Assembly: GCA_964563715.1 (NCBI GenBank)
Contig: CAZLXA010000001.1
Span: forward strand, 33,613-97,612
Direction of reading: 5' to 3'
DNA length: 64,000 bases
Origin: an uncultured Candidatus Saccharibacteria bacterium
Lineage (GTDB): Bacteria > Patescibacteriota > Minisyncoccia > Phycocordibacterales > UBA9973
Shown here: in pieces, positions 1-64,000 of the stretch
Layout: every line of letters starts with the position of its first letter
How positions within the stretch are numbered: position 1 is the first letter of the stretch
The notes under the pieces: generated by a model
The model's input: only the letters and a program-made list of their open reading frames with translations
What the model was told of the DNA's origin: nothing
Database searches by the model: none
Made by a program: the position numbers and the translations under genes

Positions 1-685
1 TTTCGCAATCATATTTGTTAAATCGGCTCCACCAATCGCCAGGGTAGTTGTAAGTAATACTCGGCCATTTGAAGCAATAGAAACCCCAGTTCGAGCATCA
101 CCAAAATCAACAATCATTACCGGACTATTATCCCCATAAGGAATTACGGCTCGAGCAATAGCCTGTGCTTCAATTTCAAAAGTTAATGGTACAAGCCCAG
201 CTTTGGAAAACACTGACAAATAACTCTCAAGTGTTGAACTTGCAATCGCTACTACTTCAACTAAAATATTTTGACTATCTTCTTTTATTATATCGTAATC
301 AAAAATTGAATCGATGGCCTTAAGTGGGATGTGTTCTTCAATTTGCAAAAGAATCATATCGCGAATATTTTCTTGACTTGTTTTAGGAACAGACAAAGAA
401 AATAAATACATCTGCTCTTCTGGCAATGAAACCCGAATAAAATGAAGTTTCTCTTTTTCTTTAATATTCTTTAATATTCTAACAAGCTCGTCTTCTTTTT
501 CAATTTTACCTGACACGACAACCCCTTGTGGAATTTTTTCTTTTCCATACCTAGACAAAGAAAGTCCTCTTGAGTTTATGGACAGTTCTCCATATTTAAT
601 AGATTGATCAGAAATATCAATAGCACATGAATCCATGGCTAAGTATGATGGGGTGGGAAAAAAATGATTATATAATTTTTTCATT
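1..685 (-). CDS. PilM/FtsA-like actin-fold ATPase (type IV pilus assembly PilM-like). Partial: the C-terminus lies beyond the window start.
   Basis: Reverse-strand ORF with ATG at 683-685, open to position 1. Translation (MKKLYNHFFPTPSYLAMDSCAIDISDQSIKYGEL ... GDNSPVMIVDFGDARTGVSIASNGRVLLTTTLAIGGADLTNMIAK) has the PilM/FtsA sugar-kinase/actin fold pattern. Not in the ORF track because it is truncated. Confidence 0.5.
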
Positions 686-747
686 ACTATTTTATTATAC
701 CTTGTCATGAGACTTAAATAAAGTTTTCAAACTCATTCAATATGAAA

Positions 748-1344
748 CTAGCGACGCTTTGACAATTTAACTCGTAAAATTTTTAAAATTATCGGAATAA
801 AAGAAATAAAAATTATGAGTAGGGCTATAGGAATAATATATCTATCAGGATTTGTGACCATTCCTCCAAATCCATAACCTATCAAAGTTACAGAAAAAAC
901 CCAAAAAATTCCACCAAAAATATTGTATGAAATAAAAGTTTTATAATCCATCTTTCCAATACCAGCAACAATAGGAGCAAAAGTTCGTATGACGGGAACA
1001 AATCGCGCAATTATAATAGTATGTTTACCATATTTTTCATAAAATTTCTCAGCATCTTGGATTCTTTTCTTTTTAAAGAAAAAACCCGCATCTCGTTCAA
1101 AAAGACGCCTGCCATATTTTTTACCTGACCAGTAACCAACACTATCACCCAAGATTGCTGCGATTGTACAAAAAATTAACAATGTATAAATATCAAAAAC
1201 TCCCTGGGAAGCCAAAATTCCCGCTGTAAACAATAATGAATCCCCAGGAAAAAAGAAACCAAAAAATAACCCTGTTTCCGCAAAGATAACTAGTATAATT
1301 CCTATCAGGCCCACAGTTTCTATAAGTGATGTTGCATCAAGCAT
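748..1344 (-). CDS. DedA/SNARE-associated family membrane protein
   Basis: 198 aa, multiple TM helices. Contains a DedA-type motif (GKKYGRRLFERDAGFFFKKKRIQDAEKFYEKYGKHTIIIARFVPVIRTFAPIVAGI). Confidence 0.65.
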   Translation of the reverse strand: MLDATSLIETVGLIGIILVIFAETGLFFGFFFPGDSLLFTAGILASQGVFDIYTLLIFCTIAAILGDSVGYWSGKKYGRRLFERDAGFFFKKKRIQDAEKFYEKYGKHTIIIARFVPVIRTFAPIVAGIGKMDYKTFISYNIFGGIFWVFSVTLIGYGFGGMVTNPDRYIIPIALLIIFISFIPIILKILRVKLSKRR

Positions 1345-1412
1345 ATTTTTCGGCGAAAGGCCTTGCCTTTAGTGCTCCCAAGGCAAGGCCTTAAGGAGAA
1401 AAATTAATAAAA

Positions 1413-1769
1413 TTACCGAACTTTTGCTCCAGAAGATACTTTTTGCTCTGGGATCAAAAAGACCGGTTTGCCATCCATTCCATCGATGGCCATCAGCATT
1501 CCATTACTTTCAAACTCTTTAATTTTTCTTGGTTCTAGGTTTACAATATATAAAACTTGTTTACCAACTAAAACCTGTGGGTCAGGATAATATTCTTTTA
1601 TACCGGAAACAATTTGTCTTAAAACCTTCCTCCCCTCTGCGTCAATTTCATTGAAATCAACCATACATCGCAAAAGTTTATCAGTCTCCGGCACAACTTC
1701 GACTTCCCTAATCATTCCAACCCTAATATCCATTTTTTTAAACTCTTCGTAAGATACAAATTCTTGCAT
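1413..1769 (-). CDS. tRNA-binding domain protein (CsaA / Myf-domain-like)
   Basis: 118 aa. MIREVEVVPETDKLL...VNLEPRKIKEFESNGMLMA resembles the OB-fold tRNA-binding domain found in CsaA and the MetRS C-terminus. Confidence 0.6.
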   Translation of the reverse strand: MQEFVSYEEFKKMDIRVGMIREVEVVPETDKLLRCMVDFNEIDAEGRKVLRQIVSGIKEYYPDPQVLVGKQVLYIVNLEPRKIKEFESNGMLMAIDGMDGKPVFLIPEQKVSSGAKVR

Positions 1770-1797
1770 ATTTTTAGTATATCATATGAAATTATTA

Positions 1798-2241
1798 TTA
1801 ATTATTCTTTCTATCTAAATACCTTTGCAAAATTAAAGCGGCGGCGGAGTCATCTACGGCATTACTTTTTACCCCGCCTTTTCGGCGGGTCGCCGGAAAG
1901 GCGACTTTGCGCGCATTATTTTCTTTTTTTCCATCATTTCCACGAGCAAACATAGATGTCATAAATTCTTTTTCAAAATAAATCGGTAAATCAAGTTCTC
2001 CCTCAAGATTTCTTTTGAATTCTTCTATGCTTCCCATTATTTTATTTGGCTTCCCTGACAAGTCCGTCGATTCACCTAAAACGATAGCGGAAATTTCTTC
2101 AACTCCACAAATATTGTGAATAGTATCAACAAGCTCAAGATTGTTCCCTATTATTTTATATGGAAAAGCAAATTTGCCTTCTTCATCAGAAAGAGATAAT
2201 CCAACTCTTTTAGCTCCATAATCAATTCCTAAGTATTTCAT
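1798..2241 (-). CDS. ruvX: Holliday junction resolvase-like protein RuvX/YqgF
   Basis: N-terminus MKYLGIDYGAKRVGLSLSD is the classic YqgF/RuvX signature; 147 aa. Confidence 0.85.
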   Translation of the reverse strand: MKYLGIDYGAKRVGLSLSDEEGKFAFPYKIIGNNLELVDTIHNICGVEEISAIVLGESTDLSGKPNKIMGSIEEFKRNLEGELDLPIYFEKEFMTSMFARGNDGKKENNARKVAFPATRRKGGVKSNAVDDSAAALILQRYLDRKNN

Positions 2242-2337
2242 CCCATTAAAAATTTTAACTTATAAATATATTAATTCAACCAATCTCTACCCATTTCTTT
2301 TAATGATTATATAAACTAATCAAAAATTTCTAACGGG
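2242..2337 (-). repeat. Palindromic start-abutting element, copy E (arms CCCGTTAGAAATTTTT / AAAATTTTTAATGGG, followed by the ATG of ruvX)
   Basis: Read on the minus strand, the left arm CCCGTTAGAAA (2327-2337) and the right arm TTTTTAATGGG sit immediately 5' of the ruvX ATG (2239-2241). Arm mismatches are G.U-compatible in this orientation. Confidence 0.5.
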
Positions 2338-2397
2338 ACAGGTATCTAAATATTACCATAATTGCCCTAAAAAGATATTATTGTTATAATTTAAAAT

Positions 2398-2625
2398 ATG
2401 GAAACATTTTTAAAAGATAATATATGGTTATTTATCATTTCAATGGTTTGGGTTTTACCTTGGAAAGGTTATGCCCTCTGGACAGCCTCACAGACTAGAA
2501 ACAAAAGATGGTTTATTGCTCTACTTATTATAAATTCTTTTGCTGTTCTTGATATTTTTTATATCTTTTACATCGCCAAGAAAACACCAGCAAATATAAA
2601 AGAGGCTTTTAAAGCAAAAATCTAA
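2398..2625 (+). CDS. Small membrane protein, hypothetical
   Basis: 75 aa with two predicted TM helices, followed by a rho-independent terminator at 2636-2662. Confidence 0.45.
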   Translation: METFLKDNIWLFIISMVWVLPWKGYALWTASQTRNKRWFIALLIINSFAVLDIFYIFYIAKKTPANIKEAFKAKI

Positions 2626-2635
2626 AACAAAATAA

Positions 2636-2662
2636 AAACAGACCCGTAAGGGTCTGTTTTTA
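2636..2662 (+). terminator. Rho-independent terminator
   Basis: Hairpin ACAGACCCG-TAA-GGGTCTGT followed by a T-run. Confidence 0.6.
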
Positions 2663-2712
2663 TTTTTGTATTCGGACTTGAAAAAAAGGTTAAAATGAAG
2701 TAATGTATACGC

Positions 2713-2798
2713 GGAGGCGTCGCATAGTTGGTCTAGTGCGCCCGTCTTGAAAACGGGTACGCCGCAAGGCGTCGTGAGTTCGAATCTCACCGCCTCCG
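2713..2798 (+). tRNA. tRNA-Ser (anticodon TGA), class II with a long variable arm
   Basis: Cloverleaf: acceptor GGAGGCG/CGCCTCC, anticodon stem-loop CCCGT-CTTGAAA-ACGGG, 16-nt variable arm, T-arm GTGAG-TTCGAAT-CTCAC, discriminator G. CCA is not encoded. Plausible promoter TTGAAA-17-TAATGT upstream and a terminator hairpin at 2806-2834. Confidence 0.85.
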
Positions 2799-2978
2799 CA
2801 AAAAAAGAAAACCCAAATAGGGTTTTTCTTTTTGCGGGCGAGCACGACAACTGCTTGTCGTACATGTGAGATTCGAAGAGCTTTTCATTAAGTATTTTTG
2901 TTTAGCAAAAATACTTTGAAAAGGTGTACTGAACCTGTAAGGTTCGAAACATGTACTCATGGTCCCACCGCCTCCGCA
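2799..2978 (+). repeat. tRNA-Ser-associated downstream segment ending in a direct repeat of the tRNA 3' terminus (CACCGCCTCCGCA at 2966-2978). It also contains an antisense copy of the T-arm.
   Basis: The 13-nt tRNA 3' end is repeated about 170 nt downstream. GTGAGATTCGAA at ~2870 is the reverse complement of the T-arm. No 5' half is present, so this is not a second tRNA. Confidence 0.55.
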
Positions 2979-3087
2979 TAGTAACTAATAATTTTTAAAA
3001 AACACCTCATTTTCTGTTTTAAGAAAAAACCATTCATAGTGCATAACTTTCTTGTTTTCTTTGTCACATTTACGGTAAAATATACTT

Positions 3088-3705
3088 ATGCTTGATAAAA
3101 TTTTACTAAATTGGCAACCCTATAAAATAACCGAAAATGATCTACCCGTGCTAATTACTTATGCTAAACATATGGGTGGTTCTCATTTATCAATTGTTTT
3201 AATTGCCGATTTATTTCTTAGAGGCTCAAAAATTATATTTCTAACCGCTTACCCAATGGCTAAAGATAATTTTTTAAATCAAGTTGGAATCAATAATCCA
3301 AATATTATTTTTGTGGATTCGGTAGAGGGCTTAGAAGAAGCCGCAAATACCCAAGCTATTATAATCGAAAGTGGTAATGCTACTTTATTTTTAAATGCAA
3401 TAAAAAATCTTCCTGATCTAAATGAACGAATCATCTTTATAAAAAATATTGAAATTTTTAGTGAAGAAGTATACGACGCTTGTATAAAATCAAAAAAATT
3501 AATTATCTCGGGTGACATTGATGAATGTGATTTCAAAGATAAAATTCCAAATCAACAATTCAAAACCATCATCGCTTTCAATCAAACCACGACTAAGATT
3601 AATATAGAAATTCCTAAATTAGAAAAATGGGATAGTTTCTTGTCGAGTGAAAATCAAAATGGAATTTTAACTCTAGAAAATAAAGATCATAAATTCACAC
3701 TCTAA
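3088..3705 (+). CDS. Hypothetical protein
   Basis: 205-aa ORF with no recognisable motif. Confidence 0.4.
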   Translation: MLDKILLNWQPYKITENDLPVLITYAKHMGGSHLSIVLIADLFLRGSKIIFLTAYPMAKDNFLNQVGINNPNIIFVDSVEGLEEAANTQAIIIESGNATLFLNAIKNLPDLNERIIFIKNIEIFSEEVYDACIKSKKLIISGDIDECDFKDKIPNQQFKTIIAFNQTTTKINIEIPKLEKWDSFLSSENQNGILTLENKDHKFTL

Positions 3706-3745
3706 AATTAGCAATTTATCTATAATTAATGCTAAAATGTAAATT

Positions 3746-4021
3746 ATGGAATCAATTTTAAAGTCGGATATATTTTTCTTTATTACTTCAATGTCAGTAG
3801 TAGTACTTACACTGTTTTTGTTAGTAGCTTTATTTTATTTTATTAAAATAATGCGTAATTTTTATAAAATATCAGAAATTTTAAAAAATTATACAGAAAA
3901 AACAGAAAATGACTTAAGGGATTTAGGCCAACATGTCCGACAAAGCAAATTGTTTACATTTCTTTTTGGTAAAGAGAAAGTTAAAAAGGAAACAGAAAGA
4001 TCAACAAAGAAATCGATATAA
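3746..4021 (+). CDS. Small membrane protein, hypothetical
   Basis: 91 aa, N-terminal TM helix, charged C-terminus. Confidence 0.4.
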   Translation: MESILKSDIFFFITSMSVVVLTLFLLVALFYFIKIMRNFYKISEILKNYTEKTENDLRDLGQHVRQSKLFTFLFGKEKVKKETERSTKKSI

Positions 4022-4100
4022 GTAGTTTATAAATTATTAATTAATATAAAAGCTCTACAAATTATATTTTGAAAATAATTCGTTTAGCTTTAAAAATACA

Positions 4101-4472
4101 ATGGTTAAAAAAATAGTAGCTAAAAAAGGTTTAGATGCAAAAACAATTATGGGAATTGGTGCAGGGGTAGCTGCGCTTTCTGCTGCTGCTTATGTCTTGT
4201 TTGGCCCAGAAGGTAAAAAGAATCGTAAAATTATTCGTGGCTGGTCAGTTAAAATGAAAGGTGAAATAATTGAAAAGTTTGAAAACGCTAAAGAATTAAC
4301 CGAACCAGTTTATCACAATATTGTTGATGGTATTCAAGCCAAATATGCTAAATTAAAAAACGTTGATCCTGAAGAGCTTCAAAATGTTGTAGCAGAAATT
4401 AAAAAACACTGGAAGGCCCTTCAAAAAGAAGCTGGGGTAAAGAAATCAAAAGTTGTAAAAAAGACTAAATAA
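4101..4472 (+). CDS. YtxH-like membrane protein (DUF948-like)
   Basis: IGAGVAALSAAAYVLFGPEGKKNRKII glycine-zipper helix followed by a coiled-coil tail; terminator at 4482-4505. Confidence 0.5.
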   Translation: MVKKIVAKKGLDAKTIMGIGAGVAALSAAAYVLFGPEGKKNRKIIRGWSVKMKGEIIEKFENAKELTEPVYHNIVDGIQAKYAKLKNVDPEELQNVVAEIKKHWKALQKEAGVKKSKVVKKTK

Positions 4473-4481
4473 TATAAAAAA

Positions 4482-4505
4482 TTCCTCCACTCGGAGGAAT
4501 TTTTT
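4482..4505 (+). terminator. Rho-independent terminator
   Basis: TTCCTCC-ACTC-GGAGGAA hairpin followed by TTTTTT. Confidence 0.65.
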
Positions 4506-4521
4506 ATGCTATGATGATTGG

Positions 4522-5667
4522 ATGGAAAATCTTTACGATCAATCAATAGAATTACACAAAAAGCACGGTGGTAAATTAGAAACAAACAGCAAGGTCCCCT
4601 TGTCAAATAAGGAAGATCTTTCTTTGGCTTATACTCCTGGTGTTGCTGGAGTTTGTTTAGCAATTGCCAAAGACGAAAAATTAGCAAAAGAATACACCCT
4701 CAAGAAAAATACGATTGCTATTGTGACTGACGGCTCGGCTATCTTGGGTCTTGGCAATTTGGGCCCCCTAGCCGCTATCCCGGTCATGGAAGGTAAAGCT
4801 GCGATATTTAAAGAATTCGGTGGTGTTGATGCTTTTCCAATTTGTTTAGATACAAATGATACAGAAGAAATAATAAAAATAGTAAAACAAATTGCTCCAG
4901 TTTTTGGTGGAATCAACTTAGAAGATATTTCGGCTCCTCGTTGTTTTATAATTGAAGAACGATTAAGAAAAGAATTAGATATCCCAGTCATGCACGATGA
5001 TCAATGGGGTGCAGCAACAGTCACTCTAGCCGCCCTTATTAATGCTCTTAAAATAGTCGGCCTTGATAAAACCAAAACAAAAGTTGTTATCTCCGGTGTT
5101 GGCTCGGCTGGAGTGGCCACTGGCCGATTACTTCATGAATATGGAATTACTAATACTATTTTTTGTGATAGTCATGGCATTATAAATTTAAATAGGAGTG
5201 ATTTAACAAAAGAAAAAATTGAATTATTAAATGGTAGTCAGCAAAAAGATTTAGAGGGAAATTTAGAAATTGCTATAAATCAAGCTGATGTTTTCATCGG
5301 TTTATCAAAACCAAATGTTTTAACATCCGCTATGGTTAAAAGTATGACTTCAAAACCAATCATTTTTGCTTTAGCCAATCCTAGCCCTGAAATTAGTCCC
5401 GAACTGGCAATGAGTTCTGGGGTTTACATTATGGCTACTGGTCGTTCTGATTATCCAAACCAGATAAATAATTCTTTGGTTTTCCCTGGGGCCTTTAAAG
5501 CTATGCTTGATCATCAAATTCCACAATTCGAAAATAAAATATTTCTTACTATCGCTGAAGCTCTGGCTAATATGATAGAAAAACCAACTCCCAAGAAGAT
5601 AATCCCAAGTATGTTTGATAAGGGTGTCATGGAAACAGTTTATAAGGCTGTATCTTCACTTAAATAA
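4522..5667 (+). CDS. NAD(P)-dependent malic enzyme (short form)
   Basis: 381 aa; LSLAYTPGVA malic-enzyme signature and Rossmann motif VISGVGSAGVATGRLL. Confidence 0.85.
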   Translation: MENLYDQSIELHKKHGGKLETNSKVPLSNKEDLSLAYTPGVAGVCLAIAKDEKLAKEYTLKKNTIAIVTDGSAILGLGNLGPLAAIPVMEGKAAIFKEFGGVDAFPICLDTNDTEEIIKIVKQIAPVFGGINLEDISAPRCFIIEERLRKELDIPVMHDDQWGAATVTLAALINALKIVGLDKTKTKVVISGVGSAGVATGRLLHEYGITNTIFCDSHGIINLNRSDLTKEKIELLNGSQQKDLEGNLEIAINQADVFIGLSKPNVLTSAMVKSMTSKPIIFALANPSPEISPELAMSSGVYIMATGRSDYPNQINNSLVFPGAFKAMLDHQIPQFENKIFLTIAEALANMIEKPTPKKIIPSMFDKGVMETVYKAVSSLK

Positions 5668-5709
5668 TTTTGCTAAAATTTTGTGGCGGGGTATAATATA
5701 AATATGGAT

Positions 5710-5827
5710 CCCGTTAGAAGTCATACATGTAATCCAAGATAATGGGAGGATATCAAGAAATTAGTTGTTTTTAAAATTATTAATTAATTTATGTACGAGA
5801 ATCTAAAGATTCTCTACTTCTAACGGG
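5710..5827 (+). repeat. Palindromic start-abutting element, copy A (CCCGTTAGAAGT ... ACTTCTAACGGG|ATG)
   Basis: Left arm at 5710-5721 and right arm at 5816-5827, with the ATG of ORF 5828 immediately following. AT-rich loop of ~95 nt. Confidence 0.55.
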
Positions 5828-6304
5828 ATGGATGAAATTAAATTAAATACTATCGAATGGTCAGTGCCAGAATATTCTCATAAAGAACGTGGAAATGATT
5901 GGTTCTGGACAATTGGACTTATTACTATTGTGGCTTGTGGTTTGGCTATTTGGTTACACAATTTTGTTTTTGCTATTTTTCTTTTAATATCTGGATGTTG
6001 TTTAATCATGTTTACATTACGACACCCACAAGAAGTAACATATAAAATAGAAACAAAAGGTTTATCAATGGGCAAAGATTTATATACTTGGAAGAGTTTG
6101 AAGAGTTTTAATATTAAAAATATTGAAACGGAATCTTATGCTAAATTAATGATAGAAACTAGTAAACACTTCCTCCCAGTCTACACAATTCCTGTTCCAA
6201 AAGATTTAGAAATGGAAATTAAACAAACTCTCCTTTTGGTTCTCCCTCGCTCAGAAATAGACGAATCAAAATCCATGGTCTTCATGGAAAAACTAGGATT
6301 CTAA
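5828..6304 (+). CDS. Membrane protein, hypothetical
   Basis: 158 aa, two TM helices; start codon directly abuts palindromic element copy A. Confidence 0.5.
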   Translation: MDEIKLNTIEWSVPEYSHKERGNDWFWTIGLITIVACGLAIWLHNFVFAIFLLISGCCLIMFTLRHPQEVTYKIETKGLSMGKDLYTWKSLKSFNIKNIETESYAKLMIETSKHFLPVYTIPVPKDLEMEIKQTLLLVLPRSEIDESKSMVFMEKLGF

Positions 6305-6313
6305 AAATTATAA

Positions 6314-6507
6314 TGTGATCCCGGCAGGATATCTTCCCCTACGAGGACAGTAGAAATAAACATTCTGTGACTACAAATAATTTCTCGCCGTCGCTCGAAA
6401 TTTTTGCAGTCCGCCCCTCGTGGTTTTGGTTGTTACCAAAACAACACTGCGGTCATCACAAAGCGAAAAAGACTGAAGAAGTTCAGTCTTTTTGAAATCG
6501 CGCTTTG
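6314..6507 (-). repeat. tRNA-Arg-associated downstream segment ending in a 15-nt direct repeat of the tRNA 3' terminus (CCTGCCGGGATCACA, minus sense). It carries the conserved block CTGTCCTCGTAGGGGAAGATATCC.
   Basis: Plus-strand TGTGATCCCGGCAGG occurs at both 6314-6328 and 6506-6520. The intervening ~175 nt is hairpin-rich, including a terminator-like stem that incorporates the tRNA 3' end. Confidence 0.6.
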
Positions 6508-6579
6508 TGATCCCGGCAGGAATCGAACCTGCATCGCAACTTCCGCAAAGTTGCGTCCTATCCATTGAACGACGGGACC
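6508..6579 (-). tRNA. tRNA-Arg (anticodon parsed as GCG)
   Basis: Minus-strand cloverleaf GGTCCCG..GTTC-AATGGATA-GGAC..CAACT-TTGCGGA-AGTTG..GCAGG-TTCGATT-CCTGC-CGGGATC-A. The G34 anticodon is unusual (ACG is expected in most bacteria), so the anticodon call is tentative. Confidence 0.75.
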
Positions 6580-6688
6580 ATATGGTTAAAATCTACACTA
6601 AATAGCTCTCAATCGCAAGTAAATCGTCTTTTAACTATTTATGCTATACTAGTTTTAGTCGAGTTTAATATATTAAAATAATTGTATT

Positions 6689-6976
6689 ATGGAAGAAAAT
6701 AAAAATTGTTGCGAGAAATCATGTGAAAAAAGTGAGTGTTGTGGAATGGGTAAATGCTGTATGTGGAAGAAATGCGGCGGAATGAAATATTTAATTTGGT
6801 TAATTATCATTGTTATCGTCTTTTGTTTGGGTGCCCAATTTGGTGAATTAAAATCTGAAACTCGAGGATATCATAATTATCGCGGTGGAATGATGAATTG
6901 GGATTATAAAGTTGTTAAACCTTTAGTTAATAATGAAACACCAGCCACTCCTCCAGCTCCCGAAGTTGCCCAATAG
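6689..6976 (+). CDS. Small Cys-rich membrane protein, hypothetical
   Basis: 95 aa. N-terminal 30 residues contain 9 Cys (CCEKSCEKSECCGMGKCCMWKKCGG), then one TM helix and a Pro/Thr-rich tail. Confidence 0.5.
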   Translation: MEENKNCCEKSCEKSECCGMGKCCMWKKCGGMKYLIWLIIIVIVFCLGAQFGELKSETRGYHNYRGGMMNWDYKVVKPLVNNETPATPPAPEVAQ

Positions 6977-7021
6977 TCTTGTATAATAAAAAAAGATATC
7001 AGCCATGGCTGATATCTTTTT

Positions 7022-7324
7022 TTATTTACCTTCGGCCCAATTTTTAATTTCTTTATAACTCGCTTCACCACATATTGTTTTTCCACTTTTTTGATTTAAG
7101 AAAAATGGTACTCCCCCACACATCTCATCTCCAACATCCAAATCAGTTAAAATTTTATCATTCTCAAGATTGTGCCACACTTCAATTTTCTTAATATCAA
7201 TTCCTTCACTTATAAGTTTATCAACATGTTCCTCCATAACAATACAATGCGGACACTCTAACCCATAAAAAAATAATAAATCTTTCATAATTTTTATTAT
7301 ACTAATTAATAATAAATAAAACAA
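7022..7324 (-). CDS. Thioredoxin-fold / glutaredoxin-like protein
   Basis: CPHC redox motif (FFYGLECPHCIVMEEHV) and a second Cys pair; start likely at the internal MKDLLFFYG. Confidence 0.55.
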   Translation of the reverse strand: MFYLLLISIIKIMKDLLFFYGLECPHCIVMEEHVDKLISEGIDIKKIEVWHNLENDKILTDLDVGDEMCGGVPFFLNQKSGKTICGEASYKEIKNWAEGK

Positions 7325-7347
7325 AAACCGCCACTTGGGCGGTTTTG
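7324..7347 (-). terminator. Rho-independent terminator downstream of rpsT
   Basis: AAAACCGCC-ACTT-GGGCGGTTTT hairpin immediately after the rpsT stop. Confidence 0.6.
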
Positions 7348-7349
7348 TT

Positions 7350-7604
7350 TTATTTTGTGATTTTTGATAAACGAGCCTTTTTGCGGGACGCTGTATTTTT
7401 CTTAATGACTCCTCTCTTGGCAGCCTTATCTATAACACTGTAAGCATTTGGGAGTAATTTCTTGGCTTCAACTTTATTTTTTTCCTTAACAAATTTTTCA
7501 ATTTTCTTAACTGTTTCTTTTATATTCTTTTTATTACGATCATTCATCGCTTTTTTAACAAGCGATCCTCGTAGAGCTTTTTTAGCTGATTTTGTAATAG
7601 GCAT
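7350..7604 (-). CDS. rpsT: 30S ribosomal protein S20
   Basis: 84 aa, very basic. MPITKSAKKALR...AKRGVIKKNTASRKKARL matches S20. Confidence 0.8.
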   Translation of the reverse strand: MPITKSAKKALRGSLVKKAMNDRNKKNIKETVKKIEKFVKEKNKVEAKKLLPNAYSVIDKAAKRGVIKKNTASRKKARLSKITK

Positions 7605-7863
7605 GGCTAATTTTTGAGGAGGAAACGACTACAAAAATAGCCATCCCGTCCTATAATTTTTGTTATATTAATAATTTTAAATTCAATAAATATTTCTCCG
7701 TATGTTTTCCGAAATACGGGGCCGAATAGGCCAATTCTTATCCCTATAGTATTTCGTCCTTCGTTTAAAATAAATTATAGGACTGGGATAATTTTCAAAT
7801 CTTGCCGAGACACCAGCAAAACTGAATATAGTGATATTAACAGAAAAAACTTGAATTGTACAC

Positions 7864-7933
7864 CCCCACACCTACTTTTTTGTAGTTTTCAACGTAGTCT
7901 TAAAGGACTACAACAAAAAAATAGGTGTGGGGG
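7864..7933. repeat. Long inverted repeat with CCCCCACACCTAC / GTAGGTGTGGGGG termini
   Basis: ~24-bp arms (CCCCCACACCTACTTTTTTGTAGT / ACTACAACAAAAAAATAGGTGTGGGGG) in the 390-bp non-coding rpsT-ruvA spacer. The same terminal motif recurs at 15708-16088. Confidence 0.5.
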
Positions 7934-7993
7934 TAAACCCCTAAGATTTTTTTGGTTATCTACAAATGCTTAAATATTTAGTATACTAGAAGT

Positions 7994-8569
7994 ATGATAG
8001 CAAGAATCGAAGGAATAATAGTTCATATTGACGAAAAATTCATCATTGTTGATGTCTCGGGTGTTGGGTATAAATTATCTGTCACAGGCGAAACTCTGGC
8101 CTCATTAATACTAGGCGAACACACTTCTTTTTGGGTTCATACGGCTGTTCGAGAAAATTCTATCGATCTTTATGGTTTTAAAAATATAAATGAAATGTCT
8201 TTCTTTGAGCTCTTGCTCGATGTCTCAGGTATTGGCCCTCGCTCGGCACTATCTATTTTATCTATTGCCCCTATTGAAACATTGAAACGTGCCATCGCGA
8301 CAGGTGATATGGCTTATTTAAATAAAGTTTCTGGTATCGGTAAAAAAACGGCTGAAAAAATTATTATTGAGCTTCGTGATAAATTACAAGATTATAAAAA
8401 TGATGAAACACCTGGTTTGTTGCGTGATGAAAGTGATATTATTGAAGCTCTTAAGTCGCTTGGCTATTCCCAAAATGAAGCTCGCGAAGCTTTGAATCAA
8501 GTTCCATCGACAACGATCGGTACAAATGCGCGAATCAAAGAAGCCTTACAAGTTTTAGGTAAAAGATAG
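7994..8569 (+). CDS. ruvA: Holliday junction branch migration protein RuvA
   Basis: MIARIEGIIVHIDEKFIIVDVSGVGYKLSV N-terminal OB domain, HhH motifs (GIGPRSALSIL, VSGIGKKTAEKII) and a C-terminal domain. Confidence 0.85.
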   Translation: MIARIEGIIVHIDEKFIIVDVSGVGYKLSVTGETLASLILGEHTSFWVHTAVRENSIDLYGFKNINEMSFFELLLDVSGIGPRSALSILSIAPIETLKRAIATGDMAYLNKVSGIGKKTAEKIIIELRDKLQDYKNDETPGLLRDESDIIEALKSLGYSQNEAREALNQVPSTTIGTNARIKEALQVLGKR

Positions 8570-8616
8570 TATTTCAATTTATCCCAGATCCATAATTTGT
8601 ACTTAGAACCTAATTT

Positions 8617-9567
8617 ATGCCTGAATTACCCGAAGTTACAACTACCGTTAATGGTTTACAAAAAGTCTTACCGGGACTTATTTTTTTAGATGTCTGGACT
8701 GATTTAAATAAAAAAAATCAAAACATCAAACAATTTAAAGAAACAATTAAAAACGATATCTTTTTTAAAGAATTTAAAAAGAAAATAATTGGACAAAAAG
8801 TTATTAAAGTTGAAAGACGAGCAAAAAATATATTAATAAATATCTCAGGTGGACACACAATTTTGATTCATTTAAAAATGACTGGGCACCTTCTTTTTGG
8901 TGAATACAAAAAAGTAGTAAATAATAAAGGGAAAGACGCAAGTAAAATACTTTGGGTGCCAAAAAATGACGGACCATTAAATGACCCCTATAACAGATTT
9001 ATACATGTTGTCTTTACCCTATCAAACAACAAACATTTAGCATTTTGTGATTCTCGTAAGTTTGGCAAGGTCACTATTATTCCTACAGACAAAAAAAATG
9101 AAACTGTTCATTTAAAAAACATCGGTCCGGAACCTCTTGAAAAAACTTTTAGTCAGAAAGAATTTATTAATCGTTTGTTTTTAAAACCTAATTGGAAAAT
9201 TAAAACAATTCTGATGGATCAATCCATCATCGCTGGTATTGGTAATATTTATTCGGATGAAATGCTTTGGGCTTCAAACATACACCCTGAATCAAACCCT
9301 CATAAAATTCCAAAAACCCAATTATCAAAACTTTATTTCGAGATGAAAAAAGTTTTGACTAAAGGTATCGATTTTGGTGGTGATTCTATGTCAGACTATC
9401 GAAATACCGAAGGATTACGAGGTGATTTTCAAAATGAACATAATGTTTATCAGAAAAAAGGCCACAAGTGTGGTAAAAAGGGTTGCAGAGGTGTTATAAT
9501 AAGAAAGGTTATAAATGGTCGCAGTGCCCATTTTTGTAACACTCATCAAAAAATATTTTCGAATTGA
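8617..9567 (+). CDS. mutM: Formamidopyrimidine-DNA glycosylase (Fpg/MutM)
   Basis: MPELPEV N-terminus with catalytic Pro2-Glu3, a H2TH region, and a C-terminal zinc finger CGKKGCRG...HFCNTH. Confidence 0.85.
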   Translation: MPELPEVTTTVNGLQKVLPGLIFLDVWTDLNKKNQNIKQFKETIKNDIFFKEFKKKIIGQKVIKVERRAKNILINISGGHTILIHLKMTGHLLFGEYKKVVNNKGKDASKILWVPKNDGPLNDPYNRFIHVVFTLSNNKHLAFCDSRKFGKVTIIPTDKKNETVHLKNIGPEPLEKTFSQKEFINRLFLKPNWKIKTILMDQSIIAGIGNIYSDEMLWASNIHPESNPHKIPKTQLSKLYFEMKKVLTKGIDFGGDSMSDYRNTEGLRGDFQNEHNVYQKKGHKCGKKGCRGVIIRKVINGRSAHFCNTHQKIFSN

Positions 9568-9574
9568 TACTCGT

Positions 9575-9684
9575 CCCGTTAGAAGTCGTGATTATCGGGA
9601 AAGTAAATAATTTATTATTAAAAATAAGTACAGTGGCTCGATTTTATTAATTAATATTAATAATCACGACCTACTTCTAATGGG
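9575..9684 (+). repeat. Palindromic start-abutting element, copy B (CCCGTTAGAAGTCGTGATT ... AATCACGACCTACTTCTAATGGG|ATG)
   Basis: 19-nt arms with one G.U-compatible mismatch; the ATG of ORF 9685 directly follows GGG. Confidence 0.55.
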
Positions 9685-9897
9685 ATGGCAGAAAAACCAA
9701 AAGAAAAAAAGAAAAAACATAATGGTGGAGAAATGCATTTCGGACTTGAAGTCCTTTTATTTGTTGTGGCGATTTTTATTCTCTGGATTTTAATGGGTGG
9801 AGCAAAAAAGAAAGTTGAGGATAAACCTTTCATTACTCCCCTAACCGATCAAGTAAATCCTGGAATGAAATATGGACCAAATTCTGATAGAAATTAA
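9685..9897 (+). CDS. Small membrane protein, hypothetical
   Basis: 70 aa, Lys-rich N-terminus, one TM helix; start abuts palindromic element copy B. Confidence 0.45.
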   Translation: MAEKPKEKKKKHNGGEMHFGLEVLLFVVAIFILWILMGGAKKKVEDKPFITPLTDQVNPGMKYGPNSDRN

Positions 9898-10376
9898 TTT
9901 CTTAGTATTCTAAATAAAGCCACTCCGCACGCCACTGAAACATTAAGTGATTCTTTTTGGCCATGCATAGGTATTTGAGCAATAGTGTCGCATCTATTTA
10001 AAATACTCTGTCTCAAACCGGTGACTTCTGGGCCCATAATTATTACAGTTTTTTTGCCCTGAGTAGATACTTTACGATAATCAATTGCTTTTTTATCTTG
10101 CTCAATAGCAATAATCATATAACCTTCTTTTTTTAATTTACTAATAACTAGGGCTAAACTTTTTTTATATTCCCATTTTATGAAATTTTCAGCCCCGAGA
10201 GCGCTTTTGGCTATATCTTTTTGAATTCGGCCAAACTTATCTGTTGGCCGGGGGCTAAAACCAGTCAAATATATTTTCGAAATTCCAACAGCATCAGCCG
10301 TCCGAAACATGGCTCCAATATTTATGGCTGAGCGAATATCCGGCAAAATAAGAATGTTTTCTTCTTCATTTTTCAT
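9894..10376 (-). CDS. SpoU/TrmH-family RNA 2'-O-methyltransferase
   Basis: 160-aa SPOUT fold; IGAMFRTADAVGISKIYLTGFSPRP and C-terminal NVSVACGVALFRIL motifs. Confidence 0.7.
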   Translation of the reverse strand: MKNEEENILILPDIRSAINIGAMFRTADAVGISKIYLTGFSPRPTDKFGRIQKDIAKSALGAENFIKWEYKKSLALVISKLKKEGYMIIAIEQDKKAIDYRKVSTQGKKTVIIMGPEVTGLRQSILNRCDTIAQIPMHGQKESLNVSVACGVALFRILRN

Positions 10377-10430
10377 ACCAGCATTCTACCACCAAAAATA
10401 TAAAAAGAAAGCCATTTTATTATATAGATT

Positions 10431-11171
10431 TTATTTTTGAGTGTTTAAAATTATATTTTTTAAATCCTTGGGTGCATGGGTCAGATTTACACAACCCTTT
10501 TTAGTAATTAAGACCATATCTTCAATTCGAACTCCCCCAAAACTCTTTATATAAATTCCGGGTTCAATAGTCACCACACAACCAATTGGTAAAATATCAT
10601 CACTTTTGGGTTTTAAATTTGGCCATTCGTGAATAACAGTTCCCACTCCATACCCTAAACCATGTGGAAATTTCTTAGAGCCAAATTTTTTATTTAAAAA
10701 TACTCTGGCTGTTTTATCTAACATCCATGCCCTTTTTTCACCATCATTAATTTTACCAATGACTTTATTTTGAGCCTCCTGTACAGCTAAATAAATTTTT
10801 TGTTGTTTATTATTTATTTTACCCCAAAAATAAGTCCGTGACATATCCGAACAATAATGGTTGCTGGTGCAACCAAAGTCAAACATTATCGTATCACCTT
10901 TTTTTAATTTTGTTTGACTAGGCTCATGGTGAATATTGGCTGAGTTTTTTCCAAAAGATACAATCGGTGGAAAAGCTAAAATCGGAGCTTTGTATTTAAT
11001 GAAAGATTTCTTGATAAATTTTTCAACTTCAATTTCTCTAATTCCAGTCTTTAAAATTTTTAGTGTATCAACCAAAACCCGCTCACTAATCCTTTGTGCT
11101 TTGATTATATTTTCTAATTCTTTTTTCGTCTTCACCGCTCTCACCTCGTGAATCAATTTTGTTTCTTTCAT
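10431..11171 (-). CDS. M24-family metallopeptidase (Xaa-Pro aminopeptidase/prolidase-like)
   Basis: Pita-bread-fold motifs DFGCTSNHYCSDMSRT, HGLGYGVGTVIHEWP and GGVRIEDMVLIT. Confidence 0.75.
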   Translation of the reverse strand: MKETKLIHEVRAVKTKKELENIIKAQRISERVLVDTLKILKTGIREIEVEKFIKKSFIKYKAPILAFPPIVSFGKNSANIHHEPSQTKLKKGDTIMFDFGCTSNHYCSDMSRTYFWGKINNKQQKIYLAVQEAQNKVIGKINDGEKRAWMLDKTARVFLNKKFGSKKFPHGLGYGVGTVIHEWPNLKPKSDDILPIGCVVTIEPGIYIKSFGGVRIEDMVLITKKGCVNLTHAPKDLKNIILNTQK

Positions 11172-11174
11172 AAA

Positions 11175-11756
11175 TTATATAAATGGATTTTTATCTTCGA
11201 ATGTTAAGCGAATCACTTTGTCTTTCGATATTTTATCAGGATGAAGACCATATTTCATTTCATATATTTCCCCGGCGCCACAAAACTTAGCTTTATTAAA
11301 ATCAAAACCAAGTAATTCTGAAACTCTTATTACCTCTTCTTTATTTTTTCCTTCTATTTCTATATATGGCTCTAAATATGGCCAGGTATCAATATCAATT
11401 TCAACTCCACCCAATATCCAACGTTCTCTTAAAGTCTCTGAATAATTTGTCATTCTAGCTCCTAAACTTTCTAAGAATTCCACTCCCAAATCCATATCAG
11501 AAATATCAAATTCAACTTCTTTTTGTTCCTCTATCGATGAATCAGTTGGTATACATTTATACGCCATAGTAATTTTATCCCCATCATCTCGGACACGAGC
11601 CCATTCCCAAAAATTACGACCCAAAGACTGCAAATCAAAGTTATATCTTTTTTGCTTATACTCGGCCCTTAGAAGCTCGGCTCCTAAATTTTTTAATTTA
11701 ATCCGATACTCGTCCTTATCAATATTCAAATATGTCGCTTCGTATTCTATCGCCAT
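11175..11756 (-). CDS. CYTH-domain protein (class IV adenylate cyclase / triphosphatase-like)
   Basis: N-terminal IEYEATYLNI and C-terminal EIDIDTW..EPYIEIEG acidic triplets are typical of the CYTH tunnel. Confidence 0.55.
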   Translation of the reverse strand: MAIEYEATYLNIDKDEYRIKLKNLGAELLRAEYKQKRYNFDLQSLGRNFWEWARVRDDGDKITMAYKCIPTDSSIEEQKEVEFDISDMDLGVEFLESLGARMTNYSETLRERWILGGVEIDIDTWPYLEPYIEIEGKNKEEVIRVSELLGFDFNKAKFCGAGEIYEMKYGLHPDKISKDKVIRLTFEDKNPFI

Positions 11757-11757
11757 A

Positions 11758-12438
11758 TTATTTTATCTCTTTAATATCCTCGCTAATCATTTTAACTATT
11801 TCTGGAAACTTGGATACATTAAAGTGGCCATTTTTGCTTTTATAAATAATAATTTTAGAATTCTTTAATTTATTTCTATATTTCTCAGCATGAGAAACTG
11901 GAACAACTTCATCATCGGCTGAAAACATAAGGGTTACATCTTTACAGTTCTTTTCAATTAAAGATAAGTCCGATTTTAATTTAAAACCACCAACTAAATC
12001 CTCTTGTGGGCATGTATTATCAAAAGGAGGACAAATCATATAAACCGAAAGTAATTTTTTGGGGAATTTATTTTCTGATAAATATTTAGCTAGAAAAATA
12101 CCACCCAAAGAACCTCCAAGCAATATTGAATTCATCTTCAAATATGGAATATATTTTTCAAAAACTATTTTCCATTCTTTATATTTAGCATTTTCTTGAA
12201 GAGGAAAACGAGGTTTTATTATTTGAAATTTTTTACCCAATTCCTCATTTATATATGTATCGGCCCATTTTGGTTTTTTTAAAAATTTTATTTCTTTATT
12301 TTTCAAGTAATTTAAATAATCCTTCTGCTTCTTAAAAGTCGTTCCACCGTGAATCATTAATATTTGCGTCTTTGTTTTCATATAAGTTTTATAAGTTAAA
12401 TTTTTCCTTAATTTGTTTTGCCGCTGTAGCTGGGTCAA
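11758..12438 (-). CDS. RBBP9/YdeN-like serine hydrolase (alpha/beta fold)
   Basis: LMIHGGTTF, nucleophile elbow GGSLGG, and C-terminal HF. Confidence 0.55.
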   Translation of the reverse strand: MTQLQRQNKLRKNLTYKTYMKTKTQILMIHGGTTFKKQKDYLNYLKNKEIKFLKKPKWADTYINEELGKKFQIIKPRFPLQENAKYKEWKIVFEKYIPYLKMNSILLGGSLGGIFLAKYLSENKFPKKLLSVYMICPPFDNTCPQEDLVGGFKLKSDLSLIEKNCKDVTLMFSADDEVVPVSHAEKYRNKLKNSKIIIYKSKNGHFNVSKFPEIVKMISEDIKEIK

Positions 12439-12949
12439 TATCTGTATTATTAATTCTTAGATAATTTTTTTCTTTTATTTCTCCCTCCAAGGAGTTTGGT
12501 CTATGTTTAACTAGGGTTTCTCTTAATTTTTTATCAGCCCCAGCGCTTCCTCTTTTTGACGGTTTATGTATTAATCGATTCTCTGTTTTGTTTCTTTTTA
12601 TTCTCTCTTCAATGTCAGCTTCGAGTTCAACATAGTATATTTCTGCTCCTTTATCACGAAATATTTTAGTTAGAGACTCCGTGTATTCCCAGTCTTTCTT
12701 GTCATCAAAATACCATACAAAGGTAAAGATTAATCCTTCTAAATCACTTTCTGATACTGCTTTAAATACCTCTTCCCTAATAAGTCTTACTAGTTTTTGT
12801 GCTGTGGGTGTCCCGTAATCAAAGAAAGGATTAACTAGCTCAATCGGCATATGATTATGAAATAACTTAAGGCTTGTTATTTTTTCAAGTTCTTGACCTA
12901 CGGTCATTTTCCCAACAGCTTGTGGCCCAGTAATAAGGATTAATTTCAT
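12389..12949 (-). CDS. P-loop NTPase / small-molecule kinase-like (AAA_33-type)
   Basis: Walker A ITGPQAVGKMT at the N-terminus; 186 aa. Overlaps the downstream ORF by about 50 nt, so the start may be internal. Confidence 0.5.
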   Translation of the reverse strand: MKLILITGPQAVGKMTVGQELEKITSLKLFHNHMPIELVNPFFDYGTPTAQKLVRLIREEVFKAVSESDLEGLIFTFVWYFDDKKDWEYTESLTKIFRDKGAEIYYVELEADIEERIKRNKTENRLIHKPSKRGSAGADKKLRETLVKHRPNSLEGEIKEKNYLRINNTDIDPATAAKQIKEKFNL

Positions 12950-13032
12950 ATTTAAATTATAACATAATTTTATATAATGTTGATTTTATTACGTTAATAT
13001 GGTATTTTGATATGGTTAATGGAAGATAGTTA

Positions 13033-13106
13033 TGCGCCCGTAGCTCAGTTGGTAGAGCAGCTCCCTTTTAAGGAGATGGTCGTAGGTTCGATTCCTACCG
13101 GGCGCA
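13033..13106 (+). tRNA. tRNA-Lys (anticodon TTT)
   Basis: GCGCCCG-TA-GCTC-AGTTGGTA-GAGC-A-GCTCC-CTTTTAA-GGAGA-TGGTC-GTAGG-TTCGATT-CCTAC-CGGGCGC-A. Confidence 0.85.
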
Positions 13107-13271
13107 CACTTATAAAAACCTTAAGAAATTAAGGTTTTTATAAGTGTGCGCCCAAGCAAGCAAACTGCTTTGCTTGCGTGTAGGAATCGAAAGGCTTTTG
13201 TGTCTTTTTAAAAATTCATTTTAAAAAAGTACAAAAGGCATACTGTCCTCGTAGAGGAAGATATCCTACCG
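13107..13271 (+). repeat. tRNA-Lys-associated downstream segment. Contains a terminator hairpin that incorporates the tRNA 3' end, antisense copies of the tRNA T-arm and acceptor, and the conserved block CTGTCCTCGTAGAGGAAGATATCCTACCG (13243-13271).
   Basis: AAGTGTGCGCCC and GTAGGAATCGAA are reverse complements of the tRNA 3' end and T-arm. The final CCTACCG repeats the tRNA T-stem/acceptor junction. The block is about 90% identical to the one after tRNA-Arg. Confidence 0.55.
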
Positions 13272-13298
13272 ATAAGCGTACTCGCGGCCCTACCAACC

Positions 13299-13394
13299 TG
13301 ATAGAAAGTCTTGTAACACAAGACTTTTTTCTGTGCAAAATGGGTTAACCTAGAGGGGAATCGAACTTTTGTGTATTTCTGATATAATTAATTT
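13299..13394 (+). repeat. Direct repeat 1 (terminator hairpin plus leaderless promoter module) flanking the GNAT-NUDIX cassette
   Basis: GATAGAAAGTCTTGTAACACAAGACTTTTTTCTGTGCAAAATGG ... TATTTCTGATATAATT. A second copy lies at 14503-14597 with ~4 mismatches in the first 45 nt. Confidence 0.65.
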
Positions 13395-13982
13395 ATGGAA
13401 TTAAAAACAAAAAGATTAATATTAAGAGAACCCAAGATTAGCGACTGGAAAGATGTTGTTGAGGGAATTGGTGATTATGATGTTGCTAAAATGATGGTCA
13501 GTGTCCCTTACCCTTATGCAAAAAAAGATGCTTTGTGGTTTATAAATTTAAAAACAAAAGAATCTAAAAAGAAAGAGCCGAACTCCTATTTATTTTTTAT
13601 TGAATTAAAATCGGAGAAAAAAGTTATTGGAGCAGTTGAGGTTTTTAAAATTAATAGGTTTCATAGTACAGGAGAAACTGGATCATGGATTAATAAGAAT
13701 TATTGGAGAAAAGGTTACGTAACTGAGGCTAAGATAGCTCTTAACGATTTTGCTTTTAATAAAATTAAACTAAGAAGATTAGATTCTCCTGTTTTTTCCG
13801 ACAATGAAGCATCTAATGCAACACAGAAAAAAATGGGTTATGTATTAGAAGGAACCATGAGAAAAGCTCATAAAAGTAAAGCTACAAGTAAAACCCATGA
13901 TATAAATATGTATGGTCTCTTAAAAGAAGACTGGAAGAAAAAGAGGGTTAAGTTAATTAAAGAAATGAAGAGTAAAAAATAA
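13395..13982 (+). CDS. GNAT-family N-acetyltransferase (RimJ/RimL-like)
   Basis: 195 aa; GNAT motif A region KNYWRKGYVTEAKIALNDFAF. TATAAT lies 6 nt upstream of the ATG, suggesting a leaderless mRNA. Confidence 0.7.
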   Translation: MELKTKRLILREPKISDWKDVVEGIGDYDVAKMMVSVPYPYAKKDALWFINLKTKESKKKEPNSYLFFIELKSEKKVIGAVEVFKINRFHSTGETGSWINKNYWRKGYVTEAKIALNDFAFNKIKLRRLDSPVFSDNEASNATQKKMGYVLEGTMRKAHKSKATSKTHDINMYGLLKEDWKKKRVKLIKEMKSKK

Positions 13983-13986
13983 TTTT

Positions 13987-14394
13987 ATGAAAAACAATTC
14001 TAAATCAAGGATAAGAGTAGCTGGAGTTGTCACTAGAGATGATAAATTACTTCTTTTAAAAGGAAAGGGGTACGAATATTATTGGACACCAGGAGGAAAA
14101 GTTGACGGAGAAGAAAGTAATGAAGAATGTTTAAAAAGAGAACTAAAAGAAGAAATAGGTGTGAATCTAATTTCAGTGAAACTTTTTAAGGAATATGAAG
14201 GTGTATCCTTTTTTAATTCAGAAATAAAACAAAAACAAATCGTGTATTTAATTGAAATAGATGGTTCGATAAAGCCAGACGCAGAAATTGAGAGTTATAT
14301 TTGGATGAGCAAAGAAGATTACGAAAATAAGAAATATAATACACGGACTGACGATAATTTGATTTTAGATTTAATAAAAGAAAATATTTGGTAA
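13987..14394 (+). CDS. NUDIX hydrolase
   Basis: Nudix box GGKVDGEESNEECLKRELKEEIGV (GX5EX7REUXEEXGU). Confidence 0.8.
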   Translation: MKNNSKSRIRVAGVVTRDDKLLLLKGKGYEYYWTPGGKVDGEESNEECLKRELKEEIGVNLISVKLFKEYEGVSFFNSEIKQKQIVYLIEIDGSIKPDAEIESYIWMSKEDYENKKYNTRTDDNLILDLIKENIW

Positions 14395-14502
14395 TTAACT
14401 TTCCCTCTGTAAAGCTTTAATAAAAATTAGCTGATTATATAAACCCTTCATATAACTCTCATTAGATAAAATATTTATAATAATCTCCTGTTCTGGGGAC
14501 CC

Positions 14503-14597
14503 GATAAAAAGTCTTGTAACACAAGACTTTTTTCTGTGGAAAAGTGGCCAACCAAGACAAAAATAGAAACTTATTATATTTCTGTTATAATTTACCT
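14503..14597 (+). repeat. Direct repeat 2 (terminator hairpin plus leaderless promoter module) upstream of rsgA
   Basis: GATAAAAAGTCTTGTAACACAAGACTTTTTTCTGTGGAAAAGTGG ... TATTTCTGTTATAATT; TATAAT at 14586-14591 lies 6 nt before ATG 14598. Confidence 0.65.
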
Positions 14598-15662
14598 ATG
14601 CAATTAGAAGACCTGGGATACAATGATTTTTTTAAAAATAACCGAACAAATTTAGGGTTGGATGGTTTTTCTGTGGCCAGAGTGATAGCTGAACACAAGG
14701 GTTCTTATAAAATCAAAAATGAGGATTATGAATTTTTTGCGAAAGTAACAGGCAAGAAGATTTTCAATGCTTCGTCTCGTGAAGACTACCCGGCTGTTGG
14801 GGATTGGGTAATAATTAAAGAGCAAACTGGAAACTGGGCCATCATAACAGATATCTTGCCAAGACAGAGCTTAATAAAAAGAAAATATAATAATAAAAAT
14901 GGAATTCAGATAATTGGGACAAATATCGATGTAGCTTTTATAGTTGAGTCTGTCGGCCGAGATTTTAATTTAAATCGCTTTGAAAGATATCTGGCTATAG
15001 TTAATGATGGCGGAATTTGGCCGGCTATTATTGTAAATAAAATAGATTTAATATCACAAAAGGAGTTGGATTTTAAATTAAATCAAATAAAAAATCGTTT
15101 TAAAAATGTTGATATTATTCTAACGAGTGTCTTGGCTGATATTGGACTTCGAGAACTCAGGTCTTATATTAAGCCTTCAAAAACATATTGTTTCCTTGGT
15201 TCGTCGGGTGTCGGTAAATCGTCTTTAATAAATAAATTATTAAAAGAAAATGTCATTGAGACAAATGACATAAGCCTCCAGACAGACAGAGGTAAACATA
15301 CAACCACTAGTCGAGAAATGTATTTTTTAAAAAATGGGGGTATAGTTATAGATAATCCTGGCATACGAGAAGTTGGAATGGCTGACACCCAAGTGGGGGT
15401 TGATAATATTTTTGATGAGATTACTAATTTAGCAACAGAATGTAAGTTTATCGATTGTTCTCATACTTCTGAGCCAGGTTGTAATGTTTTAAAAGCCCTA
15501 AATTCCAATAGTTTAAATGCCGAAAAATATGCCAATTATATCAATCTAAAAAAAGAAACAGAGTACTATGAAATGACGGAATCAGAAAGAAAAGAAAAAG
15601 ACTACAAATTTGGAAAATTCCTGAAAAAAGCCAAAAAAGAAATAGAAAAATATAAAAATTAA
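14598..15662 (+). CDS. rsgA: Ribosome small-subunit biogenesis GTPase RsgA (YjeQ/EngC)
   Basis: OB domain, circularly permuted GTPase motifs NKIDL (G4) preceding GSSGVGKSSLINKL (G1), and a C-terminal Zn-binding CKFIDCSHTSEPGC. The ORF track starts at 14544; the leaderless-type start at 14598 is preferred. Confidence 0.8.
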   Translation: MQLEDLGYNDFFKNNRTNLGLDGFSVARVIAEHKGSYKIKNEDYEFFAKVTGKKIFNASSREDYPAVGDWVIIKEQTGNWAIITDILPRQSLIKRKYNNKNGIQIIGTNIDVAFIVESVGRDFNLNRFERYLAIVNDGGIWPAIIVNKIDLISQKELDFKLNQIKNRFKNVDIILTSVLADIGLRELRSYIKPSKTYCFLGSSGVGKSSLINKLLKENVIETNDISLQTDRGKHTTTSREMYFLKNGGIVIDNPGIREVGMADTQVGVDNIFDEITNLATECKFIDCSHTSEPGCNVLKALNSNSLNAEKYANYINLKKETEYYEMTESERKEKDYKFGKFLKKAKKEIEKYKN

Positions 15663-15897
15663 ATTTATATATTCAAAAAACCTTTTATTTGCAACGATAA
15701 AAATATGGGTGTGGGGGTTATCCACTTTTTCATTTGGACTTATTATATTTGTGTTATATAATATATACAAGACAAGACACATTGAAGTTATCTTTCCAAC
15801 ATTCACCCAATGTACTGGGATTTAATTATTGGGAAAGATTTATACATCACAACAAGTTCCTTATACTCACAAATTACAAGTGAGTCAAAAAGCAAAA

Positions 15898-15949
15898 GGC
15901 TTGGAAGCTGGTTCTCAAATTTTTGAGGTTCAACTTCCAAGCCTTTTTT
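15898..15949 (+). terminator. Strong hairpin plus T-run ~240 nt downstream of rsgA (terminator of rsgA or of an unannotated small RNA)
   Basis: GGCTTGGAAG...CTTCCAAGCC followed by TTTTTT. Confidence 0.5.
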
Positions 15950-15955
15950 AATTTA

Positions 15956-16088
15956 CCCCCACACCTACTTTGCTATTGCTTTTATTGTGCCATAAATTTA
16001 AATACTTTGTTTAAGATTATGATTATAAATTAAAACTGGCTAACCAACTTTTAGGGAAAAGCACAATAATAGCAAAGTAGGTGTGGGG
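15956..16088. repeat. Perfect ~34-bp inverted repeat (CCCCCACACCTACTTTGCTATTGCTTTTATTGTGC / GCACAATAATAGCAAAGTAGGTGTGGGG) around a 70-nt AT-rich core; MITE-like or structured RNA
   Basis: Arms at 15956-15990 and 16061-16088. The related half-site GGTGTGGGGG occurs at 15708-15717 and the same termini occur at 7864-7933. Confidence 0.55.
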
Positions 16089-16090
16089 AT

Positions 16091-16726
16091 TTACTTACTA
16101 AGTGAAGAAAGTATAAATTGTTCAAGTGAAATAGTAAAATCACACTCCCCCCGGTGGGCTTTATGATAAATCTCTACCAAAGTACTTAACATTTTTTTTA
16201 AATCATCAATTTTAAAAAATTTATCTTTATTTAAAATCATTGTTTTAATTTTCCAAAATAAAATCCCAGATATTTCCTCTGGTGAGGACCCAGCTTCTAT
16301 TGCTTGTCGATACAAAACCCAAGTTCCAATTTTATCCTTTTTGGCAAAAGCTTCTGCAATATTAAAAACATTTACTTTCGGAGCTTTTTTAGTTGTTGGG
16401 CTGGTAAAATCTTCAATTGTAGCGTATTTTTTATACTTTTTAGTATCAGGGGCTAATAATTTTTCTTCCAAAAAAATAAATGTCGTTTTTGAATCTTTTA
16501 ATATTATCAAATCCTCAATTGAAAAATTTATTTCTCCCTCTTTTATTAACCCATCTACAATAAAGACAAATAATTCCCCAAAAAGACTAACACTTCCGGC
16601 TTGCTCGAAAAACCACTCTTTGGAAAGTTCGTTTGTTGATAAAAAAATTATATTATTAGTTTTATCTAACTTTTTTATATAATCATTCTTTTTTTTTGTA
16701 TCGTTGCCTAAGAGAATATAAATCAT
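16091..16726 (-). CDS. DNA polymerase III delta subunit-like (HolA-like, short)
   Basis: MIYILLGND start and the FNIAEAFAKKDKIGTWVLYRQAIEAGSSPEEISGILFWKIK region resemble HolA domains I and III. At 211 aa it is shorter than typical, so the call is weak. Confidence 0.4.
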   Translation of the reverse strand: MIYILLGNDTKKKNDYIKKLDKTNNIIFLSTNELSKEWFFEQAGSVSLFGELFVFIVDGLIKEGEINFSIEDLIILKDSKTTFIFLEEKLLAPDTKKYKKYATIEDFTSPTTKKAPKVNVFNIAEAFAKKDKIGTWVLYRQAIEAGSSPEEISGILFWKIKTMILNKDKFFKIDDLKKMLSTLVEIYHKAHRGECDFTISLEQFILSSLSK

Positions 16727-17220
16727 ATCCAGTTTTTCACTTTTTTCTTGTAGCTACTATAAACTTCTCCATATTTTTTTTCTAATAGTCTTTCTTCTTT
16801 TCTCAAAAAGAAAATTTTAGTAATAAGATAGGCAATAAAAGTAAATATGACACTAAAAAGTGAATTAATGATTAGAGCAAAACCAAGCGTTAATACAAAA
16901 AGACCCAAATGGGTTGGACTCCGTAAATATTTATATGGTCCAAATTCAAAAAATGATCGTCCTTCTTTTTTATGAACTCTTTCTTGGTAATTAGCCGATG
17001 TTGACTGAGCCCAATAAATTATTATTGAACTTATAAATAACATAAAAAATCCAATATATTGATAAATTGGGTTGGAAAATATTTCTCTTTTCAGTGTCGT
17101 ATCAAAAATAACTCCCAAAATAACTGCAAAAAGGAAAATCAAATAGGAGTGCAGTAAAATAAAATGAACTGTTTCTTTGCGATAATCTACTATTTCTTTT
17201 TTAGGGTTTTCTTTTTCCAT
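16723..17220 (-). CDS. Isoprenylcysteine carboxyl methyltransferase / phospholipid methyltransferase-family membrane protein
   Basis: Four TM helices; conserved C-terminal GPYKYLRSPTHLG...EERLLEKKYGEVYSSYKKKV (ICMT/PEMT motif). Confidence 0.65.
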   Translation of the reverse strand: MEKENPKKEIVDYRKETVHFILLHSYLIFLFAVILGVIFDTTLKREIFSNPIYQYIGFFMLFISSIIIYWAQSTSANYQERVHKKEGRSFFEFGPYKYLRSPTHLGLFVLTLGFALIINSLFSVIFTFIAYLITKIFFLRKEERLLEKKYGEVYSSYKKKVKNWI

Positions 17221-17255
17221 TACTTAATCCTACCACTTGAAATAAATTTTTACCA

Positions 17256-19748
17256 CTATTTTAGATCACCCCAACTCTGGCCAAAAACTACAGAAACAGA
17301 GAGTGGAACCTTCTCCATCCCAGACAAAAATTCATCAGGAATAGCCTCCTGCATAGCTTTTTCAACTATTTTAATGACTTCTTTTAATTTATCATTTTTG
17401 ACCTCATAGACAAGCTCATCATGGACCTGGAGAATAAGCCTAGCCTCGTCTATTAGACCATTTTTGCGTAAAGCTTCGTCAGCTTTTTTCATCCCTATCT
17501 TAATTATATCAGCTGTCGCCGTCCCCTGAATCGGCGCATTGGTGGCCATTCGCTCAGCCATAGCCCTAATAAACGGAATTGGTGACTTTATGCCTGGGAA
17601 ATAGCGTTTCCGACCAAATAGAGTCTTTGTATAACCATATTGTTTGGCAAAATTTTTAATACTTAATAAATACTCTGCAATGCTTGGGAATTGAGCAAAA
17701 TAATTATCATAAAACAATTGAGCTTCTTTGCGGTCAGTCCCCAAATTATCTTTCAAAGCGTTCACCCCCATCCCATATAAAATACCAAAATTAATAACTT
17801 TGGCCCTACGCCTCATATCATGGGTCACCTCTTCTTCTCCCACATTAAAAACTTTCATGGCCACCGCCGAGTGAATATCTTGCCCTTCATTGAAAGCTTT
17901 AATAAAATATGAATCCTGAGATAAAAGTGCTGCCACCCGAAGTTCAATTTGTGAATAATCAAAAGAGGCTAAAACATATCCGGCTTGTGCGACAAATGCT
18001 TTACGGATATTTTTACCTCGTTCTGTTTTTATCGGAATATTTTGTAAATTTGGATTATTTGAAGAAAATCGACCAGTAGTTGTTCCTGCTTGAATGAACT
18101 GAGCGTGCAACCGACCATCGGACCCAACTTGGTTTGGAATCGTATTAATATAGGTTGAAAGAAGTTTTTGTAATTCGCGATGTTTTAAAATTTCACCAAT
18201 AATTGGGTGTAGGTCGCGCAATTTTTCAAGCTCACTTTCTCTGGTTGAGATAGCTCCTCCGGCGCTTTTCTTTATTCCTTTAATTGAAAGACCAAGTTTC
18301 CCAAAAAGTATTTCACTGATTTGTTTTGGAGAATTAATATTAAATTCCTGACCAGCCTGTTGCCAAATATTTTTCTCGAGTATTTCTAAATCTTTATGAT
18401 ACTCATCAGATAATTGTTTTAGATATTTAATATCTACCATTATCCCCCTCTTTTGCATATCATTTATTATTGGAATAATTGGAATTTCAATATTTTCATA
18501 TACATAATTTAATTCTTCTTTTTTAACATCCGCCTCAAGCAATTTAAATGCCTCCGTAAAACTATTACTTCCTTTATAATGAGCAACATCATCGATATCA
18601 GGATTGGTCATTTCAGAATTGAGCAACCAATAAGCAATTTGAGCTTTTATAACCTCTGTCGAATCGGGGTCGGAGAAAGTCCTTTGAGCAATGGTCTGGC
18701 CGAGCCCTTTTTCATTTTCGAGGATGTTGGGCGAGGAGATCAGACGGCGAAGCGAAAAGGAGCTTTCTCCTACCCCTATTTCATCAACATCTAAAACTCT
18801 CAAAAATCTATTTTGTAAACTTTTAAATTCCATCTTTTTAAAGAATTCAGCCACACTATTTTTATCAACTGTTTCTCGCCAATTATTTTCAGGTAAAATA
18901 AATTTAATTGGGGCATCGGGTCTAATTGTCGCTAATGTTTTTGAAAAGATGGCCTCTTCTTCTCCCTCTTTTAATAAATTAAAAACTCGGTCAGTAATTC
19001 CAAGAGTTTTTAACTCGTCCTTAAACGCTAAAGCGTCGGGCGATCCTTCTTTAAAGGATTTAGCTTTCTTAATAGCTTTATAAATATTCTCAACTGTTTG
19101 ATATTTTGATATTAAAACTGTAGCCGTTTTTTCGCCAATGCCCTTAATGCCAATAATATTGTCTGACGGATCACCTCTTAAACCTTTGTAATCGGGTAAA
19201 CTTTTTGGGCTGAAACCAAAACGAGCCTCAACTTTTTGTTGATTGTATAAAATCGTATCATTGATGCCTTTTTTTAGAGTGTAAACTGAAACAAAGTCAC
19301 CATCAACTAATTGTAGTGTGTCCATATCACCTGAAGCAATAATAATATCTAGTTCTTTCTTTTTATCATTTAACTGCGCAACTATAGTTCCCAATAAATC
19401 ATCAGCTTCAAAACCTTCACATTCATACATTGGGACAGAACAAGCTTTAAAAAATTCCCGGGATGAAATTAGTTGAGCAACTAAAGCAACATCTGCTTTT
19501 GCTCGTCCAGCTTTATAATTCTCATAAGCCTCGTGGCGAAAAGTTTTCTTCGGCAAATCAAAACAAGCCACTATATAATCGGGCTTTAGGTCAGTAATAA
19601 TCTTAAATAGCATCGTCGCCAAGCCATATATGGCCCCTGTTGGCTCACCACGCGAATTCATAAACTCAGGCAACGCATGATAAGCCCGATGAATTATAGC
19701 GTGAGAATCAAGGAGTATTAGTCTTTTTTTTATCTGTTTTTTAACCAT
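17256..19748 (-). CDS. polA: DNA polymerase I (5'-3' exonuclease plus polymerase)
   Basis: 830 aa. N-terminal FEN-like domain LILLDSHAIIHRAYHA; polymerase motif A DYSQIELR, motif B RRRAKVINFGILYG and motif C QVHDELV. Confidence 0.9.
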   Translation of the reverse strand: MVKKQIKKRLILLDSHAIIHRAYHALPEFMNSRGEPTGAIYGLATMLFKIITDLKPDYIVACFDLPKKTFRHEAYENYKAGRAKADVALVAQLISSREFFKACSVPMYECEGFEADDLLGTIVAQLNDKKKELDIIIASGDMDTLQLVDGDFVSVYTLKKGINDTILYNQQKVEARFGFSPKSLPDYKGLRGDPSDNIIGIKGIGEKTATVLISKYQTVENIYKAIKKAKSFKEGSPDALAFKDELKTLGITDRVFNLLKEGEEEAIFSKTLATIRPDAPIKFILPENNWRETVDKNSVAEFFKKMEFKSLQNRFLRVLDVDEIGVGESSFSLRRLISSPNILENEKGLGQTIAQRTFSDPDSTEVIKAQIAYWLLNSEMTNPDIDDVAHYKGSNSFTEAFKLLEADVKKEELNYVYENIEIPIIPIINDMQKRGIMVDIKYLKQLSDEYHKDLEILEKNIWQQAGQEFNINSPKQISEILFGKLGLSIKGIKKSAGGAISTRESELEKLRDLHPIIGEILKHRELQKLLSTYINTIPNQVGSDGRLHAQFIQAGTTTGRFSSNNPNLQNIPIKTERGKNIRKAFVAQAGYVLASFDYSQIELRVAALLSQDSYFIKAFNEGQDIHSAVAMKVFNVGEEEVTHDMRRRAKVINFGILYGMGVNALKDNLGTDRKEAQLFYDNYFAQFPSIAEYLLSIKNFAKQYGYTKTLFGRKRYFPGIKSPIPFIRAMAERMATNAPIQGTATADIIKIGMKKADEALRKNGLIDEARLILQVHDELVYEVKNDKLKEVIKIVEKAMQEAIPDEFLSGMEKVPLSVSVVFGQSWGDLK

Positions 19749-19760
19749 TCTTTAATTATA

Positions 19761-20204
19761 TCAGAATTCTAGAGATCTGGTTTCATCATCGATGTGTTTT
19801 AATTTAACCCAAAAAGTGTGTTCCCCAATTGAGTCCATGACCTTCTCTGGCCATTCTAAAATAATTAAATTATTCTGGTCAGATACTAATTCCTCCCAAC
19901 CAAATTTTAATAATTCAAGTGGGTCGTCTAACCTATAAGCATCGATATGAATTAATTTTTTAAATTGCGGGTAGTATTTTGAATCTACTCCAACTTGATA
20001 AATTTTCATAATCACAAAAGTTGGAGAAATAATGACATTTTTTATTTCAAGTAATTTACCAATTTCTTTAGTTAGAGTTGTTTTGCCAGCTCCTAATTCA
20101 CCAGATAGAGCAATAACCCTCGCTTTTTTATTTTTTATTTTTGAGGCTTTATTTAATATCTTTTCTGATATTTCTTTTTTTTGATTTTCCTTAAACTTTA
20201 TCAT
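19761..20204 (-). CDS. tsaE: tRNA t6A37 biosynthesis ATPase TsaE (YjeE)
   Basis: LSGELGAGKTTLTKEIGKLL Walker A of the YjeE family; 147 aa. Confidence 0.8.
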   Translation of the reverse strand: MIKFKENQKKEISEKILNKASKIKNKKARVIALSGELGAGKTTLTKEIGKLLEIKNVIISPTFVIMKIYQVGVDSKYYPQFKKLIHIDAYRLDDPLELLKFGWEELVSDQNNLIILEWPEKVMDSIGEHTFWVKLKHIDDETRSLEF

Positions 20205-20258
20205 CTACCTATATACTAACATACCCCGACTAAAGTCGGGGTATGTTTTATTTTAATT

Positions 20259-23200
20259 TTAAAGATGCGTAACAGTCGAAGTAGTGTGGCGATTAAAATA
20301 TGAGCGGGAAAGAAGAATTAATAACATTATAACTATTATTAAGAGCAACCAACCAATCAAACTCATTCCAAACATTCCGCCAAAGAAAGCTGAGGCTCCA
20401 AGCATATTATTATTTATTCTTGGGTTATTTAAAACATAAGCCATAGCATTTTCTTGAGCCCCATTTGGATTTGTATAAACCAATATGGCCGTTGTGACTA
20501 TTTGAGCCAAGTTTACATCTAGTGTATCAACTCGAGCTTGCAAATAGATAACTCCTTCTTCGTCTGGTCGCAAATCGTTAATTGGAACAGATAGTGTTCG
20601 GTCAATGTGAGAATATGTACCTCGTGAAGTATTTGTAATCGTGAATCCTTGAGGAACATAAACCTGAACCATTGGACGCTCTAAGACTGATGTACTGATG
20701 TTTTTGTAGAAAACAACATAATCAACCATATCTCCGACTCCAATTGTTTGATATTTATTTTCAATTCTAAGTACAACAGGAGACATTGAGCCCATAACGG
20801 TTGTTCCTTGTTCATAAACTACTTCTCGAACTGTTCTGATAGTAGTATTGTTGTTGTAATTATTATTGTAATTAACATAACCTTGAGTCTTGAAGATTTC
20901 GATTGCTCCAACAGATATTCCATTTACTCCTTCGGCGCGAGCTCGGAAGAAATATATAGTATTTGGACTAAGGTTATTAACATATTCAGTTAGATTACTA
21001 TTGCCATTACTTGAACGAGAAGCTGTTCGCATCCCTAGATTTACTGTTGTTCCGTATTCAAAGTAAGTGCTGATATTGTCATTACTATAACTTGAACTGG
21101 TAAGTAAGCCATTAAGCTGAGCTGCATTTTGAGAAATATTTGTCGCCACGGTTGTAACAACATTAGTATTGTACAAATCACTTCCGCCATTGTAATCGAC
21201 ATATATTTTAATTGATTCAGAATCACTACCATTGTTACCTTCTGCTCTTAAAACATAAGTAGTTGTACTATATGGTGTTACATCTTCACTGCCATCGTCA
21301 TCGACATCACCTATATTTGAAATAGATACATCATCGCAATCTGTTGTTCTCCATCTTAAAATAACTTCATCTCCTCGACTAATATATGTATCGGTCGCTG
21401 AATAACTATCAATAGTACACTCATCATCGTTACTAGTATTATCTTCATCAACATAAATTCGAACAGTCGCAGTTTTAGTTTGACCGTTTGAATTGTAAGC
21501 TGTTAGAGTATAAGTTTTGTCACTTGTTGGGTAAACTTTTTCATCGCCATCGTCATTTACATTTCCAAGGACGGTAATTTTTACCTGGGAACAATTATTT
21601 GTCTCCCAAATTAACTTACTATAATCTCCTTCATCAATACTTGTATCACTTGCTTCAAAATTAACAATTTCACAAGTATCATTATTGTAATCATTTACGT
21701 AGACGGTAGTACTTGCAGTATCAACTGTATTACCATATTGATCTTCCGCAGTTAGGACATATGTCTTTGTATTTGTTGGGTAAACAATCTTTGAACCTGT
21801 TGTACTGACACTTCCAATACTTGAAATACTGACATTTGAACAATTACTTGTACTCCAAGAAAGAGTTGAGGAATCGCCCGACTCAATTGAATTTGGGTTA
21901 GCTGTGAAATTATTTATTTTACATAAAGAAGAAGTTGAATTTACATAAATTGTGACACTTCGTGTTTGAACAGCTCCATTATTAGAATTATATGCAGTTA
22001 AAACATAAGTTGTATTTTGAGTTGGCCAAACTTCCTGATTACCTGTTGTAGGAACACTGTAGCCAAGATTTGAAATGGTTACATTTTGACAATTACTTGT
22101 ACTCCAAGAAAGAGTTGAAGAATCACCATTTGCAATTGAAGTTGGGTTTGCTGTAAAATTATTTATTGTACACCCAGAAACAATTATTGTGCTAACTGTG
22201 ACTGTTACTGACCTTGTTTTAACAACACCATTTGAACCGGTGGCAGTTAAAGTATAAGTCGTAGTGACAGTTGGGCTAACACTTTTATTTCCAGAAGTTA
22301 CAACTTCAGCTCCTCCTAAGACTACACTTACACAATTACTTGTGTCCCACGATAAGTTTGAAGACTGACCTGGGTGGATTGTAGTTGGATTAGCTGTGAA
22401 TTTATTTATTGAACAAGTAAGTGGCACAGTATTACCCACAATAACAGTAGTTGTCTTTGTACCACCGAGAGCTCCACTTGCACTGTAAGCTTTGAGTGTA
22501 TATGTTGTGGTTGATGTTGGTGAGACACTTTTTGTTCCATTTGGTCCGTAAGTATTTATAAGAGTTGAACCACTATAAAGTTTAACTGAGGCACAATTAC
22601 TTGTACTCCAATTAAGCGTCGAAGAATTTCCACTTATAATAGTTGTAGGGTTCGCTGTGAAATTATCGATAGAACAATTATTTGGTGCAACACTATTAAC
22701 TGTGACTGTTGTTGTTCTTGTTTGAGTTGTTCCATTAGTACTAACTGCTTTCAATGTATAAGTTGTTGTTGATGTAGGGTTTACAGCCTTTGAGCCGTTA
22801 ACTGACAAAGTTCCAACATAAGGAGTGATCATAACAGCAGTACAATTAATTGTCTCCCAAGACAAAACAGATGTTCCACCATTTTGGATGCTTGAAGGTG
22901 AGGCTTCAAAACTATTTATTTTACAAACAGTTGAGGCTGCCCCGTTTACATTAACAGTTACCGACTTTGTTTGAACACCACCATTTGAACCGGTGGCAGT
23001 TAAGGTATAAGTCGTAGTTTGATTTGGCCAAATTTGTTGAGTGCCAGTTGTTGGTACATTGTAATTAAGTGGAGAAATACTTACATTACTACAATTTGTT
23101 GTCTTCCAGTTTAAAATAGAATATTGTCCAGCATTAATAGTTGTTGGGGAAGCAGTGAAACTATTTATTGAACAATTTAAAACCACAGTGTTAACGGTAA

Positions 23201-24002
23201 CTGTTTTACTATCTGTATCCATTAAAGCTCCGGCGCTATTATAAGCTTTAAGAGTATAAGTCGTTGTTGTTGTGGGTGAGACAGTTTGAGAACCATCAAG
23301 TGAAACATTACTGTTGTTAAGTTTAACAGAAGCACAGCCTGTTGTATTCCATGATAATACAGAAGACGCCCCAGCAGTTATTGATGTTGGATTAGCATTA
23401 AAATTATCAATTGTACAATTTTGTGGGGGTTGAGTATTTCCTACTTTAAAAGCAACTACAACTGTTCCTTGGCTATCCCAACCATTATTTATCGTTCCAA
23501 GAGAAAGTCCACTTGAAGTTGTAATCTGAGCTCCACTTGTAATAGGATTACTTGTTGTTTGATTAGGAAACCACCATGTATCGTTAGGTCCAATACTCAA
23601 AGATTGAGCAGTTGGCAAATGAAGTGTCGTTGTACCGAGATATGTGCCTGAAGGATTAGCTGAAAGGCTACTCTTAAAAGTATGGGTTGTTGAAGAAGTA
23701 CCAAGTGAAGGAGAGACAGTTATATAAACTTTTGTATTAGTTGCAGGCTCATTCCCTGTATTGTGATAATACAATTGGACATTAACAGAATCACCAGAGT
23801 TACCAGAAACACTTGTAAGATTCCAGCAATCATTTGATCCTGTTGGAGGGACACCGACACCGTCATGAATTCCAATACCACTACCAGGACAATCTCCTGG
23901 GTCGGTATTCCAACTCACATAAGCAAACGCACTCGTTGTTCCTAGTAAAAGGAAAACAAAAGCAAAAAAACCAATTATTATTTTTTTCATATTATTTTTC
24001 AT
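20259..24002 (-). CDS. Giant secreted surface protein with ~10 tandem ~90-aa Ig-like/beta-sandwich repeats, an FN3-like module and a C-terminal TM anchor
   Basis: Signal peptide MKKIIIGFFAFVFLLLGTTSAFA. Recurring module C.I..F.A.PT.I..G.SS.LSW.T.NC..V.I (Cys pair per repeat). The C-terminus has GMFGMSLIGWLLLIIVIMLLILL. Confidence 0.6.
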   Translation of the reverse strand: MKNNMKKIIIGFFAFVFLLLGTTSAFAYVSWNTDPGDCPGSGIGIHDGVGVPPTGSNDCWNLTSVSGNSGDSVNVQLYYHNTGNEPATNTKVYITVSPSLGTSSTTHTFKSSLSANPSGTYLGTTTLHLPTAQSLSIGPNDTWWFPNQTTSNPITSGAQITTSSGLSLGTINNGWDSQGTVVVAFKVGNTQPPQNCTIDNFNANPTSITAGASSVLSWNTTGCASVKLNNSNVSLDGSQTVSPTTTTTYTLKAYNSAGALMDTDSKTVTVNTVVLNCSINSFTASPTTINAGQYSILNWKTTNCSNVSISPLNYNVPTTGTQQIWPNQTTTYTLTATGSNGGVQTKSVTVNVNGAASTVCKINSFEASPSSIQNGGTSVLSWETINCTAVMITPYVGTLSVNGSKAVNPTSTTTYTLKAVSTNGTTQTRTTTVTVNSVAPNNCSIDNFTANPTTIISGNSSTLNWSTSNCASVKLYSGSTLINTYGPNGTKSVSPTSTTTYTLKAYSASGALGGTKTTTVIVGNTVPLTCSINKFTANPTTIHPGQSSNLSWDTSNCVSVVLGGAEVVTSGNKSVSPTVTTTYTLTATGSNGVVKTRSVTVTVSTIIVSGCTINNFTANPTSIANGDSSTLSWSTSNCQNVTISNLGYSVPTTGNQEVWPTQNTTYVLTAYNSNNGAVQTRSVTIYVNSTSSLCKINNFTANPNSIESGDSSTLSWSTSNCSNVSISSIGSVSTTGSKIVYPTNTKTYVLTAEDQYGNTVDTASTTVYVNDYNNDTCEIVNFEASDTSIDEGDYSKLIWETNNCSQVKITVLGNVNDDGDEKVYPTSDKTYTLTAYNSNGQTKTATVRIYVDEDNTSNDDECTIDSYSATDTYISRGDEVILRWRTTDCDDVSISNIGDVDDDGSEDVTPYSTTTYVLRAEGNNGSDSESIKIYVDYNGGSDLYNTNVVTTVATNISQNAAQLNGLLTSSSYSNDNISTYFEYGTTVNLGMRTASRSSNGNSNLTEYVNNLSPNTIYFFRARAEGVNGISVGAIEIFKTQGYVNYNNNYNNNTTIRTVREVVYEQGTTVMGSMSPVVLRIENKYQTIGVGDMVDYVVFYKNISTSVLERPMVQVYVPQGFTITNTSRGTYSHIDRTLSVPINDLRPDEEGVIYLQARVDTLDVNLAQIVTTAILVYTNPNGAQENAMAYVLNNPRINNNMLGASAFFGGMFGMSLIGWLLLIIVIMLLILLSRSYFNRHTTSTVTHL

Positions 24003-24205
24003 ACATTTGTCTCGCCTTAGCTATTTGCGTTGGCGGATTATTTATAAATTTCATTTTCCACCCAAATACGACAAGATTCTCTTGGGTGAATTTTTTATTA
24101 AATTATCTTTATATATTAGCATATTTAACCTATTTTGTCAATAGATACTAAATGTGCTTTTTTGCGATTTTAAACCTTCAATGTTTTCGAAGAAACATTC
24201 AAAGC

Positions 24206-24256
24206 TTAAAAAAGCGGAGAATGGCATGATATTTTTATACCATTCTCCTTTTTTTA
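24206..24256. terminator. Bidirectional rho-independent terminator
   Basis: GGAGAATGG...CCATTCTCC hairpin flanked by A-run and T-run, downstream of the 24283-25098 gene. Confidence 0.55.
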
Positions 24257-24282
24257 TTAAATGCAATACAAAGTACAAATTT

Positions 24283-25098
24283 TTACCCTCCTGATTCGTG
24301 AGAACCTGGGGTTTTTCTGCTTCCGCCAGTAGTGGTACCACTACCTTTGTCTACTCCTTTCTTCAAAAGATAAACCACTCCAGTAGTGAGTGCACCAACA
24401 ACAATAACAACCCCTCCAATCTTCGCAACTTTTACACCGTCAAGAACTTTCTTTGTGGTAGTTGTGGTATTGGGAAGATAGACAGTAGCTACACTTGGTT
24501 GTTGGGTAAATAAAACACTTTGTTTATAATTTTGGGTTTCCCCATCTCCCAGTGCCTCTTCTACACCCCTTACATCACTCCCATAGTCTGACTTTACTGG
24601 TTTTTGTTTACCAGGTTCAAACCTAACTAAAGGAATTTTCGGATCTTCTGAGTTGGCGCACTGTATCTTTGCGTACATCCCACCAGTAATATCCCCTACT
24701 TCAAGTGCAGCCCAACCACTTTCGTGCCCCATAATTTCTTTATAAACGAGACGATTATTAACTTTTGTGCCGTTGTAGTAATCGGATTGTTTAAAGTATG
24801 ACCATTCATACTCCACGGTATGATTCATAAGCCATTGCATACCAATAGCATCTGCAGTAACAACGAAACTCCAAACAGCAGGGTCTTTAGAGGTTTTTAA
24901 GATATTATTAGCCAACCTTGCGTATTCTGGCCATAATACATTTCTCATAAATGGGTCTTTGCTTGTCATTACTAACAGCTTGAATCCATCGAGGGTGCGG
25001 TTAGGATCATATTTCATGCACGATTCTACCTGTGCGTTTACCTGCAATCCTGACAAAAGGACTACTAAGAGCAGGATTTTTTGTAACTTATTTTTCAC
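24283..25098 (-). CDS. Secreted protein with C-terminal TM anchor, hypothetical
   Basis: Signal peptide MKNKLQKILLLVVLLSGLQVNA; Thr-rich linker then TM GGVVIVVGALTTGVVYLL. Confidence 0.5.
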   Translation of the reverse strand: MKNKLQKILLLVVLLSGLQVNAQVESCMKYDPNRTLDGFKLLVMTSKDPFMRNVLWPEYARLANNILKTSKDPAVWSFVVTADAIGMQWLMNHTVEYEWSYFKQSDYYNGTKVNNRLVYKEIMGHESGWAALEVGDITGGMYAKIQCANSEDPKIPLVRFEPGKQKPVKSDYGSDVRGVEEALGDGETQNYKQSVLFTQQPSVATVYLPNTTTTTKKVLDGVKVAKIGGVVIVVGALTTGVVYLLKKGVDKGSGTTTGGSRKTPGSHESGG

Positions 25099-25274
25099 TT
25101 ATTTGTTTTTATTTGTTATAGATTAATTGTTTGATTATATTTTTCTCCCAGAGACGTTGAAAATGAGAAAGAAATATAATCAAACTAGAAATCTAACATT
25201 TGACCATATGGTAGCACAATCGTCAACAAAAGTCAAGTCTGTTTTATGACCCTTATAAGTTATAATAAAAAGGT

Positions 25275-26975
25275 ATGACAATATTATTTGACGACGAAAA
25301 GCAACAAAAAAATTTAGAAGACTTAAGAAAACAAGAAGAAGAAGATTTAGTGCAGGTTTTAGCCGAAGCTCGTTACGGAATTCCCCCTATTAACTTATCG
25401 GGAGTCATAATCGACAACAATGCCCTGCGCTCTATTCCTGAAAAAGATGCTATTTCACTTGAAATTGCACCTTTTAAACTAGTTGGAAAGAATATTCATG
25501 TTGCTGTTCGTTCTCCTCAACCAGAAAAATTGGAAAGTTTAAAAACTTATTTTACCGACCATGAATACACTCCATTTTTCTATATGGCCTCCCTTTCAAG
25601 TTTAGAAAGAGCCTGGGAAAGGTATAAAGAAATTTCGTATGCCTCTGAATCCAAAATCGGGGCGGTAACAATTTCCGGAGAAGTATTAAATAAAATGATG
25701 GAGGGGATTAAAAATATGGATGACATTAAAAATGCCATCATTGAAGCTGAAAAAGATAAAACTCACACCACTTCTCATATCCTTGAAATTGTTCTAGCCG
25801 GTGCGATTGCTATTAATGCTTCTGATGTTCACTTTGAGCCTGAAGAAAAAACAGTTCGACTTCGTTTACGCTTAGATGGAGTTTTGCATGAGGTCATGGA
25901 ATTACCACCCTTTGTTCATAAGTTTATTAATTCTCGAATCAAATTAATTTCTGGGCTTAAAATAACCACTTCAGCTGTTGCTCAAGATGGACGCTTTAGT
26001 ATTTTCTTAAATCAAAATGAAATCAGTCTCCGTGTCTCAATTATGCCTGGAGCATATGGTGAATCGATCGTCATGAGAATTTTAAATCCTAAGTCTATTC
26101 GCGTGAAATTAGAAGAAATGGGTATTGAACCAAAGCTTTTTGAAATATTTATGAATGAAATTAAAAAGCCAAATGGTTTAATTCTTCTAACTGGACCAAC
26201 AGGATCTGGTAAAACTACAACCCTCTACTCATTTTTGCAAAGAATATATTCGGATGAAATAAAAATAATTACAATTGAAGACCCGATTGAATATCACCTA
26301 CCAGGAATTTCCCAAACCCAAACCGACGATGAGAAGGGTTATACATTCTTGGAAGGTTTGCGCTCAGCCTTGCGTCAAGACCCTGATGTTATAATGGTTG
26401 GAGAAATACGCGACGCTGAAACTGCCAAAACTGCTGTTGAGTCGGCTTTAACAGGGCACTTAGTCTTCTCGACTCTCCACACTAATAATGCCGCCGGAGT
26501 AATCCCTCGTTTAATCGACCTGGAAGTCAATCCAAAAACTCTGGTCTCGGCTCTGTCTTTATCTATTGCTCAACGATTAATTCGAAAACTTTGTAATGAT
26601 TGTAAAAAAGAAAAAGACATAAGTGAAAAAGAAATTAAAATAATTAAAAATATTTTAGAAGAAGCAAAGACTAATAATAAAGATTTTTCAACTTATGGTA
26701 TTGATGTAAATGCCCCATTTAAAATATTTGAGTCTGTTGGTTGTGATAAATGTAACCATACAGGGTACTATGGTCAGATGGGAATATTTGAGGCAATTTA
26801 TAATGACGCTGAAATTGAAAAAATAATTCCTCAAAATCCAAGTGAAAGAGAAATTAAAAAAATTGCTTCTCATCAAGGAACGCTAAATATGAGAGAAGAT
26901 GGAATAGTTAAAGTCTTAAAAGGAATCACCTCACTCGAAGAAGTCGGTGGTGCTGTTGATTTGATTGAAGAATAA
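25275..26975 (+). CDS. pilB: Type II secretion / type IV pilus assembly ATPase (GspE/PilB family)
   Basis: Walker A LLTGPTGSGKTTTLYS, Asp box, Walker B IMVGEIRD, His box LVFSTLHTN and a tetracysteine motif CNDCKK...CDKCNHTGY. Confidence 0.85.
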   Translation: MTILFDDEKQQKNLEDLRKQEEEDLVQVLAEARYGIPPINLSGVIIDNNALRSIPEKDAISLEIAPFKLVGKNIHVAVRSPQPEKLESLKTYFTDHEYTPFFYMASLSSLERAWERYKEISYASESKIGAVTISGEVLNKMMEGIKNMDDIKNAIIEAEKDKTHTTSHILEIVLAGAIAINASDVHFEPEEKTVRLRLRLDGVLHEVMELPPFVHKFINSRIKLISGLKITTSAVAQDGRFSIFLNQNEISLRVSIMPGAYGESIVMRILNPKSIRVKLEEMGIEPKLFEIFMNEIKKPNGLILLTGPTGSGKTTTLYSFLQRIYSDEIKIITIEDPIEYHLPGISQTQTDDEKGYTFLEGLRSALRQDPDVIMVGEIRDAETAKTAVESALTGHLVFSTLHTNNAAGVIPRLIDLEVNPKTLVSALSLSIAQRLIRKLCNDCKKEKDISEKEIKIIKNILEEAKTNNKDFSTYGIDVNAPFKIFESVGCDKCNHTGYYGQMGIFEAIYNDAEIEKIIPQNPSEREIKKIASHQGTLNMREDGIVKVLKGITSLEEVGGAVDLIEE

Positions 26976-27046
26976 ATCCTAAAAGGTATTAAAAAAACCG
27001 GTCCTATTTAATAGTCCGGTCTTTTTTTATTGATTAACAAAATAAA

Positions 27047-27658
27047 TTATTTTTTTCGTTTTTTTACTTCTATCTCTTTTGTTCCCGACACCGATCTTCC
27101 TTTTGCAATACGTTCAGTTGTTGTTGTATTGTTAGAATAACCCGTATTCCAAAGTAATCTGTTTTTTTCAAAACCCGTGGGAAGCTCAACATTAAACGGA
27201 ATACCATCAACATAAATTGTTGCTTTTTTTTCAAGAAAAAAAGAACTATTGAGTGACTGTTTCCAAACGAAATAAGTATCGTCTCCTTCTTCAAAAAAAC
27301 AAATTTTATAAGTTAAAATGTTATTTTCTGAGGATATTCCTCCTTTCATCAATGCTCCTTTTGTTTTAGCAGGAACAGTGAAACCGTCCAGCTTTGCATT
27401 ATTTACATACTCTCCGTATCCATCTCTTAAGATCCATTTTTCATCAGGGGTAAGTGCTTTTACTTTTATCTCCATTTCATTGTAAAAACTTATAGGATCC
27501 TCATCGGTGATTACAGGAATCTGATTAGTCCAAGGCACAAGAGTCAAATTTAATTCCTGGGCTTGTGTTGGGGGCGCGGCACTTGTTATTTCAACAGTTT
27601 TGCAACTATTAGCAACAACAATAATTAACCCAATAAGGGCAAACATTAACTTTTTCAT
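27047..27658 (-). CDS. Secreted (lipo)protein, hypothetical
   Basis: Signal peptide MKKLMFALIGLIIVVANSC. Confidence 0.45.
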   Translation of the reverse strand: MKKLMFALIGLIIVVANSCKTVEITSAAPPTQAQELNLTLVPWTNQIPVITDEDPISFYNEMEIKVKALTPDEKWILRDGYGEYVNNAKLDGFTVPAKTKGALMKGGISSENNILTYKICFFEEGDDTYFVWKQSLNSSFFLEKKATIYVDGIPFNVELPTGFEKNRLLWNTGYSNNTTTTERIAKGRSVSGTKEIEVKKRKK

Positions 27659-27749
27659 GATTTTTTATTTTAGTATTTATTTTGTTTATTTATTGATTTC
27701 AAATGTTTTTTATGATTATACACCATTAGAACTAAAAAGTCAAGGCAAG

Positions 27750-27787
27750 AAAATACCCCTTCGTATTAAACCGAAGAGGTATTTTTT
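27750..27787. terminator. Orphan bidirectional terminator-like hairpin in the 27659-28038 spacer
   Basis: 14-bp stem AAAATACCCCTTCG / CGAAGAGGTATTTT with flanking T-runs; no adjacent converging gene. Confidence 0.4.
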
Positions 27788-28038
27788 AAAAAAACATAAA
27801 TCTCTAAACAATCCTTTGAGAGCATACACTTACAAAGTAATATATGATTACAGGATAGACCCAGAAAATTAAAAATCACCAAGTCGTCCTACGCACATAT
27901 ATAGAGCACGGGGCCGATTGCTTAGAGATTTATGTCCTCTTAATTAAACCCCTACACCAAACTATTTAGTGTGCGGGTAAAATGCTATAATAAAAACATA
28001 TCAAACGTATAAAAAGAGTATATCATGCTTCAAAAATA

Positions 28039-29034
28039 ATGTCAAGCCCAAATAAAACAATTAAAGACGAGGGGTTTTTAGACCAAACTCTAAGACCAGA
28101 GGTCTGGTCAGAGTATATTGGCCAAGAAAATATTAAAGCAAATCTAAAAATTCTTCTAACCGCCGCCGAAGAACGATCTCACCCGGCTGAACATATTCTT
28201 TTTTATGGTCCACCAGGACTCGGCAAAACAACACTTGCTCATTTGATTGCCAAAGAAACTAGGCGCCAAATAAAAATTACTTCCGGACCAGCAATTGAAA
28301 AAGTTGGAGACCTTGCTTCGATTCTAACTAATCTTGCTCCAGGTGATATTGTTTTCATTGATGAAATTCATCGCTTAAATAAAATGGTGGAAGAAATTTT
28401 ATATCCAGCTATGGAATCTGGTGTTCTTGATATTATTATTGGTAAAGGCCCATCAGCGAGAACGATTCAACTTGAGCTGCCACCTTTTACTTTGATTGCG
28501 GCAACAACTCGAATTGCACTCCTTTCCTCTCCCCTTCGTTCCCGATTCTCAGGTGGAGTTTTTCGTTTAGAATTTTATAGTCATGATGAAATTAAAAAAA
28601 TTCTTTCTCGTTCAGCTAAAATTTTAGGCGTAGAATTAGATAATGAAGCACTCGATGAAATATCCAAAAGAGCTCGTTTTACTCCTCGAACAGCCAATTA
28701 TTTTTTGAAACGCTGTCGTGATTACGCCCAAGTAAACAAAACCCCTCTATCAAAAGAGTCAGTCAAAAAAGCTTTAGCTTTACTTGAAATCGACGAGCTT
28801 GGTTTATCATCATCAGACAGAAGAATTTTAGATATTATTATTTCAAAATTCGGTGGTGGCCCTGTTGGTTTAAAAACCATAGCGGCTGCTACAAGTGAAG
28901 AAGAAGCCACAATTGAAGAAGTGGTTGAACCATATTTAATTCAACTTGGTTTACTTGACCGTACCACTAGAGGACGCGTTGTAACAAAAAAGGGTTATGA
29001 GCATTTGGGGTATGATAAAATAATTACGAATTAA
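28039..29034 (+). CDS. ruvB: Holliday junction DNA helicase RuvB
   Basis: RPEVWSEYIGQE, Walker A GPPGLGKTTLA, Walker B VFIDEIHRL, sensor LIAATTR. Confidence 0.9.
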   Translation: MSSPNKTIKDEGFLDQTLRPEVWSEYIGQENIKANLKILLTAAEERSHPAEHILFYGPPGLGKTTLAHLIAKETRRQIKITSGPAIEKVGDLASILTNLAPGDIVFIDEIHRLNKMVEEILYPAMESGVLDIIIGKGPSARTIQLELPPFTLIAATTRIALLSSPLRSRFSGGVFRLEFYSHDEIKKILSRSAKILGVELDNEALDEISKRARFTPRTANYFLKRCRDYAQVNKTPLSKESVKKALALLEIDELGLSSSDRRILDIIISKFGGGPVGLKTIAAATSEEEATIEEVVEPYLIQLGLLDRTTRGRVVTKKGYEHLGYDKIITN

Positions 29035-29052
29035 TAATTACGAATTACGAAT
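29022..29052. repeat. AATTACGAATT-type repeat spanning the ruvB stop and the ruvC start
   Basis: ATTACGAATTAATAATTACGAATTACGAATG; the TAA stop of ruvB and the ATG of ruvC are embedded in the motif. Confidence 0.6.
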
Positions 29053-29536
29053 GAAAATACTCGCAATTGATCCAGGATTTGAAAGAGTTGGAATAGCAAT
29101 TATTGAAAAAACAAATCTGAATAAAGATATTCTTGTTTATTCGAATTGTTTTAAAACAAAAGCCAATATTATTTTCCCAGAAAGGTTAAAAAATATCGGC
29201 CTGGAATTAGAAAATATTATTAAAAAATATAAACCCAAAGCTCTGGCGATTGAAAAACTTTATTTTACGACCAACCAAAAAACTGTTATGGGTGTTTCCG
29301 AAGCTCGTGGGGTTATGGTCTACATTGCGGCTAAAAATAATCTAGCAGTTTATGAATACACTCCCCCACAAATAAAAGTGGCAGTCACTGGCTACGGTAA
29401 AGCAAGTAAAGAAAATGTTATGTCTATGGTTCCAAAACTAATTGATATTAAGACTAAAATAAGTTCCGATGATGAGTTGGATGCTATTGCTATAGGATTG
29501 ACATGCCTTGCGTGTGAGAAGTTTTCCACAGCCTAA
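29051..29536 (+). CDS. ruvC: Crossover junction endodeoxyribonuclease RuvC
   Basis: MKILAIDPGFERVGIAIIE; RNase H-fold acidic residues; 161 aa. Confidence 0.85.
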   Translation: MKILAIDPGFERVGIAIIEKTNLNKDILVYSNCFKTKANIIFPERLKNIGLELENIIKKYKPKALAIEKLYFTTNQKTVMGVSEARGVMVYIAAKNNLAVYEYTPPQIKVAVTGYGKASKENVMSMVPKLIDIKTKISSDDELDAIAIGLTCLACEKFSTA

Positions 29537-29590
29537 AAACTCTTGCAAAGAAAATAATATTTTGATACAAATAATGCATTATAAATTATC

Positions 29591-29779
29591 ATGTTTATTA
29601 TGAGCTATATTGATGACGAAGAATTAAAAATTGATATCGATGAGGAAGAAGATGAAGACCTTCCTGAAGATATTAGTGACGAAGAAGATTTAAATGGATT
29701 GTTGGATGACGATTTGTTAGACGACGATCTAATTGATGATGATGATTTAAAAATAGTTGATGACACTATAGATGAATAA
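29591..29779 (+). CDS. Highly acidic 62-aa peptide (about 60% Asp/Glu), hypothetical
   Basis: MFIMSYIDDEELKIDIDEEEDEDLPEDISDEEDLNGLLDDDLLDDDLIDDDDLKIVDDTIDE, with its own terminator at 29784-29813. Confidence 0.4.
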   Translation: MFIMSYIDDEELKIDIDEEEDEDLPEDISDEEDLNGLLDDDLLDDDLIDDDDLKIVDDTIDE

Positions 29780-29783
29780 AAAA

Positions 29784-29813
29784 ATCCTCCGATATACTCG
29801 GAGGATTTTTTTA
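29784..29813 (+). terminator. Rho-independent terminator
   Basis: ATCCTCCG-ATATACT-CGGAGGAT followed by a T-run. Confidence 0.65.
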
Positions 29814-29821
29814 TTTTATAT

Positions 29822-31027
29822 TTATCTAGTTTTTATCTTGCAAAACCTTTTTTTACCAATTCTATAAACCCCATTTTCGGCCACCTCATCATGTTTTGAT
29901 ATTTTTTTATTATTATCTAAATTAGTTATTGCTCCGCTCTCAACTAACCTACGAAAATCAGTCTTGGAAGAAATTATTTTATTAGTTAAAAACAAATCAA
30001 CTAGTAAGTCTCCTTTTTTAGCATCAATGTTTAAAACATCTGTCGGGTTTTCCTTTTTTTGAAATGTATTTATAAAACTTTCCTCAGCAATACTTGCTTG
30101 TTTGACCCCATGAATAATTTTAACAATTTCTTTGGCCACAGTTTTCTTGGCTTCAAGTGGATTTTTCTTAGCTAAAATATCATCAATTTCTTTAAGTGGT
30201 AATTTTGTACAATTAACAAACAACACCTTTATCATTTCGTCGGGTTGAGCCATAATTCCCCCATACATTTCTGAGGGTGTAGTATTTAAAAATATTCCTG
30301 TCCCTCGACTCTTTGACATCAATTCCCCGGTCTTTGGGTTTTCCATCAAGTTCACCACAGCTACAAATTTTTCTTTATTTTTTAATTTTCTTAAAAGCGT
30401 CCGTCCCATAAGGGCATTAAATATTTGGTCGGTTCCACAAAGTTCAACATCAACTTCCATCGCGACAGAATCGTAACCTTGCATAAGTGGATATAAAAAT
30501 TCATGAAGAAAAATATGTTTACCCTCTTTAATTCTTTTTTGAAACATATCTCTTTCAATCATTTGAGAAACGGTAATATTTGAAGCCAATTCTAAAACAC
30601 TTTCCATATTCATTTTTGCCAACCACTTACTATTGAAAAGAATTTTTGGTGGATTAACTTTGTCATTAAAGTTCATCAAATTTTTTATTTGCTTCTGCCA
30701 ATCTTTAATATTTTGTAAAACTTCTTTTTTGGTTAATGTGGCGCGGGTACCCTGTTGGCCGGAAGGGTCACCAATTCGAGCAGTGAAGTCACCAAAAAGT
30801 AAAATAACTTCATGACCAAGCATTCGAATTTCTTCGAGTAACATTATATTCTTAGCATGACTTAAATGAAGGGTGTTCGCGGTGGCGTCAAATCCTTGAT
30901 AAATTCTTATTCTCTTGCCAGAAGTTAAGAGTTTTTTTAATTCTTCTTTTGTTGGTAAAGCATTGATTATAATTCCACGATTTAATAAATCGTCAATTTT
31001 TTTCTCATCTGTTACTATTTTACTCAT
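29822..31027 (-). CDS. tyrS: Tyrosyl-tRNA synthetase
   Basis: Class I HIGH-like motif ANTLHLSH, KMSKS-like GELMSKSRG, C-terminal S4 domain; 401 aa. Confidence 0.7.
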   Translation of the reverse strand: MSKIVTDEKKIDDLLNRGIIINALPTKEELKKLLTSGKRIRIYQGFDATANTLHLSHAKNIMLLEEIRMLGHEVILLFGDFTARIGDPSGQQGTRATLTKKEVLQNIKDWQKQIKNLMNFNDKVNPPKILFNSKWLAKMNMESVLELASNITVSQMIERDMFQKRIKEGKHIFLHEFLYPLMQGYDSVAMEVDVELCGTDQIFNALMGRTLLRKLKNKEKFVAVVNLMENPKTGELMSKSRGTGIFLNTTPSEMYGGIMAQPDEMIKVLFVNCTKLPLKEIDDILAKKNPLEAKKTVAKEIVKIIHGVKQASIAEESFINTFQKKENPTDVLNIDAKKGDLLVDLFLTNKIISSKTDFRRLVESGAITNLDNNKKISKHDEVAENGVYRIGKKRFCKIKTR

Positions 31028-31067
31028 ATTCTATACTTTACCATAAAAGTATCATTAAAAGAATATA

Positions 31068-33578
31068 ATGTGTTATTATATATGTATGCGAAAACTAAAA
31101 AAACCTTCATTAAAGAACCTTATTTTAATAATTATCGGCCTTGGCCTTTTATTTACTAGTCTAATAGTCATTTGGATTAGTACTTTACGACTACCTGACT
31201 TTAAGTCATTTACTGACCGTAAAATACAGAGTTCGACTAAAATATACGACCGAACCGGTGAGATTCTCCTTTACGATGTTCATGCTGATATAAAAAGAAC
31301 AATTATTCCTTATGAAGAAATAGGAACAAATATTTTAAATGCCACTGTGGCTATTGAAGATTCAGAATTTTATCAACACCATGGTATTAGACTTAAATCA
31401 ATCATCCGAGCTACTTTTTGGGCAAAATTAACTGGTAAAAAATTGCAGGGTGGTTCAACTATTACTCAACAATTAATTAAAAATACTCTTCTGACGCCTG
31501 AGGTTTCTATTTCGCGTAAAATGAAAGAGTGGATATTGGCAGTCAAACTTGAAAAAATTATGAGTAAAGATGATATTTTGGCTCTTTATTTAAATGAGGC
31601 TCCTTATGGAGGAAATATTTATGGAGTTGAAGAAGCCAGTAAAGCTTTCTTTGGTAAAAAACCAAAAGATGCGACTCTAGCCGAAGCCGCTTACCTTGCT
31701 TCTATTCCTAATGGTCCAACATACTATTCTCCTTATCGAAAAAATAAAGATAAATTGGATGAAAGAAAAAATATTGTCTTAAAGAGAATGCTTGATTTAG
31801 GATTTATCACTGAGAGCGAACACTTAAAAGCAAAAAGTGAAGTGGTGGCCTTTTTACCCGAACAACCAATGCATATAGCGGCTCCTCATTTTGTTTTTTT
31901 TATAAAAGAATATTTAGAAAATCGTTATGGAGCTGATACTCTTGAGGGTGGGGGTCTAAAAATAATTACAACTCTCGATTACGAATTACAAAAAAAGGCG
32001 GAGGAAATAACTTTAAAAAATGCTCTTGAAAATGAAAAAAGTTGGAATGGTAAAAATGCTTCTGTCGTAGTCCTTGATCCCAAAAATGGTCAAATCTTAT
32101 CAATGGTTGGATCCCGAGATTATTTTGATAAAACGATAGATGGAAATTTCAATGTTGCGACGGCTGGACGACAGCCAGGGTCTTCTTTCAAGCCAATAGT
32201 GTATGCTCTTGCTTTCGAAAAAGGTTATACTGAAAAAACTGTTTTATTTGATGTAAAAACTGAATTTAACGCTTCTTGTAATCCAAACGGTCTTTCAAAC
32301 GATAGTAAATGCTATAGTCCAGATAATTATGATAATGCTTTCAGGGGGCCACTATCACTTCGTGATGGGCTCGCACAATCTATAAACATCATAGCGGTTA
32401 AACTTTTGTATTTAGTTGGTATTTCCGATTCGATTAAAATGGCAAGGAACTTGGGAATCACAACTCTTTTAAATGACCCAAATCGTTATGGGTTGACTCT
32501 AGTAATCGGAGGAGGAGAAACAACTTTACTTGATATGACTTCTGTTTATGGAGTCTTTGCTAATCGTGGGATAAGAAATCAATATACTGGCATATTGTCG
32601 GTTGAAGATGGAGTTGGAAATATTCTTGAAAAATTTGAAGAGGCTCCTCAACAAATTCTAAAACCAAATACGACAAATATTCTTTCTAGTATTTTATCTG
32701 ACAATGAGGCTCGAACCCCAACTTTTGGGGCCAACTCCGTGCTTAAAATACCTGGCCGGGAGGTAGCAGTAAAAACTGGTACCACAAACAACAATAAAGA
32801 TGCTTGGACGATTGGATATACGCCCTCTATAGCAGTGGGGGTCTGGGTTGGGAACAATGATAACATTCCGATGAAAAAAGGTGGGGCGGCGCTTGCTGGG
32901 CCCATTTGGAACGGGGTTATGACTGAAGCACTAAAGACAACACCTGCTGAATTTTTTGAAAAACCCGAACCTATCGACGAAACTCTTCCTCCACTTATTC
33001 GTGGACTCTGGCAAGGTGGAGAAACTTTTAGTATTGATACCGTCTCAGGAGGGTTAGCCACTGAATTTACTCCTTCTGAATTAAAAAAAGAAATATCAAT
33101 TACCAATGTTCACTCGATTTTATACTGGATTGATAAAAATAATCCATTAACACTAAAAACAACAAACTCAAATAGTGACTCACAATTTGAAAATTGGGAA
33201 TATGGAGTAAAAAAATGGTGGGAAGCCAATAAATATAAATACCCAATTATAACTTCGGCTAATAAACCAAGTTATTATGATAATGTTCATACTGAATCAT
33301 CAAAGCCAGTTTTTAATATTACTGGTATGAAAAATACGCCTTATCAAAAAAATGAAAACATAACTATTCTAATTAATCCAACAAGTCAAAATGTTATTAA
33401 AAAAATAGATGTTTTTATTAACAGTAAATACATAACCTCTTTAAAGACTTATCCATTTTCTACTTCTATCAGTTTAAAAAATGTTGAGGATTTGAATAGT
33501 GAAAATATTATAAGAATTATTGGAACCGATGTTTGGGGAAATATTGGTGAACAAACAATTCCTTTTAGTACTATTTAA
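31068..33578 (+). CDS. Class A penicillin-binding protein (PBP1A: glycosyltransferase plus transpeptidase)
   Basis: N-terminal TM; GT51 motifs EDSEFYQHHG and GGSTITQQL; transpeptidase motifs SSFKP (SxxK), SND and KTGTT; ~150-aa C-terminal extension. Confidence 0.9.
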   Translation: MCYYICMRKLKKPSLKNLILIIIGLGLLFTSLIVIWISTLRLPDFKSFTDRKIQSSTKIYDRTGEILLYDVHADIKRTIIPYEEIGTNILNATVAIEDSEFYQHHGIRLKSIIRATFWAKLTGKKLQGGSTITQQLIKNTLLTPEVSISRKMKEWILAVKLEKIMSKDDILALYLNEAPYGGNIYGVEEASKAFFGKKPKDATLAEAAYLASIPNGPTYYSPYRKNKDKLDERKNIVLKRMLDLGFITESEHLKAKSEVVAFLPEQPMHIAAPHFVFFIKEYLENRYGADTLEGGGLKIITTLDYELQKKAEEITLKNALENEKSWNGKNASVVVLDPKNGQILSMVGSRDYFDKTIDGNFNVATAGRQPGSSFKPIVYALAFEKGYTEKTVLFDVKTEFNASCNPNGLSNDSKCYSPDNYDNAFRGPLSLRDGLAQSINIIAVKLLYLVGISDSIKMARNLGITTLLNDPNRYGLTLVIGGGETTLLDMTSVYGVFANRGIRNQYTGILSVEDGVGNILEKFEEAPQQILKPNTTNILSSILSDNEARTPTFGANSVLKIPGREVAVKTGTTNNNKDAWTIGYTPSIAVGVWVGNNDNIPMKKGGAALAGPIWNGVMTEALKTTPAEFFEKPEPIDETLPPLIRGLWQGGETFSIDTVSGGLATEFTPSELKKEISITNVHSILYWIDKNNPLTLKTTNSNSDSQFENWEYGVKKWWEANKYKYPIITSANKPSYYDNVHTESSKPVFNITGMKNTPYQKNENITILINPTSQNVIKKIDVFINSKYITSLKTYPFSTSISLKNVEDLNSENIIRIIGTDVWGNIGEQTIPFSTI

Positions 33579-33834
33579 TATCTAAAAAAATATTGTCGGG
33601 AGAAATAATTTTTAATTTATTTAAAATATTGTTTTTGTGCATCATAATCTCGCTACGAAACATTGGAGACCCGGATATATATATAATACCGTTTTTTATT
33701 TTTATTGAATCTTTCGCAACTGGATGATGAATTTCACCGGAAATTATTTCTACAATAATTTCTTTTATTACTTCTTTTTGATAAATTAATTTTTTAAATT
33801 TATCTAGAAAATTTGTAATATGATTATAATCCAT
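33571..33834 (-). CDS. DUF721-like small protein downstream of dnaN
   Basis: 87-aa ORF placed immediately after dnaN in the dnaA-dnaN operon. Confidence 0.4.
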   Translation of the reverse strand: MDYNHITNFLDKFKKLIYQKEVIKEIIVEIISGEIHHPVAKDSIKIKNGIIYISGSPMFRSEIMMHKNNILNKLKIISPDNIFLDIK

Positions 33835-33850
33835 GTTTTTTTGAATTATA

Positions 33851-33887
33851 ATTATTAATTCGTAATTATTAATTCGTAATTATTTTT
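33851..33887. repeat. AATTCGTAATT-type repeat at the dnaN stop
   Basis: ATTATTAATTCGTAATTATTAATTCGTAATTATTTTT. Confidence 0.6.
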
Positions 33888-34983
33888 ACCTATTCATTGG
33901 CATGACCAAATACATAAAAGATGAGTCTCCAATTCCTTTTATAATCATTGGCCGGTTGTTGCCATTTAACTCAATACTTAAACTATCACCAGAAATAGAC
34001 TGAAAACAATCTAAAATATATTTATAATTAAAATTTGCAGAAACTGGTTCTCCAGATAAAGCGCCCGAAATAAGGGTAGTATTCTCTCCAATATCTGTAT
34101 TTTTTGATTCTATTTCGAATATTTTTTCATTAGGTTTAACAGTCAAAACCACTTGATTAAACTTATCAGAAAAAATATTTGAAATTTTCAGAGATGAAAT
34201 AAAATCTTGTTTTAAAACAACAGATTTTGTTGTTGGGTTTTTAGGAATAATTTGTTTGTAGTCAGGGAAACTCCCGTCTACAACCCTTGAAGTTAAATAA
34301 ATATTTGAAGCAGTAAATGATATTTGGTTTTTTTGAAGAGTAATATTAACGTCGTCATCAAAACCATCAAACACTTTAATTATCTCAACAACATTTTTAA
34401 AGGGAATTAATATTCCGCCAAAAGATAATTTTTGTTTTATTTTTATTTTTTTCTCAGCTAATCTGAAAGAGTCGGTTGAAACAAAAACCAACATATCGTC
34501 TTCTGGGTAAATATATACGCTTCCGATTTCAGGTTTTATTTCCGAAACAGAAGCACTATAATAAACCGATTTAACCCCTTCAATAAATTTTTTACTAGAA
34601 ATAAGTAATGTCTCCCCTTCAACAATTGGGATAGTTGGAAAATCTTCATGAGAAATACTTTTTAATAAAATAGTACTTGTATTTGTTTTAACCAATAAAT
34701 TACCATTAATCAACTCAAATTTAACCAATAAGTCTCCTTGTAAAACAGAAAACAAAGAGGATAAAATATCACCTCTCACGGCCACCACCCCTTCTTTCTC
34801 GATTTTTGCTGGTATTTCTATTTCAATACCAATATTTAAATTAGTGGCCCTTAGTTTCAATGATTTACCTGTTGCTACCCACAAAACCGAACCTAAAACA
34901 GGTAATGTTAAATTCTTTCCAGTTATCCTTTCGACTGATTGGAGTGCTTTTTTTATTTTATCGATTGAACATTCTATTTTCAT
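33886..34983 (-). CDS. dnaN: DNA polymerase III beta sliding clamp
   Basis: 365 aa in three-domain clamp architecture, positioned immediately downstream of dnaA. Confidence 0.85.
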   Translation of the reverse strand: MKIECSIDKIKKALQSVERITGKNLTLPVLGSVLWVATGKSLKLRATNLNIGIEIEIPAKIEKEGVVAVRGDILSSLFSVLQGDLLVKFELINGNLLVKTNTSTILLKSISHEDFPTIPIVEGETLLISSKKFIEGVKSVYYSASVSEIKPEIGSVYIYPEDDMLVFVSTDSFRLAEKKIKIKQKLSFGGILIPFKNVVEIIKVFDGFDDDVNITLQKNQISFTASNIYLTSRVVDGSFPDYKQIIPKNPTTKSVVLKQDFISSLKISNIFSDKFNQVVLTVKPNEKIFEIESKNTDIGENTTLISGALSGEPVSANFNYKYILDCFQSISGDSLSIELNGNNRPMIIKGIGDSSFMYLVMPMNR

Positions 34984-35190
34984 ATATGTTATTAATTATC
35001 TTATAAATACTTATTACTACTATTAGACCTGTTAATATGTGGATTACGATATGACTCAATTAAACTAACGACATTTTTATTTTTATTTTTTAAAAATTTT
35101 ATTTATTTTGTGAATTACTTTTAATTTTTTAATAAATGATTATTTTTCCACATTTATTATTTTTATAAACATAACTTTTCCACAGGTTTA
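34984..35190. promoter_or_regulatory. Candidate oriC segment (dnaA-dnaN spacer) with DnaA-box-like 9-mers and an AT-rich unwinding stretch
   Basis: TGTGGATTA at 35038-35046; TTTTCCACA at 35144-35152 and 35176-35184 (TTATCCACA consensus, 1 mismatch each); A/T tract at 35080-35140. Confidence 0.55.
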
Positions 35191-36555
35191 TTATTTAAAC
35201 ATAATTCTAATTTTTTCTATCTCTTGTAAAAGTGAAGGGTCTGTCTTTAAATCACTTTTAATTTTTAAATGAGAGTGAATGACGGTCGTATGGTCTCTAT
35301 CCCCCAGTTTTTGTCCTATTAGTGGATAAGAAATATTAAAATCTTCACGGAGTAAATACATTGCTACCTGACGAGCCTTAACTATTTCTTTTCTTCTGGT
35401 TTTCTCATAAATTACTTCTTCAGCTAGGCCGTATTGATCTGCGACAATTTTAACAATATCCTTAATTGCCACGGTCTTTTTTGGTCTAATATTATTTCTA
35501 ATTAGGGTTTTTATTTCAGCCAGGGTTAATGATTTGTTTTTTAGTTGAGATTGGCAAATAACAGTATTTAGACTACCCTCAAGTTCACGGATGTTCCCTT
35601 CTAGTGATTCAGCTAGATAAGAAACTATCTCTGGTTCAATAATACAATTTGTTGATTCAAACTTAGCTTTAATAATTGCGACCCGAGACTCATAATCTGG
35701 TTCAATAATTTGAACTGTCATCCCAGAGGCAAAACGAGACTGGAGTCTGTCTTCTAAGCCTTGAATAAAGTTTGGGTGTTTATCGGAAGAGAAAATTATT
35801 TGTTTGTTATTTTCATACAAAGTATTAAATAAATGGAATAATTCTTCTTGTGTTTTATCTTTACCGGAAATAAATTGGATATCATCCATTATGATTACAT
35901 CGTATTTTCTATATTTTTCCTTGAAAGCATTAGGGTTTTTATTTTGGATTGAATTAATATAATCAATTGTAAATCTTTCCAAGCTAACATAATAAACTTT
36001 TTTTAGTGGGTGTTTTATTTTTATAGTATTGCCTATGGCTTGGATCATGTGGGTCTTCCCTAGCCCTGTTCCCCCGTAGACAAAAAATGGATTATAGTTT
36101 TGACCGGGGTTAGTGATGATGGCTTGGGCAACAGCGTAAGCAAGTTCGTTAAAAGGCCCAACAATAAATGAATTAAAGTTATATTTTGGGTTTAAATTAT
36201 CATCTTTATTTATATATAAATCGTTTAACGGTAATTCTTTGTTGATATTAACCACAGTTTTTGGTATAGCGTTTTCATTGCCCTTATTATTTGAATCGTT
36301 TTTTAGTTCTTGTTTATGAATAATGTATTCAACATTACGAACACTTTCTTCATTTCCAATTAAAGTTTTTAGAATTAGTTTATGAAATTTATTATAAAGC
36401 CAGTCTTTGACAAATTCATTTGGAACGCCAACAATAATAATTCCAGCGTCTTCCTTTATTATGGTGGTGTTTTTAAACCAAGTAGTAAAATTAGCCTTTG
36501 AAATGCTTAGTTCGATTTCCGATAAACACTTGCTCCAGAGCTCTTTTGTATTCAT
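35191..36555 (-). CDS. dnaA: Chromosomal replication initiator DnaA
   Basis: AAA+ core with Walker A GGTGLGKTH, Walker B IIMDDIQF and sensor motifs; C-terminal DNA-binding domain VKARQVAMYLLRE. Confidence 0.9.
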   Translation of the reverse strand: MNTKELWSKCLSEIELSISKANFTTWFKNTTIIKEDAGIIIVGVPNEFVKDWLYNKFHKLILKTLIGNEESVRNVEYIIHKQELKNDSNNKGNENAIPKTVVNINKELPLNDLYINKDDNLNPKYNFNSFIVGPFNELAYAVAQAIITNPGQNYNPFFVYGGTGLGKTHMIQAIGNTIKIKHPLKKVYYVSLERFTIDYINSIQNKNPNAFKEKYRKYDVIIMDDIQFISGKDKTQEELFHLFNTLYENNKQIIFSSDKHPNFIQGLEDRLQSRFASGMTVQIIEPDYESRVAIIKAKFESTNCIIEPEIVSYLAESLEGNIRELEGSLNTVICQSQLKNKSLTLAEIKTLIRNNIRPKKTVAIKDIVKIVADQYGLAEEVIYEKTRRKEIVKARQVAMYLLREDFNISYPLIGQKLGDRDHTTVIHSHLKIKSDLKTDPSLLQEIEKIRIMFK

Positions 36556-36672
36556 CCCGTTTAGAAGCAGGTTGCGGTCAATTTTGTGATTAACCTAAAC
36601 TACTTTTATTAATATAAATAATAACTTTTTATAAAAATCCTGTTAATTTTCGCGACCGCGGCTTCTAACGGG
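36556..36672 (-). repeat. Palindromic start-abutting element, copy D, in the dnaA-rpmH spacer. On the minus strand it reads CCCGTTAGAAG ... CTTCTAAACGGG|ATG(dnaA).
   Basis: Arms at 36662-36672 and 36556-36567; the dnaA start codon (rc of 36553-36555) directly follows. A DnaA-box-like TGTGGATAT lies at 36746-36754. Confidence 0.55.
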
Positions 36673-36804
36673 ATTCATAGTCGTTATTATACATTGTTTT
36701 TTAAAACTGCCACAATGAAATATCTTAATTAACATGTTAATATCGTGTGGATATGTTTATTACTTACCGTTGCATTTTTGTCAATTATAGTATATATTTT
36801 CAAT

Positions 36805-36945
36805 ATGTCTCAAACATATCAACCCAACAAAAGAAAAAGAGCCAAAACACACGGCTTCCTTGTCAGAACCAAAACACAAAATGGTAGAAAGGTAAATACT
36901 GCTCGCCGCCGAAAGGGCCGAGCAAATGTCTCAATTAAAAAATAA
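36805..36945 (+). CDS. rpmH: 50S ribosomal protein L34
   Basis: [46 protein letters not shown]. The track ORF 36745-36945 includes this; true start at ATG 36805. Confidence 0.9.
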
Positions 36946-36946
36946 C

Positions 36947-37279
36947 ATGATCCCAAAGAAAAAGCGGGTGACAAAAAAAGTCTTTGATATCCTAATGAAG
37001 GAAGGAAAAACTTTTTCCACCGGGCTTTTTTTATTTTACTTTAAAAAAGGCGAAATAGCTCAATATACTTTTGTTGCTCCCAAAAAAGCCTTTAAAAACG
37101 CGGTATTAAGAAATAAATATCGGAGGATTGGCTACAATATCTTAAGAAAAAAGCCCCTAAATAAAGGCATTGGGATTTTTATCTATAAAAAACAAGCCTT
37201 AAATGCTAAAAACGAAGAAATCGAGCAAAATATTGACTATTTATTAAAAAAAATGGCTTTATATTATAAAACGTTGTAA
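36947..37279 (+). CDS. rnpA: Ribonuclease P protein component
   Basis: Basic 111 aa (MIPKKKRVTKKVFDILMKEGK...) directly after rpmH. The track ORF starts at 36926 and overlaps rpmH; ATG 36947 is preferred. Confidence 0.7.
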   Translation: MIPKKKRVTKKVFDILMKEGKTFSTGLFLFYFKKGEIAQYTFVAPKKAFKNAVLRNKYRRIGYNILRKKPLNKGIGIFIYKKQALNAKNEEIEQNIDYLLKKMALYYKTL

Positions 37280-37288
37280 AATACTTGT

Positions 37289-37364
37289 CCCGTTAGAAGA
37301 CTAAAGCTTTATTTATTATTAGTTAAAATAAGTATAAATTTCAAGATTTAATACTTCTAACGGG
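37289..37364 (+). repeat. Palindromic start-abutting element, copy C (CCCGTTAGAAG ... CTTCTAACGGG|ATG of yidD)
   Basis: Arms at 37289-37299 and 37354-37364; ATG at 37365. Confidence 0.55.
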
Positions 37365-37568
37365 ATGAAGAAAATAATAATTTATTTAATTAATTTATAT
37401 CAAAAAACACCACTAAAATCTCATTCTTCTTGTGTTTTTTTGCCAACCTGCTCAGAGTACACCAAAGAAGCTGTTGTAAAATATGGCTCTATAAAGGGTT
37501 TATTTATAGGGTTTAGACGCATATTGCGTTGTCATCCCTGGCAAAAGAATCACTACGACCCACTATAA
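37365..37568 (+). CDS. yidD: Membrane protein insertion efficiency factor YidD
   Basis: 67 aa with the conserved CRF.PTCSEY-type motif (SCVFLPTCSEYTKEAVVKYG), positioned between rnpA and yidC. Confidence 0.8.
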   Translation: MKKIIIYLINLYQKTPLKSHSSCVFLPTCSEYTKEAVVKYGSIKGLFIGFRRILRCHPWQKNHYDPL

Positions 37569-37634
37569 AATTATTTTTGGAAGTCCGACTTCCAAAAATT
37601 TTGAAATTTAGGGTTTTTAAGATACAATAGAACA

Positions 37635-38381
37635 ATGTCAGCTTTATGGAATAGTATTTTCTACCAACCAATATATAATATTTTAATTTTTATTATAGAC
37701 AACATCACTTTTGGGGATGTTGGTTTTGCTATTATTATCGTTACTATTATTGTTAAATTAATCCTCTCCCCCCTAACCCGCAAATCTATTAAAAGCCAGA
37801 TTTTAATGAAAAGGATGGAGCCAGAGCTTAAGCAGATTAAAAAAGATTTTCCCAACAAAGAAGAACAAGCCAAAAAAACATTTGAAATTTATAAAAAATA
37901 TGGAACAAACCCATTTTCTGGTTGTTTAGTTGTTTTACTACAACTACCAGTTATTTTTGCTTTGTATTATGTTTTTTATAAGCCATTCGCAGTTGATATG
38001 AGTTTAATATATAGCTTCATTCAAGCTCCAGCGACCCTACACACCAATTTCTTGGGTCTAATAGAAATGGGTAGCCAAAGTATTTTTCTGGGCTTAATGG
38101 CCGGCGTGACCCAGTTTATCCAAGGCTATTTGTCAACTCCAATGAAAACGAAAGATAAAATTGAAATTGTTGGGAAAAATAATGTTGATGAACCAAAAAC
38201 TTTTCAAGAACAGCTTTCAGATAGTATGCAAATGAATGTTAGATATGTTTTACCTATCTTTATTGCTTTTATTGCTTGGAAGATATCGGCGGCGGTTGCA
38301 TTATATTGGATTGTGAGTAATATATTTACTATCGCCCAAGAGTGGTATATACGTCGAAAATTGTCCAATAATGTCATTTAA
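37635..38381 (+). CDS. yidC: Membrane protein insertase YidC (short Gram-positive/CPR-type)
   Basis: 248 aa, 5 TM helices; conserved IYQPIYNIL and LSPLTRKS..Q..M..M.P....IKKD region. Confidence 0.8.
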   Translation: MSALWNSIFYQPIYNILIFIIDNITFGDVGFAIIIVTIIVKLILSPLTRKSIKSQILMKRMEPELKQIKKDFPNKEEQAKKTFEIYKKYGTNPFSGCLVVLLQLPVIFALYYVFYKPFAVDMSLIYSFIQAPATLHTNFLGLIEMGSQSIFLGLMAGVTQFIQGYLSTPMKTKDKIEIVGKNNVDEPKTFQEQLSDSMQMNVRYVLPIFIAFIAWKISAAVALYWIVSNIFTIAQEWYIRRKLSNNVI

Positions 38382-38386
38382 ACTGT

Positions 38387-38851
38387 ATGCATAAAGATAA
38401 AATAAAAGAAGCCATAGAGCAAATATTTAAACATACTGCCTGCACCATCACGAAGTGTGATTTTTCTGAAGAAGGAAATATTCTTTGGTGTAGTATTGAA
38501 ACACCTGATTCTCATTTTATTATTGGCCGAGATGGTGAAACACTGAGGTCACTAAATCATATTGTTCAGAGAATTGTTGAGAAAGGAATTGTTGAAGAAG
38601 AAAAAGGGCCAAGTTTATTTATTGATGTGAACGGTTATCAAAAAAAGCGTTTTGAAAATTTAAAAAATATTGCTCACATGATGGCTGAAAGGGCTCGTTA
38701 TTTTAAAAGTAATATTGAAGTAGACCCTATGCCCTCTTATGAAAGACGCATTATTCATATGTTTTTAGAAGGAGATAAAAACATTAAAACTGAATCAGAA
38801 GGTTATGGGCCAAATCGAAGAGTGGTGATTAAGTATGTTGAGAATAATTAA
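38387..38851 (+). CDS. khpB: Jag/KhpB RNA-binding protein (KH plus R3H domains)
   Basis: C-terminal R3H motif MPSYERRIIHMFLEGDKNIKTESEGYGPNRRVVIKY, downstream of yidC. Confidence 0.8.
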   Translation: MHKDKIKEAIEQIFKHTACTITKCDFSEEGNILWCSIETPDSHFIIGRDGETLRSLNHIVQRIVEKGIVEEEKGPSLFIDVNGYQKKRFENLKNIAHMMAERARYFKSNIEVDPMPSYERRIIHMFLEGDKNIKTESEGYGPNRRVVIKYVENN

Positions 38852-38852
38852 A

Positions 38853-38951
38853 AATTACGAATTACGAATTACGAATTAAAAAAATACTTGAAACGAAGTT
38901 TCAAGTATTTTTTGTTTCACATCCGTAATTCGTAATTATTAATTCGTAATT
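38853..38951. repeat. Inverted pair of AATTACGAATT-type repeats around a bidirectional terminator hairpin (38878-38914)
   Basis: AAATTACGAATTACGAATTACGAATT ... hairpin ATACTTGAAAC-GAA-GTTTCAAGTAT ... CCGTAATTCGTAATTATTAATTCGTAATTAAT. Confidence 0.65.
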
Positions 38952-40452
38952 AATTTAGGTCCAAACTCCACAATGTTGAGTCTTTTTTATTAGTGAAGAA
39001 TAAGGTATTTTCTGTTTTATCTAAGAATAGATAAGTTCCGTCAACTGGTGTTTCGGTTGTTGAATTAGCCAATGTTGTTTTATTACCAGTCCCAGTATTT
39101 ATTTTTACAAAATAATCATCAAAAGAAACAATTCCTTGATACCAAATATCTGGATATTGATTTCCAGTTATAACACTTGGGATGGCACAATAAATACTAA
39201 TACGGTCAGATGACCAAACACATTTTTCTGGCAAACCATAAGTATCTAAATCTTTGGTGGTATTTGTACTTATATTATAAACACCAAGGCGAGGGCCAGT
39301 TGGGGTCGAAGTGTTATATAAAACCATAGAACCATTTGGGTTAATCATTGTTGTTAGGCCATCTATCCCCCCAAGAATTTTAGTCGTAGTTTTGTTTATT
39401 TGATTTAATGAAAACATACTGCCCTCAACACTATAAGATGGTTTGGTTGTTAAATATATTTTACCAACACTATCCCACTCAGAGAGCCATTCAGTAAAAG
39501 GAGAAGTAAATACTATATCCCTTTTTGTCTCCCCAAATATTCCAACTGTTCCTGTGACGCCACTACTATTTTCTGTTAGATAAAAATATTTTGTTTTATC
39601 AGGAGAAACACTAATGTTTGAAATATTTTGCGGCAAGAATTCTCCTTTTGGTGCACCAAGCGAAGCTACAAAACTACTAATAAGATTATCACTTGAAAGA
39701 TATCTGTAAATAACTGTCTCACCTCCCCTATTAAATAAAGCTTCATAGATACTTGGGATAGTTGAATTAGAAATTTTGTCTTTGTTCTTGGTGTCTAAAA
39801 ACATTTTATAAATGTGACCATTCATTCTCTCAACATAACGGATAGAAGGAGCAGTTTCGAACTGACTTTTTTCTGGACTATCACCAACTTTTGTAGTTTT
39901 TAAGAAAAAAGGAGCAGTTTCAGTATCGATTTGACCTGTTTCTGTAAGATTATTTAATTTTTGAAAATCTTTGATTGCTTGGATTGATTTTTTGCCTAAA
40001 TTTCCATCGGCCACAAGTGGTGGATTAAGAGAAAGACTTTGATTTAAAAAGATTTGAATATCTTTTTTCCCTTCTTTAGTTGTTGAATCTATGACTGTTG
40101 TAATTTCTGTGGGGGCTGGAGTTTCGGTTGTTGTTTCTATTGGTCTTGTATCTTCTAAAAAGGTGGCACCAGCGATAGCAAAGTCGGTAATCTTAGTGAA
40201 ACGTGAATATGTTGATATTATGTTGCCAGGCTCTTGGTTAACAATATTACCGTCACCATTTGTATTATTTGGGTCGAGTTCCCCGTTGTTATTAATACCA
40301 CCAGTACCAAAAGGATTAAAACTTTGATACCAAGGACTTGTGCCATCTGGACTCGTTGTTTTGTCTTTATTAATCCAAAAATAAACTCCGAGGATAATTA
40401 TTCCGGTGGTGATAAAAACTGTTATAAAAAGAATGATTGTTTTTTTTGACAT
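38950..40452 (-). CDS. Membrane-anchored protein with a peptidoglycan-binding (PG_binding_1-like) domain and a C-terminal beta-rich domain; first gene (3'-most) of the T4SS-like locus
   Basis: TM IILFITVFITTGIIILGVYFW, Pro/Thr linker, LVADGNLGKKSIQAIKDFQKLNNLTETGQIDTETA. The track ORF extends to 40542, but the internal start MSKKT (40452) avoids an 86-nt overlap with the upstream gene. Confidence 0.55.
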   Translation of the reverse strand: MSKKTIILFITVFITTGIIILGVYFWINKDKTTSPDGTSPWYQSFNPFGTGGINNNGELDPNNTNGDGNIVNQEPGNIISTYSRFTKITDFAIAGATFLEDTRPIETTTETPAPTEITTVIDSTTKEGKKDIQIFLNQSLSLNPPLVADGNLGKKSIQAIKDFQKLNNLTETGQIDTETAPFFLKTTKVGDSPEKSQFETAPSIRYVERMNGHIYKMFLDTKNKDKISNSTIPSIYEALFNRGGETVIYRYLSSDNLISSFVASLGAPKGEFLPQNISNISVSPDKTKYFYLTENSSGVTGTVGIFGETKRDIVFTSPFTEWLSEWDSVGKIYLTTKPSYSVEGSMFSLNQINKTTTKILGGIDGLTTMINPNGSMVLYNTSTPTGPRLGVYNISTNTTKDLDTYGLPEKCVWSSDRISIYCAIPSVITGNQYPDIWYQGIVSFDDYFVKINTGTGNKTTLANSTTETPVDGTYLFLDKTENTLFFTNKKDSTLWSLDLN

Positions 40453-40456
40453 AAAA

Positions 40457-42115
40457 TTATAGTGAACAATATTTTGGCTCAGGGCAATTTGGATACTTAC
40501 AAGTTTGTTTTCCTCCACCGTACTCAAAATGCCAAGCCTCAAAATTTAACCTTTGAAAACCCGCCTTATCTAATATTTTTTCTATTTCCCCAGAAGCACG
40601 CGTATTTTTGCAGTTATTTACTTTTTTACCATCAAAATAAAAATAAAAATCAACAGCGGAACCAACCCCATGATTACTTAATGCAGGGTATGCATATTTC
40701 TCTCCTAAACCACCAGGATTTTTGTATATGGAATTACACATTACCCTAATTTGATCTTTTGCTGGCCTATAAACAGAGACAACCTTAAAAGAATAATTTC
40801 TATTTGGTATTGAACCCTGAGCAATAAGGGAATCAATCGCGGGTTTTATTTTTTTTAACCCTAATATTACATTACTAGCAGCTGTACAATTTAAACAACC
40901 AGAATTTTTTTCTACATTCGGTATCTTATCAAAATTTTGAGCCAACGATGGAGACATTACACCCGGAGGAGTGCCTGTATAGTCTTTACCATTATTTGTA
41001 TTAGTGCATAATGCCTTGCAAGTTGTTATATCTGTACATAATTTAGTTGTTCCATTACCACCTCCTGTAGATTTGATTTCTTGCACATCCATTCTTATGA
41101 CCTCTTCTTCTATAGCAGCGCTGACTTGATCAATACGGACTCCCCCATTTAATAAGTCCGGATTGATGGTATTTAGTAATGCATATGAGCCGAGAGCAAT
41201 TAAAAGTCCCAAGATGGCAGCCATTATTTTACTTTTGGCTTCCGTTTTCCCAAAAATTGATTCATCTCCCATGTATTGAATTCCACCGAGGACAATCATA
41301 ATTACAGCTAGAGCTCCACAAAGCCCGATAGCAATCAAAAATATAGTATTAAAATATTCACCAATATTATCTGGAGCAAATTTGAAGTTACCAATCGGTG
41401 CGAGAAGTTCATATACTTCATTACCCCCCGTGCCATTATTTTCTGGGTCAATATCTTGTGGGTCAACTGCGAGTTTGAATCTTTGAGAACTAACAGCTTC
41501 ACCCGCTGGGTTACGAACAGTAATGCTTCCATCAATTGCTCCCATAGGGACTGCAACAGTAAGGGTGTTATCAGTTTTTATTGCGGTAGACATATCTGCA
41601 CTTTTTATTCCAAAAAAGACAGCTGAAGTATTTCCAAGGTTAGCTCCTTTTATTGTTATGTTTTCCCCTATCTTAGCTTCAAGGGGAGAAACACTTGTAA
41701 TTGTCGGCTTGTTTATATCAACAATCATTCCCTCTGGAGTTACATTCACTGATTTTTTAATTTGAGGAGTGGTATTTAAAGTAAAATTAAAAGTATATGT
41801 AATACCCCCAGTTAAAACATTCCCTGAATAATAAACCGAAGCGTGGTCTATGACCGTAATATTTCGTGCAGGGACTACTATATTCTGAAGTTGTAAACCT
41901 TCTACTGTAATCGATGTATTGTCTGGAGTGTATGTAGTTTTTATGTTGAATTTATAACCGAAGAGCTTCCCATCATCACTTTGGGTAGGGATAGGGGTAG
42001 CGATTGTCATAGATGGTGTAGGTCCTACAGCCTCGACTTTTTGTATTTTACTAACAGAAAAAAACGGAGTTAAAATTAATGTTATTAAAAAAAGGTATAC
42101 AAATAATTTTTTCAT
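40457..42115 (-). CDS. Secreted IPT/TIG domain, double-TM pilin-like (VirB2/TrbC-like) segment, and C-terminal M15 (VanY-like) peptidoglycan peptidase in one fusion protein
   Basis: Signal peptide. IPT-like PTITSVSPLEAKIGENITIKGANLG...SITVRNPAGE. Two TM helices IFLIAIGLCGALAVIMIVLGGIQYM / IMAAILGLLIALGSYALL. M15 motifs SNHGVGSAVD (SxHxxGxAxD) and EAWHFEY (ExxH). Confidence 0.6.
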   Translation of the reverse strand: MKKLFVYLFLITLILTPFFSVSKIQKVEAVGPTPSMTIATPIPTQSDDGKLFGYKFNIKTTYTPDNTSITVEGLQLQNIVVPARNITVIDHASVYYSGNVLTGGITYTFNFTLNTTPQIKKSVNVTPEGMIVDINKPTITSVSPLEAKIGENITIKGANLGNTSAVFFGIKSADMSTAIKTDNTLTVAVPMGAIDGSITVRNPAGEAVSSQRFKLAVDPQDIDPENNGTGGNEVYELLAPIGNFKFAPDNIGEYFNTIFLIAIGLCGALAVIMIVLGGIQYMGDESIFGKTEAKSKIMAAILGLLIALGSYALLNTINPDLLNGGVRIDQVSAAIEEEVIRMDVQEIKSTGGGNGTTKLCTDITTCKALCTNTNNGKDYTGTPPGVMSPSLAQNFDKIPNVEKNSGCLNCTAASNVILGLKKIKPAIDSLIAQGSIPNRNYSFKVVSVYRPAKDQIRVMCNSIYKNPGGLGEKYAYPALSNHGVGSAVDFYFYFDGKKVNNCKNTRASGEIEKILDKAGFQRLNFEAWHFEYGGGKQTCKYPNCPEPKYCSL

Positions 42116-42116
42116 A

Positions 42117-43112
42117 TTATAAATTTAATTTTAATTGATTATTAATTTTTTGAAATAATTCATTCATATTTTGTATAACTAAACTTATTGTTGCATATCC
42201 CCCACGTGATGTTGGTCGGACTGTGAGTTCGTTTTTCTTTGAGGGGGTTTGAATATTATTACCATTTATTTTCCAATTATAAGTAAAATTAGTTTCATTG
42301 TTTTTTAAAGTTAAAAAGTATGGTTCAGCAATGAGAGTTACTTCATCTTCAAACATATCAGCTTCTTTTTCTAAAGCTTGATTATAAAGTATTCCTTCAG
42401 TTGGGGATTTTTTATAAAAAACTATTTTAGGACTGTAAGTTGGAATTTGTATTGTTTTTTCAGCCGTATAGCGTCCATCAACAGAAGAAGCAGCAACGGT
42501 AATTTCATTTTTTGTATCAAACATACTGTTTTTAAAAATATATGAATTTTTATTATAGCCGGACGCATCTAAAACTGCACTATTATTGTTTTTCCAATTA
42601 TAAGTAATACTTCCACTACCGGATTTTATAGTATCGGTATTTGGAATTGCTACAGCCTTAATTAAGGAACCACTAGATGGAAGAGATTTACCCTTATAAA
42701 AAGGTGGAGTATAACCATTGACTGATTCCCACATAATTTCGATTTCCGAAGGAGTGATAGCGATTCTTTTATTGATTGTCGTCATTGAACCTACCGGAGT
42801 AATAGTGATATCAAAAATATTAGCCGTATTAGGTCCGGAAGCTTTAAATGAATAACTTGTTTTTCCAATTCCAGAGAGGACAGTATTACCAGATGTTTTC
42901 CAAACTATAATTGCTTTATTTAAATCAGTCGCATAACTAGTCAAAGTTATTGTTACATCTTCATATGGAGCAGGATTATTTGGATTAACCTCAACACTCA
43001 ATTCATTATCTTGAACTTCGATTTGCATCTCAGCTAAAGAATTATACGGCCAATTTAAGATGGTCAAAACAAAAATCAAAACTAGAAAAAATTTTATTTT
43101 TATTAATTTCAC
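42117..43112 (-). CDS. Secreted beta-rich protein, hypothetical
   Basis: Signal peptide MKLIKIKFFLVLIFVLTILNWPYNSLA; 331 aa. Confidence 0.45.
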   Translation of the reverse strand: MKLIKIKFFLVLIFVLTILNWPYNSLAEMQIEVQDNELSVEVNPNNPAPYEDVTITLTSYATDLNKAIIVWKTSGNTVLSGIGKTSYSFKASGPNTANIFDITITPVGSMTTINKRIAITPSEIEIMWESVNGYTPPFYKGKSLPSSGSLIKAVAIPNTDTIKSGSGSITYNWKNNNSAVLDASGYNKNSYIFKNSMFDTKNEITVAASSVDGRYTAEKTIQIPTYSPKIVFYKKSPTEGILYNQALEKEADMFEDEVTLIAEPYFLTLKNNETNFTYNWKINGNNIQTPSKKNELTVRPTSRGGYATISLVIQNMNELFQKINNQLKLNL

Positions 43113-43155
43113 TATGTTTATTATATAATAACTTTCACCTCATAACAACAGGCCT

Positions 43156-44991
43156 TTAACCGTTGTTTGCGGCCAATAATTCCCCTTTGGCTTTTTTAAT
43201 CGCTAAAATTTGTGACGGGTCGGAAGTAATGATTTGATCTTCAGTATAGGAGGCAATAGTCTTAATAGCCACATGCTTTAAGCCAGCAAAGAATATTCCC
43301 TCGCCAACATTAGCTTCGAGTAATAAATATTTTTCTTCCTCAGTCAAATTAAATGTTTTTTGTAAAACATCAACGGTTGAAGGAGATTGTTTTAATAGTA
43401 ACTGAATAGAAGAATTGGTCACGATCGGTATACCATAAGCACTTTTCATGAAGTCACCAACATCTTGAGTAATTGTCGCTAAGCCTAAATAATATTTTCG
43501 GCCTCTTTTTGCAATAGAGTAAAGAAAAGATGCTGTATCTTCGGATTTCATCATCCACCAAGCTTCATCAACAACAAGTAAGCGTTTCTTGATATTTTTA
43601 CGAACGGCATTCCAAATATAATGAGTAATGATATACATAGCAATTGGTTTTAATTCATCTTCCATGTCGCGAACTGAAAATACAATAAACTTACGATTAA
43701 TATCAATATTTGAAGGTTGGTTGAGGAATGAAGACCATGAACCATGAGTATATTTGGTTAGTCTTTGCATTAATGATTCACTTCCCTCCATCCCAGAGAG
43801 AATAACTTCAAAGTCCGATAACATTGGCGGTTCAATATTTCTAAAATCAGAATCAGCGGTAATATCTTTAAGAGCATAAGTTTCAGTAATAGCTGTATCA
43901 ATAATAGAATCCTCTTCAGGAGTTAAGCCTCCCAACATAATTCTAAATAATCCAACTAAGCTAATAGTATTAGAGCGTAAAACATCGGCTGGGGTTTCAT
44001 CGCCTGTTGGAATTGGTAAATCAAATGGATTAATGTGATGGTCCGATGATAGAGCAATATTAAAACATCTTCCACCAATAGCTTCGGCTAAATATTCATA
44101 TTCTCGTTCAGGGTCAATAACAATAACTTCAGTATCAAACATCAAAGTTCGAATAATTTCTAATTTTGTGGCATATGATTTACCAGCTCCGGATGTGGCG
44201 AAAGTAATAGAATTGTAATTTGGAAGTGAAAATCGGTCAAATAAAATAAGACTTGAGTTGTGACGATTTACTCCATAAAGAATTCCTTTATCTTCTGTTA
44301 AGTCAAAAGAAACGAATGGAAAAATACTTGAAAGTGGTTCAGTGTTTAATTTTTGATGAATGCCTAAAATGTCTGTTCCAAGTGGAATGACGCTTTTAAA
44401 GCCTTCATTTTGTTGAAATAGAGCTGGTTTTAGATAAATTAATTTTGATTCGAGTAACGATTTAATTTCATTTTCAATTTTAAATAAATCATTATCATCA
44501 TTAGCATAAACTGTAATATAAAGACCAACATCAAACATTTTTTCTTGGGCTTGCATTAAATTGTCTCGCAAATCCTCTAAATCTTTATAGGCCGTGTCTA
44601 GCATTGGATCACGAACAAGACCTTTTGATTCACGGATAGCAATTTGACTTTGGACTTCAGCCACTTTTTTCTGGAAAGACCTCAATATTTCAGCCGTTTC
44701 AATTGGGTGGATAAAAATAGAAACATCGAAAACTTTATCCAAATTGATAATTGGTGAAAACCAATTATCAGAAAGATAGCGAGGATATGAAATAACAAAA
44801 AATGTTCGGACGATTTTATCTCCCAAGTTAAGTGATTTAGGTGTTATCTGTAAAGCAGACGGAGCAATGATGTCTTGGAGTTCTAGAGTTGCCGCTTTAT
44901 AGACTTCATTCGGCAAAATTGGCATCATGCCACTTCTATTATTAGTGTCATTTGTTTTCCCTTTTCCAAATAATGATGAAAGTATACTCAT
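43156..44991 (-). CDS. VirB4/TrbE/CagE-family T4SS ATPase, C-terminal (ATPase) part
   Basis: Walker A FATSGAGKSYA, Walker B LLVVDEAWWMM (DEAW hallmark), and the DPEREY motif. Confidence 0.75.
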   Translation of the reverse strand: MSILSSLFGKGKTNDTNNRSGMMPILPNEVYKAATLELQDIIAPSALQITPKSLNLGDKIVRTFFVISYPRYLSDNWFSPIINLDKVFDVSIFIHPIETAEILRSFQKKVAEVQSQIAIRESKGLVRDPMLDTAYKDLEDLRDNLMQAQEKMFDVGLYITVYANDDNDLFKIENEIKSLLESKLIYLKPALFQQNEGFKSVIPLGTDILGIHQKLNTEPLSSIFPFVSFDLTEDKGILYGVNRHNSSLILFDRFSLPNYNSITFATSGAGKSYATKLEIIRTLMFDTEVIVIDPEREYEYLAEAIGGRCFNIALSSDHHINPFDLPIPTGDETPADVLRSNTISLVGLFRIMLGGLTPEEDSIIDTAITETYALKDITADSDFRNIEPPMLSDFEVILSGMEGSESLMQRLTKYTHGSWSSFLNQPSNIDINRKFIVFSVRDMEDELKPIAMYIITHYIWNAVRKNIKKRLLVVDEAWWMMKSEDTASFLYSIAKRGRKYYLGLATITQDVGDFMKSAYGIPIVTNSSIQLLLKQSPSTVDVLQKTFNLTEEEKYLLLEANVGEGIFFAGLKHVAIKTIASYTEDQIITSDPSQILAIKKAKGELLAANNG

Positions 44992-45638
44992 TTTAGTTTT
45001 ATACCCTGACTAATATCCCCAGGATTGAATGTTTTATAAAAAAGTTCGACAACTTGGTCAGTAGTTAATTCTGTTGTTCTGATGCCGACTCGTCCTAGAC
45101 CACTGATGATAACTCCAACCCGTTGGTCTAATTGAGTTCTTTTTTCTTCAAATGAAGCTAAATCCATTGCTTTTTTAGTATTTTCAATTTGTTTTTTTTG
45201 CGATCCCCCACCAAGCAAACTATCAACCATACCATCACTTGATTTAATAATTGTTGGACTGTAAGGCACAACAATAAAAAATGTTTTGGTCATAATATTA
45301 ACTTCATCAGTAAAAGATTTAATAAAATCAATATATTCTTTGGTTTGAATTTTTAGAAGTGGTTCAACTTGGGCTTTGAGTCTTTCTTCGAGCGATAAAA
45401 GATAATGTCTAATATCTAAACGGCGAGACTGCATACATATTTGAGTTGGAAAATCGAGTCCATTAATGAAATTTTGAAATTCATTAATAATGGCGGCTTG
45501 TTCATCGGAGGATTTTAAAGATAAATTTAAAGATGAAGCAAGTAATACCGCCCGAAGACCACCGTCTTTTAAAACGATGATACCATTTCGCACTTCTTTA
45601 ATTGGAACGAATTCTTGTGAACTTTTTGCACTAATCAT
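44988..45638 (-). CDS. VirB4-family N-terminal domain encoded as a separate ORF (ATGA stop/start overlap with the ATPase part)
   Basis: IKEVRNGIIVLKDGGLRAVLLASSLNLSLKSSDEQAAIINEFQNFIN resembles the N-terminal region of Gram-positive-type VirB4 homologues; 216 + 611 aa add up to full VirB4 length. Confidence 0.55.
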   Translation of the reverse strand: MISAKSSQEFVPIKEVRNGIIVLKDGGLRAVLLASSLNLSLKSSDEQAAIINEFQNFINGLDFPTQICMQSRRLDIRHYLLSLEERLKAQVEPLLKIQTKEYIDFIKSFTDEVNIMTKTFFIVVPYSPTIIKSSDGMVDSLLGGGSQKKQIENTKKAMDLASFEEKRTQLDQRVGVIISGLGRVGIRTTELTTDQVVELFYKTFNPGDISQGIKLK

Positions 45639-45646
45639 ATGTATAA

Positions 45647-45788
45647 TTAATTACGAATTACGAATTAATGATTACGAATTAAAAACTAATAACATTATAT
45701 CATAATTATGAACACTTTCACCCCTCTTTTTGTTTCTTAGTTTTAAACCCGTCTTTCATTCGTAATCCGTAATTATTAATTCGTAATT
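45647..45788. repeat. Inverted pair of AATTACGAATT-type repeats between VirB4-N and the PrgI-like gene
   Basis: AATTAATTACGAATTACGAATTAATGATTACGAATT (45647-45682) and CATTCGTAATCCGTAATTATTAATTCGTAATT (45757-45788). Confidence 0.65.
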
Positions 45789-45800
45789 GACCAAAACAAG

Positions 45801-46208
45801 TTACTGATTGTTTTGGTCCTTAACATCTAAATTCCAAGACAAATCTTTTAGTTTATTTTCTGTCGTCATTGGGACGATTGAAACAAGAGGCATAGTTATT
45901 TCCTCTTCTTTTTTAACCTCAGGTTTTGCTAATCTTTGTTTCCAGATATAAAGCTTATTTGAAACAAAATAATTTAGTCCAGCCTGGAGGTAGAAAATAA
46001 AAGGTTTTTCATTTATTTTATAAAAAACTAAAGCAAGAGATAGCCCAACTACAGGGAGTATAAAAATAATAGCAAGCCATAAAGGCAGAGCTTTATATAA
46101 AACAAAAGAGGCACCAGCACCGCCTGCTAAATAAGCGAATTGGCGAAAGGTAAAAGGGCCAAATAATTTGTCCTCGATATCAATAAATTGTGGGACTTTA
46201 AATTGCAT
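45801..46208 (-). CDS. PrgI/TcpE/VirB3-like small two-TM T4SS membrane protein
   Basis: MQFKVPQFIDIEDKLFGPFTFRQFAYLAGGAGASFVLYKALPLWLAIIFILPVVGLSLALVFYKINEKP; located immediately upstream of VirB4, as in Gram-positive T4SS operons. Confidence 0.6.
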   Translation of the reverse strand: MQFKVPQFIDIEDKLFGPFTFRQFAYLAGGAGASFVLYKALPLWLAIIFILPVVGLSLALVFYKINEKPFIFYLQAGLNYFVSNKLYIWKQRLAKPEVKKEEEITMPLVSIVPMTTENKLKDLSWNLDVKDQNNQ

Positions 46209-46216
46209 TTGAGAAT

Positions 46217-46247
46217 AATTACGAATTACGAATTAATAATTACGAAT
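46217..46247. repeat. AATTACGAATT-type repeat
   Basis: TAATTACGAATTACGAATTAATAATTACGAATG. Confidence 0.6.
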
Positions 46248-46256
46248 GTGGGATGC

Positions 46257-46607
46257 TTATGATTTTGAAGTTTTTTGAATTGCTCCAATTATTCTTAATA
46301 TTTCTTCACAATCAAATATAAGTGTATCAGATTGTTGCTTGTTTAGAAAACCACTATCTGTTAAAAGGTGTAGCCAGTAAAGAGTCTCCCTTGCTTCTTT
46401 ATAAGAAATACTTATTTTTGAGATAAAATCATTTTTTGATTGTGCCCCAATTGCTTCTTCTATGTTTGCACCAATTGATGTTCCAGAACGAATTAATTGC
46501 TTTGAAAGAATGAATTCTTTTTTGTCTTTAGTTAGTTCCTGATATATTGTTATAATTTTAAGACTAAAATTATAACTTTTTTCCTTAATGATATTATCTG
46601 ATTTCAT
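46257..46607 (-). CDS. Four-helix-bundle protein (TIGR02436 family; the 23S rRNA intervening-sequence protein family)
   Basis: LIRSGTSIGANIEEAIGAQSKNDFISKISISYKEARETLYWLHLL is the family signature. Confidence 0.8.
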   Translation of the reverse strand: MKSDNIIKEKSYNFSLKIITIYQELTKDKKEFILSKQLIRSGTSIGANIEEAIGAQSKNDFISKISISYKEARETLYWLHLLTDSGFLNKQQSDTLIFDCEEILRIIGAIQKTSKS

Positions 46608-46639
46608 TCGTAATTCGTAATTATTAATTCGTAATTACC
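46606..46639. repeat. AATTCGTAATT-type repeat that includes the start codon of the four-helix-bundle gene
   Basis: CATTCGTAATTCGTAATTATTAATTCGTAATTACC. Confidence 0.6.
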
Positions 46640-47334
46640 TAAAACTCCTCTCGATAAGGGTCAATTTTTGGTTTACTATGATCTGTGACAGAGTGTCCGC
46701 TTGAAGTTGAAGCTTTCATTTTATCTTCAAAAACATTTTTGGGAATGTATTTTAATTCCTCATCTTGTTTAATAGGAGCTAGCTCTTGTTTTGGTATCTC
46801 ATTCGTAATTCCTAATTCTTCATTCCTAATTATCTTTCCTTGTTCCTCATTCTTAATTCTTAATTCGTCATTCGTAATTGTCCTCGCGTATGGTGGCAAT
46901 GGCACTTCGTCATCCTTGATGATGAATTCTTTATTGTTTGTTGTAGGTGATTCATTGTCTGTAGCTGGAATACCAATTTCTGTATTACTGCTGTTTAAAA
47001 ATTCAACATTTAATTCAAAAGTATTAACAAGATCATCTTTAATATCTTTTAAAATAGTAACATCTAGATCATCTAATATTTTATTAAATGTTTCTTCATT
47101 AAGTTTTAAATCTTTTTTAAGGGTTAAAACATAATCTTCTAGATGGATAATACTAAGTAGGACTAGTGTTGTTTCTGTTGCTAGGGTTTCGGTTTGCTCT
47201 TCATTAAGAGAATATTTAGTAGAAATATTTTTTAATATATCAATCCATTGCATAGAGTAAAAAACAACCTGAGCTTCTTTAGGTAGCCTCTGAAAATATT
47301 TTGATATATTTTGTTTTAATAATTCTTTCTCCAT
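46639..47334 (-). CDS. Hypothetical protein whose C-terminal coding sequence is built from degenerate copies of the intergenic TTCGTAATT repeat
   Basis: 231 aa. Nucleotides 46800-46880 (CATTCGTAATTCCTAATTCTTCATTCCTAATT...TTAATTCGTCATTCGTAATT) encode ITNDELRIKNEEQGKIIRNEELGITNE. Confidence 0.45.
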   Translation of the reverse strand: MEKELLKQNISKYFQRLPKEAQVVFYSMQWIDILKNISTKYSLNEEQTETLATETTLVLLSIIHLEDYVLTLKKDLKLNEETFNKILDDLDVTILKDIKDDLVNTFELNVEFLNSSNTEIGIPATDNESPTTNNKEFIIKDDEVPLPPYARTITNDELRIKNEEQGKIIRNEELGITNEIPKQELAPIKQDEELKYIPKNVFEDKMKASTSSGHSVTDHSKPKIDPYREEF

Positions 47335-47353
47335 TTATTTTTTTACTTTATTT

Positions 47354-50300
47354 TTAATGATGAACACCATCGTTCCCGTGTCCTACTTTTTTTGTATCTC
47401 CACCACTATGCGATTCTGGGAGTTCAATTTTCATATCTTTTACTGCATCCTTAAATGTACTTTTTAGATCTGTTAAGAAATCACCTTCTATTTTTACAGT
47501 ACCGTGACTCAATCCTGAGCTTTTAAGTATTCCACCTCGCACACCAGTGGCAACTGCTGCAATTAAACCAACTGGTATTTTTGTAAATACACTCGCTCTT
47601 TTGTCTACAGAAGCTTCTGAAAGTTTTCTTAGATCCCATGTTCCTGTATTTGCTTTTGAAAATACTCGAGTAAAAGCATTAATACCAGCTGAAGCTTTAT
47701 TGATTTCATCATCAAATTTATCAATTGCTTTTGATTTAGCAAGATCTTTTACTTCTTTCTTTTGTTCCAAGCTTAAATCTTTAAGTTTACCTGTATTTGA
47801 GTCTACTACATTTAGTTTTGGATCAACTGCAAGGTTTCTAGGATCATTTCTATAGGCTCTCTCCGCATCATCTAAGTGTTTTGAGTAGTTTTCTTTTCCA
47901 ACATTATCCTGAACAATTTTTTGTTGTTCCCCCGAAAGCTCACTCCACTTAAAGCCCTTAAATCCAGCTTTTTCAATATCTGCATCTGTGTGAGCTCTAC
48001 TTCTGTCTACTTCATTTGTTTTATTTTGTGCAACATTTAGTTTGGAACCCAGTGCAGTAAATGGATTAAGTGTGGTAGATTTTATACCTGCCCCAGCTGC
48101 ATAATTTTTCCAGTCAGGTTTAGCCCCAGATCTTTGGTTTGGAGGAGTTGAATTCCATTTTTCTAAATCTTTGTTAAATTGAATTTTTGTATTACTACGT
48201 TTTGTTGCCCCGTCTGTTTTGGATAGTGCAGATAACCCTCCACCTATTACTTTTCTTCCAATCAATGCTCCACCTAATGCTGCACCCCCAAGGGCTATAC
48301 CACCAGCTGCGGCGAGTCCATTTGTAATTGATTGGCCCATTTTTCCAGACATATCTTTTGCTATATCTTTGGCTTTCATTAAGAGAACCATGATAAATAT
48401 AAATGGAACGATAACAGAAATAACAAAAGTCATACCATCATTAACATCATTTGCTTTTACCAAACTTAATCCTTTTTCTAGGAAAGCAATAATTAAATAC
48501 ATAAAGAATATAAATATTGGAGCCAAAAATGCCAGTTTGAGGGTTTCTGGCCACCATTTTTTCCAACCAACCATTTCCATGTCTTGTAAAGATGGAACCG
48601 TGTAACTAAAAAAGACAAAAGGCGAGAAGATCATAGCAAACCATAAACCTATAACTCTAGTAACAAATATCAATCCCACAGATAAAAATACGATTATTCC
48701 AACAATATTTACAGCTGTTGCAAGTAAAGTAATTAGGATAAATGCACCAACGCCTAAGCTCCCTTGTGTATCTTCTGCTGTACTTGTTTGATTTGTGACT
48801 TTATCTTTTATTACAACTGCTTTTGTCCCATTAATAATAAGATTTTGAGGATTTACTTTATTAACAATAGCAGCCGAAAGGGGGATCTCTCCATTTGGTC
48901 CAATTTTTAGGCCGGCTGTCCCAGCGGTACTATTCTGGGTAATTTTTATTGAATCTGAGTTATAAAAAACACGGGCTAAGATATTTGAAGCATCAATAAT
49001 TACTTGGGTGGTAAATAAACTAAAATTAATAAGGAGCCCAATGATAATTACATTGATAATCATTTCTTTAGTTTTAACACTATGAAGATTTAAAATAGTT
49101 CCGAAGGCAATATAAAGTAGTATGAAAATAAAGAACATATTACAAAAATCTCGAACAATACCCCAGCCTTCTACCACGAAAGGAGTCCGATATGATTCAT
49201 CTTGCACAGAGTAATGAAAAGTAAAATCAAGAAAAGTTCCAGCCAGGGCAAATACATAGGATGTTGGAACAAAAAAGACATAATAAAACATTTGAGCCAT
49301 ACAACCAGCAAAAGAGCCATCGATTGGATGAGCAAAAACACACAAAGGAAGTTGGTCAGAACCAGTTGGTGTCCCTGCAGTAGTTTGCATTGTCGTTTTT
49401 GAAAGACAATCACTTACTACTATTCCAGAACCACTTGATTCTTCGTTTTGAGCCCTTGCATCTCTAACATTTTTACACGAGTCTTCGGTTGGAAAATTTG
49501 CAGAATGTTCTACTGAACCATTTGTGTTTGTTAGATCAAAATAATAAACCGTTGTTGTTGAAGAAGAACCCGCGGTTTGATCTGTTCCAGTTGCTGTTCC
49601 TAGGCTCCATGATGTTTCATCACAATCTCCTCCTAACCCTTTACACTTAAAAATAAAATGATCTGATTCATCTGTTTTATTAGAGGTGTAGTGAGTAATT
49701 ATTTGTCCAGTTGAACTTGTTCTGATATAGAAATCAACAATGATATCACAATCTCCTCCAGAACAAGATGTTTCACCAGTAGTTAAAGCAAAAGATAAAT
49801 TATCTGAATTTATTGTGCTACGAGGAATTGATAAAACTGTTGTATTGGTTGTTCCACTGGCTTGGATATTTAGTTCAGAAAGTAATTGCCCTTGACATCC
49901 AGTGGTGTTTATATATAGAGTTGCATTGTCTGGTCTTATTGGTTTGGTTGATGTGGGGGGGGTGAATAAAACATTTGTTATTTTACAGTCAGTCTGAGCT
50001 GGAAGTTCAGTTCCGGTAGTACTTTTTAAAAGCCATGGGTCTGTACACCCAGTAGTCTTACATTCATAAGCCAAAGATTCATCAGATTGAGATGTGGTTA
50101 AAATACTAGTGCCTGCGTCATTTAAAATTTCAAGTTTAATTCTTATTTGATTACAATCACCACGCTCACAGGTTTTTTCACCAGTATGAAAAGTAAATGA
50201 AAAATTATCTTCTGCTATTCTTTGGACTGGAAGCTCTGGAGAACCAAAAGCTACAGATGGCCCAGGAAAAGCTAAGATATTAACTCTAGCTAACTTTCCA

Positions 50301-50515
50301 ACACAACCAGTTGTTCCGACACTGTAGATAACTTCTTCTGGTTTTGGGGTATTGGTTGAATCTGGAAGAGGCTTAGGGCTAGTAAAAGATTCAGTTAAAA
50401 TTACACAATTCGCTGCTTCAGCTTTTTCAATTTTCGAACCATCATTAACACTAAAAGGCGCAAACAGTTGCACAATGATTGTCAGTATTAATATGTATGG
50501 CAAAAATTTTTTCAT
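47354..50515 (-). CDS. Large polytopic membrane protein, VirB6/TrbL-like core with a duplicated Cys-rich N-terminal ectodomain and Gly-rich C-terminal region
   Basis: Signal peptide; two ~150-aa Cys-containing repeats (TGC.G.L...N...; GD CD); at least 6 TM helices between residues ~400 and 700; GLAAAGGIALGGAALGGALIG. Confidence 0.5.
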   Translation of the reverse strand: MKKFLPYILILTIIVQLFAPFSVNDGSKIEKAEAANCVILTESFTSPKPLPDSTNTPKPEEVIYSVGTTGCVGKLARVNILAFPGPSVAFGSPELPVQRIAEDNFSFTFHTGEKTCERGDCNQIRIKLEILNDAGTSILTTSQSDESLAYECKTTGCTDPWLLKSTTGTELPAQTDCKITNVLFTPPTSTKPIRPDNATLYINTTGCQGQLLSELNIQASGTTNTTVLSIPRSTINSDNLSFALTTGETSCSGGDCDIIVDFYIRTSSTGQIITHYTSNKTDESDHFIFKCKGLGGDCDETSWSLGTATGTDQTAGSSSTTTVYYFDLTNTNGSVEHSANFPTEDSCKNVRDARAQNEESSGSGIVVSDCLSKTTMQTTAGTPTGSDQLPLCVFAHPIDGSFAGCMAQMFYYVFFVPTSYVFALAGTFLDFTFHYSVQDESYRTPFVVEGWGIVRDFCNMFFIFILLYIAFGTILNLHSVKTKEMIINVIIIGLLINFSLFTTQVIIDASNILARVFYNSDSIKITQNSTAGTAGLKIGPNGEIPLSAAIVNKVNPQNLIINGTKAVVIKDKVTNQTSTAEDTQGSLGVGAFILITLLATAVNIVGIIVFLSVGLIFVTRVIGLWFAMIFSPFVFFSYTVPSLQDMEMVGWKKWWPETLKLAFLAPIFIFFMYLIIAFLEKGLSLVKANDVNDGMTFVISVIVPFIFIMVLLMKAKDIAKDMSGKMGQSITNGLAAAGGIALGGAALGGALIGRKVIGGGLSALSKTDGATKRSNTKIQFNKDLEKWNSTPPNQRSGAKPDWKNYAAGAGIKSTTLNPFTALGSKLNVAQNKTNEVDRSRAHTDADIEKAGFKGFKWSELSGEQQKIVQDNVGKENYSKHLDDAERAYRNDPRNLAVDPKLNVVDSNTGKLKDLSLEQKKEVKDLAKSKAIDKFDDEINKASAGINAFTRVFSKANTGTWDLRKLSEASVDKRASVFTKIPVGLIAAVATGVRGGILKSSGLSHGTVKIEGDFLTDLKSTFKDAVKDMKIELPESHSGGDTKKVGHGNDGVHH

Positions 50516-50539
50516 CCTAATTTATTTTTCTCTCCACCC

Positions 50540-50573
50540 AATTCGTAATTTGTAATTATTAATTCGTAATTAC
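50540..50573. repeat. AATTCGTAATT-type repeat ~30 nt upstream of the VirB6-like gene start
   Basis: AATTCGTAATTTGTAATTATTAATTCGTAATTAC. Confidence 0.6.
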
Positions 50574-50579
50574 TCTCAC

Positions 50580-52907
50580 TTACCACAACTCCAATACCCT
50601 CTCTACTCCATCTAAGTATACTCCCTCTTTCCATTTACAACCTGCCCTTAGGGCAGCTTTAACCTTATCACTTCCTGCTCCACCAGAGGAGTAACCATAA
50701 AGATTACTGTTAATGGCAGCACACTTAAATGGTCTATCATTTAAAGAGTCACAGTCATCTCCTTCTTTTCCCCACACTGTTACCCCTTCTGGTCTTGCAG
50801 TAAAAGCATCTGTTACGAGTTTTCCACCGTATAAATACCCGGAAATATACTTACAGCCTTCACCCCCCCAATGATCTTCACCATTTATTGTCACTGTTCC
50901 AACCCCTCCTTCTAGAAGATTGTAATTTAAATATGGATTTTCGTTTCCAAAAGGAACGGAGCCAACTACTGCGGGTCTATACCATGGATTTCCATTTTGA
51001 ACCCAACCTCCATCCCCTCCTTTTGCTTTTACCTCTGCAACTTCTTTGTAGCAAGTATTAATTAATCCATCGGTTTGTGCAATAAAATTTTTATATTGGT
51101 CGATTTCACTATAGACAGTAATGATGTCTTCTTCCGTTTTAAGAGTGGAAGATATCAAATAAAACTTACGAAGAAGTTCAGCGAGTTTTGCTTTTTCTGT
51201 GTCTGTGAAAACAAGAGGGTTTTGTTCAATTAATAAACATTTATTTTCTGGTATCTCAATTTCTATTGGTGGCTCGGGAATCGTAGTATCATCATCTGGA
51301 ATAATAATTTCATCATCGCCAGGCGGAGGAAGTGAACCAGAAACAGTTAGGGTTGTCCAGCCACTACAATTATTTTCTTCATTTGATTCTTCGACTGTCC
51401 CGACATCAGAAATAGATTTTTTATCTGCACAAGCTCTAATTTTATAAACACCGGCTGAAGAGAAAGTATATGAGACAGATGTAACATTACTTTTCTGAGC
51501 AGTTAGAGTTGGAACAACAGCAGTTATTTCAACCCCGTTTGTGGTATTAATATCTCCAGTTAAAGCGACAGCTTTTTTGATTAAAGATATTTTATTAAGA
51601 ATTTTAACAAATATGTTTTTAATATTTAATTTTGAAACAGTTGTATTATCGCCATCTTCAACATCAATATTACTATCTTTAATAATTTGGAAAAAACTGA
51701 CGAAATTAAATCCAGTTGAACCATCCCCAATGTTTGTAATAATTGTTGTTAAGTTTACTGGGACATTTATTGACGCTGTTGTTGGTGTGACACTACTTGC
51801 AGTTAAATCAGGAGTTCCATCTTCTTCATTTCCACCCGCACCCAGTTTTTCCGAATAATGTTCTGGGTCATAGGAAAGAGGATTCGTCGCATCACCATCG
51901 GTATGACACTCTGGGTCAGAAGTATCTATTAAACCGTCATTATCATTATCAAGAGTGTCACTACATTGGCGAGTGTTGCCTCCCTCGCCTGGGAATACTG
52001 CTTCAGAATAGTGGTTTGGAACATAATCTTTATTTAAATCTCCATCAATGTGACATCCTGAATCTGAAGCATCTATCAATCCATCATTATCATTATCTAG
52101 TGTATCTTCACATTGTCTTTTATAATCTCCTCCCCCAGGAAATGTTGTTTCTGAATAATGTTCAGGGTCGTATGAGTCTGGATTGGTAGGGTCACCATCA
52201 GTATGACACTCTGGGTCAGAAGTATCTGTTAAACCATCATTATCATTATCAAGAGTGTCACTACATTGTCTTTTATAATCTCCTCCTCCCCCAGGAAATG
52301 TTGTTTCTGAATAATGTTCAGGGTCGTATGAGTCTGGATTGGTAGGGTCACCATCAGTATGACACTCTGGGTCAGAGGTATCTATTAAACCGTCATTATC
52401 ATTATCAAGAGTGTCACTACATTGGCGAGTGAAATCACCATTTCCACCATTTCCACCTCCATTATTACCATTCGTACCAAAGACACCGCCTATTAAATTA
52501 AAGAAAGAATTCCAAAAAGTATTTGCTCCATTATTATTTGTAATTATTTCTCCTAGTTCTCCGCCTCCCATATCATTTCCAGCAAAGCCAAAAATTTCAT
52601 CCCCTTGTTTTGACTTAACGACGATTGGATTATTGTCGGCATTTGTTCCAAACCTTGTAACATTGTCGCCTTTTTCTAAGTCTTCCCCTGCTTGAGCAAG
52701 TGTTCGGACAGAGTTTTCATCAATTTTACTAATATTTTTTTCATTTTCTGAAGTAATTAATGGGGCAAAAATTCTAGCAATACTATTTGAAGTTTTTACT
52801 CCAAACATGTCGCGATTTTTGAATAATAAATAACTAACAACCACTAGGAAAATAATAACAATGATTGTTATGATGAGGGCTTTACTTTTTCGCGGTTTAT
52901 TTTCCAT
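50580..52907 (-). CDS. Membrane-anchored secreted protein with four tandem ~48-aa thrombospondin-type-3-like Ca-binding repeats (DTLDNDNDGLIDTSDPECHTDGDPTNPDSYDPEHYSE)
   Basis: N-terminal TM; repeats are near-identical at the DNA level (51880-52440); C-terminal Cys-containing globular domain. Confidence 0.55.
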   Translation of the reverse strand: MENKPRKSKALIITIIVIIFLVVVSYLLFKNRDMFGVKTSNSIARIFAPLITSENEKNISKIDENSVRTLAQAGEDLEKGDNVTRFGTNADNNPIVVKSKQGDEIFGFAGNDMGGGELGEIITNNNGANTFWNSFFNLIGGVFGTNGNNGGGNGGNGDFTRQCSDTLDNDNDGLIDTSDPECHTDGDPTNPDSYDPEHYSETTFPGGGGDYKRQCSDTLDNDNDGLTDTSDPECHTDGDPTNPDSYDPEHYSETTFPGGGDYKRQCEDTLDNDNDGLIDASDSGCHIDGDLNKDYVPNHYSEAVFPGEGGNTRQCSDTLDNDNDGLIDTSDPECHTDGDATNPLSYDPEHYSEKLGAGGNEEDGTPDLTASSVTPTTASINVPVNLTTIITNIGDGSTGFNFVSFFQIIKDSNIDVEDGDNTTVSKLNIKNIFVKILNKISLIKKAVALTGDINTTNGVEITAVVPTLTAQKSNVTSVSYTFSSAGVYKIRACADKKSISDVGTVEESNEENNCSGWTTLTVSGSLPPPGDDEIIIPDDDTTIPEPPIEIEIPENKCLLIEQNPLVFTDTEKAKLAELLRKFYLISSTLKTEEDIITVYSEIDQYKNFIAQTDGLINTCYKEVAEVKAKGGDGGWVQNGNPWYRPAVVGSVPFGNENPYLNYNLLEGGVGTVTINGEDHWGGEGCKYISGYLYGGKLVTDAFTARPEGVTVWGKEGDDCDSLNDRPFKCAAINSNLYGYSSGGAGSDKVKAALRAGCKWKEGVYLDGVERVLELW

Positions 52908-52919
52908 GATAATTTTTTA

Positions 52920-55900
52920 TTAATTAGTTATTGTTTTTTCGAGCACCCAAGTACAGTCGTAGATTAGATATGGATCAGGGGATGGATCTGTTCCATTATT
53001 TGGTTGGTAATGTGAATATTGAGAACAGGCTGTTTTTCTTTGTGATTCTGTTGCTCCGGCTAGTTTAGCTGTATTGTCTTGCTCTTTACAACTTTTAATC
53101 GAAGAGCCGTATATAACTTTTGATGTTTGGTAATTAGGATTTGATTCACAGTGAGCCTCGATAATGGTTGTCTTCTGACAATCAGGATCTTTGCGGTCGA
53201 TTAAGCCATCTAAATCATCATCAAGATTATTATTACATCTCTCACCAACTGAGTCATTCATTATATCTGATTCATCATAATATAGAATATCTTCTTCTTC
53301 TAAACACTCCGCATATTCTGTTTTATATTCGGCCTCGGTCATAATATCTTTTTCACAAGCAATTCGTTTGGCTAAACAGTATTCCCCTAAATCATCTTGA
53401 TTTACTTCAGATGAGACATTGATTCTATTCATACAATCATCACTTTCTGCCAAACATTTTCTTTTTGTTTCTTCTTCTAATATTTTAACTAAATTTGCAT
53501 CACGACGGTCCTGTGCCGTTTTGATAATGATACTAACTTGTTTTTTAATTGCTTCTAATTTACCAATATTGGCTTTAGCTTGTGAAATATCACTACGATA
53601 TTGATTCATAACCGCTGTAATATCTTCATCGTATGCTACGATATCTCTTGTTAAGCTTAAACCTTCTTCTGCCATCGGAATATATGATGAATTTAGAGTT
53701 CTAGTTGTTGAGTCTTCTGTTTCATTATATTCTCTAGTCATATTAGAAAAATATGTAGTATTCATCATTTTATCAAATACTTCATAGAAATTATTAAACA
53801 TGTAATTATTAACCATGTATAAATAATTATCAACCCAAGTTTGAATTTTACCCTCCTCGTTATTATTATGAATTTCATTTCCAGTATTTAAACCTAGGGG
53901 CCAACCATAATAAAGATGTGGTTTATTTTTGTCATCTTCTTGGCCTTTTGCCAGCCAGCTCCAAACCTTTGGATTGTCTTTAAATATATTTTTCCAGGCC
54001 TCATATTCTTTATCTCCAGGTCTGGAAATTGTGAATTTAGTACTATCTCTTTCTAAAAACCCACCCTGGTTGTATGTTCCCACCATTGTTCCAACCCAAT
54101 CAGTATATAGACTTTCGTTATCTCCAACATTTGATTTGTAATTTGGATTTGGTCCTGGAATACAGTAATCAAGTTCTCCGAGTTTTGGCATGACATTGGG
54201 TAAAAATTGTAATGATTCTGTGGCCGCGACAATATAATCTTTTTGGACTTGAATTACTCCTCTTTTCTTTATAGGATTTGCTTGGTCTTTTTTCCAGTTT
54301 TGCCATTCACTGCCATTCCAAAAAGCTCGATCACCCAAAGCCCAGCCATTGTAACCATTTAATATTATTTTTGTTTTACCTGGATTTGCGACAGTGTAAT
54401 AAACATTTGAAGTTTGATTTACATTATTATCTAAATCTGACCCATTGTTTTGGCTGCTATAATTTACAGGAGCCAAATCAGGATATAAACTTTGATTTGT
54501 ATTTGTTAAATTGATATTTTCATTAGCATTCCAAGTTCCTAATTTTACAGGATTATCATATATATATGTATTACCAAGATCTCGAGTTAAATCAAAACCA
54601 CTTGAATATGCTCCATTATTATTATAAACACTTGATCCACCAAGACTGCCGTTTGTTGAATTGGTCCAATCCATGTTTTGTTCGTCATATATGTATTGTT
54701 CTGAAGACAAACCAGAAAGACCATTACTTTGAAGCTTTGAAAGTAAAATTGAAAAAACAGCGTTTAGGGACTCATTTATTGTGTCAGCTAATTCAAGCTG
54801 GCGCACCGGAGAGGTGATGTAAGCACTCATTTGATCTTTAATTAAACTTCCAGGAGTAACGATTTCCTTATCAACACAAACATCAAAACCCGAATCTGTT
54901 TTGTTTTTCTGATAAACATTATATTGTAAAACAGTAATTGCGTCTTGGCCTGGCATTTCTCCTAAATCTGGATCAATATATGGTTCACTATATATCTGTA
55001 CAACACCAGGTAGTTTCCCCATTCTATCTGGTGTACCTGCGGCTAATTCACTATATGGTACATCATTTGTTTTAGCAACACCGTTTTTATCAAATATTTG
55101 ATACATTGTACATCTTTTTTGACTCAAAAAACCATTATTTTGCAAAACCTCGGCTTTGGTGTTGGTTGTTTGACTGTTAATATCGTCAGCTAAATATTGA
55201 CTTGCTCTCATTGTAAAACCAAGAGGGTTATTTTGGTCTCTTTGTGTGAAGGCCAACCAGCCATCCCAACCCCCGGTTGAAAAATCATTTGAAAATGCAA
55301 TGTTTGCATCTTGGGCTCTCTGCATAGTGGTTCTTTCATCGTTGACGGTGTAATATGAATTTGGGTCTGTTATAAAAAATGATAAATCAGAAGTTAAATT
55401 ATTCAAGGCATTCGTTCCACTATTAAAAAGTCCTCCAGAGCGGTAGCCCCTGATGACTGATTGAGAGAAGGCTGTTCCATATGGATATGCACTATTTTGA
55501 TTGGTTAATTGATCGATGCCCGTTTCAAGGACATTTCTTTCTATACCGGTAGTTAGTGAGGTAATATTTTGGACATAGAGTGGATTACCACTAAAACCGG
55601 TATTAATCCAGCTTACAGCACTGCGTGTAAGGGCGGTCAGTTGATTTTTAGCAAGTGTTGTTGCTATGCCATTAAAACACCCTTCTAAATTATCTTTTGC
55701 TTGAGTTGCAGCCATTTCTTGAGTTTTGAGCCTTAGAGCTTCCCCGTCTTTGGTTTCTGTGATTTCCTTACAGTCAATCCCTTTATCTACACCAGTAGTT
55801 CCATCGTTGATTTCTGGGGTCACACCAGCAGCGGTAATAATAATTTTTTCACCCGCTACACACTGTTTTTTAGCCTGGTCTAGTATTACTTGTAATGCTT

Positions 55901-56177
55901 TGTTGGTTATTTTCTTTTTCCCAATTCTGTCCATCAAAACTGAAACTCTATTAACAACCCCTGTACAACCAACAACTTGCATCGCAACATCGGAATTAAC
56001 TACATCAGTAATTTTAAATTTGTATTTATCGTAAGTTTTACCACTTTTATTTGGTTTTTCCCAATCAATTTGGCTAGCGGCATTGACCGTTGTTGGTAAA
56101 ATAATTTGTAGAAAAGAAAAAACAAAGGTAAAAATTATAACCCCGCTAATTATTTTTGTTATAATTTGTTTTTTCAT
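52920..56177 (-). CDS. Very large secreted protein (1085 aa), hypothetical; one TSP3-like DDDLDGLIDRKDPDC motif near the C-terminus
   Basis: Signal peptide MKKQIITKIISGVIIFTFVFSFLQIILPTTVNA; Asn/Ser/Thr/Gly/Tyr-rich. Confidence 0.5.
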   Translation of the reverse strand: MKKQIITKIISGVIIFTFVFSFLQIILPTTVNAASQIDWEKPNKSGKTYDKYKFKITDVVNSDVAMQVVGCTGVVNRVSVLMDRIGKKKITNKALQVILDQAKKQCVAGEKIIITAAGVTPEINDGTTGVDKGIDCKEITETKDGEALRLKTQEMAATQAKDNLEGCFNGIATTLAKNQLTALTRSAVSWINTGFSGNPLYVQNITSLTTGIERNVLETGIDQLTNQNSAYPYGTAFSQSVIRGYRSGGLFNSGTNALNNLTSDLSFFITDPNSYYTVNDERTTMQRAQDANIAFSNDFSTGGWDGWLAFTQRDQNNPLGFTMRASQYLADDINSQTTNTKAEVLQNNGFLSQKRCTMYQIFDKNGVAKTNDVPYSELAAGTPDRMGKLPGVVQIYSEPYIDPDLGEMPGQDAITVLQYNVYQKNKTDSGFDVCVDKEIVTPGSLIKDQMSAYITSPVRQLELADTINESLNAVFSILLSKLQSNGLSGLSSEQYIYDEQNMDWTNSTNGSLGGSSVYNNNGAYSSGFDLTRDLGNTYIYDNPVKLGTWNANENINLTNTNQSLYPDLAPVNYSSQNNGSDLDNNVNQTSNVYYTVANPGKTKIILNGYNGWALGDRAFWNGSEWQNWKKDQANPIKKRGVIQVQKDYIVAATESLQFLPNVMPKLGELDYCIPGPNPNYKSNVGDNESLYTDWVGTMVGTYNQGGFLERDSTKFTISRPGDKEYEAWKNIFKDNPKVWSWLAKGQEDDKNKPHLYYGWPLGLNTGNEIHNNNEEGKIQTWVDNYLYMVNNYMFNNFYEVFDKMMNTTYFSNMTREYNETEDSTTRTLNSSYIPMAEEGLSLTRDIVAYDEDITAVMNQYRSDISQAKANIGKLEAIKKQVSIIIKTAQDRRDANLVKILEEETKRKCLAESDDCMNRINVSSEVNQDDLGEYCLAKRIACEKDIMTEAEYKTEYAECLEEEDILYYDESDIMNDSVGERCNNNLDDDLDGLIDRKDPDCQKTTIIEAHCESNPNYQTSKVIYGSSIKSCKEQDNTAKLAGATESQRKTACSQYSHYQPNNGTDPSPDPYLIYDCTWVLEKTITN

Positions 56178-56210
56178 AATTTAGCTATTTTAATTATATC
56201 ACTTTTATGT

Positions 56211-57137
56211 TTATTGTAAAATATTTGAAAGCTTTTCTAAGTCGAGAGCGATTGCATCGGTATATTTTTTATAATTAAGAACTGAACTCATACCAAGAAT
56301 TGGGTCGTTGAGCATTTTAACTAGTCCTTCAATCGATTGTGCGGTCTTTTCGTAATTATTAGCCAAAGCTAAATGAGTAGAAACCAAAGAACCCGGTACT
56401 GGAATACCAATTAGCTCACTACCAAAGGAACGATAAGCGACTGCGATTGTTTTAGCGGCGTATAAAGCTTGAGGGTCTTGAGAGCTTAAGCCTTGGGCAA
56501 TGATGACTAATTCACTTCCAATATCGGCATTTTCATATTTAGTAATTAAATTAGACAAATCATTATAGTATTTATCTTTTGTGTCCAATGATTCATTTTG
56601 GACAATATTCATATCAATTTTAGTGTAAATATCTGGAATAGGGGTCGCTTCAACCCTCTGACCAACAGCCTGAGCTACAGAGTCAATAGATTCTTGGTTT
56701 ATTTCTCCTGTTTGTTGTAGGGAAATGATGGTGGCAAAGAATTCTCGAGATAAAAGTTCATTGTCAGATATTTGCTTTGAGTCGTCACCTATAGAAATAA
56801 GGCCACTTTGTTCAAGGGATTTTTTCTTATTTGTGATAAATTCTCTATTTTTATCACCATTTTTCTTTGGATCAAGCCCCCAAAGGTATTCTTCCCAGTC
56901 AGCAATACCGTTTTCATTACTGTCTTTTTGAATAAGACCACCAACAGTCATTGTAATTTGCTCCCCCTCCCCCTTATTTGCTTTTTTATTTTTGAAAAAT
57001 GAAACAATTTCTTTGATTCCGAAAAAAAGCGCTATAAAAATAACAATAATTAAAATGACAGCTATAAATTTTTTGCTCGGAAGATATTTTTTAAGATTAT
57101 TCATGTTATCACAGACTTTTTTCTGTTCCCTTTTCAC
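56211..57137 (-). CDS. N-terminally membrane-anchored protein, hypothetical; last (5'-most) gene of the co-directional block
   Basis: TM FIAVILIIVIFIALFFGI; 308 aa. Confidence 0.45.
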   Translation of the reverse strand: MKREQKKVCDNMNNLKKYLPSKKFIAVILIIVIFIALFFGIKEIVSFFKNKKANKGEGEQITMTVGGLIQKDSNENGIADWEEYLWGLDPKKNGDKNREFITNKKKSLEQSGLISIGDDSKQISDNELLSREFFATIISLQQTGEINQESIDSVAQAVGQRVEATPIPDIYTKIDMNIVQNESLDTKDKYYNDLSNLITKYENADIGSELVIIAQGLSSQDPQALYAAKTIAVAYRSFGSELIGIPVPGSLVSTHLALANNYEKTAQSIEGLVKMLNDPILGMSSVLNYKKYTDAIALDLEKLSNILQ

Positions 57138-57183
57138 TTCTCCCTATTTCCTATTAAATTATACAACTTATTATTTAAATAAC

Positions 57184-58116
57184 CTAAATATCTGTGGATA
57201 AGTTTCTAGATAATTCAAGCCAAGTTTCAATTTTTAAATCTTCAGCTCGAGTTTTTGGGTCTATTTTTAATTTTTCAAAAGTTTTTTCGATATTTTGAGC
57301 ATTGATATCTATCTCTTCAAGATTTTTTCGAAGAACTTTTCTTTTATGAGCAAAACCAGCTCTAACAATTTTAAAATAATTTTCCTCTTCTTTTTTTGTT
57401 TGGAAATTATTCTTTGAAATATGAATTATTTCTATAATTGCTGAATCTACTTTTGGCTCAGGTGAAAAAAATCTTTTCCCCACCTTCATAATATATTTTG
57501 GAGTACCGTAGGCTTTAACACTAAGTGATAAAATACTCTCTTTACCATCACGCGCCACAATTCTTTTGGCGACTTCTTTTTGAACCAAAATAATCATTCT
57601 TTCGGGTTGAATATCAGTTGAAAGAAATTTTTTAAAAATTGCGCCAGTAATATTATATGGAATATTGGCAATTATTTTATACTTACCTTTTCGAAGTCCA
57701 TAATTTTTTATTTCGAAACTTAGAATATCATCATTTATAATTTCAAGTGACCCCTTTTTAATTTCATTCGAAAATTTTTCTTTCAGAAAATCAAAAAGTT
57801 CACGATCTTTTTCAATAGCTAAAACTTTTTTAGCTTCCACTAATAATTTTGTAGTGAGTGCGCCTTTACCTGGTCCGATCTCAAGAATAATATCATTGTG
57901 ATTAATTTCTCCAGCTGTCGCCATCATCATCAAAGCTGGTTCAGATTTTAGAAAATTTTGCCCTAAAGACTTTTTTGGTTTAAAATATTTAGTCTCGGGC
58001 GAAGAGTTTTCTGGTGAAAACTCTTTTAGCCCTAAAGATTTCTTTGGTTTAAAAGAAGAATTTTTTTGAGTGAAATTATTTTCAATTTTAAATATTTTTT
58101 TTATTCGTTGCATCAT
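57184..58116 (-). CDS. rsmA: 16S rRNA (adenine1518/1519-N6)-dimethyltransferase RsmA/KsgA
   Basis: LGQNFL motif, SAM-binding EIGPGKGALT, NIPYNIT motif. A ~55-aa N-terminal extension contains an internal duplication (FKPKKSLG twice). Confidence 0.85.
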   Translation of the reverse strand: MMQRIKKIFKIENNFTQKNSSFKPKKSLGLKEFSPENSSPETKYFKPKKSLGQNFLKSEPALMMMATAGEINHNDIILEIGPGKGALTTKLLVEAKKVLAIEKDRELFDFLKEKFSNEIKKGSLEIINDDILSFEIKNYGLRKGKYKIIANIPYNITGAIFKKFLSTDIQPERMIILVQKEVAKRIVARDGKESILSLSVKAYGTPKYIMKVGKRFFSPEPKVDSAIIEIIHISKNNFQTKKEEENYFKIVRAGFAHKRKVLRKNLEEIDINAQNIEKTFEKLKIDPKTRAEDLKIETWLELSRNLSTDI

Positions 58117-58227
58117 ATAAACATCTTAACATATTTTTATGGAGTATTTTTATAAATTTAATCATTTTTTCAGTAGAAAATTAGTGTACCCTTTTAGAAG
58201 AGCTATTAGAGCGGACAACGAACTTAA

Positions 58228-61200
58228 TTATAGATAAACAATTTTTTCCCCGCCTGCTCCCTCTTGAGGGCGGGCAGGGCCATTTGAAGAATGAGCCTGT
58301 TCGAAAATTGTTAGATGTGCCGGGATATCGTAAATAAATTCGCTAGGAGTATTTACTTGTTTCATTCCGTATATTGTCCGCAAGGTTGCATAAGATAAAA
58401 ATAATTTTTTGCGAGCTCGAGTGACAGCCACATAAAATAATCTTCTTTCTTCCTCGGTGTCTTCTTTTTTCTTCATCCTATCTTTAATATGTGGAAATAA
58501 ATCTTGCTCAAGCCCAGTGATGAAAACATATTTAAATTCAAGGCCTTTTGAGGCATGAACAGTCATTAGCCTGACCCCCTTACTTTTATTTTCATGCAGA
58601 AGTGTGTCCTGGTCGCTCGAAAGTGATGCGTCTTCCAAAAGTTTTTCTATCCCCTCTTCTTGCGGCAAGTTATCATATTTAATAGCTAAAGTTACCAACT
58701 CCATCATATTTTCCAAACGTTCTTGCTCATCAGTTGTTCCGTGTTGAAGCTCATTTTTTATCCCACTTTTTTCTATGACATATTTAATGGACTCTGATGG
58801 CTTGTGGGTATCTATATATAATTTTATATCATCCAATATTTTATAGAAATTATTTATTTTACCTTGGGTGCCACTTGGTAGTTCGTGTTGTTGTCCTGCA
58901 AAAAGTTTTGCGATTGTAACTTTTCCAATTCCTCGAACAGGAATATTTATAATTCTTTTTATATCGGACAAACTTTCTTTATTATAAGCAGCCCGAACAT
59001 ATGAAAGTAAATCTTTAATTTCTTTTCTATCAAAAAATTTTACACCGAGAACTTGATACGGAATTTGTTTATCAAGAAGAGCCTCTTCGAGAACTCTCGA
59101 TTGAAAATTAGCTCTATAAAGAATCGCAATATCTTCGGGTTTATTTTCTCTTAACAATTCATCTATTTTTGAAGCCACGAAACCTGCTTCATTTTGTTCG
59201 TCGTAAGCTTCACATATATTTATTTCTTCACCGGCAACATTTTCGGTAAATAATATTTTCGGCACGCGATAAACATTTTTTTCAATGACACTATTTGCAG
59301 CTTCTATAATATTTTTAGTTGAACGGTAGTTTTGTTCAAGCATCACGATTTTAGCGCTCGGAAAATCTTTTTCAAAATGGAGCATATTTTTAATGCTCGC
59401 TCCTCGCCATGTATATATACAATTGTGAGTGACGATATTGTTGGCGATAAAATTGTGTGTCTTTTCTATATCAAGATCAAAAACTTTTTCCCCAGTAGTT
59501 TTGATTCGCGAAATTTTTAGAACAACATCATAACCCCTTTCTGCAAAAAGTGCCATACCCGGCATAATCGAGCTCGCTGGTATTTGTGAAAGTGAATTGT
59601 TTTCTTTTTTGTTTTCCTTATCCCCTCCCAGTCGGGCTTTAAAAATTAAATTAGCATCTTCAAAAAGAGAGGCAATTTGAGTTGCAAGCAAACATGTTTC
59701 TCCGTAATCAGCTCGAACAGTTTCGAATCTCCAATTTTCTGTATTTTTCTTAGCCTCGCGGACTGAAAGCCCTAGAGATTTAAGTTTATTTTTGCCAATA
59801 TCATCATTGCCAAAAATTGAAATAAGATGCATTGGATTTTTACCCCGTCTATCTGCGCACAAAGTAATGTTTATATTTCTTCGATTTGAATTGTGCGTTT
59901 GGGGGAAGTGGTGTGGATATTCTTGTGATAATCCAAGATCAGCAAGTATTTTTAGGGCTTGTTTTTCAGTGTCTAAGGAAGAGAAAATTTCTTTAAGAGC
60001 AATTTTGTCATGGACATATCCATTTAAACTTATACCTTTCCGAGGAGTAAAAGGAATAGTTGGTATTTGATATTTTAGAGAAAATATATATTCTTGTATT
60101 CTAGCTTTTTGTTCTGTTTCATGGGTCGCAATAACCCAGGTGGCATCAGCATGCTCTTGATTGGATCGTTGAATAAAACCAGCGATAGATTTTTTTTGTC
60201 CTTTTGTATAAACTGAAGTTGTTCCAATTCTCCAACCAATATTTTTTTTATACATTAGATAATTTAAATATAATTGTTGTGTAGCCCCTAGACGATACCC
60301 GGCAAAATGAGTATGGTCAGGAGTGCTGACCAAGGTATTTCCATTTTTTGTTTTAATTTTAATTAGGTCACCTTTATATAGGATCTCTCTTTTTTTAATC
60401 ACCCTAGCTTCACGAAAATCACCACTTCCATAATTTGATAAAATTAAATCACCCTTTTTGATATTTTCTATCGGCCTGATGCTATTATCGGCCATTTTTA
60501 TTTCTGTCCCCCTCCTTAGGCATTGATCTGTATCACCAACAACACAAATATTTTCCGCCTTCCCAACAAGTAACTTTGTCATCTCGTACTGAACTTCATT
60601 TGTATCTTGGTACTCATCTATGTGAAGATATCTCCACCTGTCTTGATATTTTTGTTTCACTTCAGGATATTTTTTCAAAATTAAAACAGTTTCAAGTAAG
60701 AGGTCATCAAAATCTAAAGCCTTTTCTTTTTTTAATTGGTTTTCGTACCCTCGCCAAATAGTTTCGACTATACTGCCAAAAGAATTGTTGACACTAGCGC
60801 TGAAAGTTTCAATTGTTATAAAATCACCTTTTGATTTTGAAATGATGGATTTAATTTTTCGAGGCTCGTGTTGCTTGGGGTCTATATCATGCTCTTTCAT
60901 AATACTTTTAATAATACTTATAGCTCCGGCTTCATCCATGATTGTAAAATATTTATTTAAGCCAATAAGATGAGAATTTTCTTTTATGATGTGGACACCA
61001 AGAGAATGGAAAGTTGAAATGAAAGGAATACTTTCATTGTAAACCGAATTATTATTCATTTTTATATTGCCATGAACTGGTTCGGATAGCATCCCTAAAA
61101 CTCGATCTCGCATTTCTTTGGCGGCCTTATTAGTAAAAGTAACCGCTAAAATAGACCGAGGATCGATACCCTCGTGAACTAAATGGATAATTCGATGAGT

Positions 61201-61314
61201 AATTGTTTTTGTTTTTCCCGCCCCCGCTCCTGCTACAATTAAAAGAGGCCCCTCTGTATATAAAACAGCTTCTTTTTGTTTATCGTTTAAAGAATCAAGA
61301 TATTGCATAAACAA
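58228..61314 (-). CDS. UvrD/PcrA-family ATP-dependent DNA helicase interrupted by an intein
   Basis: Motif I AGAGAGKTKTITHR, motif Ia, motif II HIDEYQDTN. Motif III is split as VVGDTDQ | intein | CIYTWRGA. Downstream motifs IV-VI: YRSTKNIIEAAN, GLEF, VAVTRARKKL. Confidence 0.85.
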   Translation of the reverse strand: MFMQYLDSLNDKQKEAVLYTEGPLLIVAGAGAGKTKTITHRIIHLVHEGIDPRSILAVTFTNKAAKEMRDRVLGMLSEPVHGNIKMNNNSVYNESIPFISTFHSLGVHIIKENSHLIGLNKYFTIMDEAGAISIIKSIMKEHDIDPKQHEPRKIKSIISKSKGDFITIETFSASVNNSFGSIVETIWRGYENQLKKEKALDFDDLLLETVLILKKYPEVKQKYQDRWRYLHIDEYQDTNEVQYEMTKLLVGKAENICVVGDTDQCLRRGTEIKMADNSIRPIENIKKGDLILSNYGSGDFREARVIKKREILYKGDLIKIKTKNGNTLVSTPDHTHFAGYRLGATQQLYLNYLMYKKNIGWRIGTTSVYTKGQKKSIAGFIQRSNQEHADATWVIATHETEQKARIQEYIFSLKYQIPTIPFTPRKGISLNGYVHDKIALKEIFSSLDTEKQALKILADLGLSQEYPHHFPQTHNSNRRNINITLCADRRGKNPMHLISIFGNDDIGKNKLKSLGLSVREAKKNTENWRFETVRADYGETCLLATQIASLFEDANLIFKARLGGDKENKKENNSLSQIPASSIMPGMALFAERGYDVVLKISRIKTTGEKVFDLDIEKTHNFIANNIVTHNCIYTWRGASIKNMLHFEKDFPSAKIVMLEQNYRSTKNIIEAANSVIEKNVYRVPKILFTENVAGEEINICEAYDEQNEAGFVASKIDELLRENKPEDIAILYRANFQSRVLEEALLDKQIPYQVLGVKFFDRKEIKDLLSYVRAAYNKESLSDIKRIINIPVRGIGKVTIAKLFAGQQHELPSGTQGKINNFYKILDDIKLYIDTHKPSESIKYVIEKSGIKNELQHGTTDEQERLENMMELVTLAIKYDNLPQEEGIEKLLEDASLSSDQDTLLHENKSKGVRLMTVHASKGLEFKYVFITGLEQDLFPHIKDRMKKKEDTEEERRLFYVAVTRARKKLFLSYATLRTIYGMKQVNTPSEFIYDIPAHLTIFEQAHSSNGPARPQEGAGGEKIVYL
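59422..60522 (-). other. Intein (367 aa) inserted in helicase motif III of the UvrD/PcrA gene
   Basis: Begins with Cys (CLRRGTEIKMADN, Hint block A), ends with HN (IVTHN), and is followed by a +1 Cys (CIYTWRGA). The central region has a degenerate LAGLIDADG-like SIAGFIQRS. Confidence 0.8.
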
Positions 61315-61374
61315 ATCTTAACATAAAAATATCCCTCACCATATTATAGATGAGGGATATTTCATGTCTTAATA

Positions 61375-61680
61375 TTATATTCCAGCTTTTTCAAAATCCT
61401 CGGTTAAATCGGCTCGCAAATCCTCGGATTCTTCTTTGACTATTTCTCCTAAATTTTCTATTTTTTCATTTAAAAATTTAAAAATGACATCGCCCCCTTG
61501 GCCGGAATCCACTAATTTTTCGTATTGAGTTAAATCTTCTTCTGAAAGCATAGGTAAGACCCTAACTAGTACTGATTGAAATACAAGTTTAGCTAGCCGA
61601 TCTACCATCTCGGCACTTTTTTCAGGGGATAATTTTTCTAATTCAAACAAATCTATTAAATCTTCTTTTATTGTTTTCAT
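61375..61680 (-). CDS. Small acidic protein, hypothetical
   Basis: 101 aa, Glu/Asp-rich helical. Confidence 0.4.
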   Translation of the reverse strand: MKTIKEDLIDLFELEKLSPEKSAEMVDRLAKLVFQSVLVRVLPMLSEEDLTQYEKLVDSGQGGDVIFKFLNEKIENLGEIVKEESEDLRADLTEDFEKAGI

Positions 61681-61698
61681 ATGATATATGATTATTAA

Positions 61699-63903
61699 TT
61701 ATAATGTTACTTTATCCAATCCAATTTTAGGATCAGATGCAGCTTTCTCTAAAGCTCTTTCAATATATTGTGAAATATTTTCAGCTGGTTTAATTAAGGT
61801 TGCTTCGTAAGGGTCACTAATACCGGTAATTTTTTGTAAATTGTGGACATATTCGACAAGGGGTTTATATATATCGCTAACTTCATCACCACTTATTTGG
61901 GTAATAGTCGACGCATCAATTGTTTTTATATTATACCATTGATTTATGGCTTCATCGTTTGGGAAAACTCGATCGATATTATATTCTGATATTCTTTCTA
62001 CTTGTTCGCGCATATCGGGGGTTAGTTTAATTTCAGAAATGTTGTCAGTATTTTTATCAATTATATTTTCTCCACTGCTTGAACTTTGATCAAGACCGGT
62101 TGTTGTATTACTACCTTCTGTTTCAATTATAAATCCTGTTTCGGGGTCTATTCCAACTTGAGGTAAATTCTCTGCTGTTGTTAAATCAACCCCTGGCTCA
62201 ACTCGTGTTTGTATTTCACTTGCTTCTGAAGAATCAATATTTGAAGAATTATCTGAATCAAACATTTTTCCTTCATATTTCCCGACAACATCAGTACTTC
62301 CTTTTTCCTCGATTAAAATGTGGTCTTCGCCGGTTTTTATATCATGAATAGAAAGATTTCCATTTTCATCAAAACCTAAAGTTGAACCTTTTATTAACAT
62401 AGCACTCTCTCTACCTATCGTATCTTCCGGATTATACAAGCCCAATTTAATAGCCATTTGAGTTGGATCAGCTTTGGCAAAATCTTCTAAATGGGCAGGT
62501 ATCTTATCTGGATAATCCGTATTTATTTTTGCCTGTAGTTCTTTAATTGTTTCAATTGCTCCTTTTGAACTGAATTCAGTTTTAATTTCTTCAAATTTAT
62601 TTTGATCTGAGTTTGATACTCCGGTTTTATCTTCTAAAACGGCTGCACCTGCTTCCGTGTTTTCATTTTGTGAGGCTGTAGTGTCAGATTCTTTGACTAC
62701 GCTTGTTGTATCTGGCATAGCGGTTTTGACCTCGGTTGAATCAGATATAATTTCTTCAGTTTGTTTTTCTGGGATTGAATCATTACTTGGGGTAATTTTT
62801 TCATTTTCATCAGCTTTTATTTCTTCTTCTGTTTTTTCAATAGCTGCTTGATTTTCTATTTTTAAATCATGTACATATCCTGAGGCCTCCAAAACAGCAA
62901 TACTTCCTCCTATCGCAGTGGCTCCACCTAATACTTTTCTCAAAAGGCGAGTATTTTCTGCTTGTTTTAATATTTGTTTTGTATCTTTTTCAATTCGGGC
63001 TAAATCCTCAGACAAAGTAGCTATATTTAAGGGCCTATTTTTAATTTCATCTAATTTTATTTTTATTTTTTCTTCAGAAAATCTTTTTTGAACTAATTGT
63101 GAGGAGATATAACCAAAAGCAGCGGAACCTCCTACGGCTGCACCAGCAATAACTCCACCCCCGAAGATAGCCACTCCAGCTGATATTGCCACCATACTTA
63201 GGCTGACAATTTTTTGGATCTTCTTTCTTTTTTCAGGATCCATATTATTTGTTAATTCCATAGCTGTACCGAATCCTAATCCAATGAGTAATTTGTTTGC
63301 TGTTCTTCCACTAGTCAAAGCTGAAGCTGTTCCCAATCCCATACCAGCCGCTTTTTCAACTGAAAAAGTTGAGATGCCGGCAATTAAAGCGATACTGGCA
63401 GTCATTTTTAACATTTTTTTCCCGTAACCAGACCATCCACCTTCGTTCCCCCAATTATCCCAATTCTCAATTCCTTTACTTATCCCAGATTTTATTCTTG
63501 GTGAAAGAGGACCGTTTTTTATTTCAAGTTTCCTTTTTTCTTCATTATGTTTAAATATTAAATTTTGTATTTCTTCCTTGCTTGTCCCTTTTTCTAACTC
63601 AGATTTTATGAAAAGCTCCCAAGCTTTTTCCTCTTCTTCAGTATAAACTTCAATTTTTTGTTTTTCTTTTCGGCGGAAAAGACCGAGAAGATTTTCTTTC
63701 AAGTTTTTTAATTTATTTTCTTTTTCTTTCGGATCTTCAATTTTTGGTGCTGGTGAAACAGTCTTTATTTTTAATTTTTCAAGGGCTAATTTATTTTCTT
63801 CTAATCTTTTTTCAATTTTATTCAATTCCTTTTGACTATTTTGAATTCCTGGATTATTTATTAATATTTCTTTCTTTTTTTCATCACCAGAAATAATATC
63901 CAT
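61699..63903 (-). CDS. Large coiled-coil protein with a central Gly-rich multi-TM region, hypothetical. The reading frame stays open upstream of the first Met to the window edge (64000).
   Basis: 734 aa from M63903. The frame continues without a stop through 63904-64000 (…YSESQAQEIAVL|MDIISGDEKKK), so the real start may lie outside the window. Confidence 0.5.
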   Translation of the reverse strand: MDIISGDEKKKEILINNPGIQNSQKELNKIEKRLEENKLALEKLKIKTVSPAPKIEDPKEKENKLKNLKENLLGLFRRKEKQKIEVYTEEEEKAWELFIKSELEKGTSKEEIQNLIFKHNEEKRKLEIKNGPLSPRIKSGISKGIENWDNWGNEGGWSGYGKKMLKMTASIALIAGISTFSVEKAAGMGLGTASALTSGRTANKLLIGLGFGTAMELTNNMDPEKRKKIQKIVSLSMVAISAGVAIFGGGVIAGAAVGGSAAFGYISSQLVQKRFSEEKIKIKLDEIKNRPLNIATLSEDLARIEKDTKQILKQAENTRLLRKVLGGATAIGGSIAVLEASGYVHDLKIENQAAIEKTEEEIKADENEKITPSNDSIPEKQTEEIISDSTEVKTAMPDTTSVVKESDTTASQNENTEAGAAVLEDKTGVSNSDQNKFEEIKTEFSSKGAIETIKELQAKINTDYPDKIPAHLEDFAKADPTQMAIKLGLYNPEDTIGRESAMLIKGSTLGFDENGNLSIHDIKTGEDHILIEEKGSTDVVGKYEGKMFDSDNSSNIDSSEASEIQTRVEPGVDLTTAENLPQVGIDPETGFIIETEGSNTTTGLDQSSSSGENIIDKNTDNISEIKLTPDMREQVERISEYNIDRVFPNDEAINQWYNIKTIDASTITQISGDEVSDIYKPLVEYVHNLQKITGISDPYEATLIKPAENISQYIERALEKAASDPKIGLDKVTL

Positions 63904-64000
63904 GAGTACGGCGATCTCTTGAGCCTGACTCTCAGAATATCCTTGATTGATTAGAGCAATTTTTATCTCATTAATATTTTTTTCATCTCTAAGTATTTTT

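Follow-up and report, generated by a model that had tools for sequence, protein, structure and literature searches.

Palindromes abutting start codons in a Patescibacteria genome are probably copies of a mobile MITE-like element

Results

The five palindromes that run up to start codons in the 64,000-nucleotide stretch of DNA analysed here (the window) are, with high probability, copies of a non-autonomous, MITE-like mobile palindromic element, and the host, of Paceibacterota/Nomurabacteria type, belongs to the Candidate Phyla Radiation (CPR, Patescibacteria). The comparisons below demonstrate insertion, target duplication, a chimeric start codon, a wide distribution and in-frame copies elsewhere, and an RNA-level effect following insertion is possible. 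All five palindromes, of the form (C/T)CCCGTTAGAAG…CTTCTAACGGG(A/G), were found at the sites of the original prediction (Table 1); each runs up to an ATG, and the genes on that side are ruvX, two unnamed ORFs, dnaA and yidD, as had been proposed. The borders had been drawn one base short at either end. A further pair joins the base preceding CCC to the one following GGG, and the palindrome therefore takes in the A of the ATG. Mismatches of the G.U type, formerly assigned to copies B and E, actually lie in A (two) and C (one), whereas the arms of B pair perfectly and in E a single A/A non-pair stands at arm position 12. In the window, the 12-mer with at most two mismatches was observed 9 times (3.1 expected) and CTTCTAACGGGATG with at most two mismatches 7 times (0.19 expected), counts of 9 and 7 being reached in none of 100 shuffles each. 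A scan of all long-ORF starts in the window found this to be the only hairpin family that ends at a start codon. The interior of copy B carries a 3' sub-hairpin, GAGAATCTAAAGATTCTC, common to three other loci (L022, L027, L167), the inner stem of copy C is about 10 bp longer, and copy D belongs to the subfamily GCCGCGGTCGC…GACCGCAACCTGC. The five window copies have no interior sequence in common, so the host genome has undergone no recent burst, which counts against the mobile-element reading.

Table 1. Coordinates of the five palindromic copies and their associated features in the window
Feature	Coordinates	Strand	Description
Copy A, class 2	2241..2338 (palindrome as predicted 2242-2337)	-	includes the terminal T..A pair; abuts ruvX ATG 2241-2239
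Copy A arms	proximal 2242-2253; distal 2326-2337	-	proximal arm degenerate, ATTTTTAATGGG on the gene strand
Copy A distal flank	2338..2355	-	ACCTGT at 2343-2338, in the place expected for the duplicated target
Copy A -10-like box	2355-2350	-	TAATAT, 6 nt upstream of ACCTGT
Copy B, class 1	5709..5828 (palindrome as predicted 5710-5827)	+	arms 5710-5721 and 5816-5827, perfect 12 bp
Copy B terminal A	5828	+	first base of ORF 5828-6304
Copy B native promoter and distal duplicate	5670..5708	+	TTGCTA 5670-5675, 16 nt, TATAAT 5692-5697, 6 nt, distal ATG 5704-5706
Copy B target duplication	5705-5708 and 5829-5832	+	TGGA, 4 bp
Copy C, class 2	9574..9685 (palindrome as predicted 9575-9684)	+	arms 9575-9586 and 9673-9684, one G.U (ACTTCTAATGGG)
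Copy C distal flank	9569-9574	+	ACTCGT, 1 nt past the stop of ORF 8617-9567
Copy C downstream gene	ATG 9685	+	70-aa ORF abutted
Copy D, class 1	36555..36673 (palindrome as predicted 36556-36672)	-	abuts dnaA ATG 36555-36553
Copy D arms	proximal 36556-36568; distal 36661-36672	-	1-nt bulge in the proximal arm
Copy D native dnaA promoter and distal duplicate	36674..36713	-	TATAAT 36691-36686, 7 nt upstream of distal ATG 36678-36676
Copy D -35-like element	starts 36713	-	GTGGCA
Copy D target duplication	36674-36677 and 36551-36554	-	TGAA (TTCA on the plus strand)
Copy E, class 2	37288..37365 (palindrome as predicted 37289-37364)	+	arms 37289-37300 and 37353-37364; abuts yidD ATG 37365
Copy E distal flank	37283-37288	+	ACTTGT, 3 nt past the rnpA stop (37277-37279)

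The element has the consensus Y-CCCGTTAGA(A/G)… variable interior …(T/C)TCTAACGGG-R and a size of 28-132 nt, and its arms, 11-14 bp long, are separated by a few nt to about 110 nt. Arm positions 1-9 (CCCGTTAGA) are more than 95% invariant, positions 10-11 vary jointly on both sides, and the inner stems vary among copies yet remain complementary inside each copy; minimal hairpin-only copies of 28-38 nt are present. A variant with three mismatched arm positions is carried unchanged at two sites in one genome and again in another genome (L129, L121). The terminal bases, before CCC and after GGG, are complementary in 141 of 149 copies (T..A in 77, C..G in 64). The target duplication is 4 bp with the consensus T-N-N-A/G: left and right flank 6-mers were identical at a mean of 4.0 of 6 positions, as compared with 2.5 for shuffled pairs (maximum 2.8 in 1000 shuffles), and the match rates by position were 0.61, 0.96, 0.97, 0.98, 0.94 and 0.57. 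The class-2 sublineage, which includes window copies A, C and E and accounts for 11 of the 69 start-abutting copies, has the distal flank RCYTGY and no target duplication. The empty ruvX sites of relatives read TAATAT-N6-ATG, so the CCTG in the flank of copy A is not native target sequence. The RCYTGY flank is not accounted for by a simple insertion model. The family thus has the features of MITEs, namely terminal inverted repeats, target duplication (class 2 excepted), small non-coding sequences dispersed in many copies, and presence/absence polymorphism. Fetched loci totalling about 1.5 Mb contained neither a parent transposase nor an autonomous element bounded by the same arms, which also counts against a mobile element; IS1380-type ends (CC…, with a 4-5-bp duplication) are a possible lead to the parent element.

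Occupied and empty orthologous sites were compared. At dnaA the window has TATAAT-N7-ATGAAT[element]ATGAATACA. In L120, which is the closest relative and has 91% DnaA identity, as in most others, the sequence is TATAAT-N6-8-ATGAATACA. No element stands at this site in L120, L122-L126 and others of the closest relatives, whereas L127, L166, L170, L175 and L190 carry one and variant-arm copies also occupy it. Of 78 related dnaA loci, about 16 have an element at this position, and the subfamilies differ. At ruvX, two related loci are occupied (L200, L204) and two are empty (L201, L203), and the yidD site is empty in most relatives. The empty dnaA, ruvX and yidD sites of close relatives have a TATAAT box 6-8 nt before the ATG. 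Among the copies, -10-like boxes likewise peak 6-8 nt upstream of the distal 6-mer, and the best promoter matches for the window copies lie in the flanks, where they precede the distal duplicated ATG (B, D) or the distal ACCTGT (A) by 6-7 nt. The original suggestion of a promoter-carrying mobile element that donates the start context is therefore upheld for mobility and start context, by the empty sites, the 4-bp duplication and the terminal A/G, and not for the promoter. The insertion point falls at +2 to +5 of the predicted transcript.

In the host, Shine-Dalgarno sites are nearly absent and many genes begin 6-8 nt downstream of a TATAAT box. Promoters of the leaderless type, with a -10-like box 6-10 nt before the ATG, precede 19 of the 56 long window ORFs, and GC skew tracks the coding strand. 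The arms indeed lack a Shine-Dalgarno sequence, as had been pointed out, but this is not distinctive, because even a weak match (AGGA) occurs in only 2 of those 56 ORFs.

Arms with the identical 10 nt were found both in viral contigs (11) and in genomes, where at least 117 loci carry them; these genomes come from many Patescibacteria lineages and also from Planctomycetota, Omnitrophota, Deltaproteobacteria and other groups. Local density is high, with five copies in the 64-kb window and up to 3 copies in 7 kb (L166, L048). About half of the copies in other genomes touch no start codon, and in Planctomycetota and Deltaproteobacteria copies also occur in non-promoter DNA. Of about 13-15 real copies at Paceibacterota loci that were collected by protein homology, 12 directly adjoin a start codon. 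This share, together with the occupation of one dnaA position by differing subfamilies in close relatives, exceeds what a loose 4-bp target alone predicts. The abutted proteins are unrelated (66 proteins fell into 63 clusters) and share no gene family or pathway.

Seven copies in other genomes lie in frame within conserved genes, including rsmH, xth, secA and rfbB; all seven are of a length divisible by 3 and lack a stop codon, and against the solved structures of RsmH (1m6y) and ExoIII (2voa) they appear as clean insertions. None of the five window copies lies within a gene. A conserved, inverted 9-10-bp half-site would also suit the binding of a dimeric protein to paired sites with looping of about 100 bp of DNA, as originally considered. 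Beyond this nothing was found in favour of such a factor, for which a protein with specific CCCGTTAGAA binding and a regulatory effect would be needed, and the variable arm spacing, the copies inside genes, the identity of the site in unrelated phyla, and the target duplications and empty sites, which point to insertion, make it extremely improbable.

Discussion

The mobile-element reading offers a mechanism for the position of the start codons. The target, surviving or preferred, is ORF positions 2-5 (A followed by TGNA), and insertion yields promoter-A-TGNA-[Y…R]-TGNA-rest of gene, so that, for example, A-TGAA becomes A-TGAA-[T…A]-TGAA. What then serves as start codon beside the 3' arm is the last base of the element (A, or G, which gives GTG) together with the duplicated TG. 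The ATG always stands directly after GGG because this last base and the duplicated TG rebuild the start codon, and cases of the type ATGAAC-[…]-GTGAAx occur because the terminal pair may be C..G with a duplicated target. The promoter positions predict that the left arm is co-transcribed, and transcription from the old promoter would include the element as a hairpin leader at the 5' end. The rebuilt AUG would probably be translated by Shine-Dalgarno-independent initiation, as for operon-internal genes of the host. Expression may be aided by RNase III-type trimming of the hairpin, as with Correia elements, or an internal (C/T)GGG(A/G/T) decoy may pair with the 5' arm and release the 3' arm. The concentration at start codons may be partly survivorship, because in very compact genomes whose promoters abut the ATG few positions would spare both promoter and ORF, and partly, perhaps, true targeting.

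Could the palindrome instead be a cis-regulatory leader RNA of the host, a long helix with the start codon at its base, conserved because it controls translation? The gene-strand folds are stable (z-scores -2.7 to -5.7) and better than those of the opposite strand for A (-25 versus -8.7 kcal/mol) and C (-37.1 versus -28.4), the distal YTGT of class 2 can be paired by hand with AUGR via wobble pairs, there is an orientation bias, and between the window and L127 the arms and subfamily stems are conserved while the loops have diverged. However, the abutted genes are unrelated housekeeping genes, the sites are empty in close relatives, and copies lie off start codons and inside coding sequences, some of them translated in frame; on these grounds translational control, as originally envisaged, is not supported as the nature of the element. 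The argument that G.U pairing indicates an RNA helix proved weak: on the sense strand 11 G.U pairs stand against 5 A.C mismatches, an excess that is not significant, and one sublineage supplies 7 of the 11. The persistence of the variant with three arm mismatches also speaks against a conserved helix; arm positions 1-9, being invariant, give no evidence of covariation, and the double-sided changes at positions 10-11 and in the inner stems are equally expected of the inverted repeats of a mobile element. Rfam at gathering thresholds matched only tRNAs and not the element, and E-value scans gave only generic hairpins (miRNA precursors, and idnO with 24-27 bits where the threshold is 100). We therefore regard a host leader RNA as very unlikely.

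The orientation of the interior relative to the gene is nearly fixed, at about 48 to 2 (30-31 to 1-2; 15 to 0; 3 to 0), and such a bias is not expected from symmetric ends and cut-and-paste movement without selection or a strand-specific step. One explanation is a strand-specific hairpin element that moves via single-stranded DNA or RNA, by a HUH/RAYT-like or other enzyme, and enters DNA opened by RNA polymerase at the starts of leaderless genes; integration there would account for both the start-site hot spot and the fixed orientation. Besides the bias itself, the common orientation of all four informative in-gene copies, the differing subfamilies at one dnaA position, the complementary inner stems, the hairpin-only copies and the insertion at +2 to +5 are consistent with it. 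Against it, known single-strand transposons (IS200/IS605, REP/RAYT) have neither target duplication nor symmetric ends, whereas a clear and variable 4-bp duplication is seen here, and the copies in genes and in non-promoter DNA indicate that a promoter is not required; we consider this route unlikely. It is likewise fairly unlikely that such a strand-specific hairpin element homes to the first bases of leaderless genes, giving them a structured leader and a rebuilt start codon, rather than being merely tolerated there. Homing would proceed via promoter DNA melted by RNA polymerase or via an RNA or single-stranded intermediate, the hairpin would set the 5' end beside the rebuilt AUG, and translation would follow by shunt, by re-initiation or after processing, with the orientation bias and the AUG-pairing class-2 flank as signs of an RNA-level function. 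If true, bacteria would have an equivalent of start-site-targeted integration and of hairpin-mediated ribosome shunting.

As a mobile element, the family resembles the Correia/NEMIS MITEs of Neisseria, which are also short and non-coding, with terminal inverted repeats, target duplication and many dispersed copies, and which often lie directly upstream of genes and are co-transcribed as hairpins (co-transcription is predicted here). Correia elements duplicate TA and, to our knowledge, are described in Neisseria only, whereas the present element has a 4-bp duplication (T-N-N-A/G), a promoter in the flank, a last base that rebuilds the start codon, the same ends across several phyla and a biased interior orientation. 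Integron attC sites are also imperfect palindromes; their size is similar, their centre varies and their conserved ends contain GTT. Their consensus begins with RYYYAAC (5') and ends with GTTRRRY (3'). An attC identity was rejected, since by this consensus the motif order is reversed here (GTTAGAA first, TTCTAAC last), the loci are housekeeping genes and not cassette arrays, and target duplications are present. REP/REPIN sequences with RAYT and IS200/IS605-derived elements are also hairpin-forming repeats, and strand and orientation specificity is typical of their mechanism; these systems are not known to make a target duplication, and they are recognised through sub-terminal hairpins and a fixed flanking tetranucleotide. 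Identity with them was rejected because of the variable 4-bp duplication and the true palindrome of the ends. In Neisseria, RNase III cuts Correia hairpins at the inverted repeats and expression is altered, and the Correia elements have their own promoters and an IHF site (review, PMC10969869). Rickettsia palindromic elements (RPE) are palindromic repeats that stand in frame in protein-coding genes unrelated to one another, where their translation adds peptide segments (PMC10969869). By description, the in-frame copies reported here are similar, but RPE are about 150 bp long and known from Rickettsia genomes, and in the present family, whose host belongs to Patescibacteria, in-gene copies are the minority and the start codon of leaderless genes dominates in Patescibacteria.

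A striking pattern is thus given a simple mechanical cause, in which the first base of start codons, that of dnaA included, comes from a mobile hairpin in an organism that translates without Shine-Dalgarno sites. The compact genomes of Patescibacteria, usually held to be poor in mobile DNA, bear tiny elements of this family at high density, with about one per 13 kb in the window, and the ends of these elements are common to copies in Planctomycetota, Omnitrophota, Deltaproteobacteria and viral contigs. For annotation, start codons and N-termini beside the arms should be treated as chimeric, and the element can create GTG starts. The in-gene copies show that proteins tolerate insertions of 20-40 residues, and the occupied sites may serve as natural experiments on how a leaderless gene copes with an added structured leader of 100 nt.

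Start-codon palindromes in the window

According to the original prediction, the right arm of each of five palindromes directly abuts a start codon. All five were located by pattern searches and by reading the sequence, and in each of them one arm stops exactly at the start codon. The arms are CCCGTTAGAAGT and ACTTCTAACGGG and lie far above chance, the 14-mer including the ATG being found seven times in the window with at most two mismatches, against 0.19 expected. None of the long-ORF starts in the window carried another hairpin family ending at the start codon.

Palindromic and repeat features in the window
Feature	Position	Strand	Neighbouring gene
Copy A	2242-2337	minus	abuts ruvX
Copy B	5710-5827		abuts ORF starting at 5828
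Copy C	9575-9684		abuts ORF starting at 9685
Copy D	36556-36672	minus	abuts dnaA
Copy E	37289-37364		abuts yidD
TTACGAATTACGAATTA repeats	29024-29047		
TTACGAATTACGAATTA repeats	33856-33879		
TTACGAATTACGAATTA repeats	38846-38952		
TTACGAATTACGAATTA repeats	45638-45788		
TTACGAATTACGAATTA repeats	46219-46235		
TTACGAATTACGAATTA repeats	46611-46634		
TTACGAATTACGAATTA repeats	50560-50569		
ACCCCCACACCTA…TAGGTGTGGGGGT	7838-7958		
GGGCGCACACTTATAAAAACCTTAA inverted repeat	13100-13153		begins inside the 3' end of tRNA-Lys (13034-13107)

All five copies fold as RNA into a long hairpin (z-scores from -2.7 to -5.7); for A and C, G.U pairs make the gene-strand fold clearly the better one. The G.U mismatches had been assigned to B and E but belong to A and C: the arms of B pair perfectly, those of E contain one non-pair and those of D a 1-nt bulge.

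Three other kinds of repeat were observed. Exact 10-mer matches to repeats with 7-nt units (TTACGAATTACGAATTA) number 19, where 0.3 would be expected; all are intergenic, often as inverted pairs, and two directly abut the ATG of an ORF, at 29051 (plus) and 46607 (minus). The ACCCCCACACCTA…TAGGTGTGGGGGT palindrome, the longest inverted repeat in the window, also lies upstream of dnaA in three loci from other genomes (L135, L139 and L191), just upstream of the DnaA-box region, and is probably another small mobile element. The GGGCGCACACTTATAAAAACCTTAA inverted repeat pairs 25 nt perfectly with its complement.

Empty and occupied sites

The metagenome scan with the window DnaA returned 80 related loci with 63-91% identity. 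In the closest relatives the dnaA site reads TATAAT-N6-8-ATGAATACA and the element is absent; in the window it reads TATAAT-N7-ATGAAT-element-ATGAATACA. Of 78 loci, about 16 are filled at exactly this position; their distribution is patchy, and the position appears to be a hot spot, as different subfamilies hold it in close relatives. Occupants with canonical arms have two kinds of interior, and others carry variant arms such as CCCGATAGAAAT…ATTTCACACGGG, CCCGTACGAAGT…ACTTCATACGGG and CCCGAACGAAAT…ATTTCGTACGGG. The yidD site has no element in most relatives, and the ruvX site is empty in L201 and L203 (TAATAT-N6-ATG) and filled in L200 and L204.

Two further arrangements were seen at these genes. 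In four loci (L144, L145, L146 and L152) the TATAAT box and the ATG of dnaA are separated by a leader of about 95 nt, AT-rich and with no recognisable arms, which may be a decayed element remnant at the same site. In L166 (2203-2279, minus) an element lies in the rnpA-yidD junction with TTTA duplicated. Translation from an ATG in its loop would be in the frame of yidD and yield MKNNIKYILTSNG-IKLINFYQK…; yidD may have gained its start codon and an N-terminal extension by recruitment of this element.

Target duplication and the chimeric start codon

The six bases to the left and right of the arms matched at 4.0 positions on average, compared with 2.5 for shuffled pairs and at most 2.8 in 1000 shuffles; the match rates by position were 0.61, 0.96, 0.97, 0.98, 0.94 and 0.57. 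In 141 of 149 copies the bases directly outside the arms, ahead of CCC and behind GGG, form a pair (T..A in 77, C..G in 64). The element is therefore Y-CCCG…CGGG-R and the target duplication is 4 bp with the consensus T-N-N-A/G; duplications of 6 bp or 5 bp were discarded in favour of 4 bp plus a terminal pair after counting by position. Copies B and D show the duplication directly, as TGGA at 5705-5708 and 5829-5832 and as TGAA (gene strand) at 36674-36677 and 36551-36554.

Insertion at A/TGAA/x thus gives A-TGAA-(T…A)-TGAA-x, and the start codon at the arm consists of the element's last base and the duplicated TG, while the distal ATG is the original A followed by the other target copy. Elements ending C..G make the start GTG, so the recurrent ATGAAC…GTGAAx flanks need no selection.

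Class 2, a sublineage in which RCYTGY replaces the distal duplicate, makes up 11 of the 69 start-abutting copies, including A, C and E. Its RCYTGY forms are ACTTGT, ACCTGT, ACTCGT and GCTTGC, often together with TAATGGG in the proximal arm (the arm at the gene start). The empty ruvX sites show that CCTG is not native there, and an apparently orthologous dnaN pair has ATGAAT in L166 versus ACATGT in L167. That the distal duplicate mutated convergently into ACYTGT was judged implausible, since ruvX would need changes at all four positions beside conserved neighbouring bases. The class-2 YTGT can be proposed to pair with AUGR through wobble pairs, or can be read as a putative three-codon frame, NTG-TCC-CGT-TAG, ending in the arm.

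Distribution across genomes and genes

The element consensus is Y-CCCGTTAGA…TCTAACGGG-R. Scanning species-representative genomes with CCCGTTAGAA-(41-101 nt)-TTCTAAYGGG found at least 117 loci with the element. The matches listed include Patescibacteria (Nomura-, Saccharibacteria, Kerfeld-, Doudna-, Kaiserbacteria, Paceibacterota and others) as well as Planctomycetota/Pirellulales, Omnitrophota, Deltaproteobacteria, Edwardsbacteria and Stahlbacteria. The element also occurs on 11 IMG/VR contigs classified as viral (L205-L215), with 37-62% GC, several of which share one copy with arms CCCGTTAGAACG…; these could be a route of spread between phyla or else mis-binned host DNA. The shortest versions, 28-38 nt, are little beyond the arms.

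Of the 135 elements among the matches listed, 64 touch, on one side only, the start codon of an ORF with 50 codons or more, one does so on both sides and 70 on neither; by record title, about 34 of 60 Patescibacteria copies abut starts versus 2 of 18 copies from other phyla. Where loci had been retrieved by protein homology and not by the element, a start codon is touched by 12 of about 13-15 real copies. The genes next to the arms encode housekeeping proteins unrelated to one another, such as DnaA, AtpD, TopA, ribosomal proteins, tRNA synthetases, RuvC, Smc and Efp.

Nested and tandem copies, one inserted beside or into another, were seen in L078 (a 2.4-kb Syntrophobacter contig) and at L037 7674-7895. 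At L023 2167-5033 (also in L016, L050 and L111) two inverted copies lie within a larger inverted duplication, which flanks a gene for a 686-aa secreted-looking protein and has near-identical copies on other contigs of related genome bins.

Copies inside genes

When the flanks were joined in silico, seven copies proved to lie inside conserved genes, namely rsmH, secA, a GT2-like glycosyltransferase, a response regulator, xth, a polyprenyl synthase and rfbB. All seven have a length that is a multiple of three and contain no stop codon, and the arms translate as PVR(S/N/K)…(S/T)SNG in one open frame and as PLE…FLTG in the other. The rsmH and xth segments are clean insertions without counterpart in the solved structures (1m6y, 2voa) and are therefore translated, not spliced or bypassed. 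A self-cleaving ribozyme, an intron or a translational bypass was rejected because all the in-gene copies, open and in frame, are read through, and also because the interior has no conserved core.

Discussion

Our results show a mobile palindromic element that duplicates 4 bp of its target, forms a chimeric start codon and is tolerated in frame within genes. The original prediction had offered a mobile element donating the start context as one reading, and the patchy empty and filled sites, the duplication and the chimeric codon bear it out. A dedicated translational leader, which it had also considered, is not supported, given the unrelated abutted genes, the many copies away from starts and the copies inside genes.

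The homologues of RuvX place the relatives in Candidatus Paceibacterota, Pacebacteria or Nomurabacteria. Even a weak AGGA precedes no more than 2 of the 56 long ORFs in the window, and in 19 of the 56 a TATAAT-like box ends 6-10 nt before the ATG, which points to a leaderless, Shine-Dalgarno-independent host. The earlier remark that the arms lack a Shine-Dalgarno sequence is true but, in such a host, says nothing. The -10-like boxes of the 69 start-abutting copies lie most often 6-8 nt upstream of the distal 6-mer, which is also where the best promoter matches of B and D sit, so both arms are predicted to be co-transcribed from the old promoter. No promoter was predicted in the loop of B, and an AT-rich candidate in the D loop (36646-36618) was no better than background. 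A distal-ATG reading frame coupled to the real start through the right-arm TAA was rejected because the distal frame of B and D stops early inside the element.

Whether the RNA helix itself is selected was judged from the arms. Positions 1-9 are uninformative because they are more than 95% invariant; changes at positions 10-11 and in the inner stems occur on both sides at once, which is also the behaviour of mobile-element inverted repeats. The G.U asymmetry once taken to argue for an RNA-level helix is not significant (11 G.U versus 5 A.C mismatches on the sense strand, 7 of the 11 from the class-2 lineage), and a variant with three mismatched arm positions that propagated unchanged (twice in L129, and in L121) speaks against the helix being under strict selection.

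In spite of the symmetry of the arms, the interior modules nearly always point in one direction with respect to the gene. The internal (C/T)GGG(A/G/T) lies near the distal arm in 30-31 copies versus 1-2 reversed, the GCCGCGGTCGC…ACCTGC subfamily is oriented 15 to 0 and the AATCTAAAGATT hairpin subfamily 3 to 0, and the four informative in-gene copies all have the same orientation. Such fixed orientation calls either for selection acting on the transcript or for integration by a strand-specific step. Together with the class-2 flanks, the missing parent transposase, the different subfamilies at one dnaA position and the high share of start-abutting copies in loci retrieved by protein homology, it fits poorly with plain insertion of a mobile element.

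Clustering at start codons can be explained by survivorship: where the promoter abuts the ATG, insertion at +2..+5 with a terminal purine rebuilding RTG preserves both promoter and ORF, whereas insertion at neighbouring positions destroys one or the other. After insertion the transcript would carry a 5' hairpin leader, and the rebuilt AUG would be used through Shine-Dalgarno-independent initiation, as for operon-internal genes. Trimming by an RNase III-type enzyme would plausibly help; RNase III processing of hairpins is documented for Correia elements (PMC10969869). The internal (C/T)GGG(A/G/T), sometimes a full CTAACGGG, could also help by pairing with the distal arm and leaving the proximal arm and AUG open.

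The family has the defining features of a prokaryotic miniature inverted-repeat transposable element except an identified parent. No parent transposase was found in the examined loci of other genomes, and their unpaired arms yielded only chance 10-mers or truncated copies when a full-length parent was sought. Motif order and target duplication rule out integron attC sites and IS200/IS605 or REP-type elements. By analogy, the family appears to resemble Correia elements in its co-transcribed hairpins next to genes, and Rickettsia palindromic elements in its in-frame insertion into genes, a behaviour described for the latter (PMC10969869), but belongs to neither. Rfam scans at gathering thresholds (whole window) and by E-value (B, D and E) returned only tRNAs and generic hairpin matches, and searches of the literature with the arm sequence and keywords gave only unrelated primer matches and no description of the family. 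What is new is a 4-bp duplication that, together with a terminal purine, rebuilds the start codon of leaderless genes, the identical ends across several phyla and viral contigs, and the orientation bias of the interior.

Follow-up and report, generated by a model that had tools for sequence, protein, structure and literature searches.

What are the repeated tRNA ends that stand behind every tRNA gene of this locus? In the window, the whole 64,000-nucleotide stretch of DNA analyzed here, ARAGORN and Rfam identified exactly three tRNA genes, for Ser, Arg, and Lys. A preliminary description had reported that each is followed by a direct repeat of its own 3' end, with antisense copies of the tRNA tail in the intervening segment, and both observations were borne out at all three genes. 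These repeats and antisense copies are confirmed as real and lie far beyond chance. All three trailers are members of a single module family, ~130-200 nt in length, that is found in Patescibacteria (Paceibacteria-type genomes) behind the 3' ends of tRNA and tmRNA genes. The tRNA-Ser locus contains the following features.

2713..2800, plus strand: intact tRNA-Ser(tga) (ARAGORN, 2713-2799; Rfam tRNA, 58.3 bits)
2788-2800, plus strand: upstream copy of the Ser repeat, CACCGCCTCCGCA, the last 13 nt of tRNA-Ser (sequence)
2801..2833, plus strand: module terminator hairpin, with A-run, GC stem, and T-run (sequence, fold)
2833-2840, plus strand: imperfect anti-acceptor TGCGGGCG (sequence, fold)
2841-2863, plus strand: P2 hairpin with a CTGC loop (sequence, fold; family P2 covariation)
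2866-2877, plus strand: anti-T segment GTGAGATTCGAA, reverse complement of the T loop and T-stem 3' strand
2878..2965, plus strand: type-B scaffold of the module, whole (sequence)
2878-2926, plus strand: P3 hairpin of the type-B scaffold
2927-2944, plus strand: P4, TACTG-AACCT-GTA-AGGTT, its stem covarying between loci
2945-2965, plus strand: CGAAACA, P5 with a TACT loop, and GGTCC, the P5 stem covarying between loci
2966..2978, plus strand: downstream copy of the Ser repeat, CACCGCCTCCGCA, 13 nt, full length to the discriminator

At the tRNA-Arg gene, the module has an atypical 5' part.

6506..6579, minus strand: intact tRNA-Arg(gcg) (ARAGORN, 6507-6579; Rfam)
6506-6518, minus strand: upstream copy of the Arg repeat, TGCCGGGATCACA (sequence)
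6353..6505, minus strand: atypical 5' part of the module, whole (sequence, fold)
6461-6505, minus strand: module terminator
6447-6460, minus strand: contiguous, degenerate anti-copy TGTGATGACCGCAG
6421-6446, minus strand: module hairpin
6363-6420, minus strand: type-C-like interior
6327..6352, minus strand: type-A P4 block TACTGTCCTCGTAGGGGAAGATATCC
6314..6326, minus strand: downstream copy of the Arg repeat, TGCCGGGATCACA, full length

The Arg repeat with the CC before it is the 15-mer of the preliminary description. The 5' part (6353..6505) also holds a remnant of the P3 3' strand, type-C interiors were also found in L011, L031, and L040, and the P4 stem includes a U.G pair that is possible only on the tRNA-sense strand. 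At the tRNA-Lys gene, the tail and the 5' half of the module form a hairpin with arms of ~45 bp that is interrupted by P2, and a remnant of an older module follows.

13034..13108, plus strand: intact tRNA-Lys(ttt) (ARAGORN, 13034-13107; Rfam)
13109..13191, plus strand: 5' half of the module, whole
13109-13144, plus strand: palindromic terminator
13145-13153, plus strand: anti-acceptor TGTGCGCCC
13154-13179, plus strand: P2
13180-13191, plus strand: anti-T segment GTAGGAATCGAA
13192..13271, plus strand: 3' half of the module, whole
13192-13240, plus strand: P3
13241-13266, plus strand: type-A P4 block
13265-13271, plus strand: downstream tRNA tail copy, of which erosion has left CCTACCG
13272-13294, plus strand: 3' remnant of an older type-B module (ATAAGCGTACTCGCGGCC and a second CCTACC)
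to 13335, plus strand: terminator after this remnant, 30 nt of which (13306-13335) recur at 14509-14538

The 30-nt block said to be shared by the Arg and Lys trailers is the small hairpin P4 plus a junction. Its 24-mer CTGTCCTCGTAGRGGAAGATATCC is present in both (6327-6350, minus strand; 13243-13266, plus strand); the Ser trailer is without the block and has a homologous hairpin instead, the stem having covaried between TACTG-TCCTC-GTA-GAGGA in Lys and TACTG-AACCT-GTA-AGGTT in Ser. Could these matches reflect chance similarity between terminator hairpins? The Lys repeat CCTACCG does occur where it had been described and is weak by itself (~1% chance in 200 nt), which would suit a chance origin. 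We nevertheless accept this 7-nt repeat because it fits the family pattern of a direct copy shortened by erosion from the 3' side, with 5-13 nt left. As a correction to the preliminary description, the copy starts within the T loop, as GAT, a bulge of 1-3 nt, and then the T-stem 3' strand. The 13- and 15-nt repeats inside 200 nt speak against chance, and the block, at up to three mismatches, had 0 matches in 100 dinucleotide shuffles.

Searches beyond the window found the 24-mer 113 times in 108 sources, and all named sources were Patescibacteria. Nearly all copies lie behind a tRNA or tmRNA gene, with 85 of the 113 located 108-371 nt downstream of a tRNA (~20 species, including Arg, Lys, Trp, Gly, Pro, Met, Ala, Gln, Asn, Ile, and Glu) or tmRNA on the same strand. 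The preliminary description would have turned to chance if other tRNAs were without duplications and the block occurred nowhere else; the block is widespread and accompanies many tRNAs. Among tRNA-proximal modules of other genomes, the 8-nt anti-acceptor matched the local gene with 0-1 mismatch in 63 of 74 and the 12-nt anti-T segment in 61 of 74, and in 59/67 modules the two are set apart by a hairpin exactly 25 nt long. At G.U pairs of the tRNA, the anti segments track the 3' strand and not the 5' strand (L014 and L019), and T-loop variants are mirrored in them (GACT in Gly, GATC in Asn, and GAGT in Ala). Together, the shuffles, block distribution, anti-segment matches, and covariation (below) refute chance similarity, to which we assign next to no probability. 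Rfam, phage and plasmid records, IMG/VR, and the literature yielded no match to the module family, which is undescribed so far.

Each module starts inside the T loop of the tRNA or tmRNA gene and brings a replacement T-stem 3' strand, acceptor 3' strand, and discriminator, so that the tRNA gene stays intact. A strong palindromic terminator follows, and then an exact reverse complement of the tail (~20 nt), usually split by the 25-nt P2 at the position of the acceptor/T-stem junction. The remainder is an interchangeable scaffold, either P3 with the small P4 (types A and B) or a type-C interior, and the module ends directly before the displaced original tail. On the sense strand, the reverse-complement arm can pair with either tail copy, and the resulting long helix mimics the double-stranded acceptor/T-stem part of the target, with the scaffold as a cap. 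Compensatory changes occurred at 22 of 29 pairs in four helices. Paired cells made up 94.4% of those observed, versus 69.8% in shuffles and 42-51% with slid partners, and the covariation score was 0.617 versus 0.165 in shuffles, none of 500 of which reached the observed value. P3 was more stable on the sense strand in 65 of 69 distinct hairpins and on the antisense strand in 3, and G.U pairs numbered 44 on the sense strand versus 13 on the antisense strand. The fold is thus selected and specific to the tRNA-sense strand.

A fold of this kind raises the possibility that the tRNA 3' trailer yields a structured RNA useful to the host, released by terminator read-through or by RNase Z. The tail-complementary arm, P2 branch, and T-stem helix would then constitute an acceptor/T-arm mimic acting on the cognate precursor, on RNase P, RNase Z, or the CCA-adding enzyme, or as a read-through fail-safe, and duplications and arrays would arise incidentally, through template switching driven by the palindromes and through unequal crossing-over. 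Besides the strong covariation and strand-specific stability, retention supports this explanation: among block-selected loci, the module is present at 26/26 tRNA-Arg(gcg) genes and 11/11 tmRNA genes, and it is kept across family-level divergence, the same tRNA retaining it between species whose flanking proteins share only 35-80% identity. Moreover, erosion affects the dispensable acceptor copy but never removes the P1 helix, P2 sits exactly at the branch point of the D and anticodon arms in a real tRNA, and the L081 module acts as a native flank of tRNA-Lys. Compensatory evolution at orthologous loci (for example, the L014, L018, L069, and L082 group) indicates continuing selection on the fold, which a function in the host or as RNA would explain no worse than a single insertion event would. 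The trailer RNA structure proposed earlier, however, captures only part of the data. The module is sporadic, with 30 of 130 tRNA/tmRNA genes at sampled loci being without it by strict criteria, and orthologous sites can be empty. It sits behind a strong terminator, and we found no conserved promoter of its own. The complementarity extends past the mature end into untranscribed or trimmed trailer and terminator, scaffolds are exchanged between unrelated tRNAs and species, and downstream genes are unrelated to the amino acid of the tRNA. We therefore consider a host-useful trailer RNA unlikely, though a serious contender.

The explanation that we tentatively prefer, while giving it somewhat less than an even chance, is that the modules are gene-less, nonautonomous elements whose insertion at the 3' end of a tRNA or tmRNA gene restores the tail and which fold to resemble their target. 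Comparison with relatives, as the preliminary description had proposed, found orthologous tRNAs without a module: tRNA-Ser in L023 relative to the window and tRNA-Gly in L003 relative to L012. The displaced tail is of full length in 24 modules, in some with its own terminator still attached (L014), and the remaining tails are eroded from the 3' side only, down to 5 nt. In tandem arrays, the proximal copy is intact and distal copies are 5'-truncated or decayed (L007, L016, L019, L023, L049, and L055). The targets, tRNA and tmRNA genes, form the classic attachment-site class. The block shows 24/24 identity between genomes whose orthologous proteins share only 35-80% identity, an identical 39-nt P3 occurs at different tRNAs of different species (L005 and L016), and the L048 array is a 2x2 mosaic of 5' and 3' halves; the shared blocks, shared P3, and L048 mosaic suggest horizontal or ectopic exchange and count in favor of insertion. 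Displaced tails, empty sites, and arrays thus favor the att-like miniature insertion proposed earlier, but no full-length element with an integrase and ending in the block was found. Both earlier readings are partly supported.

We infer that a trans-acting site-specific recombination would insert the module, with the exchange falling within the identity segment from the T loop to the 3' end. By analogy with integron attC and CTX phage attP sites, the recognition substrate may be the folded target mimic, as single-stranded DNA or RNA. New copies would arrive beside the gene and displace older ones downstream, which would lose their unstable palindromic part and then decay, and tail copies could serve as additional attachment sites for promoter-bearing gene cassettes. 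No recombinase could be linked to the modules. Pfam detected no integrase, transposase, or reverse transcriptase among 20 window proteins checked; those matched were ordinary cellular enzymes, and several had no family match. We obtained no excised or circular module and no exact empty/filled module pair in near-identical strains, such pairs being available for cargo cassettes only. Insertion also does not account for how a scaffold, on moving to a new tRNA, comes to carry sense and antisense segments that match it.

The modules could instead be inert by-products of two template switches, one folding back at the terminator hairpin and the other returning at the palindromic T arm, which would create a sense/antisense/sense triplication of the tRNA tail. 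Quasi-palindrome correction would keep the copies perfect, and gene conversion would spread shared hairpins. The order of tail, terminator, inverted tail, and T stem plus tail is exactly what would result if such switches took place at both natural palindromes; in addition, the palindrome stays perfect across the spacer, and the inverted copy in type-C modules is contiguous, with no P2 in it. Left unaccounted for are the homologous P2, P3, and P4 at fixed positions behind ~20 tRNA species, the compensatory evolution and strand bias, and the identical scaffolds in distant genomes, and we regard such an origin as very improbable.

Two candidates for the enzyme of the module were rejected. The tyrosine integrases of L081 cross over in the anticodon loop, displacing the module together with the old tRNA half, and treat the adjoining module as part of the old flank. 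An IS110-family gene found inside modules belongs to a separate insertion sequence with its own ends, for which the module is a target. This IS1111-like IS110 element inserts into modules of relatives immediately after TACTG. Because it has its own subterminal repeats and a guide-like segment in a long right end and also occurs away from modules, it targets the modules and does not own them; a tblastn search of the window detected no IS110 gene.

The same lineages carry IS110-family recombinases in abundance (1,554 homologues at E ≤ 1e-10), and the module could itself be, or encode, the guide RNA of an RNA-guided recombinase or nuclease whose gene lies elsewhere in the genome, on the model of IS110 bridge RNA or IS200/IS605 omega RNA. 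The antisense segments flanking P2 would be programmable guides and P3/P4 a protein-binding scaffold. Like the bridge (seek) RNAs of IS110/IS1111 elements, the modules are structured, are ~150-200 nt long, and combine a constant scaffold with short, variable target-complementary segments in the order guide, stem-loop, guide. An RNA-like strand bias and the use of a single scaffold with many different targets also speak for this reading. The two segments of the module, however, both pair with the same strand of one contiguous 20-22-nt stretch, whereas a bridge RNA directs its left guide to one strand and its right guide to the opposite one and uses a second loop to read the donor (Durrant 2024, PMC11208160). 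No donor-binding loop was identified in the module. Unlike bridge RNAs, no DEDD recombinase adjoins the module, no recombinase gene adjoins the modules in the window, and the sole IS110-family element found is the separate insertion within modules described above. A guide RNA is accordingly improbable in our estimation.

In relatives, gene cassettes with promoters insert both at the tails of tRNA genes and at the tail copies of modules. L080 and L049 (92-97% nucleotide identity) differ by two promoter-plus-gene cassettes, both exactly after ...GGGTCCACA, one at the real tRNA-Ala end and the other at a module tail copy, with a 7-nt repeat at each. Comparable cassette arrays occur in L048, L040, L001, L106, and the window, where the cassette behind the Lys module comprises the features below; L002, a close relative, has other genes at this position.

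13403..14556, plus strand: variable gene cassette with a GNAT gene and a NUDIX gene
14405-14500, plus strand: conserved cassette-end motif with a degenerate tRNA-Lys tail
14509-14538, plus strand: repeated terminator

Recombinase-less insertion at tRNA tails is thus active in these lineages, which counts in favor of the insertion reading.

How do such modules compare with known systems? Williams reportedly described, in 2002, integrase-driven islands and prophages in tRNA and tmRNA genes along with gene-poor, cis-mobilizable derivatives. Like integrase islands, the modules target tRNA/tmRNA 3' halves, rebuild the gene and leave a displaced direct repeat, accrete in tandem at the same site, and have empty and occupied alleles in related strains. 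Unlike them, the module is only 130-200 nt long without an integrase, contains a reverse-complement copy of its target and a conserved, covarying fold, and serves ~20 tRNA species with one scaffold; the classical integrase islands found in L081 have the anticodon loop as their site and contain no module.

As with REP/BIME sequences, the modules are structured intergenic repeats at the ends of transcription units, are without genes of their own, and are used as IS110-family landing pads, as are REP/BIME-type palindromes (Durrant 2024, PMC11208160). The modules differ in being much larger and multihelical, in lying only on the 3' side of tRNA/tmRNA genes, and in holding sense and antisense copies of the tail of the adjacent gene.

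Relative to integron attC sites, no integron-type integrase or attI/Pc platform was found near modules, and no R/L box consensus (GTTRRRY) was evident in them by inspection. The module has the tail of a tRNA gene as its primary site and is fitted in each case to the tRNA concerned, and the cassettes here have their own promoters and separate, tRNA-type-specific right-end motifs. In common with attC (including the ~120-nt Vibrio repeats) and CTX attP, the modules are imperfect palindromes of 60-200 nt with structure conserved over sequence, strand-specific folding, and bulged elements. As with attC, arrays are extended at their end closest to the primary site, successive repeats have gene cassettes between them (L048, L106, and L080), and the repeat is specifically targeted by IS1111-type insertion sequences.

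The window, with a G+C content of ~33%, carries ordinary chromosomal genes (dnaA, dnaN, ruvB, fpg, rsgA, ksgA, and a class-I aminoacyl-tRNA synthetase) among the 20 ORFs that we scanned with Pfam, and the best matches to its sequence features were Patescibacteria MAGs labelled Paceibacteria/Nomurabacteria, with some Saccharibacteria. ARAGORN and Rfam concordantly identified three tRNA genes, all uninterrupted according to ARAGORN and none of the three with an encoded CCA:

2713-2799, plus strand: tRNA-Ser(tga), ARAGORN and Rfam
6507-6579, minus strand: tRNA-Arg(gcg), ARAGORN and Rfam
13034-13107, plus strand: tRNA-Lys(ttt), ARAGORN and Rfam

The preliminary description had reported a direct repeat of the tRNA 3' end behind each gene, and all three were found in place, with lengths of 13 nt (Ser), 13(15) nt (Arg), and 7 nt (Lys); the genes stay intact. 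The ~30-nt block that it described as shared between the Arg and Lys trailers was likewise recovered, as the 24-nt form of this block is present twice in the window and 0 of 100 shuffles matched with up to three mismatches allowed. Fortuitous similarity as an explanation for these matches is excluded. Within the window, the P4 motif, which forms the core of the block, is confined to the three tRNAs. The trailers lie on both strands of apparently one replichore, so that they give no signal of replication-strand bias. We also observed that dnaN and dnaA are adjacent at 33886-36555 on the minus strand; given this gene pair, the replication origin of the chromosome is likely to lie around 36.6-37 kb, where the cumulative GC skew showed no clear turning point.

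Read in the direction of the tRNA, the three trailers contain the same parts in the same order, and we refer to this folded unit as a module:

Part i: terminator, a hairpin with an A-run before and a T-run after
Part ii: anti-acceptor, a reverse-complement copy of the acceptor 3' strand that extends over the discriminator and into the first trailer bases
Part iii: P2, a hairpin
Part iv: anti-T, likewise a reverse-complement copy, here of the T-stem 3' strand and T loop (GTAGGAATCGAA in the Lys module)
Part v: P3, a variable hairpin
Part vi: P4, in which TACTG precedes a hairpin with a 5-bp stem and a GTA loop
Part vii: linker, in type A AGAT(A)TCC, which belongs to the shared block; in type B CGATAAG followed by a small hairpin, P5, whose loop is TACT, and then by GGTCC
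Part viii: sense copy, a direct repeat of the tRNA sequence that runs on from the final T-loop bases

The Ser module is of type B, and its P4 stem (AACCT/AGGTT) co-varies with that of the Lys module (TCCTC/GAGGA), which is of type A and has the remaining end of an earlier type-B copy behind it. The Arg module combines a type-A 3' end with a degenerate 5' part whose type-C interior recurs in L011, L031, and L040 (L numbers denote related loci or contigs from other genomes or metagenomes). Parts i to iv and the tRNA tail together form a near-perfect hairpin with arms of ~45 bp, broken by P2, and for the Lys region the folding energy was -134 kcal/mol (z-score, -12). In an alternative pairing, the antisense arm joins the downstream sense copy in a T-stem/acceptor-like helix capped by P3 and P4. 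No ORF was found in the modules. Conservation extends to the first trailer bases: nearly all module-bearing genes have CAA directly after the discriminator, and TTG mirrors it in front of the antisense arm (among 48 distinct module upstream sequences, 44 have G at -1 and 41 have T at -2).

We detected the exact block in 84 metagenome contigs and in 23 contigs from GTDB representative genomes, each of the latter bearing the label Patescibacteria or "uncultured bacterium." A tRNA or tmRNA gene lies on the same strand 108-371 nt upstream, mostly 108-160 nt, of 85 of the 113 blocks.

Genes upstream of the block
Arg-gcg: 27 blocks
tmRNA: 11 blocks
Lys-ttt: 10 blocks
Trp: 9 blocks
Gly-tcc: 7 blocks
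Arg-tct: 4 blocks
Pro: 4 blocks
Met: 3 blocks
Ala: 3 blocks
Gln: 2 blocks
Asn: 2 blocks
Ile, Glu, Lys-ctt, and Arg-tcg: 1 block each

One scaffold serves ~20 targets. The blocks lacking an upstream tRNA or tmRNA were mostly accounted for: in 12 the contig extends <350 nt upstream, some belong to arrays, one follows a tRNA missed by ARAGORN because of a group I intron (L077), and one follows a tRNA half displaced by an island (L081). The L077 intron (L077:1626-1917(+); RF00028, 66 bits) is followed by the tRNA 3' exon and a normal type-A module, and it agrees with reported group I introns in Patescibacteria tRNAs; such anticodon-loop introns (Nakagawa 2026, PMC13011429) are unrelated to the modules, on which the Intron_gpI covariance model gave no match.

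The antisense parts follow the local gene closely. In 74 proximal modules, the 8-nt anti-acceptor had no mismatch in 43 and one in 20, and the 12-nt anti-T had no mismatch in 39 and one in 22, demonstrating co-variation of module and target; the P2 insert is exactly 25 nt long in 59 of 67 modules. Where acceptor stems contain G.U pairs, the antisense arm matches the tRNA 3' strand (L014 and L019); variants of the T loop are also tracked, and TGG appears in the antisense arm solely where the gene encodes CCA (L021). On these three grounds, the antisense arm mirrors the DNA or the precursor rather than the mature tRNA. The preliminary description had asked whether every tRNA in the genome carries such a trailer. 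Among 130 tRNA/tmRNA genes with enough downstream sequence in block-ascertained loci, 88 had a type-A module, 12 had another module, and 30 had none by strict criteria. Since these 30 genes lack one, the module is common at tRNA/tmRNA genes of such loci, but it is not universal.

From 38 type-A modules aligned by regular-expression anchoring, RNAalifold recovered P2, P1 (a T-stem 5'-like strand paired with the T-stem 3' strand), P3, and P4, with both-sided changes in 22 of 29 pairs. The observed proportion of paired cells was 94.4%, compared with 69.8% upon shuffling (0 of 500 shuffles reached the observed value) and 42-51% when partners were slid, and the covariation score was 0.617, compared with 0.165 and 0.06-0.14, respectively. 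P4 is invariant inside type A and co-varies between types. These data demonstrate a conserved fold. Among 69 distinct P3 sequences, the sense strand was the more stable in 65 and the antisense strand in 3, and P3 contained 44 G.U pairs on the sense strand versus 13 on the antisense strand, which argues that the fold is used on the tRNA-sense strand. Because G.T pairs are also tolerated in DNA, this bias is compatible with RNA and single-stranded DNA alike and does not distinguish between them. In 48 distinct module upstream sequences, we found no consistent -10/-35 pair before the antisense arm, so any module RNA would need read-through of the terminator; the 20 nt in this position are a T-run, an A/T spacer, and TTG, as the symmetry of the palindrome dictates.

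A conserved fold could mean that the modules are trailer RNAs useful to the host, a form of the conserved trailer structure that the preliminary description had offered as its other possibility. This main rival to an insertion draws support from the long retention of modules at Arg-gcg and tmRNA and from compensatory changes at orthologous loci; the sporadic occurrence of the module, its location behind a terminator, and the swapping of scaffolds weigh against it, and we consider it on balance somewhat unlikely. Known RNA classes did not account for the modules. Rfam 15 at the gathering threshold returned nothing on the window except the three tRNAs, and E-value scans of the three trailers gave chance-level matches only. 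We rejected a T-box-like regulator, as the downstream genes (GNAT, NUDIX, and genes without known function) are unrelated to the amino acid of the tRNA and the Arg module faces a convergent gene, and a hammerhead or other small ribozyme, as the junction nucleotides misfit the hammerhead core by inspection and Rfam was negative. A LOOT RNA (RF03000, 82 bits) was observed at L031:339-459(-), on a contig that also bears a module.

Comparisons between relatives revealed signatures of insertion. The preliminary description had likened the repeats to att-like junctions, and empty alleles were indeed found in relatives at two genes: the Ser(tga) module of the window corresponds to a plain terminator in L023, whose neighboring proteins are 67-72% identical, and the Gly-tcc module present in L012 is absent from L003. 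We found no near-identical strain pair differing by a module. The displaced sense copy is of full length (13 nt) in 24 modules, sometimes with its own terminator (L014), and in the others it is trimmed from the 3' side to 5-12 nt but never beyond the T-stem strand, as expected of a displaced original tail eroding to the part still needed for P1. In six arrays (L007, L016, L019, L023, L049, and L055), the tRNA-proximal module is intact, and downstream copies are either intact (L055) or without the palindromic 5' part. Long palindromes are prone to deletion; distal copies may lose theirs in this way, and the proximal palindrome alone would be protected because the functional tRNA tail lies in the proximal copy.

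Modules have also been exchanged between loci. Each consists of a 5' half (tail, terminator, and antisense arm) and a 3' half (P3 and P4), and the four modules of the L048 array join two 5' variants with two 3' variants in every possible way. P3 is identical (39/39) at Arg-tct of L005 and Arg-gcg of L016, and P3 types are shared among the tmRNA, Arg, Lys, and Trp genes of different MAGs, in genomes whose orthologous proteins are just 35-80% identical. That the modules are mere debris of template switching, which would leave such homologous, co-varying scaffolds unexplained, is very improbable. Instead, we tentatively favor, with somewhat less than even confidence, a model where the modules are non-autonomous insertions specific for tRNA/tmRNA 3' ends, which replace the displaced tail and carry a sense-strand mimic of their target. 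A trans-acting recombination activity would read the folded mimic, much as happens at integron attC sites and at the attP of CTX phage, with exchange possibly taking place within the identity segment from the T loop to the 3' end. Insertion and a function as trailer RNA could both apply, since a selected RNA may be part of a selfish element.

The tails of tRNA genes in these lineages also receive gene cassettes. L049 and L080 are 92-97% identical in nucleotide sequence, and L080 has two extra units, each a promoter plus one gene (L080:1038-1700 and 1975-2860, compared with L049:2331-2560). The insertion points are exactly after the tRNA-Ala tail (...GGGTCCACA) and exactly after the sense copy of a module; both cassettes end in the same ~55-nt motif (CTCAAAAACCCAACTTTCTARCTGG...ATGTCCACA), giving a 7-nt direct repeat, and neither contains a recombinase gene. 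The ~55-nt motif was also seen before a module in L031. Downstream of tRNA-Asn in L048 (L048:450-3360(-)), four modules alternate with three co-oriented genes, one for a Pol-beta-type nucleotidyltransferase and two without known function, each with a degenerate T-arm-like promoter region ahead of it and a degenerate tRNA-Asn tail behind. Comparable arrays lie behind tRNA-Trp in L040, with a deformylase fusion, and behind tRNA-Lys in L001 and L106.

The window itself differs from L002 in this manner. The two share 94% identity as far as 13402 and from 14557 onward, and the replaceable segment between the tRNA-Lys module and rsgA (13403-14556) holds GNAT and NUDIX genes in the window and genes for a 573-aa protein and a Fic protein in L002. 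The window cassette ends at 14405-14500 in a Lys-type end motif (~100 nt) plus a degenerate tRNA-Lys tail, and it is bounded by a 30-nt terminator repeat (13306-13335 and 14509-14538). The Lys-type end motif follows other cassette genes in L001, L002, L015, L030, L058, and L106. We noted that this motif holds a conserved putative antisense reading frame of 18 codons (window ~14402-14458, minus strand; MKGLYNQLIFIKALQRES in the window and MKGLYNQLMFIKALQKEN in the five copies of L106), whose copies differ by many synonymous changes and which has a -35/-10-like pair upstream, overlapping the degenerate tRNA-Lys tail. The L049/L080 pair, the other arrays, and the difference between the window and L002 together indicate that site-specific insertion at tRNA tails without a recombinase gene is ongoing in these lineages and that the tail copies of modules serve as extra docking sites.

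These observations raise the broader idea that the modules are the recombination sites of a previously unrecognized cassette system built on tRNA/tmRNA 3' ends, an idea that we regard as unlikely at present. Each module would then be a portable, self-matching target mimic, folded as RNA or single-stranded DNA and read in this fold by a putative trans-acting enzyme. It could be retargeted to any gene with a T arm by rewriting its sense and antisense arms, and it would provide an extra dock for the exchange of promoter-bearing gene cassettes.

Searches for an enzyme or a parent element were negative for the modules. Pfam revealed no integrase or recombinase gene in or beside the modules among the 20 window proteins, and no tyrosine recombinase that could represent an integron intI was found near the window modules or in the L048 and L106 cassette arrays. 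Exact scans of IMG/VR with the type-A block, the type-B block, and a generic P4-P5 pattern gave no match, nor did blastn against phage and plasmid records, and on these grounds we rejected a phage or plasmid origin. A published description of the modules was not found in the literature. Tyrosine integrases were rejected as module mobilizers because those of L081 cross over in the anticodon loop, with a 45-nt repeat. L081:100-9770 is a tandem island of classical type with three tyrosine-integrase paralogues or units, flanked by an intact tRNA-Lys and a displaced 45-nt tRNA-Lys 3' half starting in the anticodon loop; the terminator and the module stay with the displaced half, and the tRNA half supplied by the island has no module.

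The full-length element envisaged in the preliminary description did not emerge. A gene in L106 (5374-6429(-)) that separates P3 from P4 in a tRNA-Lys-type module and encodes a 351-aa DEDD_Tnp_IS110/Transposase_20 protein looked like a candidate at first and was then shown to belong to a separate insertion sequence (IS). This protein has 1554 homologues at E <= 1e-10, and those with a source name are from Patescibacteria; the window contains no IS110 homologue. We examined IS contexts for five homologues (L108-L118). The IS starts with ACGTTGTGAACCCC directly after ...ACTG and ends with GGGGTTCATAGT, and its 8-9-bp subterminal inverted repeats and unequal ends, short on the left and long on the right, are features of the IS1111 group (Durrant et al. 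2024, PMC11208160). It lies inside modules between TACTG and P4 at Lys (L106), Ser-gct (L113), and Gln (L109) genes and in L108, and also at unrelated, non-module sites (L110 and L115-L118). A right-end segment, NNGT(T/A)G(T/A)AC(C/T)G-CTGAGACAC, co-varies with the left flank, such that GTAGAACTG accompanies GAGAACTG in L115 and GTTGTACCG accompanies CTGTACCG in L109, and in this respect it behaves like the left target guide of a bridge RNA. Because the IS has its own constant ends and subterminal repeats, its own guide-like segment, and both module and non-module sites, we conclude that it homes into the module, and we rejected the module as the ends or bridge RNA of this IS.

The modules might instead be bridge-RNA-like guides for an enzyme encoded elsewhere, which is improbable, as they fail two defining features of the IS110 family. 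A bridge RNA is encoded in the non-coding end of an element with a DEDD/Tnp recombinase, and the window has no IS110 homologue. It has one internal loop for the target and one for the donor, and in each the left guide reads the bottom strand and the right guide the top strand (PMC11208160), whereas both antisense segments of the module pair with the same (sense) strand of a contiguous stretch of 20-22 nt.

Under either an insertion or a trailer RNA, the module deserves annotation in the tRNA-flanking regions of these genomes. Patescibacteria genomes are tiny, and many of their tRNA/tmRNA genes bear this conserved folded appendage of 130-200 nt despite little spare DNA. If the module works as a trailer RNA, tRNA handling in a major bacterial radiation would include a step not yet known. 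If it is mobile, it is a rare insertion carrying a built-in double-stranded mimic of its own target, and reuse of the scaffold across ~20 targets implies a retargeting mechanism that is possibly exploitable. Mobility would also explain the variable gene content beside tRNA genes, via cassettes docking at duplicated tails, and the niche of a large IS110-family lineage. We know of no close precedent for a built-in reverse-complement copy of the target or for a single scaffold serving so many targets.

Insertion into tRNA tails with att-like repeats is known, as is a repeated structured element acting as an IS110 landing pad, and homing of the IS into modules resembles that of IS621 into REP elements, which are short palindromes repeated across many intergenic regions in genomes with a RAYT transposase, and of IS1111-attC elements into attC sites. 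An integron attC site is an imperfect palindrome with R''/L''...L'/R' boxes (GTTRRRY core) that folds as a single strand. The module fold is palindromic and strand biased, and GTTRRRY-type boxes were not seen in it by eye. A cassette system built on such modules would be a functional analogue of integrons in the ultra-small genomes of Patescibacteria.

Follow-up and report, generated by a model that had tools for sequence, protein, structure and literature searches.

What kind of sequence recurs at the stop and start codons of one gene after another? The question is raised by a 64-kb window (the whole stretch of DNA that was analysed), in which an earlier note had described a dispersed repeat family concentrated at gene boundaries and had read it either as a REP/MITE-like repeat or as operators organising expression of the locus. 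Heptamer repeats have repeatedly been reported as an unexplained excess in bacterial intergenic DNA (PMC4679880, PMC4692102). Here we propose that the sites are probably the arms of an operon-embedded, horizontally spread hairpin element of the intervening sequence (IVS) type.

A 32-nt module of tandem heptamers

Exact matches to AATTCGTAATT number 18 in the window (0.16 expected), a count reached by none of 100 shuffles, and 31 (5.5 expected) when up to one mismatch is allowed; the exact copies are all confined to 29022-50571. While the repeat family is thus real, its unit is not the 11-mer that had been proposed. TRF gives period 7 at every window site, and every site consists of a single module of 32 nt with sharp bounds, AATTACG-AATTAAT-AATTACG-AATTACG-AAT(T/G), in which four and a half 7-nt units follow one another in tandem. 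A scan with a 31-nt consensus (up to nine mismatches) returned nine intergenic sites and a degenerate stretch in ORF 46639-47334 and nothing else, compared with 0-1 matches in Markov-simulated sequence. The suggested bias toward gene boundaries is borne out: arm midpoints are intergenic in nine of nine cases, where intergenic DNA makes up 7.2% of 28039-52907 (P ~5e-11), and the outer ends of the arms are at -13 to +14 nt relative to the gene boundaries. With tandem direct 7-nt units, two to six per set, near start or stop codons, the sites have the arrangement of intergenic heptamer SSRs. The window contains one complete element, two hairpins that lack a gene, three arms standing alone and one translated relic.

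No known RNA family accounts for the repeats: no Rfam 15 covariance model fits them, a search at gathering thresholds returned only three tRNAs in the window, and allowing E up to 5 across 38700-47000 gave no credible match. Integron attC sites were also considered and rejected, the arms having no GTTRRRY/RYYYAAC core and the scanned window ORFs no integrase. No rRNA genes were found in the window, and a literature search found no paper containing ACGAATTACGAATT or TTCGTAATTCGTAA.

Single arms and a translated array

A single arm with the exact consensus AATTACGAATTAATAATTACGAATTACGAATG occupies the ruvB/ruvC junction (29022..29053, + strand). As had been recognised, one copy holds both codons, providing the last codons of ruvB with its TAA stop (29032-34) and the ruvC ATG (29051-53). 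This arm is kept at the same junction in two relatives (L201, L202) and missing in two other genomes (L200, L203), in which ruvB and ruvC are separated by an adh_short gene. The N-termini of RuvC homologues contain no translated arm, and their length differences are C-terminal. The second single arm (33851..33881, - strand; two mismatches, order ACG-AAT-ACG-AAT) sits in the spacer that separates the dnaN stop (33886-88) from the start (33834) of an 87-aa ORF. It does abut dnaN, its end being 2-4 nt from the stop, and an identical copy is present in a relative with 96-98% identity (L063). The third (50541..50571, - strand; one mismatch, an ACA unit) is situated between the stop of a CARDB-domain gene (50580) and the start of a 1053-aa gene (50515). 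Its upstream position had been correctly given, the distance being 24 nt and not ~30, while the label 'VirB6-like' for the 1053-aa gene (47354-50515) finds no support, as the gene has no Pfam and no NCBIfam match.

Translation of degenerate copies within ORF 46639-47334 was confirmed: a degenerate heptamer array, ITNDELRIKNEEQGKIIRNEELGITNE, lies at 46794..46879 (- strand) inside this frame, and the L118 ortholog carries VINNEELIIKNE at the matching place. The array is a relic or in-frame copy of an arm.

A complete element around an IVP gene

The complete element (46217-46636) consists of an arm, a gene and an inverted arm, and is located between two protein-coding genes. The gene (46257..46607, - strand) encodes a 116-aa four-helix-bundle protein of the family PF05635 (23S_rRNA_IVP)/TIGR02436, named 23S rRNA intervening-sequence protein and hereafter IVP (Pfam PF05635, E = 3.5e-28; TIGR02436, E = 2.9e-31; PDB 2RLD, an entry with five chains, E = 7.6e-47). 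Structures of this family have been solved, and we know of no function or enzymatic activity for it. The family is large, with 10,415 clusters (50% identity) matching the window's copy; PADLOC defence models gave no match to this protein, and an exact-protein look-up returned no record.

The upstream (5') arm (46605..46636, - strand) is an exact consensus copy that starts 2 nt past the stop of ORF 46639-47334, and the IVP start codon (46605-07) is formed by its final three bases, in agreement with the claim that a copy includes the start of the four-helix-bundle gene. The downstream (3') arm (46217..46248, + strand; order ACG-ACG-AAT-ACG) lies between the IVP stop (46257-59) and the start of a PrgI-like gene (46208). 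The two arms pair in the RNA minimum-energy fold (MFE -90 vs -62 kcal/mol for shuffles; z = -5.75), and synteny of the IVP gene is conserved in L052, L042, L117 and L118. The element stands directly behind its host gene in the same orientation, its arms touch or overlap the stop and start codons of the neighbours, and the arm carries its own TAA and ATG.

As far as sequence goes, this construction matches a 23S rRNA intervening sequence, but it sits between protein-coding genes of an operon. The 23S IVS of Coxiella contains an S23p ORF, a terminal-inverted-repeat stem of 28 bp in which RNase III cleaves, and 2-3 tandem GACAGAT heptamers ahead of the ATG (PMC4990558). Our element shares with the IVS of Coxiella burnetii and Leptospira (PMC4990558) a PF05635/TIGR02436 ORF filling the loop of a long terminal-inverted-repeat hairpin (stem of 24-31 bp here), tandem heptamers that lie directly upstream of the start codon and reach it, the lack of a promoter together with co-orientation with the host transcription unit, and a sporadic, horizontally transferred distribution. 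It differs in its place, since in the window no copy is inserted in a 23S (or 16S) rRNA helix; instead of rRNA helix 25/45, the sites are between protein-coding genes (a T4SS-like operon here, accB/accC in Xanthomonas). The heptamer is AATTACG and not GACAGAT, and the arm also occurs ORF-less, as short hairpins and single copies at gene junctions. Cleavage by RNase III is experimental in Coxiella, whereas here the duplex is a predicted one.

Hairpins without a gene

The left arm of the first gene-less hairpin (38846..38877, + strand) begins within the stop codon of a jag/khpB-like gene (38387-38851), and the right arm (38921..38951, - strand; one mismatch) overlaps the stop codon of a PG-binding-domain gene (38950-40542). 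Sequence and fold indicate a 16-bp A/U-flanked stem-loop in the loop between them, AAAAAAATACTTGAAAC-GAA-GTTTCAAGTATTTTTT (38879..38915), which resembles a bidirectional terminator between convergent genes; a consensus terminator scan, in which three or more G-C pairs are needed, did not flag it. The arms of 38846-38951 pair in the predicted fold on both strands (z = -7.9 and -9.8).

The second gene-less hairpin (45649-45788; z = -5.3 and -5.6 in the predicted fold) has its left arm (45649..45683, + strand) 10 nt from the start codon (45638) of a VirB4 N-terminal-part gene, to which it is antisense, and its right arm (45758..45788, - strand; one mismatch) 12 nt past the stop of the PrgI-like gene (45801-46208). 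No terminator was found in its 74-nt loop (45684-45757), which carries a promoter-like extended -10-like sequence, TGATATAAT, on the minus strand, conserved in L118. The description of inverted pairs flanking a terminator hairpin therefore fits the first pair and not the second. The interiors of the two hairpins are unrelated to each other, and the arms of the second are found at the orthologous position in L052, L042, L117 and L118.

The module in other genomes

The earlier note had called for a search of related genomes. With the exact core 21-mer as query across genomes, at least 116 matching loci were identified, belonging to nine or more phyla (Bacteroidota, Patescibacteria, Cyanobacteriota, Pseudomonadota, Desulfobacterota, Acidobacteriota, Chloroflexota, Ignavibacteriota and Armatimonadota), cultured isolates included, and often as hairpins. 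The same unit in distant lineages is again a property of heptamer SSRs. Conservation spans exactly 32 nt with a sharp drop at both ends, the unit order ACG-AAT-ACG-ACG is fixed (123 copies, at least nine phyla), and the module stays A+T-rich inside G+C-rich genomes, in unrelated gene contexts.

These properties bear on the idea that the heptamers arise by polymerase slippage in A+T-rich spacers, where IVP genes would insert preferentially. Many bacteria have an excess of heptamer SSRs (cited in PMC4692102), the heptamer copy number differs among Coxiella strains (PMC4990558), and across IVP loci (see below) the period is fixed while the heptamer sequence is free and its type only weakly follows IVP phylogeny. 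Nevertheless, the fixed unit order and sharp bounds of the module would not be expected from independent slippage, and its persistence in G+C-rich genomes also speaks against such an origin, which we consider very unlikely.

The distribution is still harder to reconcile with a family of operators for a regulator of the type IV secretion-like locus. It is correct that seven of the nine window copies lie inside the secretion-like gene cluster, but others occupy the housekeeping junctions of ruvB/ruvC and dnaN, several are past stops between convergent genes, the sequence adjoins unrelated genes in at least nine phyla, and the locus yielded no DNA-binding regulator. The copies are thus not restricted to promoter sites, to one regulon or to one lineage, and this reading seems to us scarcely credible.

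Among the matches listed there are 35 convergent arm pairs, with bimodal loop lengths: 24 loops measure 10-52 nt and eight 355-444 nt. An IVP gene is present in seven of the eight long loops, the exception being the L082 pair, which encloses a complex non-coding region. An IVP gene abuts an arm at 12 of the 116 loci among the matches listed, a link in favour of an IVS-type element, although the small share (~10%) speaks against it, as do three of the nine window arms, which are single and incapable of a local hairpin. No rRNA genes lie near the arms at the 116 loci listed. As for vectors, the 32-mer had no megablast match among plasmids, perhaps owing to low-complexity masking. Phages are not an obvious vehicle, as a scan of viral contigs found three single arms without IVP and phage records yielded two IVP matches.

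Arms are retained at orthologous positions even though the flanking genes are merely 68-79% identical (DNA), a pattern that suggests constraint at the level of the host, or homogenisation, rather than a restless parasite and so speaks against a mobile IVS-type element. In L117 and L118, all four arms of the locus have changed together from ACG to AAG. Such behaviour is what a host cis-regulatory RNA motif might show, the arrays, in mRNA leaders and between cistrons, being bound after transcription by a regulator or by the ribosome (S1, Csp, CsrA-type, or IVP itself) and tuning translation or stability, with IVP autoregulated through those sites. Conservation far better than that of the flanks and a concerted change, expected after a change in a trans factor, would both suit this model, as would arms that abut the start codons of ruvC, IVP, the 87-aa ORF and the 1053-aa gene, the absence of any target-site duplication or transposase found, and the published parallel of TAACTGA repeats just upstream of start codons (PMC4679880). 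However, to such a factor the two arms would present different sequences, AAUUACG and CGUAAUU, although they form inverted, co-varying pairs. Many arms are past the stops of convergent genes, with no gene downstream, and single arms between co-directional genes show a sense bias of just 14:7. Moreover, an exact 32-mer in G+C-rich genomes of unrelated phyla calls for horizontal spread and not regulation alone. We therefore judge the regulatory model rather unlikely.

Heptamer arrays beside IVP genes

In the reverse direction, 88 IVP loci were sampled, with an array defined as at least three in-phase units. A period-7 array is present on at least one side of the IVP gene in 81 of the 88 loci, on both sides in 51 and upstream in 66, whereas periods of 5, 6, 8 and 9 give 0-1 and random segments 7.6%. 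Aligned arms in these loci have a median of 27 nt and 84% Watson-Crick pairs. The dominant triplet is identical in both arms at 39 of 76 loci (21 expected; maximum 31 in 2000 permutations), and arms match within a locus better than in permuted pairings (p = 6e-6). IVP has the orientation of the upstream gene in 73 cases and the opposite one in 8.

The same layout with other heptamers is found in finished replicons of isolates: Bernardetia (AGTGATT), Euhalothece (CAGTTAC/CACTGGT), Treponema (GGAAAGT/CCGCTCT), Nostoc punctiforme (GTCGGAG) and Planktothrix (CGTAAAT). In Xanthomonas, the IVP gene (XCC0516 family) lies between accB and accC within an inverted pair of GGGAATC-type arms, which supply stop and start codons of the neighbouring genes (accC).

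Transition mismatches between paired arms comprise 66 G:U and 65 A:C, with no wobble bias. Selection on RNA pairing is for this reason not claimed, and the missing signature of selection for a stem in the sense transcript is a point against an IVS-type element. Another is that heptamer type follows IVP phylogeny weakly (nearest neighbour of the same type in 39 of 71 vs 24 expected; mean identity 0.65 vs 0.63). Given this weak association, the idea that the IVP protein reads the variable triplet was dropped.

Comparison with mobile repeats

REPs are palindromic and lineage-specific and make no target-site duplications; in the REPIN-RAYT system, a single-copy Y1 transposase gene lies between inverted short repeats that are also dispersed intergenically as doublets and singlets. 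The family described here likewise has a gene between inverted repeats, dispersal as hairpin doublets and singlets, and no target-site duplications, but the gene encodes a 116-aa four-helix bundle, and the repeat is a tandem heptamer array common to several phyla. Correia/ERIC-type MITEs and RPEs (Rickettsia palindromic elements) are small, bounded by inverted repeats, co-transcribed with their neighbours and conserved in their interiors; Correia elements are cut by RNase III and have TA duplications, and RPEs can be read through as protein. Inverted-repeat bounds are shared with these elements, and the relic in ORF 46639-47334 is translated as RPEs can be, but here the interiors are unrelated and the arms alone are conserved.

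An ordinary REP or MITE family would owe the mobility of its arms to a transposase acting in trans (RAYT/IS200-like or other), with IVP as a trapped passenger. Copies that are dispersed, intergenic and often inverted doublets would be compatible with this, and with 64 kb of genome in view the transposase may lie elsewhere. Against it, an arm taken by itself consists of direct tandem repeats and differs from its reverse complement, whereas a REP unit is an imperfectly palindromic 20-40 nt. Of the 35 pairs, three are flanked by direct repeats of 4 nt or more, with 2.9 expected by permutation, so that target-site duplications are not apparent, and in 26 pairs with short or intermediate loops the loop sequences are unrelated. 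A Pfam scan of 30 window ORFs gave no RAYT/Y1 or other transposase-family match, the flanked gene being the four-helix bundle. Finally, because heptamer arrays flank 81 of the 88 sampled IVP genes whatever the heptamer, IVP is not a chance passenger. Of the original REP/MITE-like description, dispersal, frequent inverted pairing and spread between genomes stand, while palindrome, RAYT or transposase, target-site duplication and shared interior do not; as the defining tests of REP and of MITE fail, the copies are not REP/MITE proper but are tied to the PF05635/TIGR02436 gene. A standard REP/MITE family is in our view quite improbable.

A model for the proposed IVS-type element

For the IVS-type element that we favour, the following course seems the likeliest. 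The element would be transcribed together with its host operon, and its two arms would pair into a 24-31-bp duplex bracketing an ORF, a terminator or a promoter. By analogy with the experiment on the Coxiella IVS, this duplex would be an RNase III substrate, and its processing could be the reason that the insert is tolerated inside operons and rRNA without blocking them. The family may move horizontally between phyla and multiply within genomes as ORF-less arms, possibly spread by a DNA-level process tied to the IVP gene and analogous to REPIN-RAYT. A mechanism of mobility is what the model lacks, as there is no target-site duplication, no conserved interior and no IVP enzymatic activity known.

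On a broader scale, it is possible, though we put this forward tentatively, that the TIGR02436/PF05635 protein and period-7 arrays form one pan-bacterial system comparable to RAYTs and REPINs, in which a pentameric protein recognises, maintains or propagates arms of ~4-5 heptamers. If so, the 23S IVS, TAACTGA repeats, the GGGAATC repeats of Xanthomonas, cyanobacterial STRR-type repeats and the general heptamer excess would be facets of one element.

Two of these families can be compared directly. The GGGAATC heptamer is dispersed 186 times in the Xanthomonas genome (Rehm 2015, PMC4692102). It and the Nostoc GGGGA(C/T)T repeats (PMC4692102) resemble the present family in forming intergenic arrays, mostly of four units, with 70-75 convergent pairs per genome and conservation between the same genes in related species, but their unit is G-rich, was read as G-quadruplex forming and was not linked to a four-helix-bundle gene. 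The TAACTGA repeats of Beggiatoaceae, Cyanobacteria and Bacteroidetes are intergenic heptamer direct repeats for which a translational function has been suggested, the candidate binding proteins being S1, Csp or CsrA (MacGregor 2015, PMC4679880). Tandem 7-nt units, two to six per set, intergenic and a few nt from start codons, are common to both, as are occurrence in distant phyla and the want of a known transfer mechanism; the TAACTGA unit is different, its sets are nearly all direct and not inverted, and no gene family was linked to it (PMC4679880).

The sequences compared tie the IVP protein family to heptamer repeats, and both of these to rRNA intervening sequences, so that three descriptive puzzles become a single hypothesis open to test. 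The arms also matter for gene calling and for models of operons, because they provide the stop and start codons of neighbours (ruvB/ruvC here, accC in Xanthomonas), and a 32-nt sequence identical across at least nine phyla is a handy marker of horizontal transfer. The hypothesis supplies a checkable rule: an IVP gene should lie between inverted period-7 arrays whose unit is that of arrays dispersed in the same replicon. On the Euhalothece plasmid pEu1, the unit of the IVP arm recurs at further intergenic sites. TAACTGA-type arrays flank IVP genes both there and in L184, and they adjoin AATTACG arms in L034.

A heptameric module at gene boundaries

The earlier note described a family of repeats with an 11-nt unit, concentrated at gene boundaries. 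The family is real: within the 64-kb window the 11-mer AATTCGTAATT has 18 exact matches against 0.16 expected, and 31 against 5.5 expected when one mismatch is allowed. The unit, however, is 7 nt rather than 11, since Tandem Repeats Finder gave a period of 7 for every site, and the 11-mer therefore spans one heptamer and half of the next. In the AATTACG orientation every site carries one module, AATTACG-AATTAAT-AATTACG-AATTACG-AAT(T/G), hereafter called an arm, and five of the nine window copies end in ATG. Scanning the window with a 31-nt consensus (at most nine mismatches) returned nine intergenic sites and one degenerate stretch within the ORF 46639-47334, and nothing else; simulated sequence gave zero or one match. 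All nine arm midpoints are intergenic in a region (28039-52907) where the intergenic share is 7.2% (P ~5e-11). The finding is statistically overwhelming and more interesting than its local description implies. With three exceptions, the site coordinates and gene relations first reported were correct. As read from the sequence, TAA occurs in one sense frame and all three antisense frames of the arm, so that ruvB is able to end inside an arm and neighbouring genes terminate at or within one.

Three copies are single arms, located at the ruvB/ruvC junction (29022-29053), after dnaN (33851-33881) and before a 1053-aa gene (50541-50571), whose label "VirB6-like" is without support. The remaining six are arranged as three convergent pairs. 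That at 38846/38951 encloses an A/U-flanked stem-loop with convergent genes on either side, the pair at 45649/45788 encloses 74 nt lying between the PrgI-like gene and the gene for the N-terminal part of VirB4, and the pair at 46217/46636 encloses a complete gene (46257-46607, minus strand). All three predicted hairpins beat shuffled sequence by far (z -5.3 to -9.8). The proposal that inverted pairs flank a terminator hairpin holds for the first pair and fails for the second, where the loop (45684-45757) contains a promoter-like site between the two arms (45694-45721, minus strand; extended -10 TGATATAAT). Its TATGATATAAT stretch is kept in the related locus L118. An internal promoter serving the VirB4 genes therefore probably lies between the arms. 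The VirB4-like ATPase (43156-45638, minus strand) is itself split between two ORFs with a 4-nt overlap, a 216-aa N-terminal part (44988-45638) and a 611-aa TraG P-loop part (43156-44991), an arrangement also found in L118.

The gene enclosed by the third pair belongs to PF05635, "23S rRNA intervening-sequence protein" (E = 3.5e-28), and matches TIGR02436, "four helix bundle protein" (E = 2.9e-31). The nearest solved structure to this protein (IVP) is 2RLD (E = 7.6e-47), with five chains per entry. Its start codon is formed by the final three bases of the upstream arm.

The module is identical across phyla

Searching for the motif in other genomes located the exact core 21-mer ACGAATTAATAATTACGAATT at a minimum of 116 genome loci. 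Among the matches listed, these represent at least nine phyla: Bacteroidota, Patescibacteria, Cyanobacteriota, Pseudomonadota, Desulfobacterota, Acidobacteriota, Chloroflexota, Ignavibacteriota and Armatimonadota. Cultured isolates among the matches listed include three Pontibacter species, Ferruginibacter, Ancylomarina, Flavobacterium cauense, Brumimicrobium, Pseudanabaena and Calothrix. The A+T-rich sequence is unchanged within G+C-rich genomes. Among the matches listed, the conserved length is exactly 32 nt across 123 copies, with a sharp fall on both sides; the core is preceded by AATT in 96-98% of copies and followed by ACGAAT(T/G).

The listed loci and the window together hold 179 arms, with 35 convergent pairs. 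Among the matches listed, loop lengths are bimodal (24 of 10-52 nt and eight of 355-444 nt, with a further three at 90-170 nt), and an IVP gene occupies seven of the eight longest. In all, such a gene adjoins an arm in 12 of the 116 listed loci, encoding proteins 46-82% identical to that of the window. The outer (AATTACG...) end of an arm mostly lies between -13 and +14 nt from a neighbouring stop or start, overlapping it in places, while the inner end faces the loop. No relatedness was found when short loops were compared with each other, nor were target-site duplications found at convergent pairs.

In two related metagenome-assembled genomes the hairpin loop holds a perfect DnaA box, TTATCCACA (L102, 3987-4033; L082, 1863-1952). 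Elsewhere the 32-nt arm falls within long ORFs (L041, L010, L045, L081, L098 and L106), where in-frame translation is expected (for example ...ELRINNYELGIK... in L041); these resemble the relic in the window ORF 46639-47334.

IVP genes are flanked by heptamer arrays

The association was examined in reverse, using 80 metagenome loci chosen irrespective of repeats together with earlier loci (88 usable IVP loci). Arrays were scored as in-phase, period-7 runs of at least three units no more than 93 nt from the IVP gene. Such an array was present on at least one side in 81 of 88 loci and on both sides in 51; control periods of 5, 6, 8 and 9 gave zero or one locus, and random segments of the same loci 7.6%. 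In 40 of 82 loci no more than 10 nt separates the end of the upstream array from the IVP start, and in 61 of 80 the downstream array begins 12 nt or less from the stop. The IVP ORF is thus the filling of the loop between the arrays. The analysis as a whole establishes the module with its boundaries and its potential to pair, its identity across phyla, its tie to the IVP gene, the orientation of that gene along with host genes, and the overlap of arms with stop and start codons of neighbours.

The variable triplet of the heptamer is not constant across IVP loci (ACG, AGG, AAG, ATG, ACT and others), and some heptamers are wholly different. The dominant triplet is the same in both arms at 39 of 76 loci, against 21 expected and a maximum of 31 in 2000 permutations, and complementarity of arms within a locus exceeds that of permuted pairs (p = 6e-6), indicating that the arms of one locus co-vary.

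IVP shares the orientation of its upstream neighbour at 73 loci (opposite at eight) and of its downstream neighbour at 59 (opposite at 18). This co-orientation with the host genes is consistent with a promoter-less insert riding on host transcription.

Three other accounts, in which the repeats are a transposase-driven REP/MITE family, products of pure slippage or an operator of the secretion-like locus, are each contradicted by specific tests, namely the IVP-array link, the 32-nt boundaries, the loops, the search for duplications and the cross-phylum distribution. A REP/MITE-like repeat and an operator family had been put forward in the earlier note.

Distant IVP genes carry unrelated heptamers

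On finished plasmids of isolates, IVP genes at 38-50% identity have arrays arranged in the same way but built of unrelated heptamers. Bernardetia has 11 copies of AGTGATT upstream and AATCACT downstream, Euhalothece has CAGTTAC upstream and 13 copies of CACTGGT downstream, and Treponema saccharophilum has GGAAAGT and CCGCTCT. In Nostoc punctiforme pNPUN01 (L207) the pair GTCGGAG and CTCCGAC adjoins an xisH-family gene; MacGregor noted a distribution common to TAACTGA repeats and XisH/XisI (PMC4679880). In Planktothrix agardhii p1 (L208), CGTAAAT and ATTTACG lie between DISARM drmD and an MmeI-type restriction-modification gene. On Euhalothece pEu1 the heptamer unit of the IVP arms recurs at other intergenic sites.

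A Xanthomonas genome contains 186 GGGAATC repeats (Rehm et al., PMC4692102). If dispersed arrays match the arms of a resident IVP gene, the Xanthomonas IVP should be flanked by GGGAATC; this prediction was set beforehand, and the gene (XCC0516 family, PDB 2GSC) is indeed flanked by GGGAATC-type arrays. The acetyl-CoA carboxylase operon of X. campestris and X. citri (L209, L211) carries the four-helix-bundle gene between accB and accC. The accB stop is followed by GGGAATC-GGGAGTG-GAGAATC-GGGAATC, and the downstream inverted array continues straight into the accC ATG.

Arms change together and mark a rearranged junction

Arms are shared with L063, a locus 96-98% identical to the window over 8 kb. 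L052, L042, L117 and L118 have the IVP gene and its four neighbouring arms, all at orthologous sites. Flanking genes there are 68-79% identical to the window (measured in L052 and L042), and the arms are conserved far above their flanks. Arm type shifts jointly: all four are AAG/CTT rather than ACG/CGT in L117 and L118, and L052 is mixed. The strongest alternative, a host post-transcriptional motif, accounts for this orthologous conservation and concerted change, but leaves the inverted pairing and the cross-phylum exactness unaccounted for.

The ruvB/ruvC arm is present in the window, L201 and L202, with a different third unit in each. L200 and L203 lack it and have an adh_short gene between ruvB and ruvC; the arm therefore marks a rearranged junction. 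A small, extremely acidic ORF follows ruvC (~29610-29795, plus strand; MSYIDDEELKIDIDEEEDEDL...); in L200-L203 it is a called gene of 52-63 aa, followed by a terminator hairpin.

Heptamer type agrees only weakly with IVP phylogeny. Arthrospira IVP genes are strain-specific with best matches in other phyla (PMC8700078), in agreement with horizontal transfer.

A probable operon-embedded relative of rRNA intervening sequences

We conclude that the element, found in a genome of the Patescibacteria (Paceibacteria/Nomurabacteria-like), is best read as an operon-embedded, non-rRNA variant of the intervening-sequence (IVS) type that also has orphan arms. In a Coxiella 23S rRNA element of like construction, RNase III cuts a 28-bp stem at the first heptamer (PMC4990558). 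By analogy, arms in the operon transcripts of the window may pair and be processed likewise; tolerance through processing would allow the element to sit between cistrons, and the IVP gene would act as partner to the arms, maintaining or spreading them. Of the transition mismatches seen between arms, 66 are G:U and 65 are A:C. This lack of G:U excess speaks against a constraint at the RNA level and suggests that the identity of the arms comes from copying or from constraint on the DNA, not from selection for RNA pairing.

IVS elements with S23p ORFs have been described apart from heptamer repeats, heptamers being mentioned in passing (PMC4990558), and the gene family is absent from the papers on TAACTGA (PMC4679880) and on GGGAATC and GGGGA(C/T)T repeats (PMC4692102). 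A survey of rRNA insertions in CPR bacteria termed the IVP protein functionally uncharacterised. Our literature search, with most subscription journals outside its range, found neither a general link between the gene family and heptamer arrays nor a paper containing the module sequence. The finding points to such a general link, joining bacterial heptamer repeats to a protein family that is large and uncharacterised.

Other features of the window

A 123-nt MITE-like insertion (36556-36678) lies exactly 5' of the dnaA start codon and is missing from L063. It has terminal inverted repeats CCCGTTTAGAAGCAGGTTGCGGTC and GCGACCGCGGCTTCTAACGGG, and a 6-bp direct repeat, ATTCAT, at both ends includes the dnaA ATG. 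Between dnaA and dnaN (35144-35204), a 32-nt repeat present twice with the DnaA-box-like TTTTCCACA marks a candidate replication origin. The 775-aa CARDB-domain gene of the secretion-like locus (50580-52907) contains a 156-nt tandem repeat (51848-52424; 3.8 copies, 76% match), and a UvrD/Rep-type helicase gene (58228-61314, minus strand) carries an intein, with PF14890 at residues 276-631.
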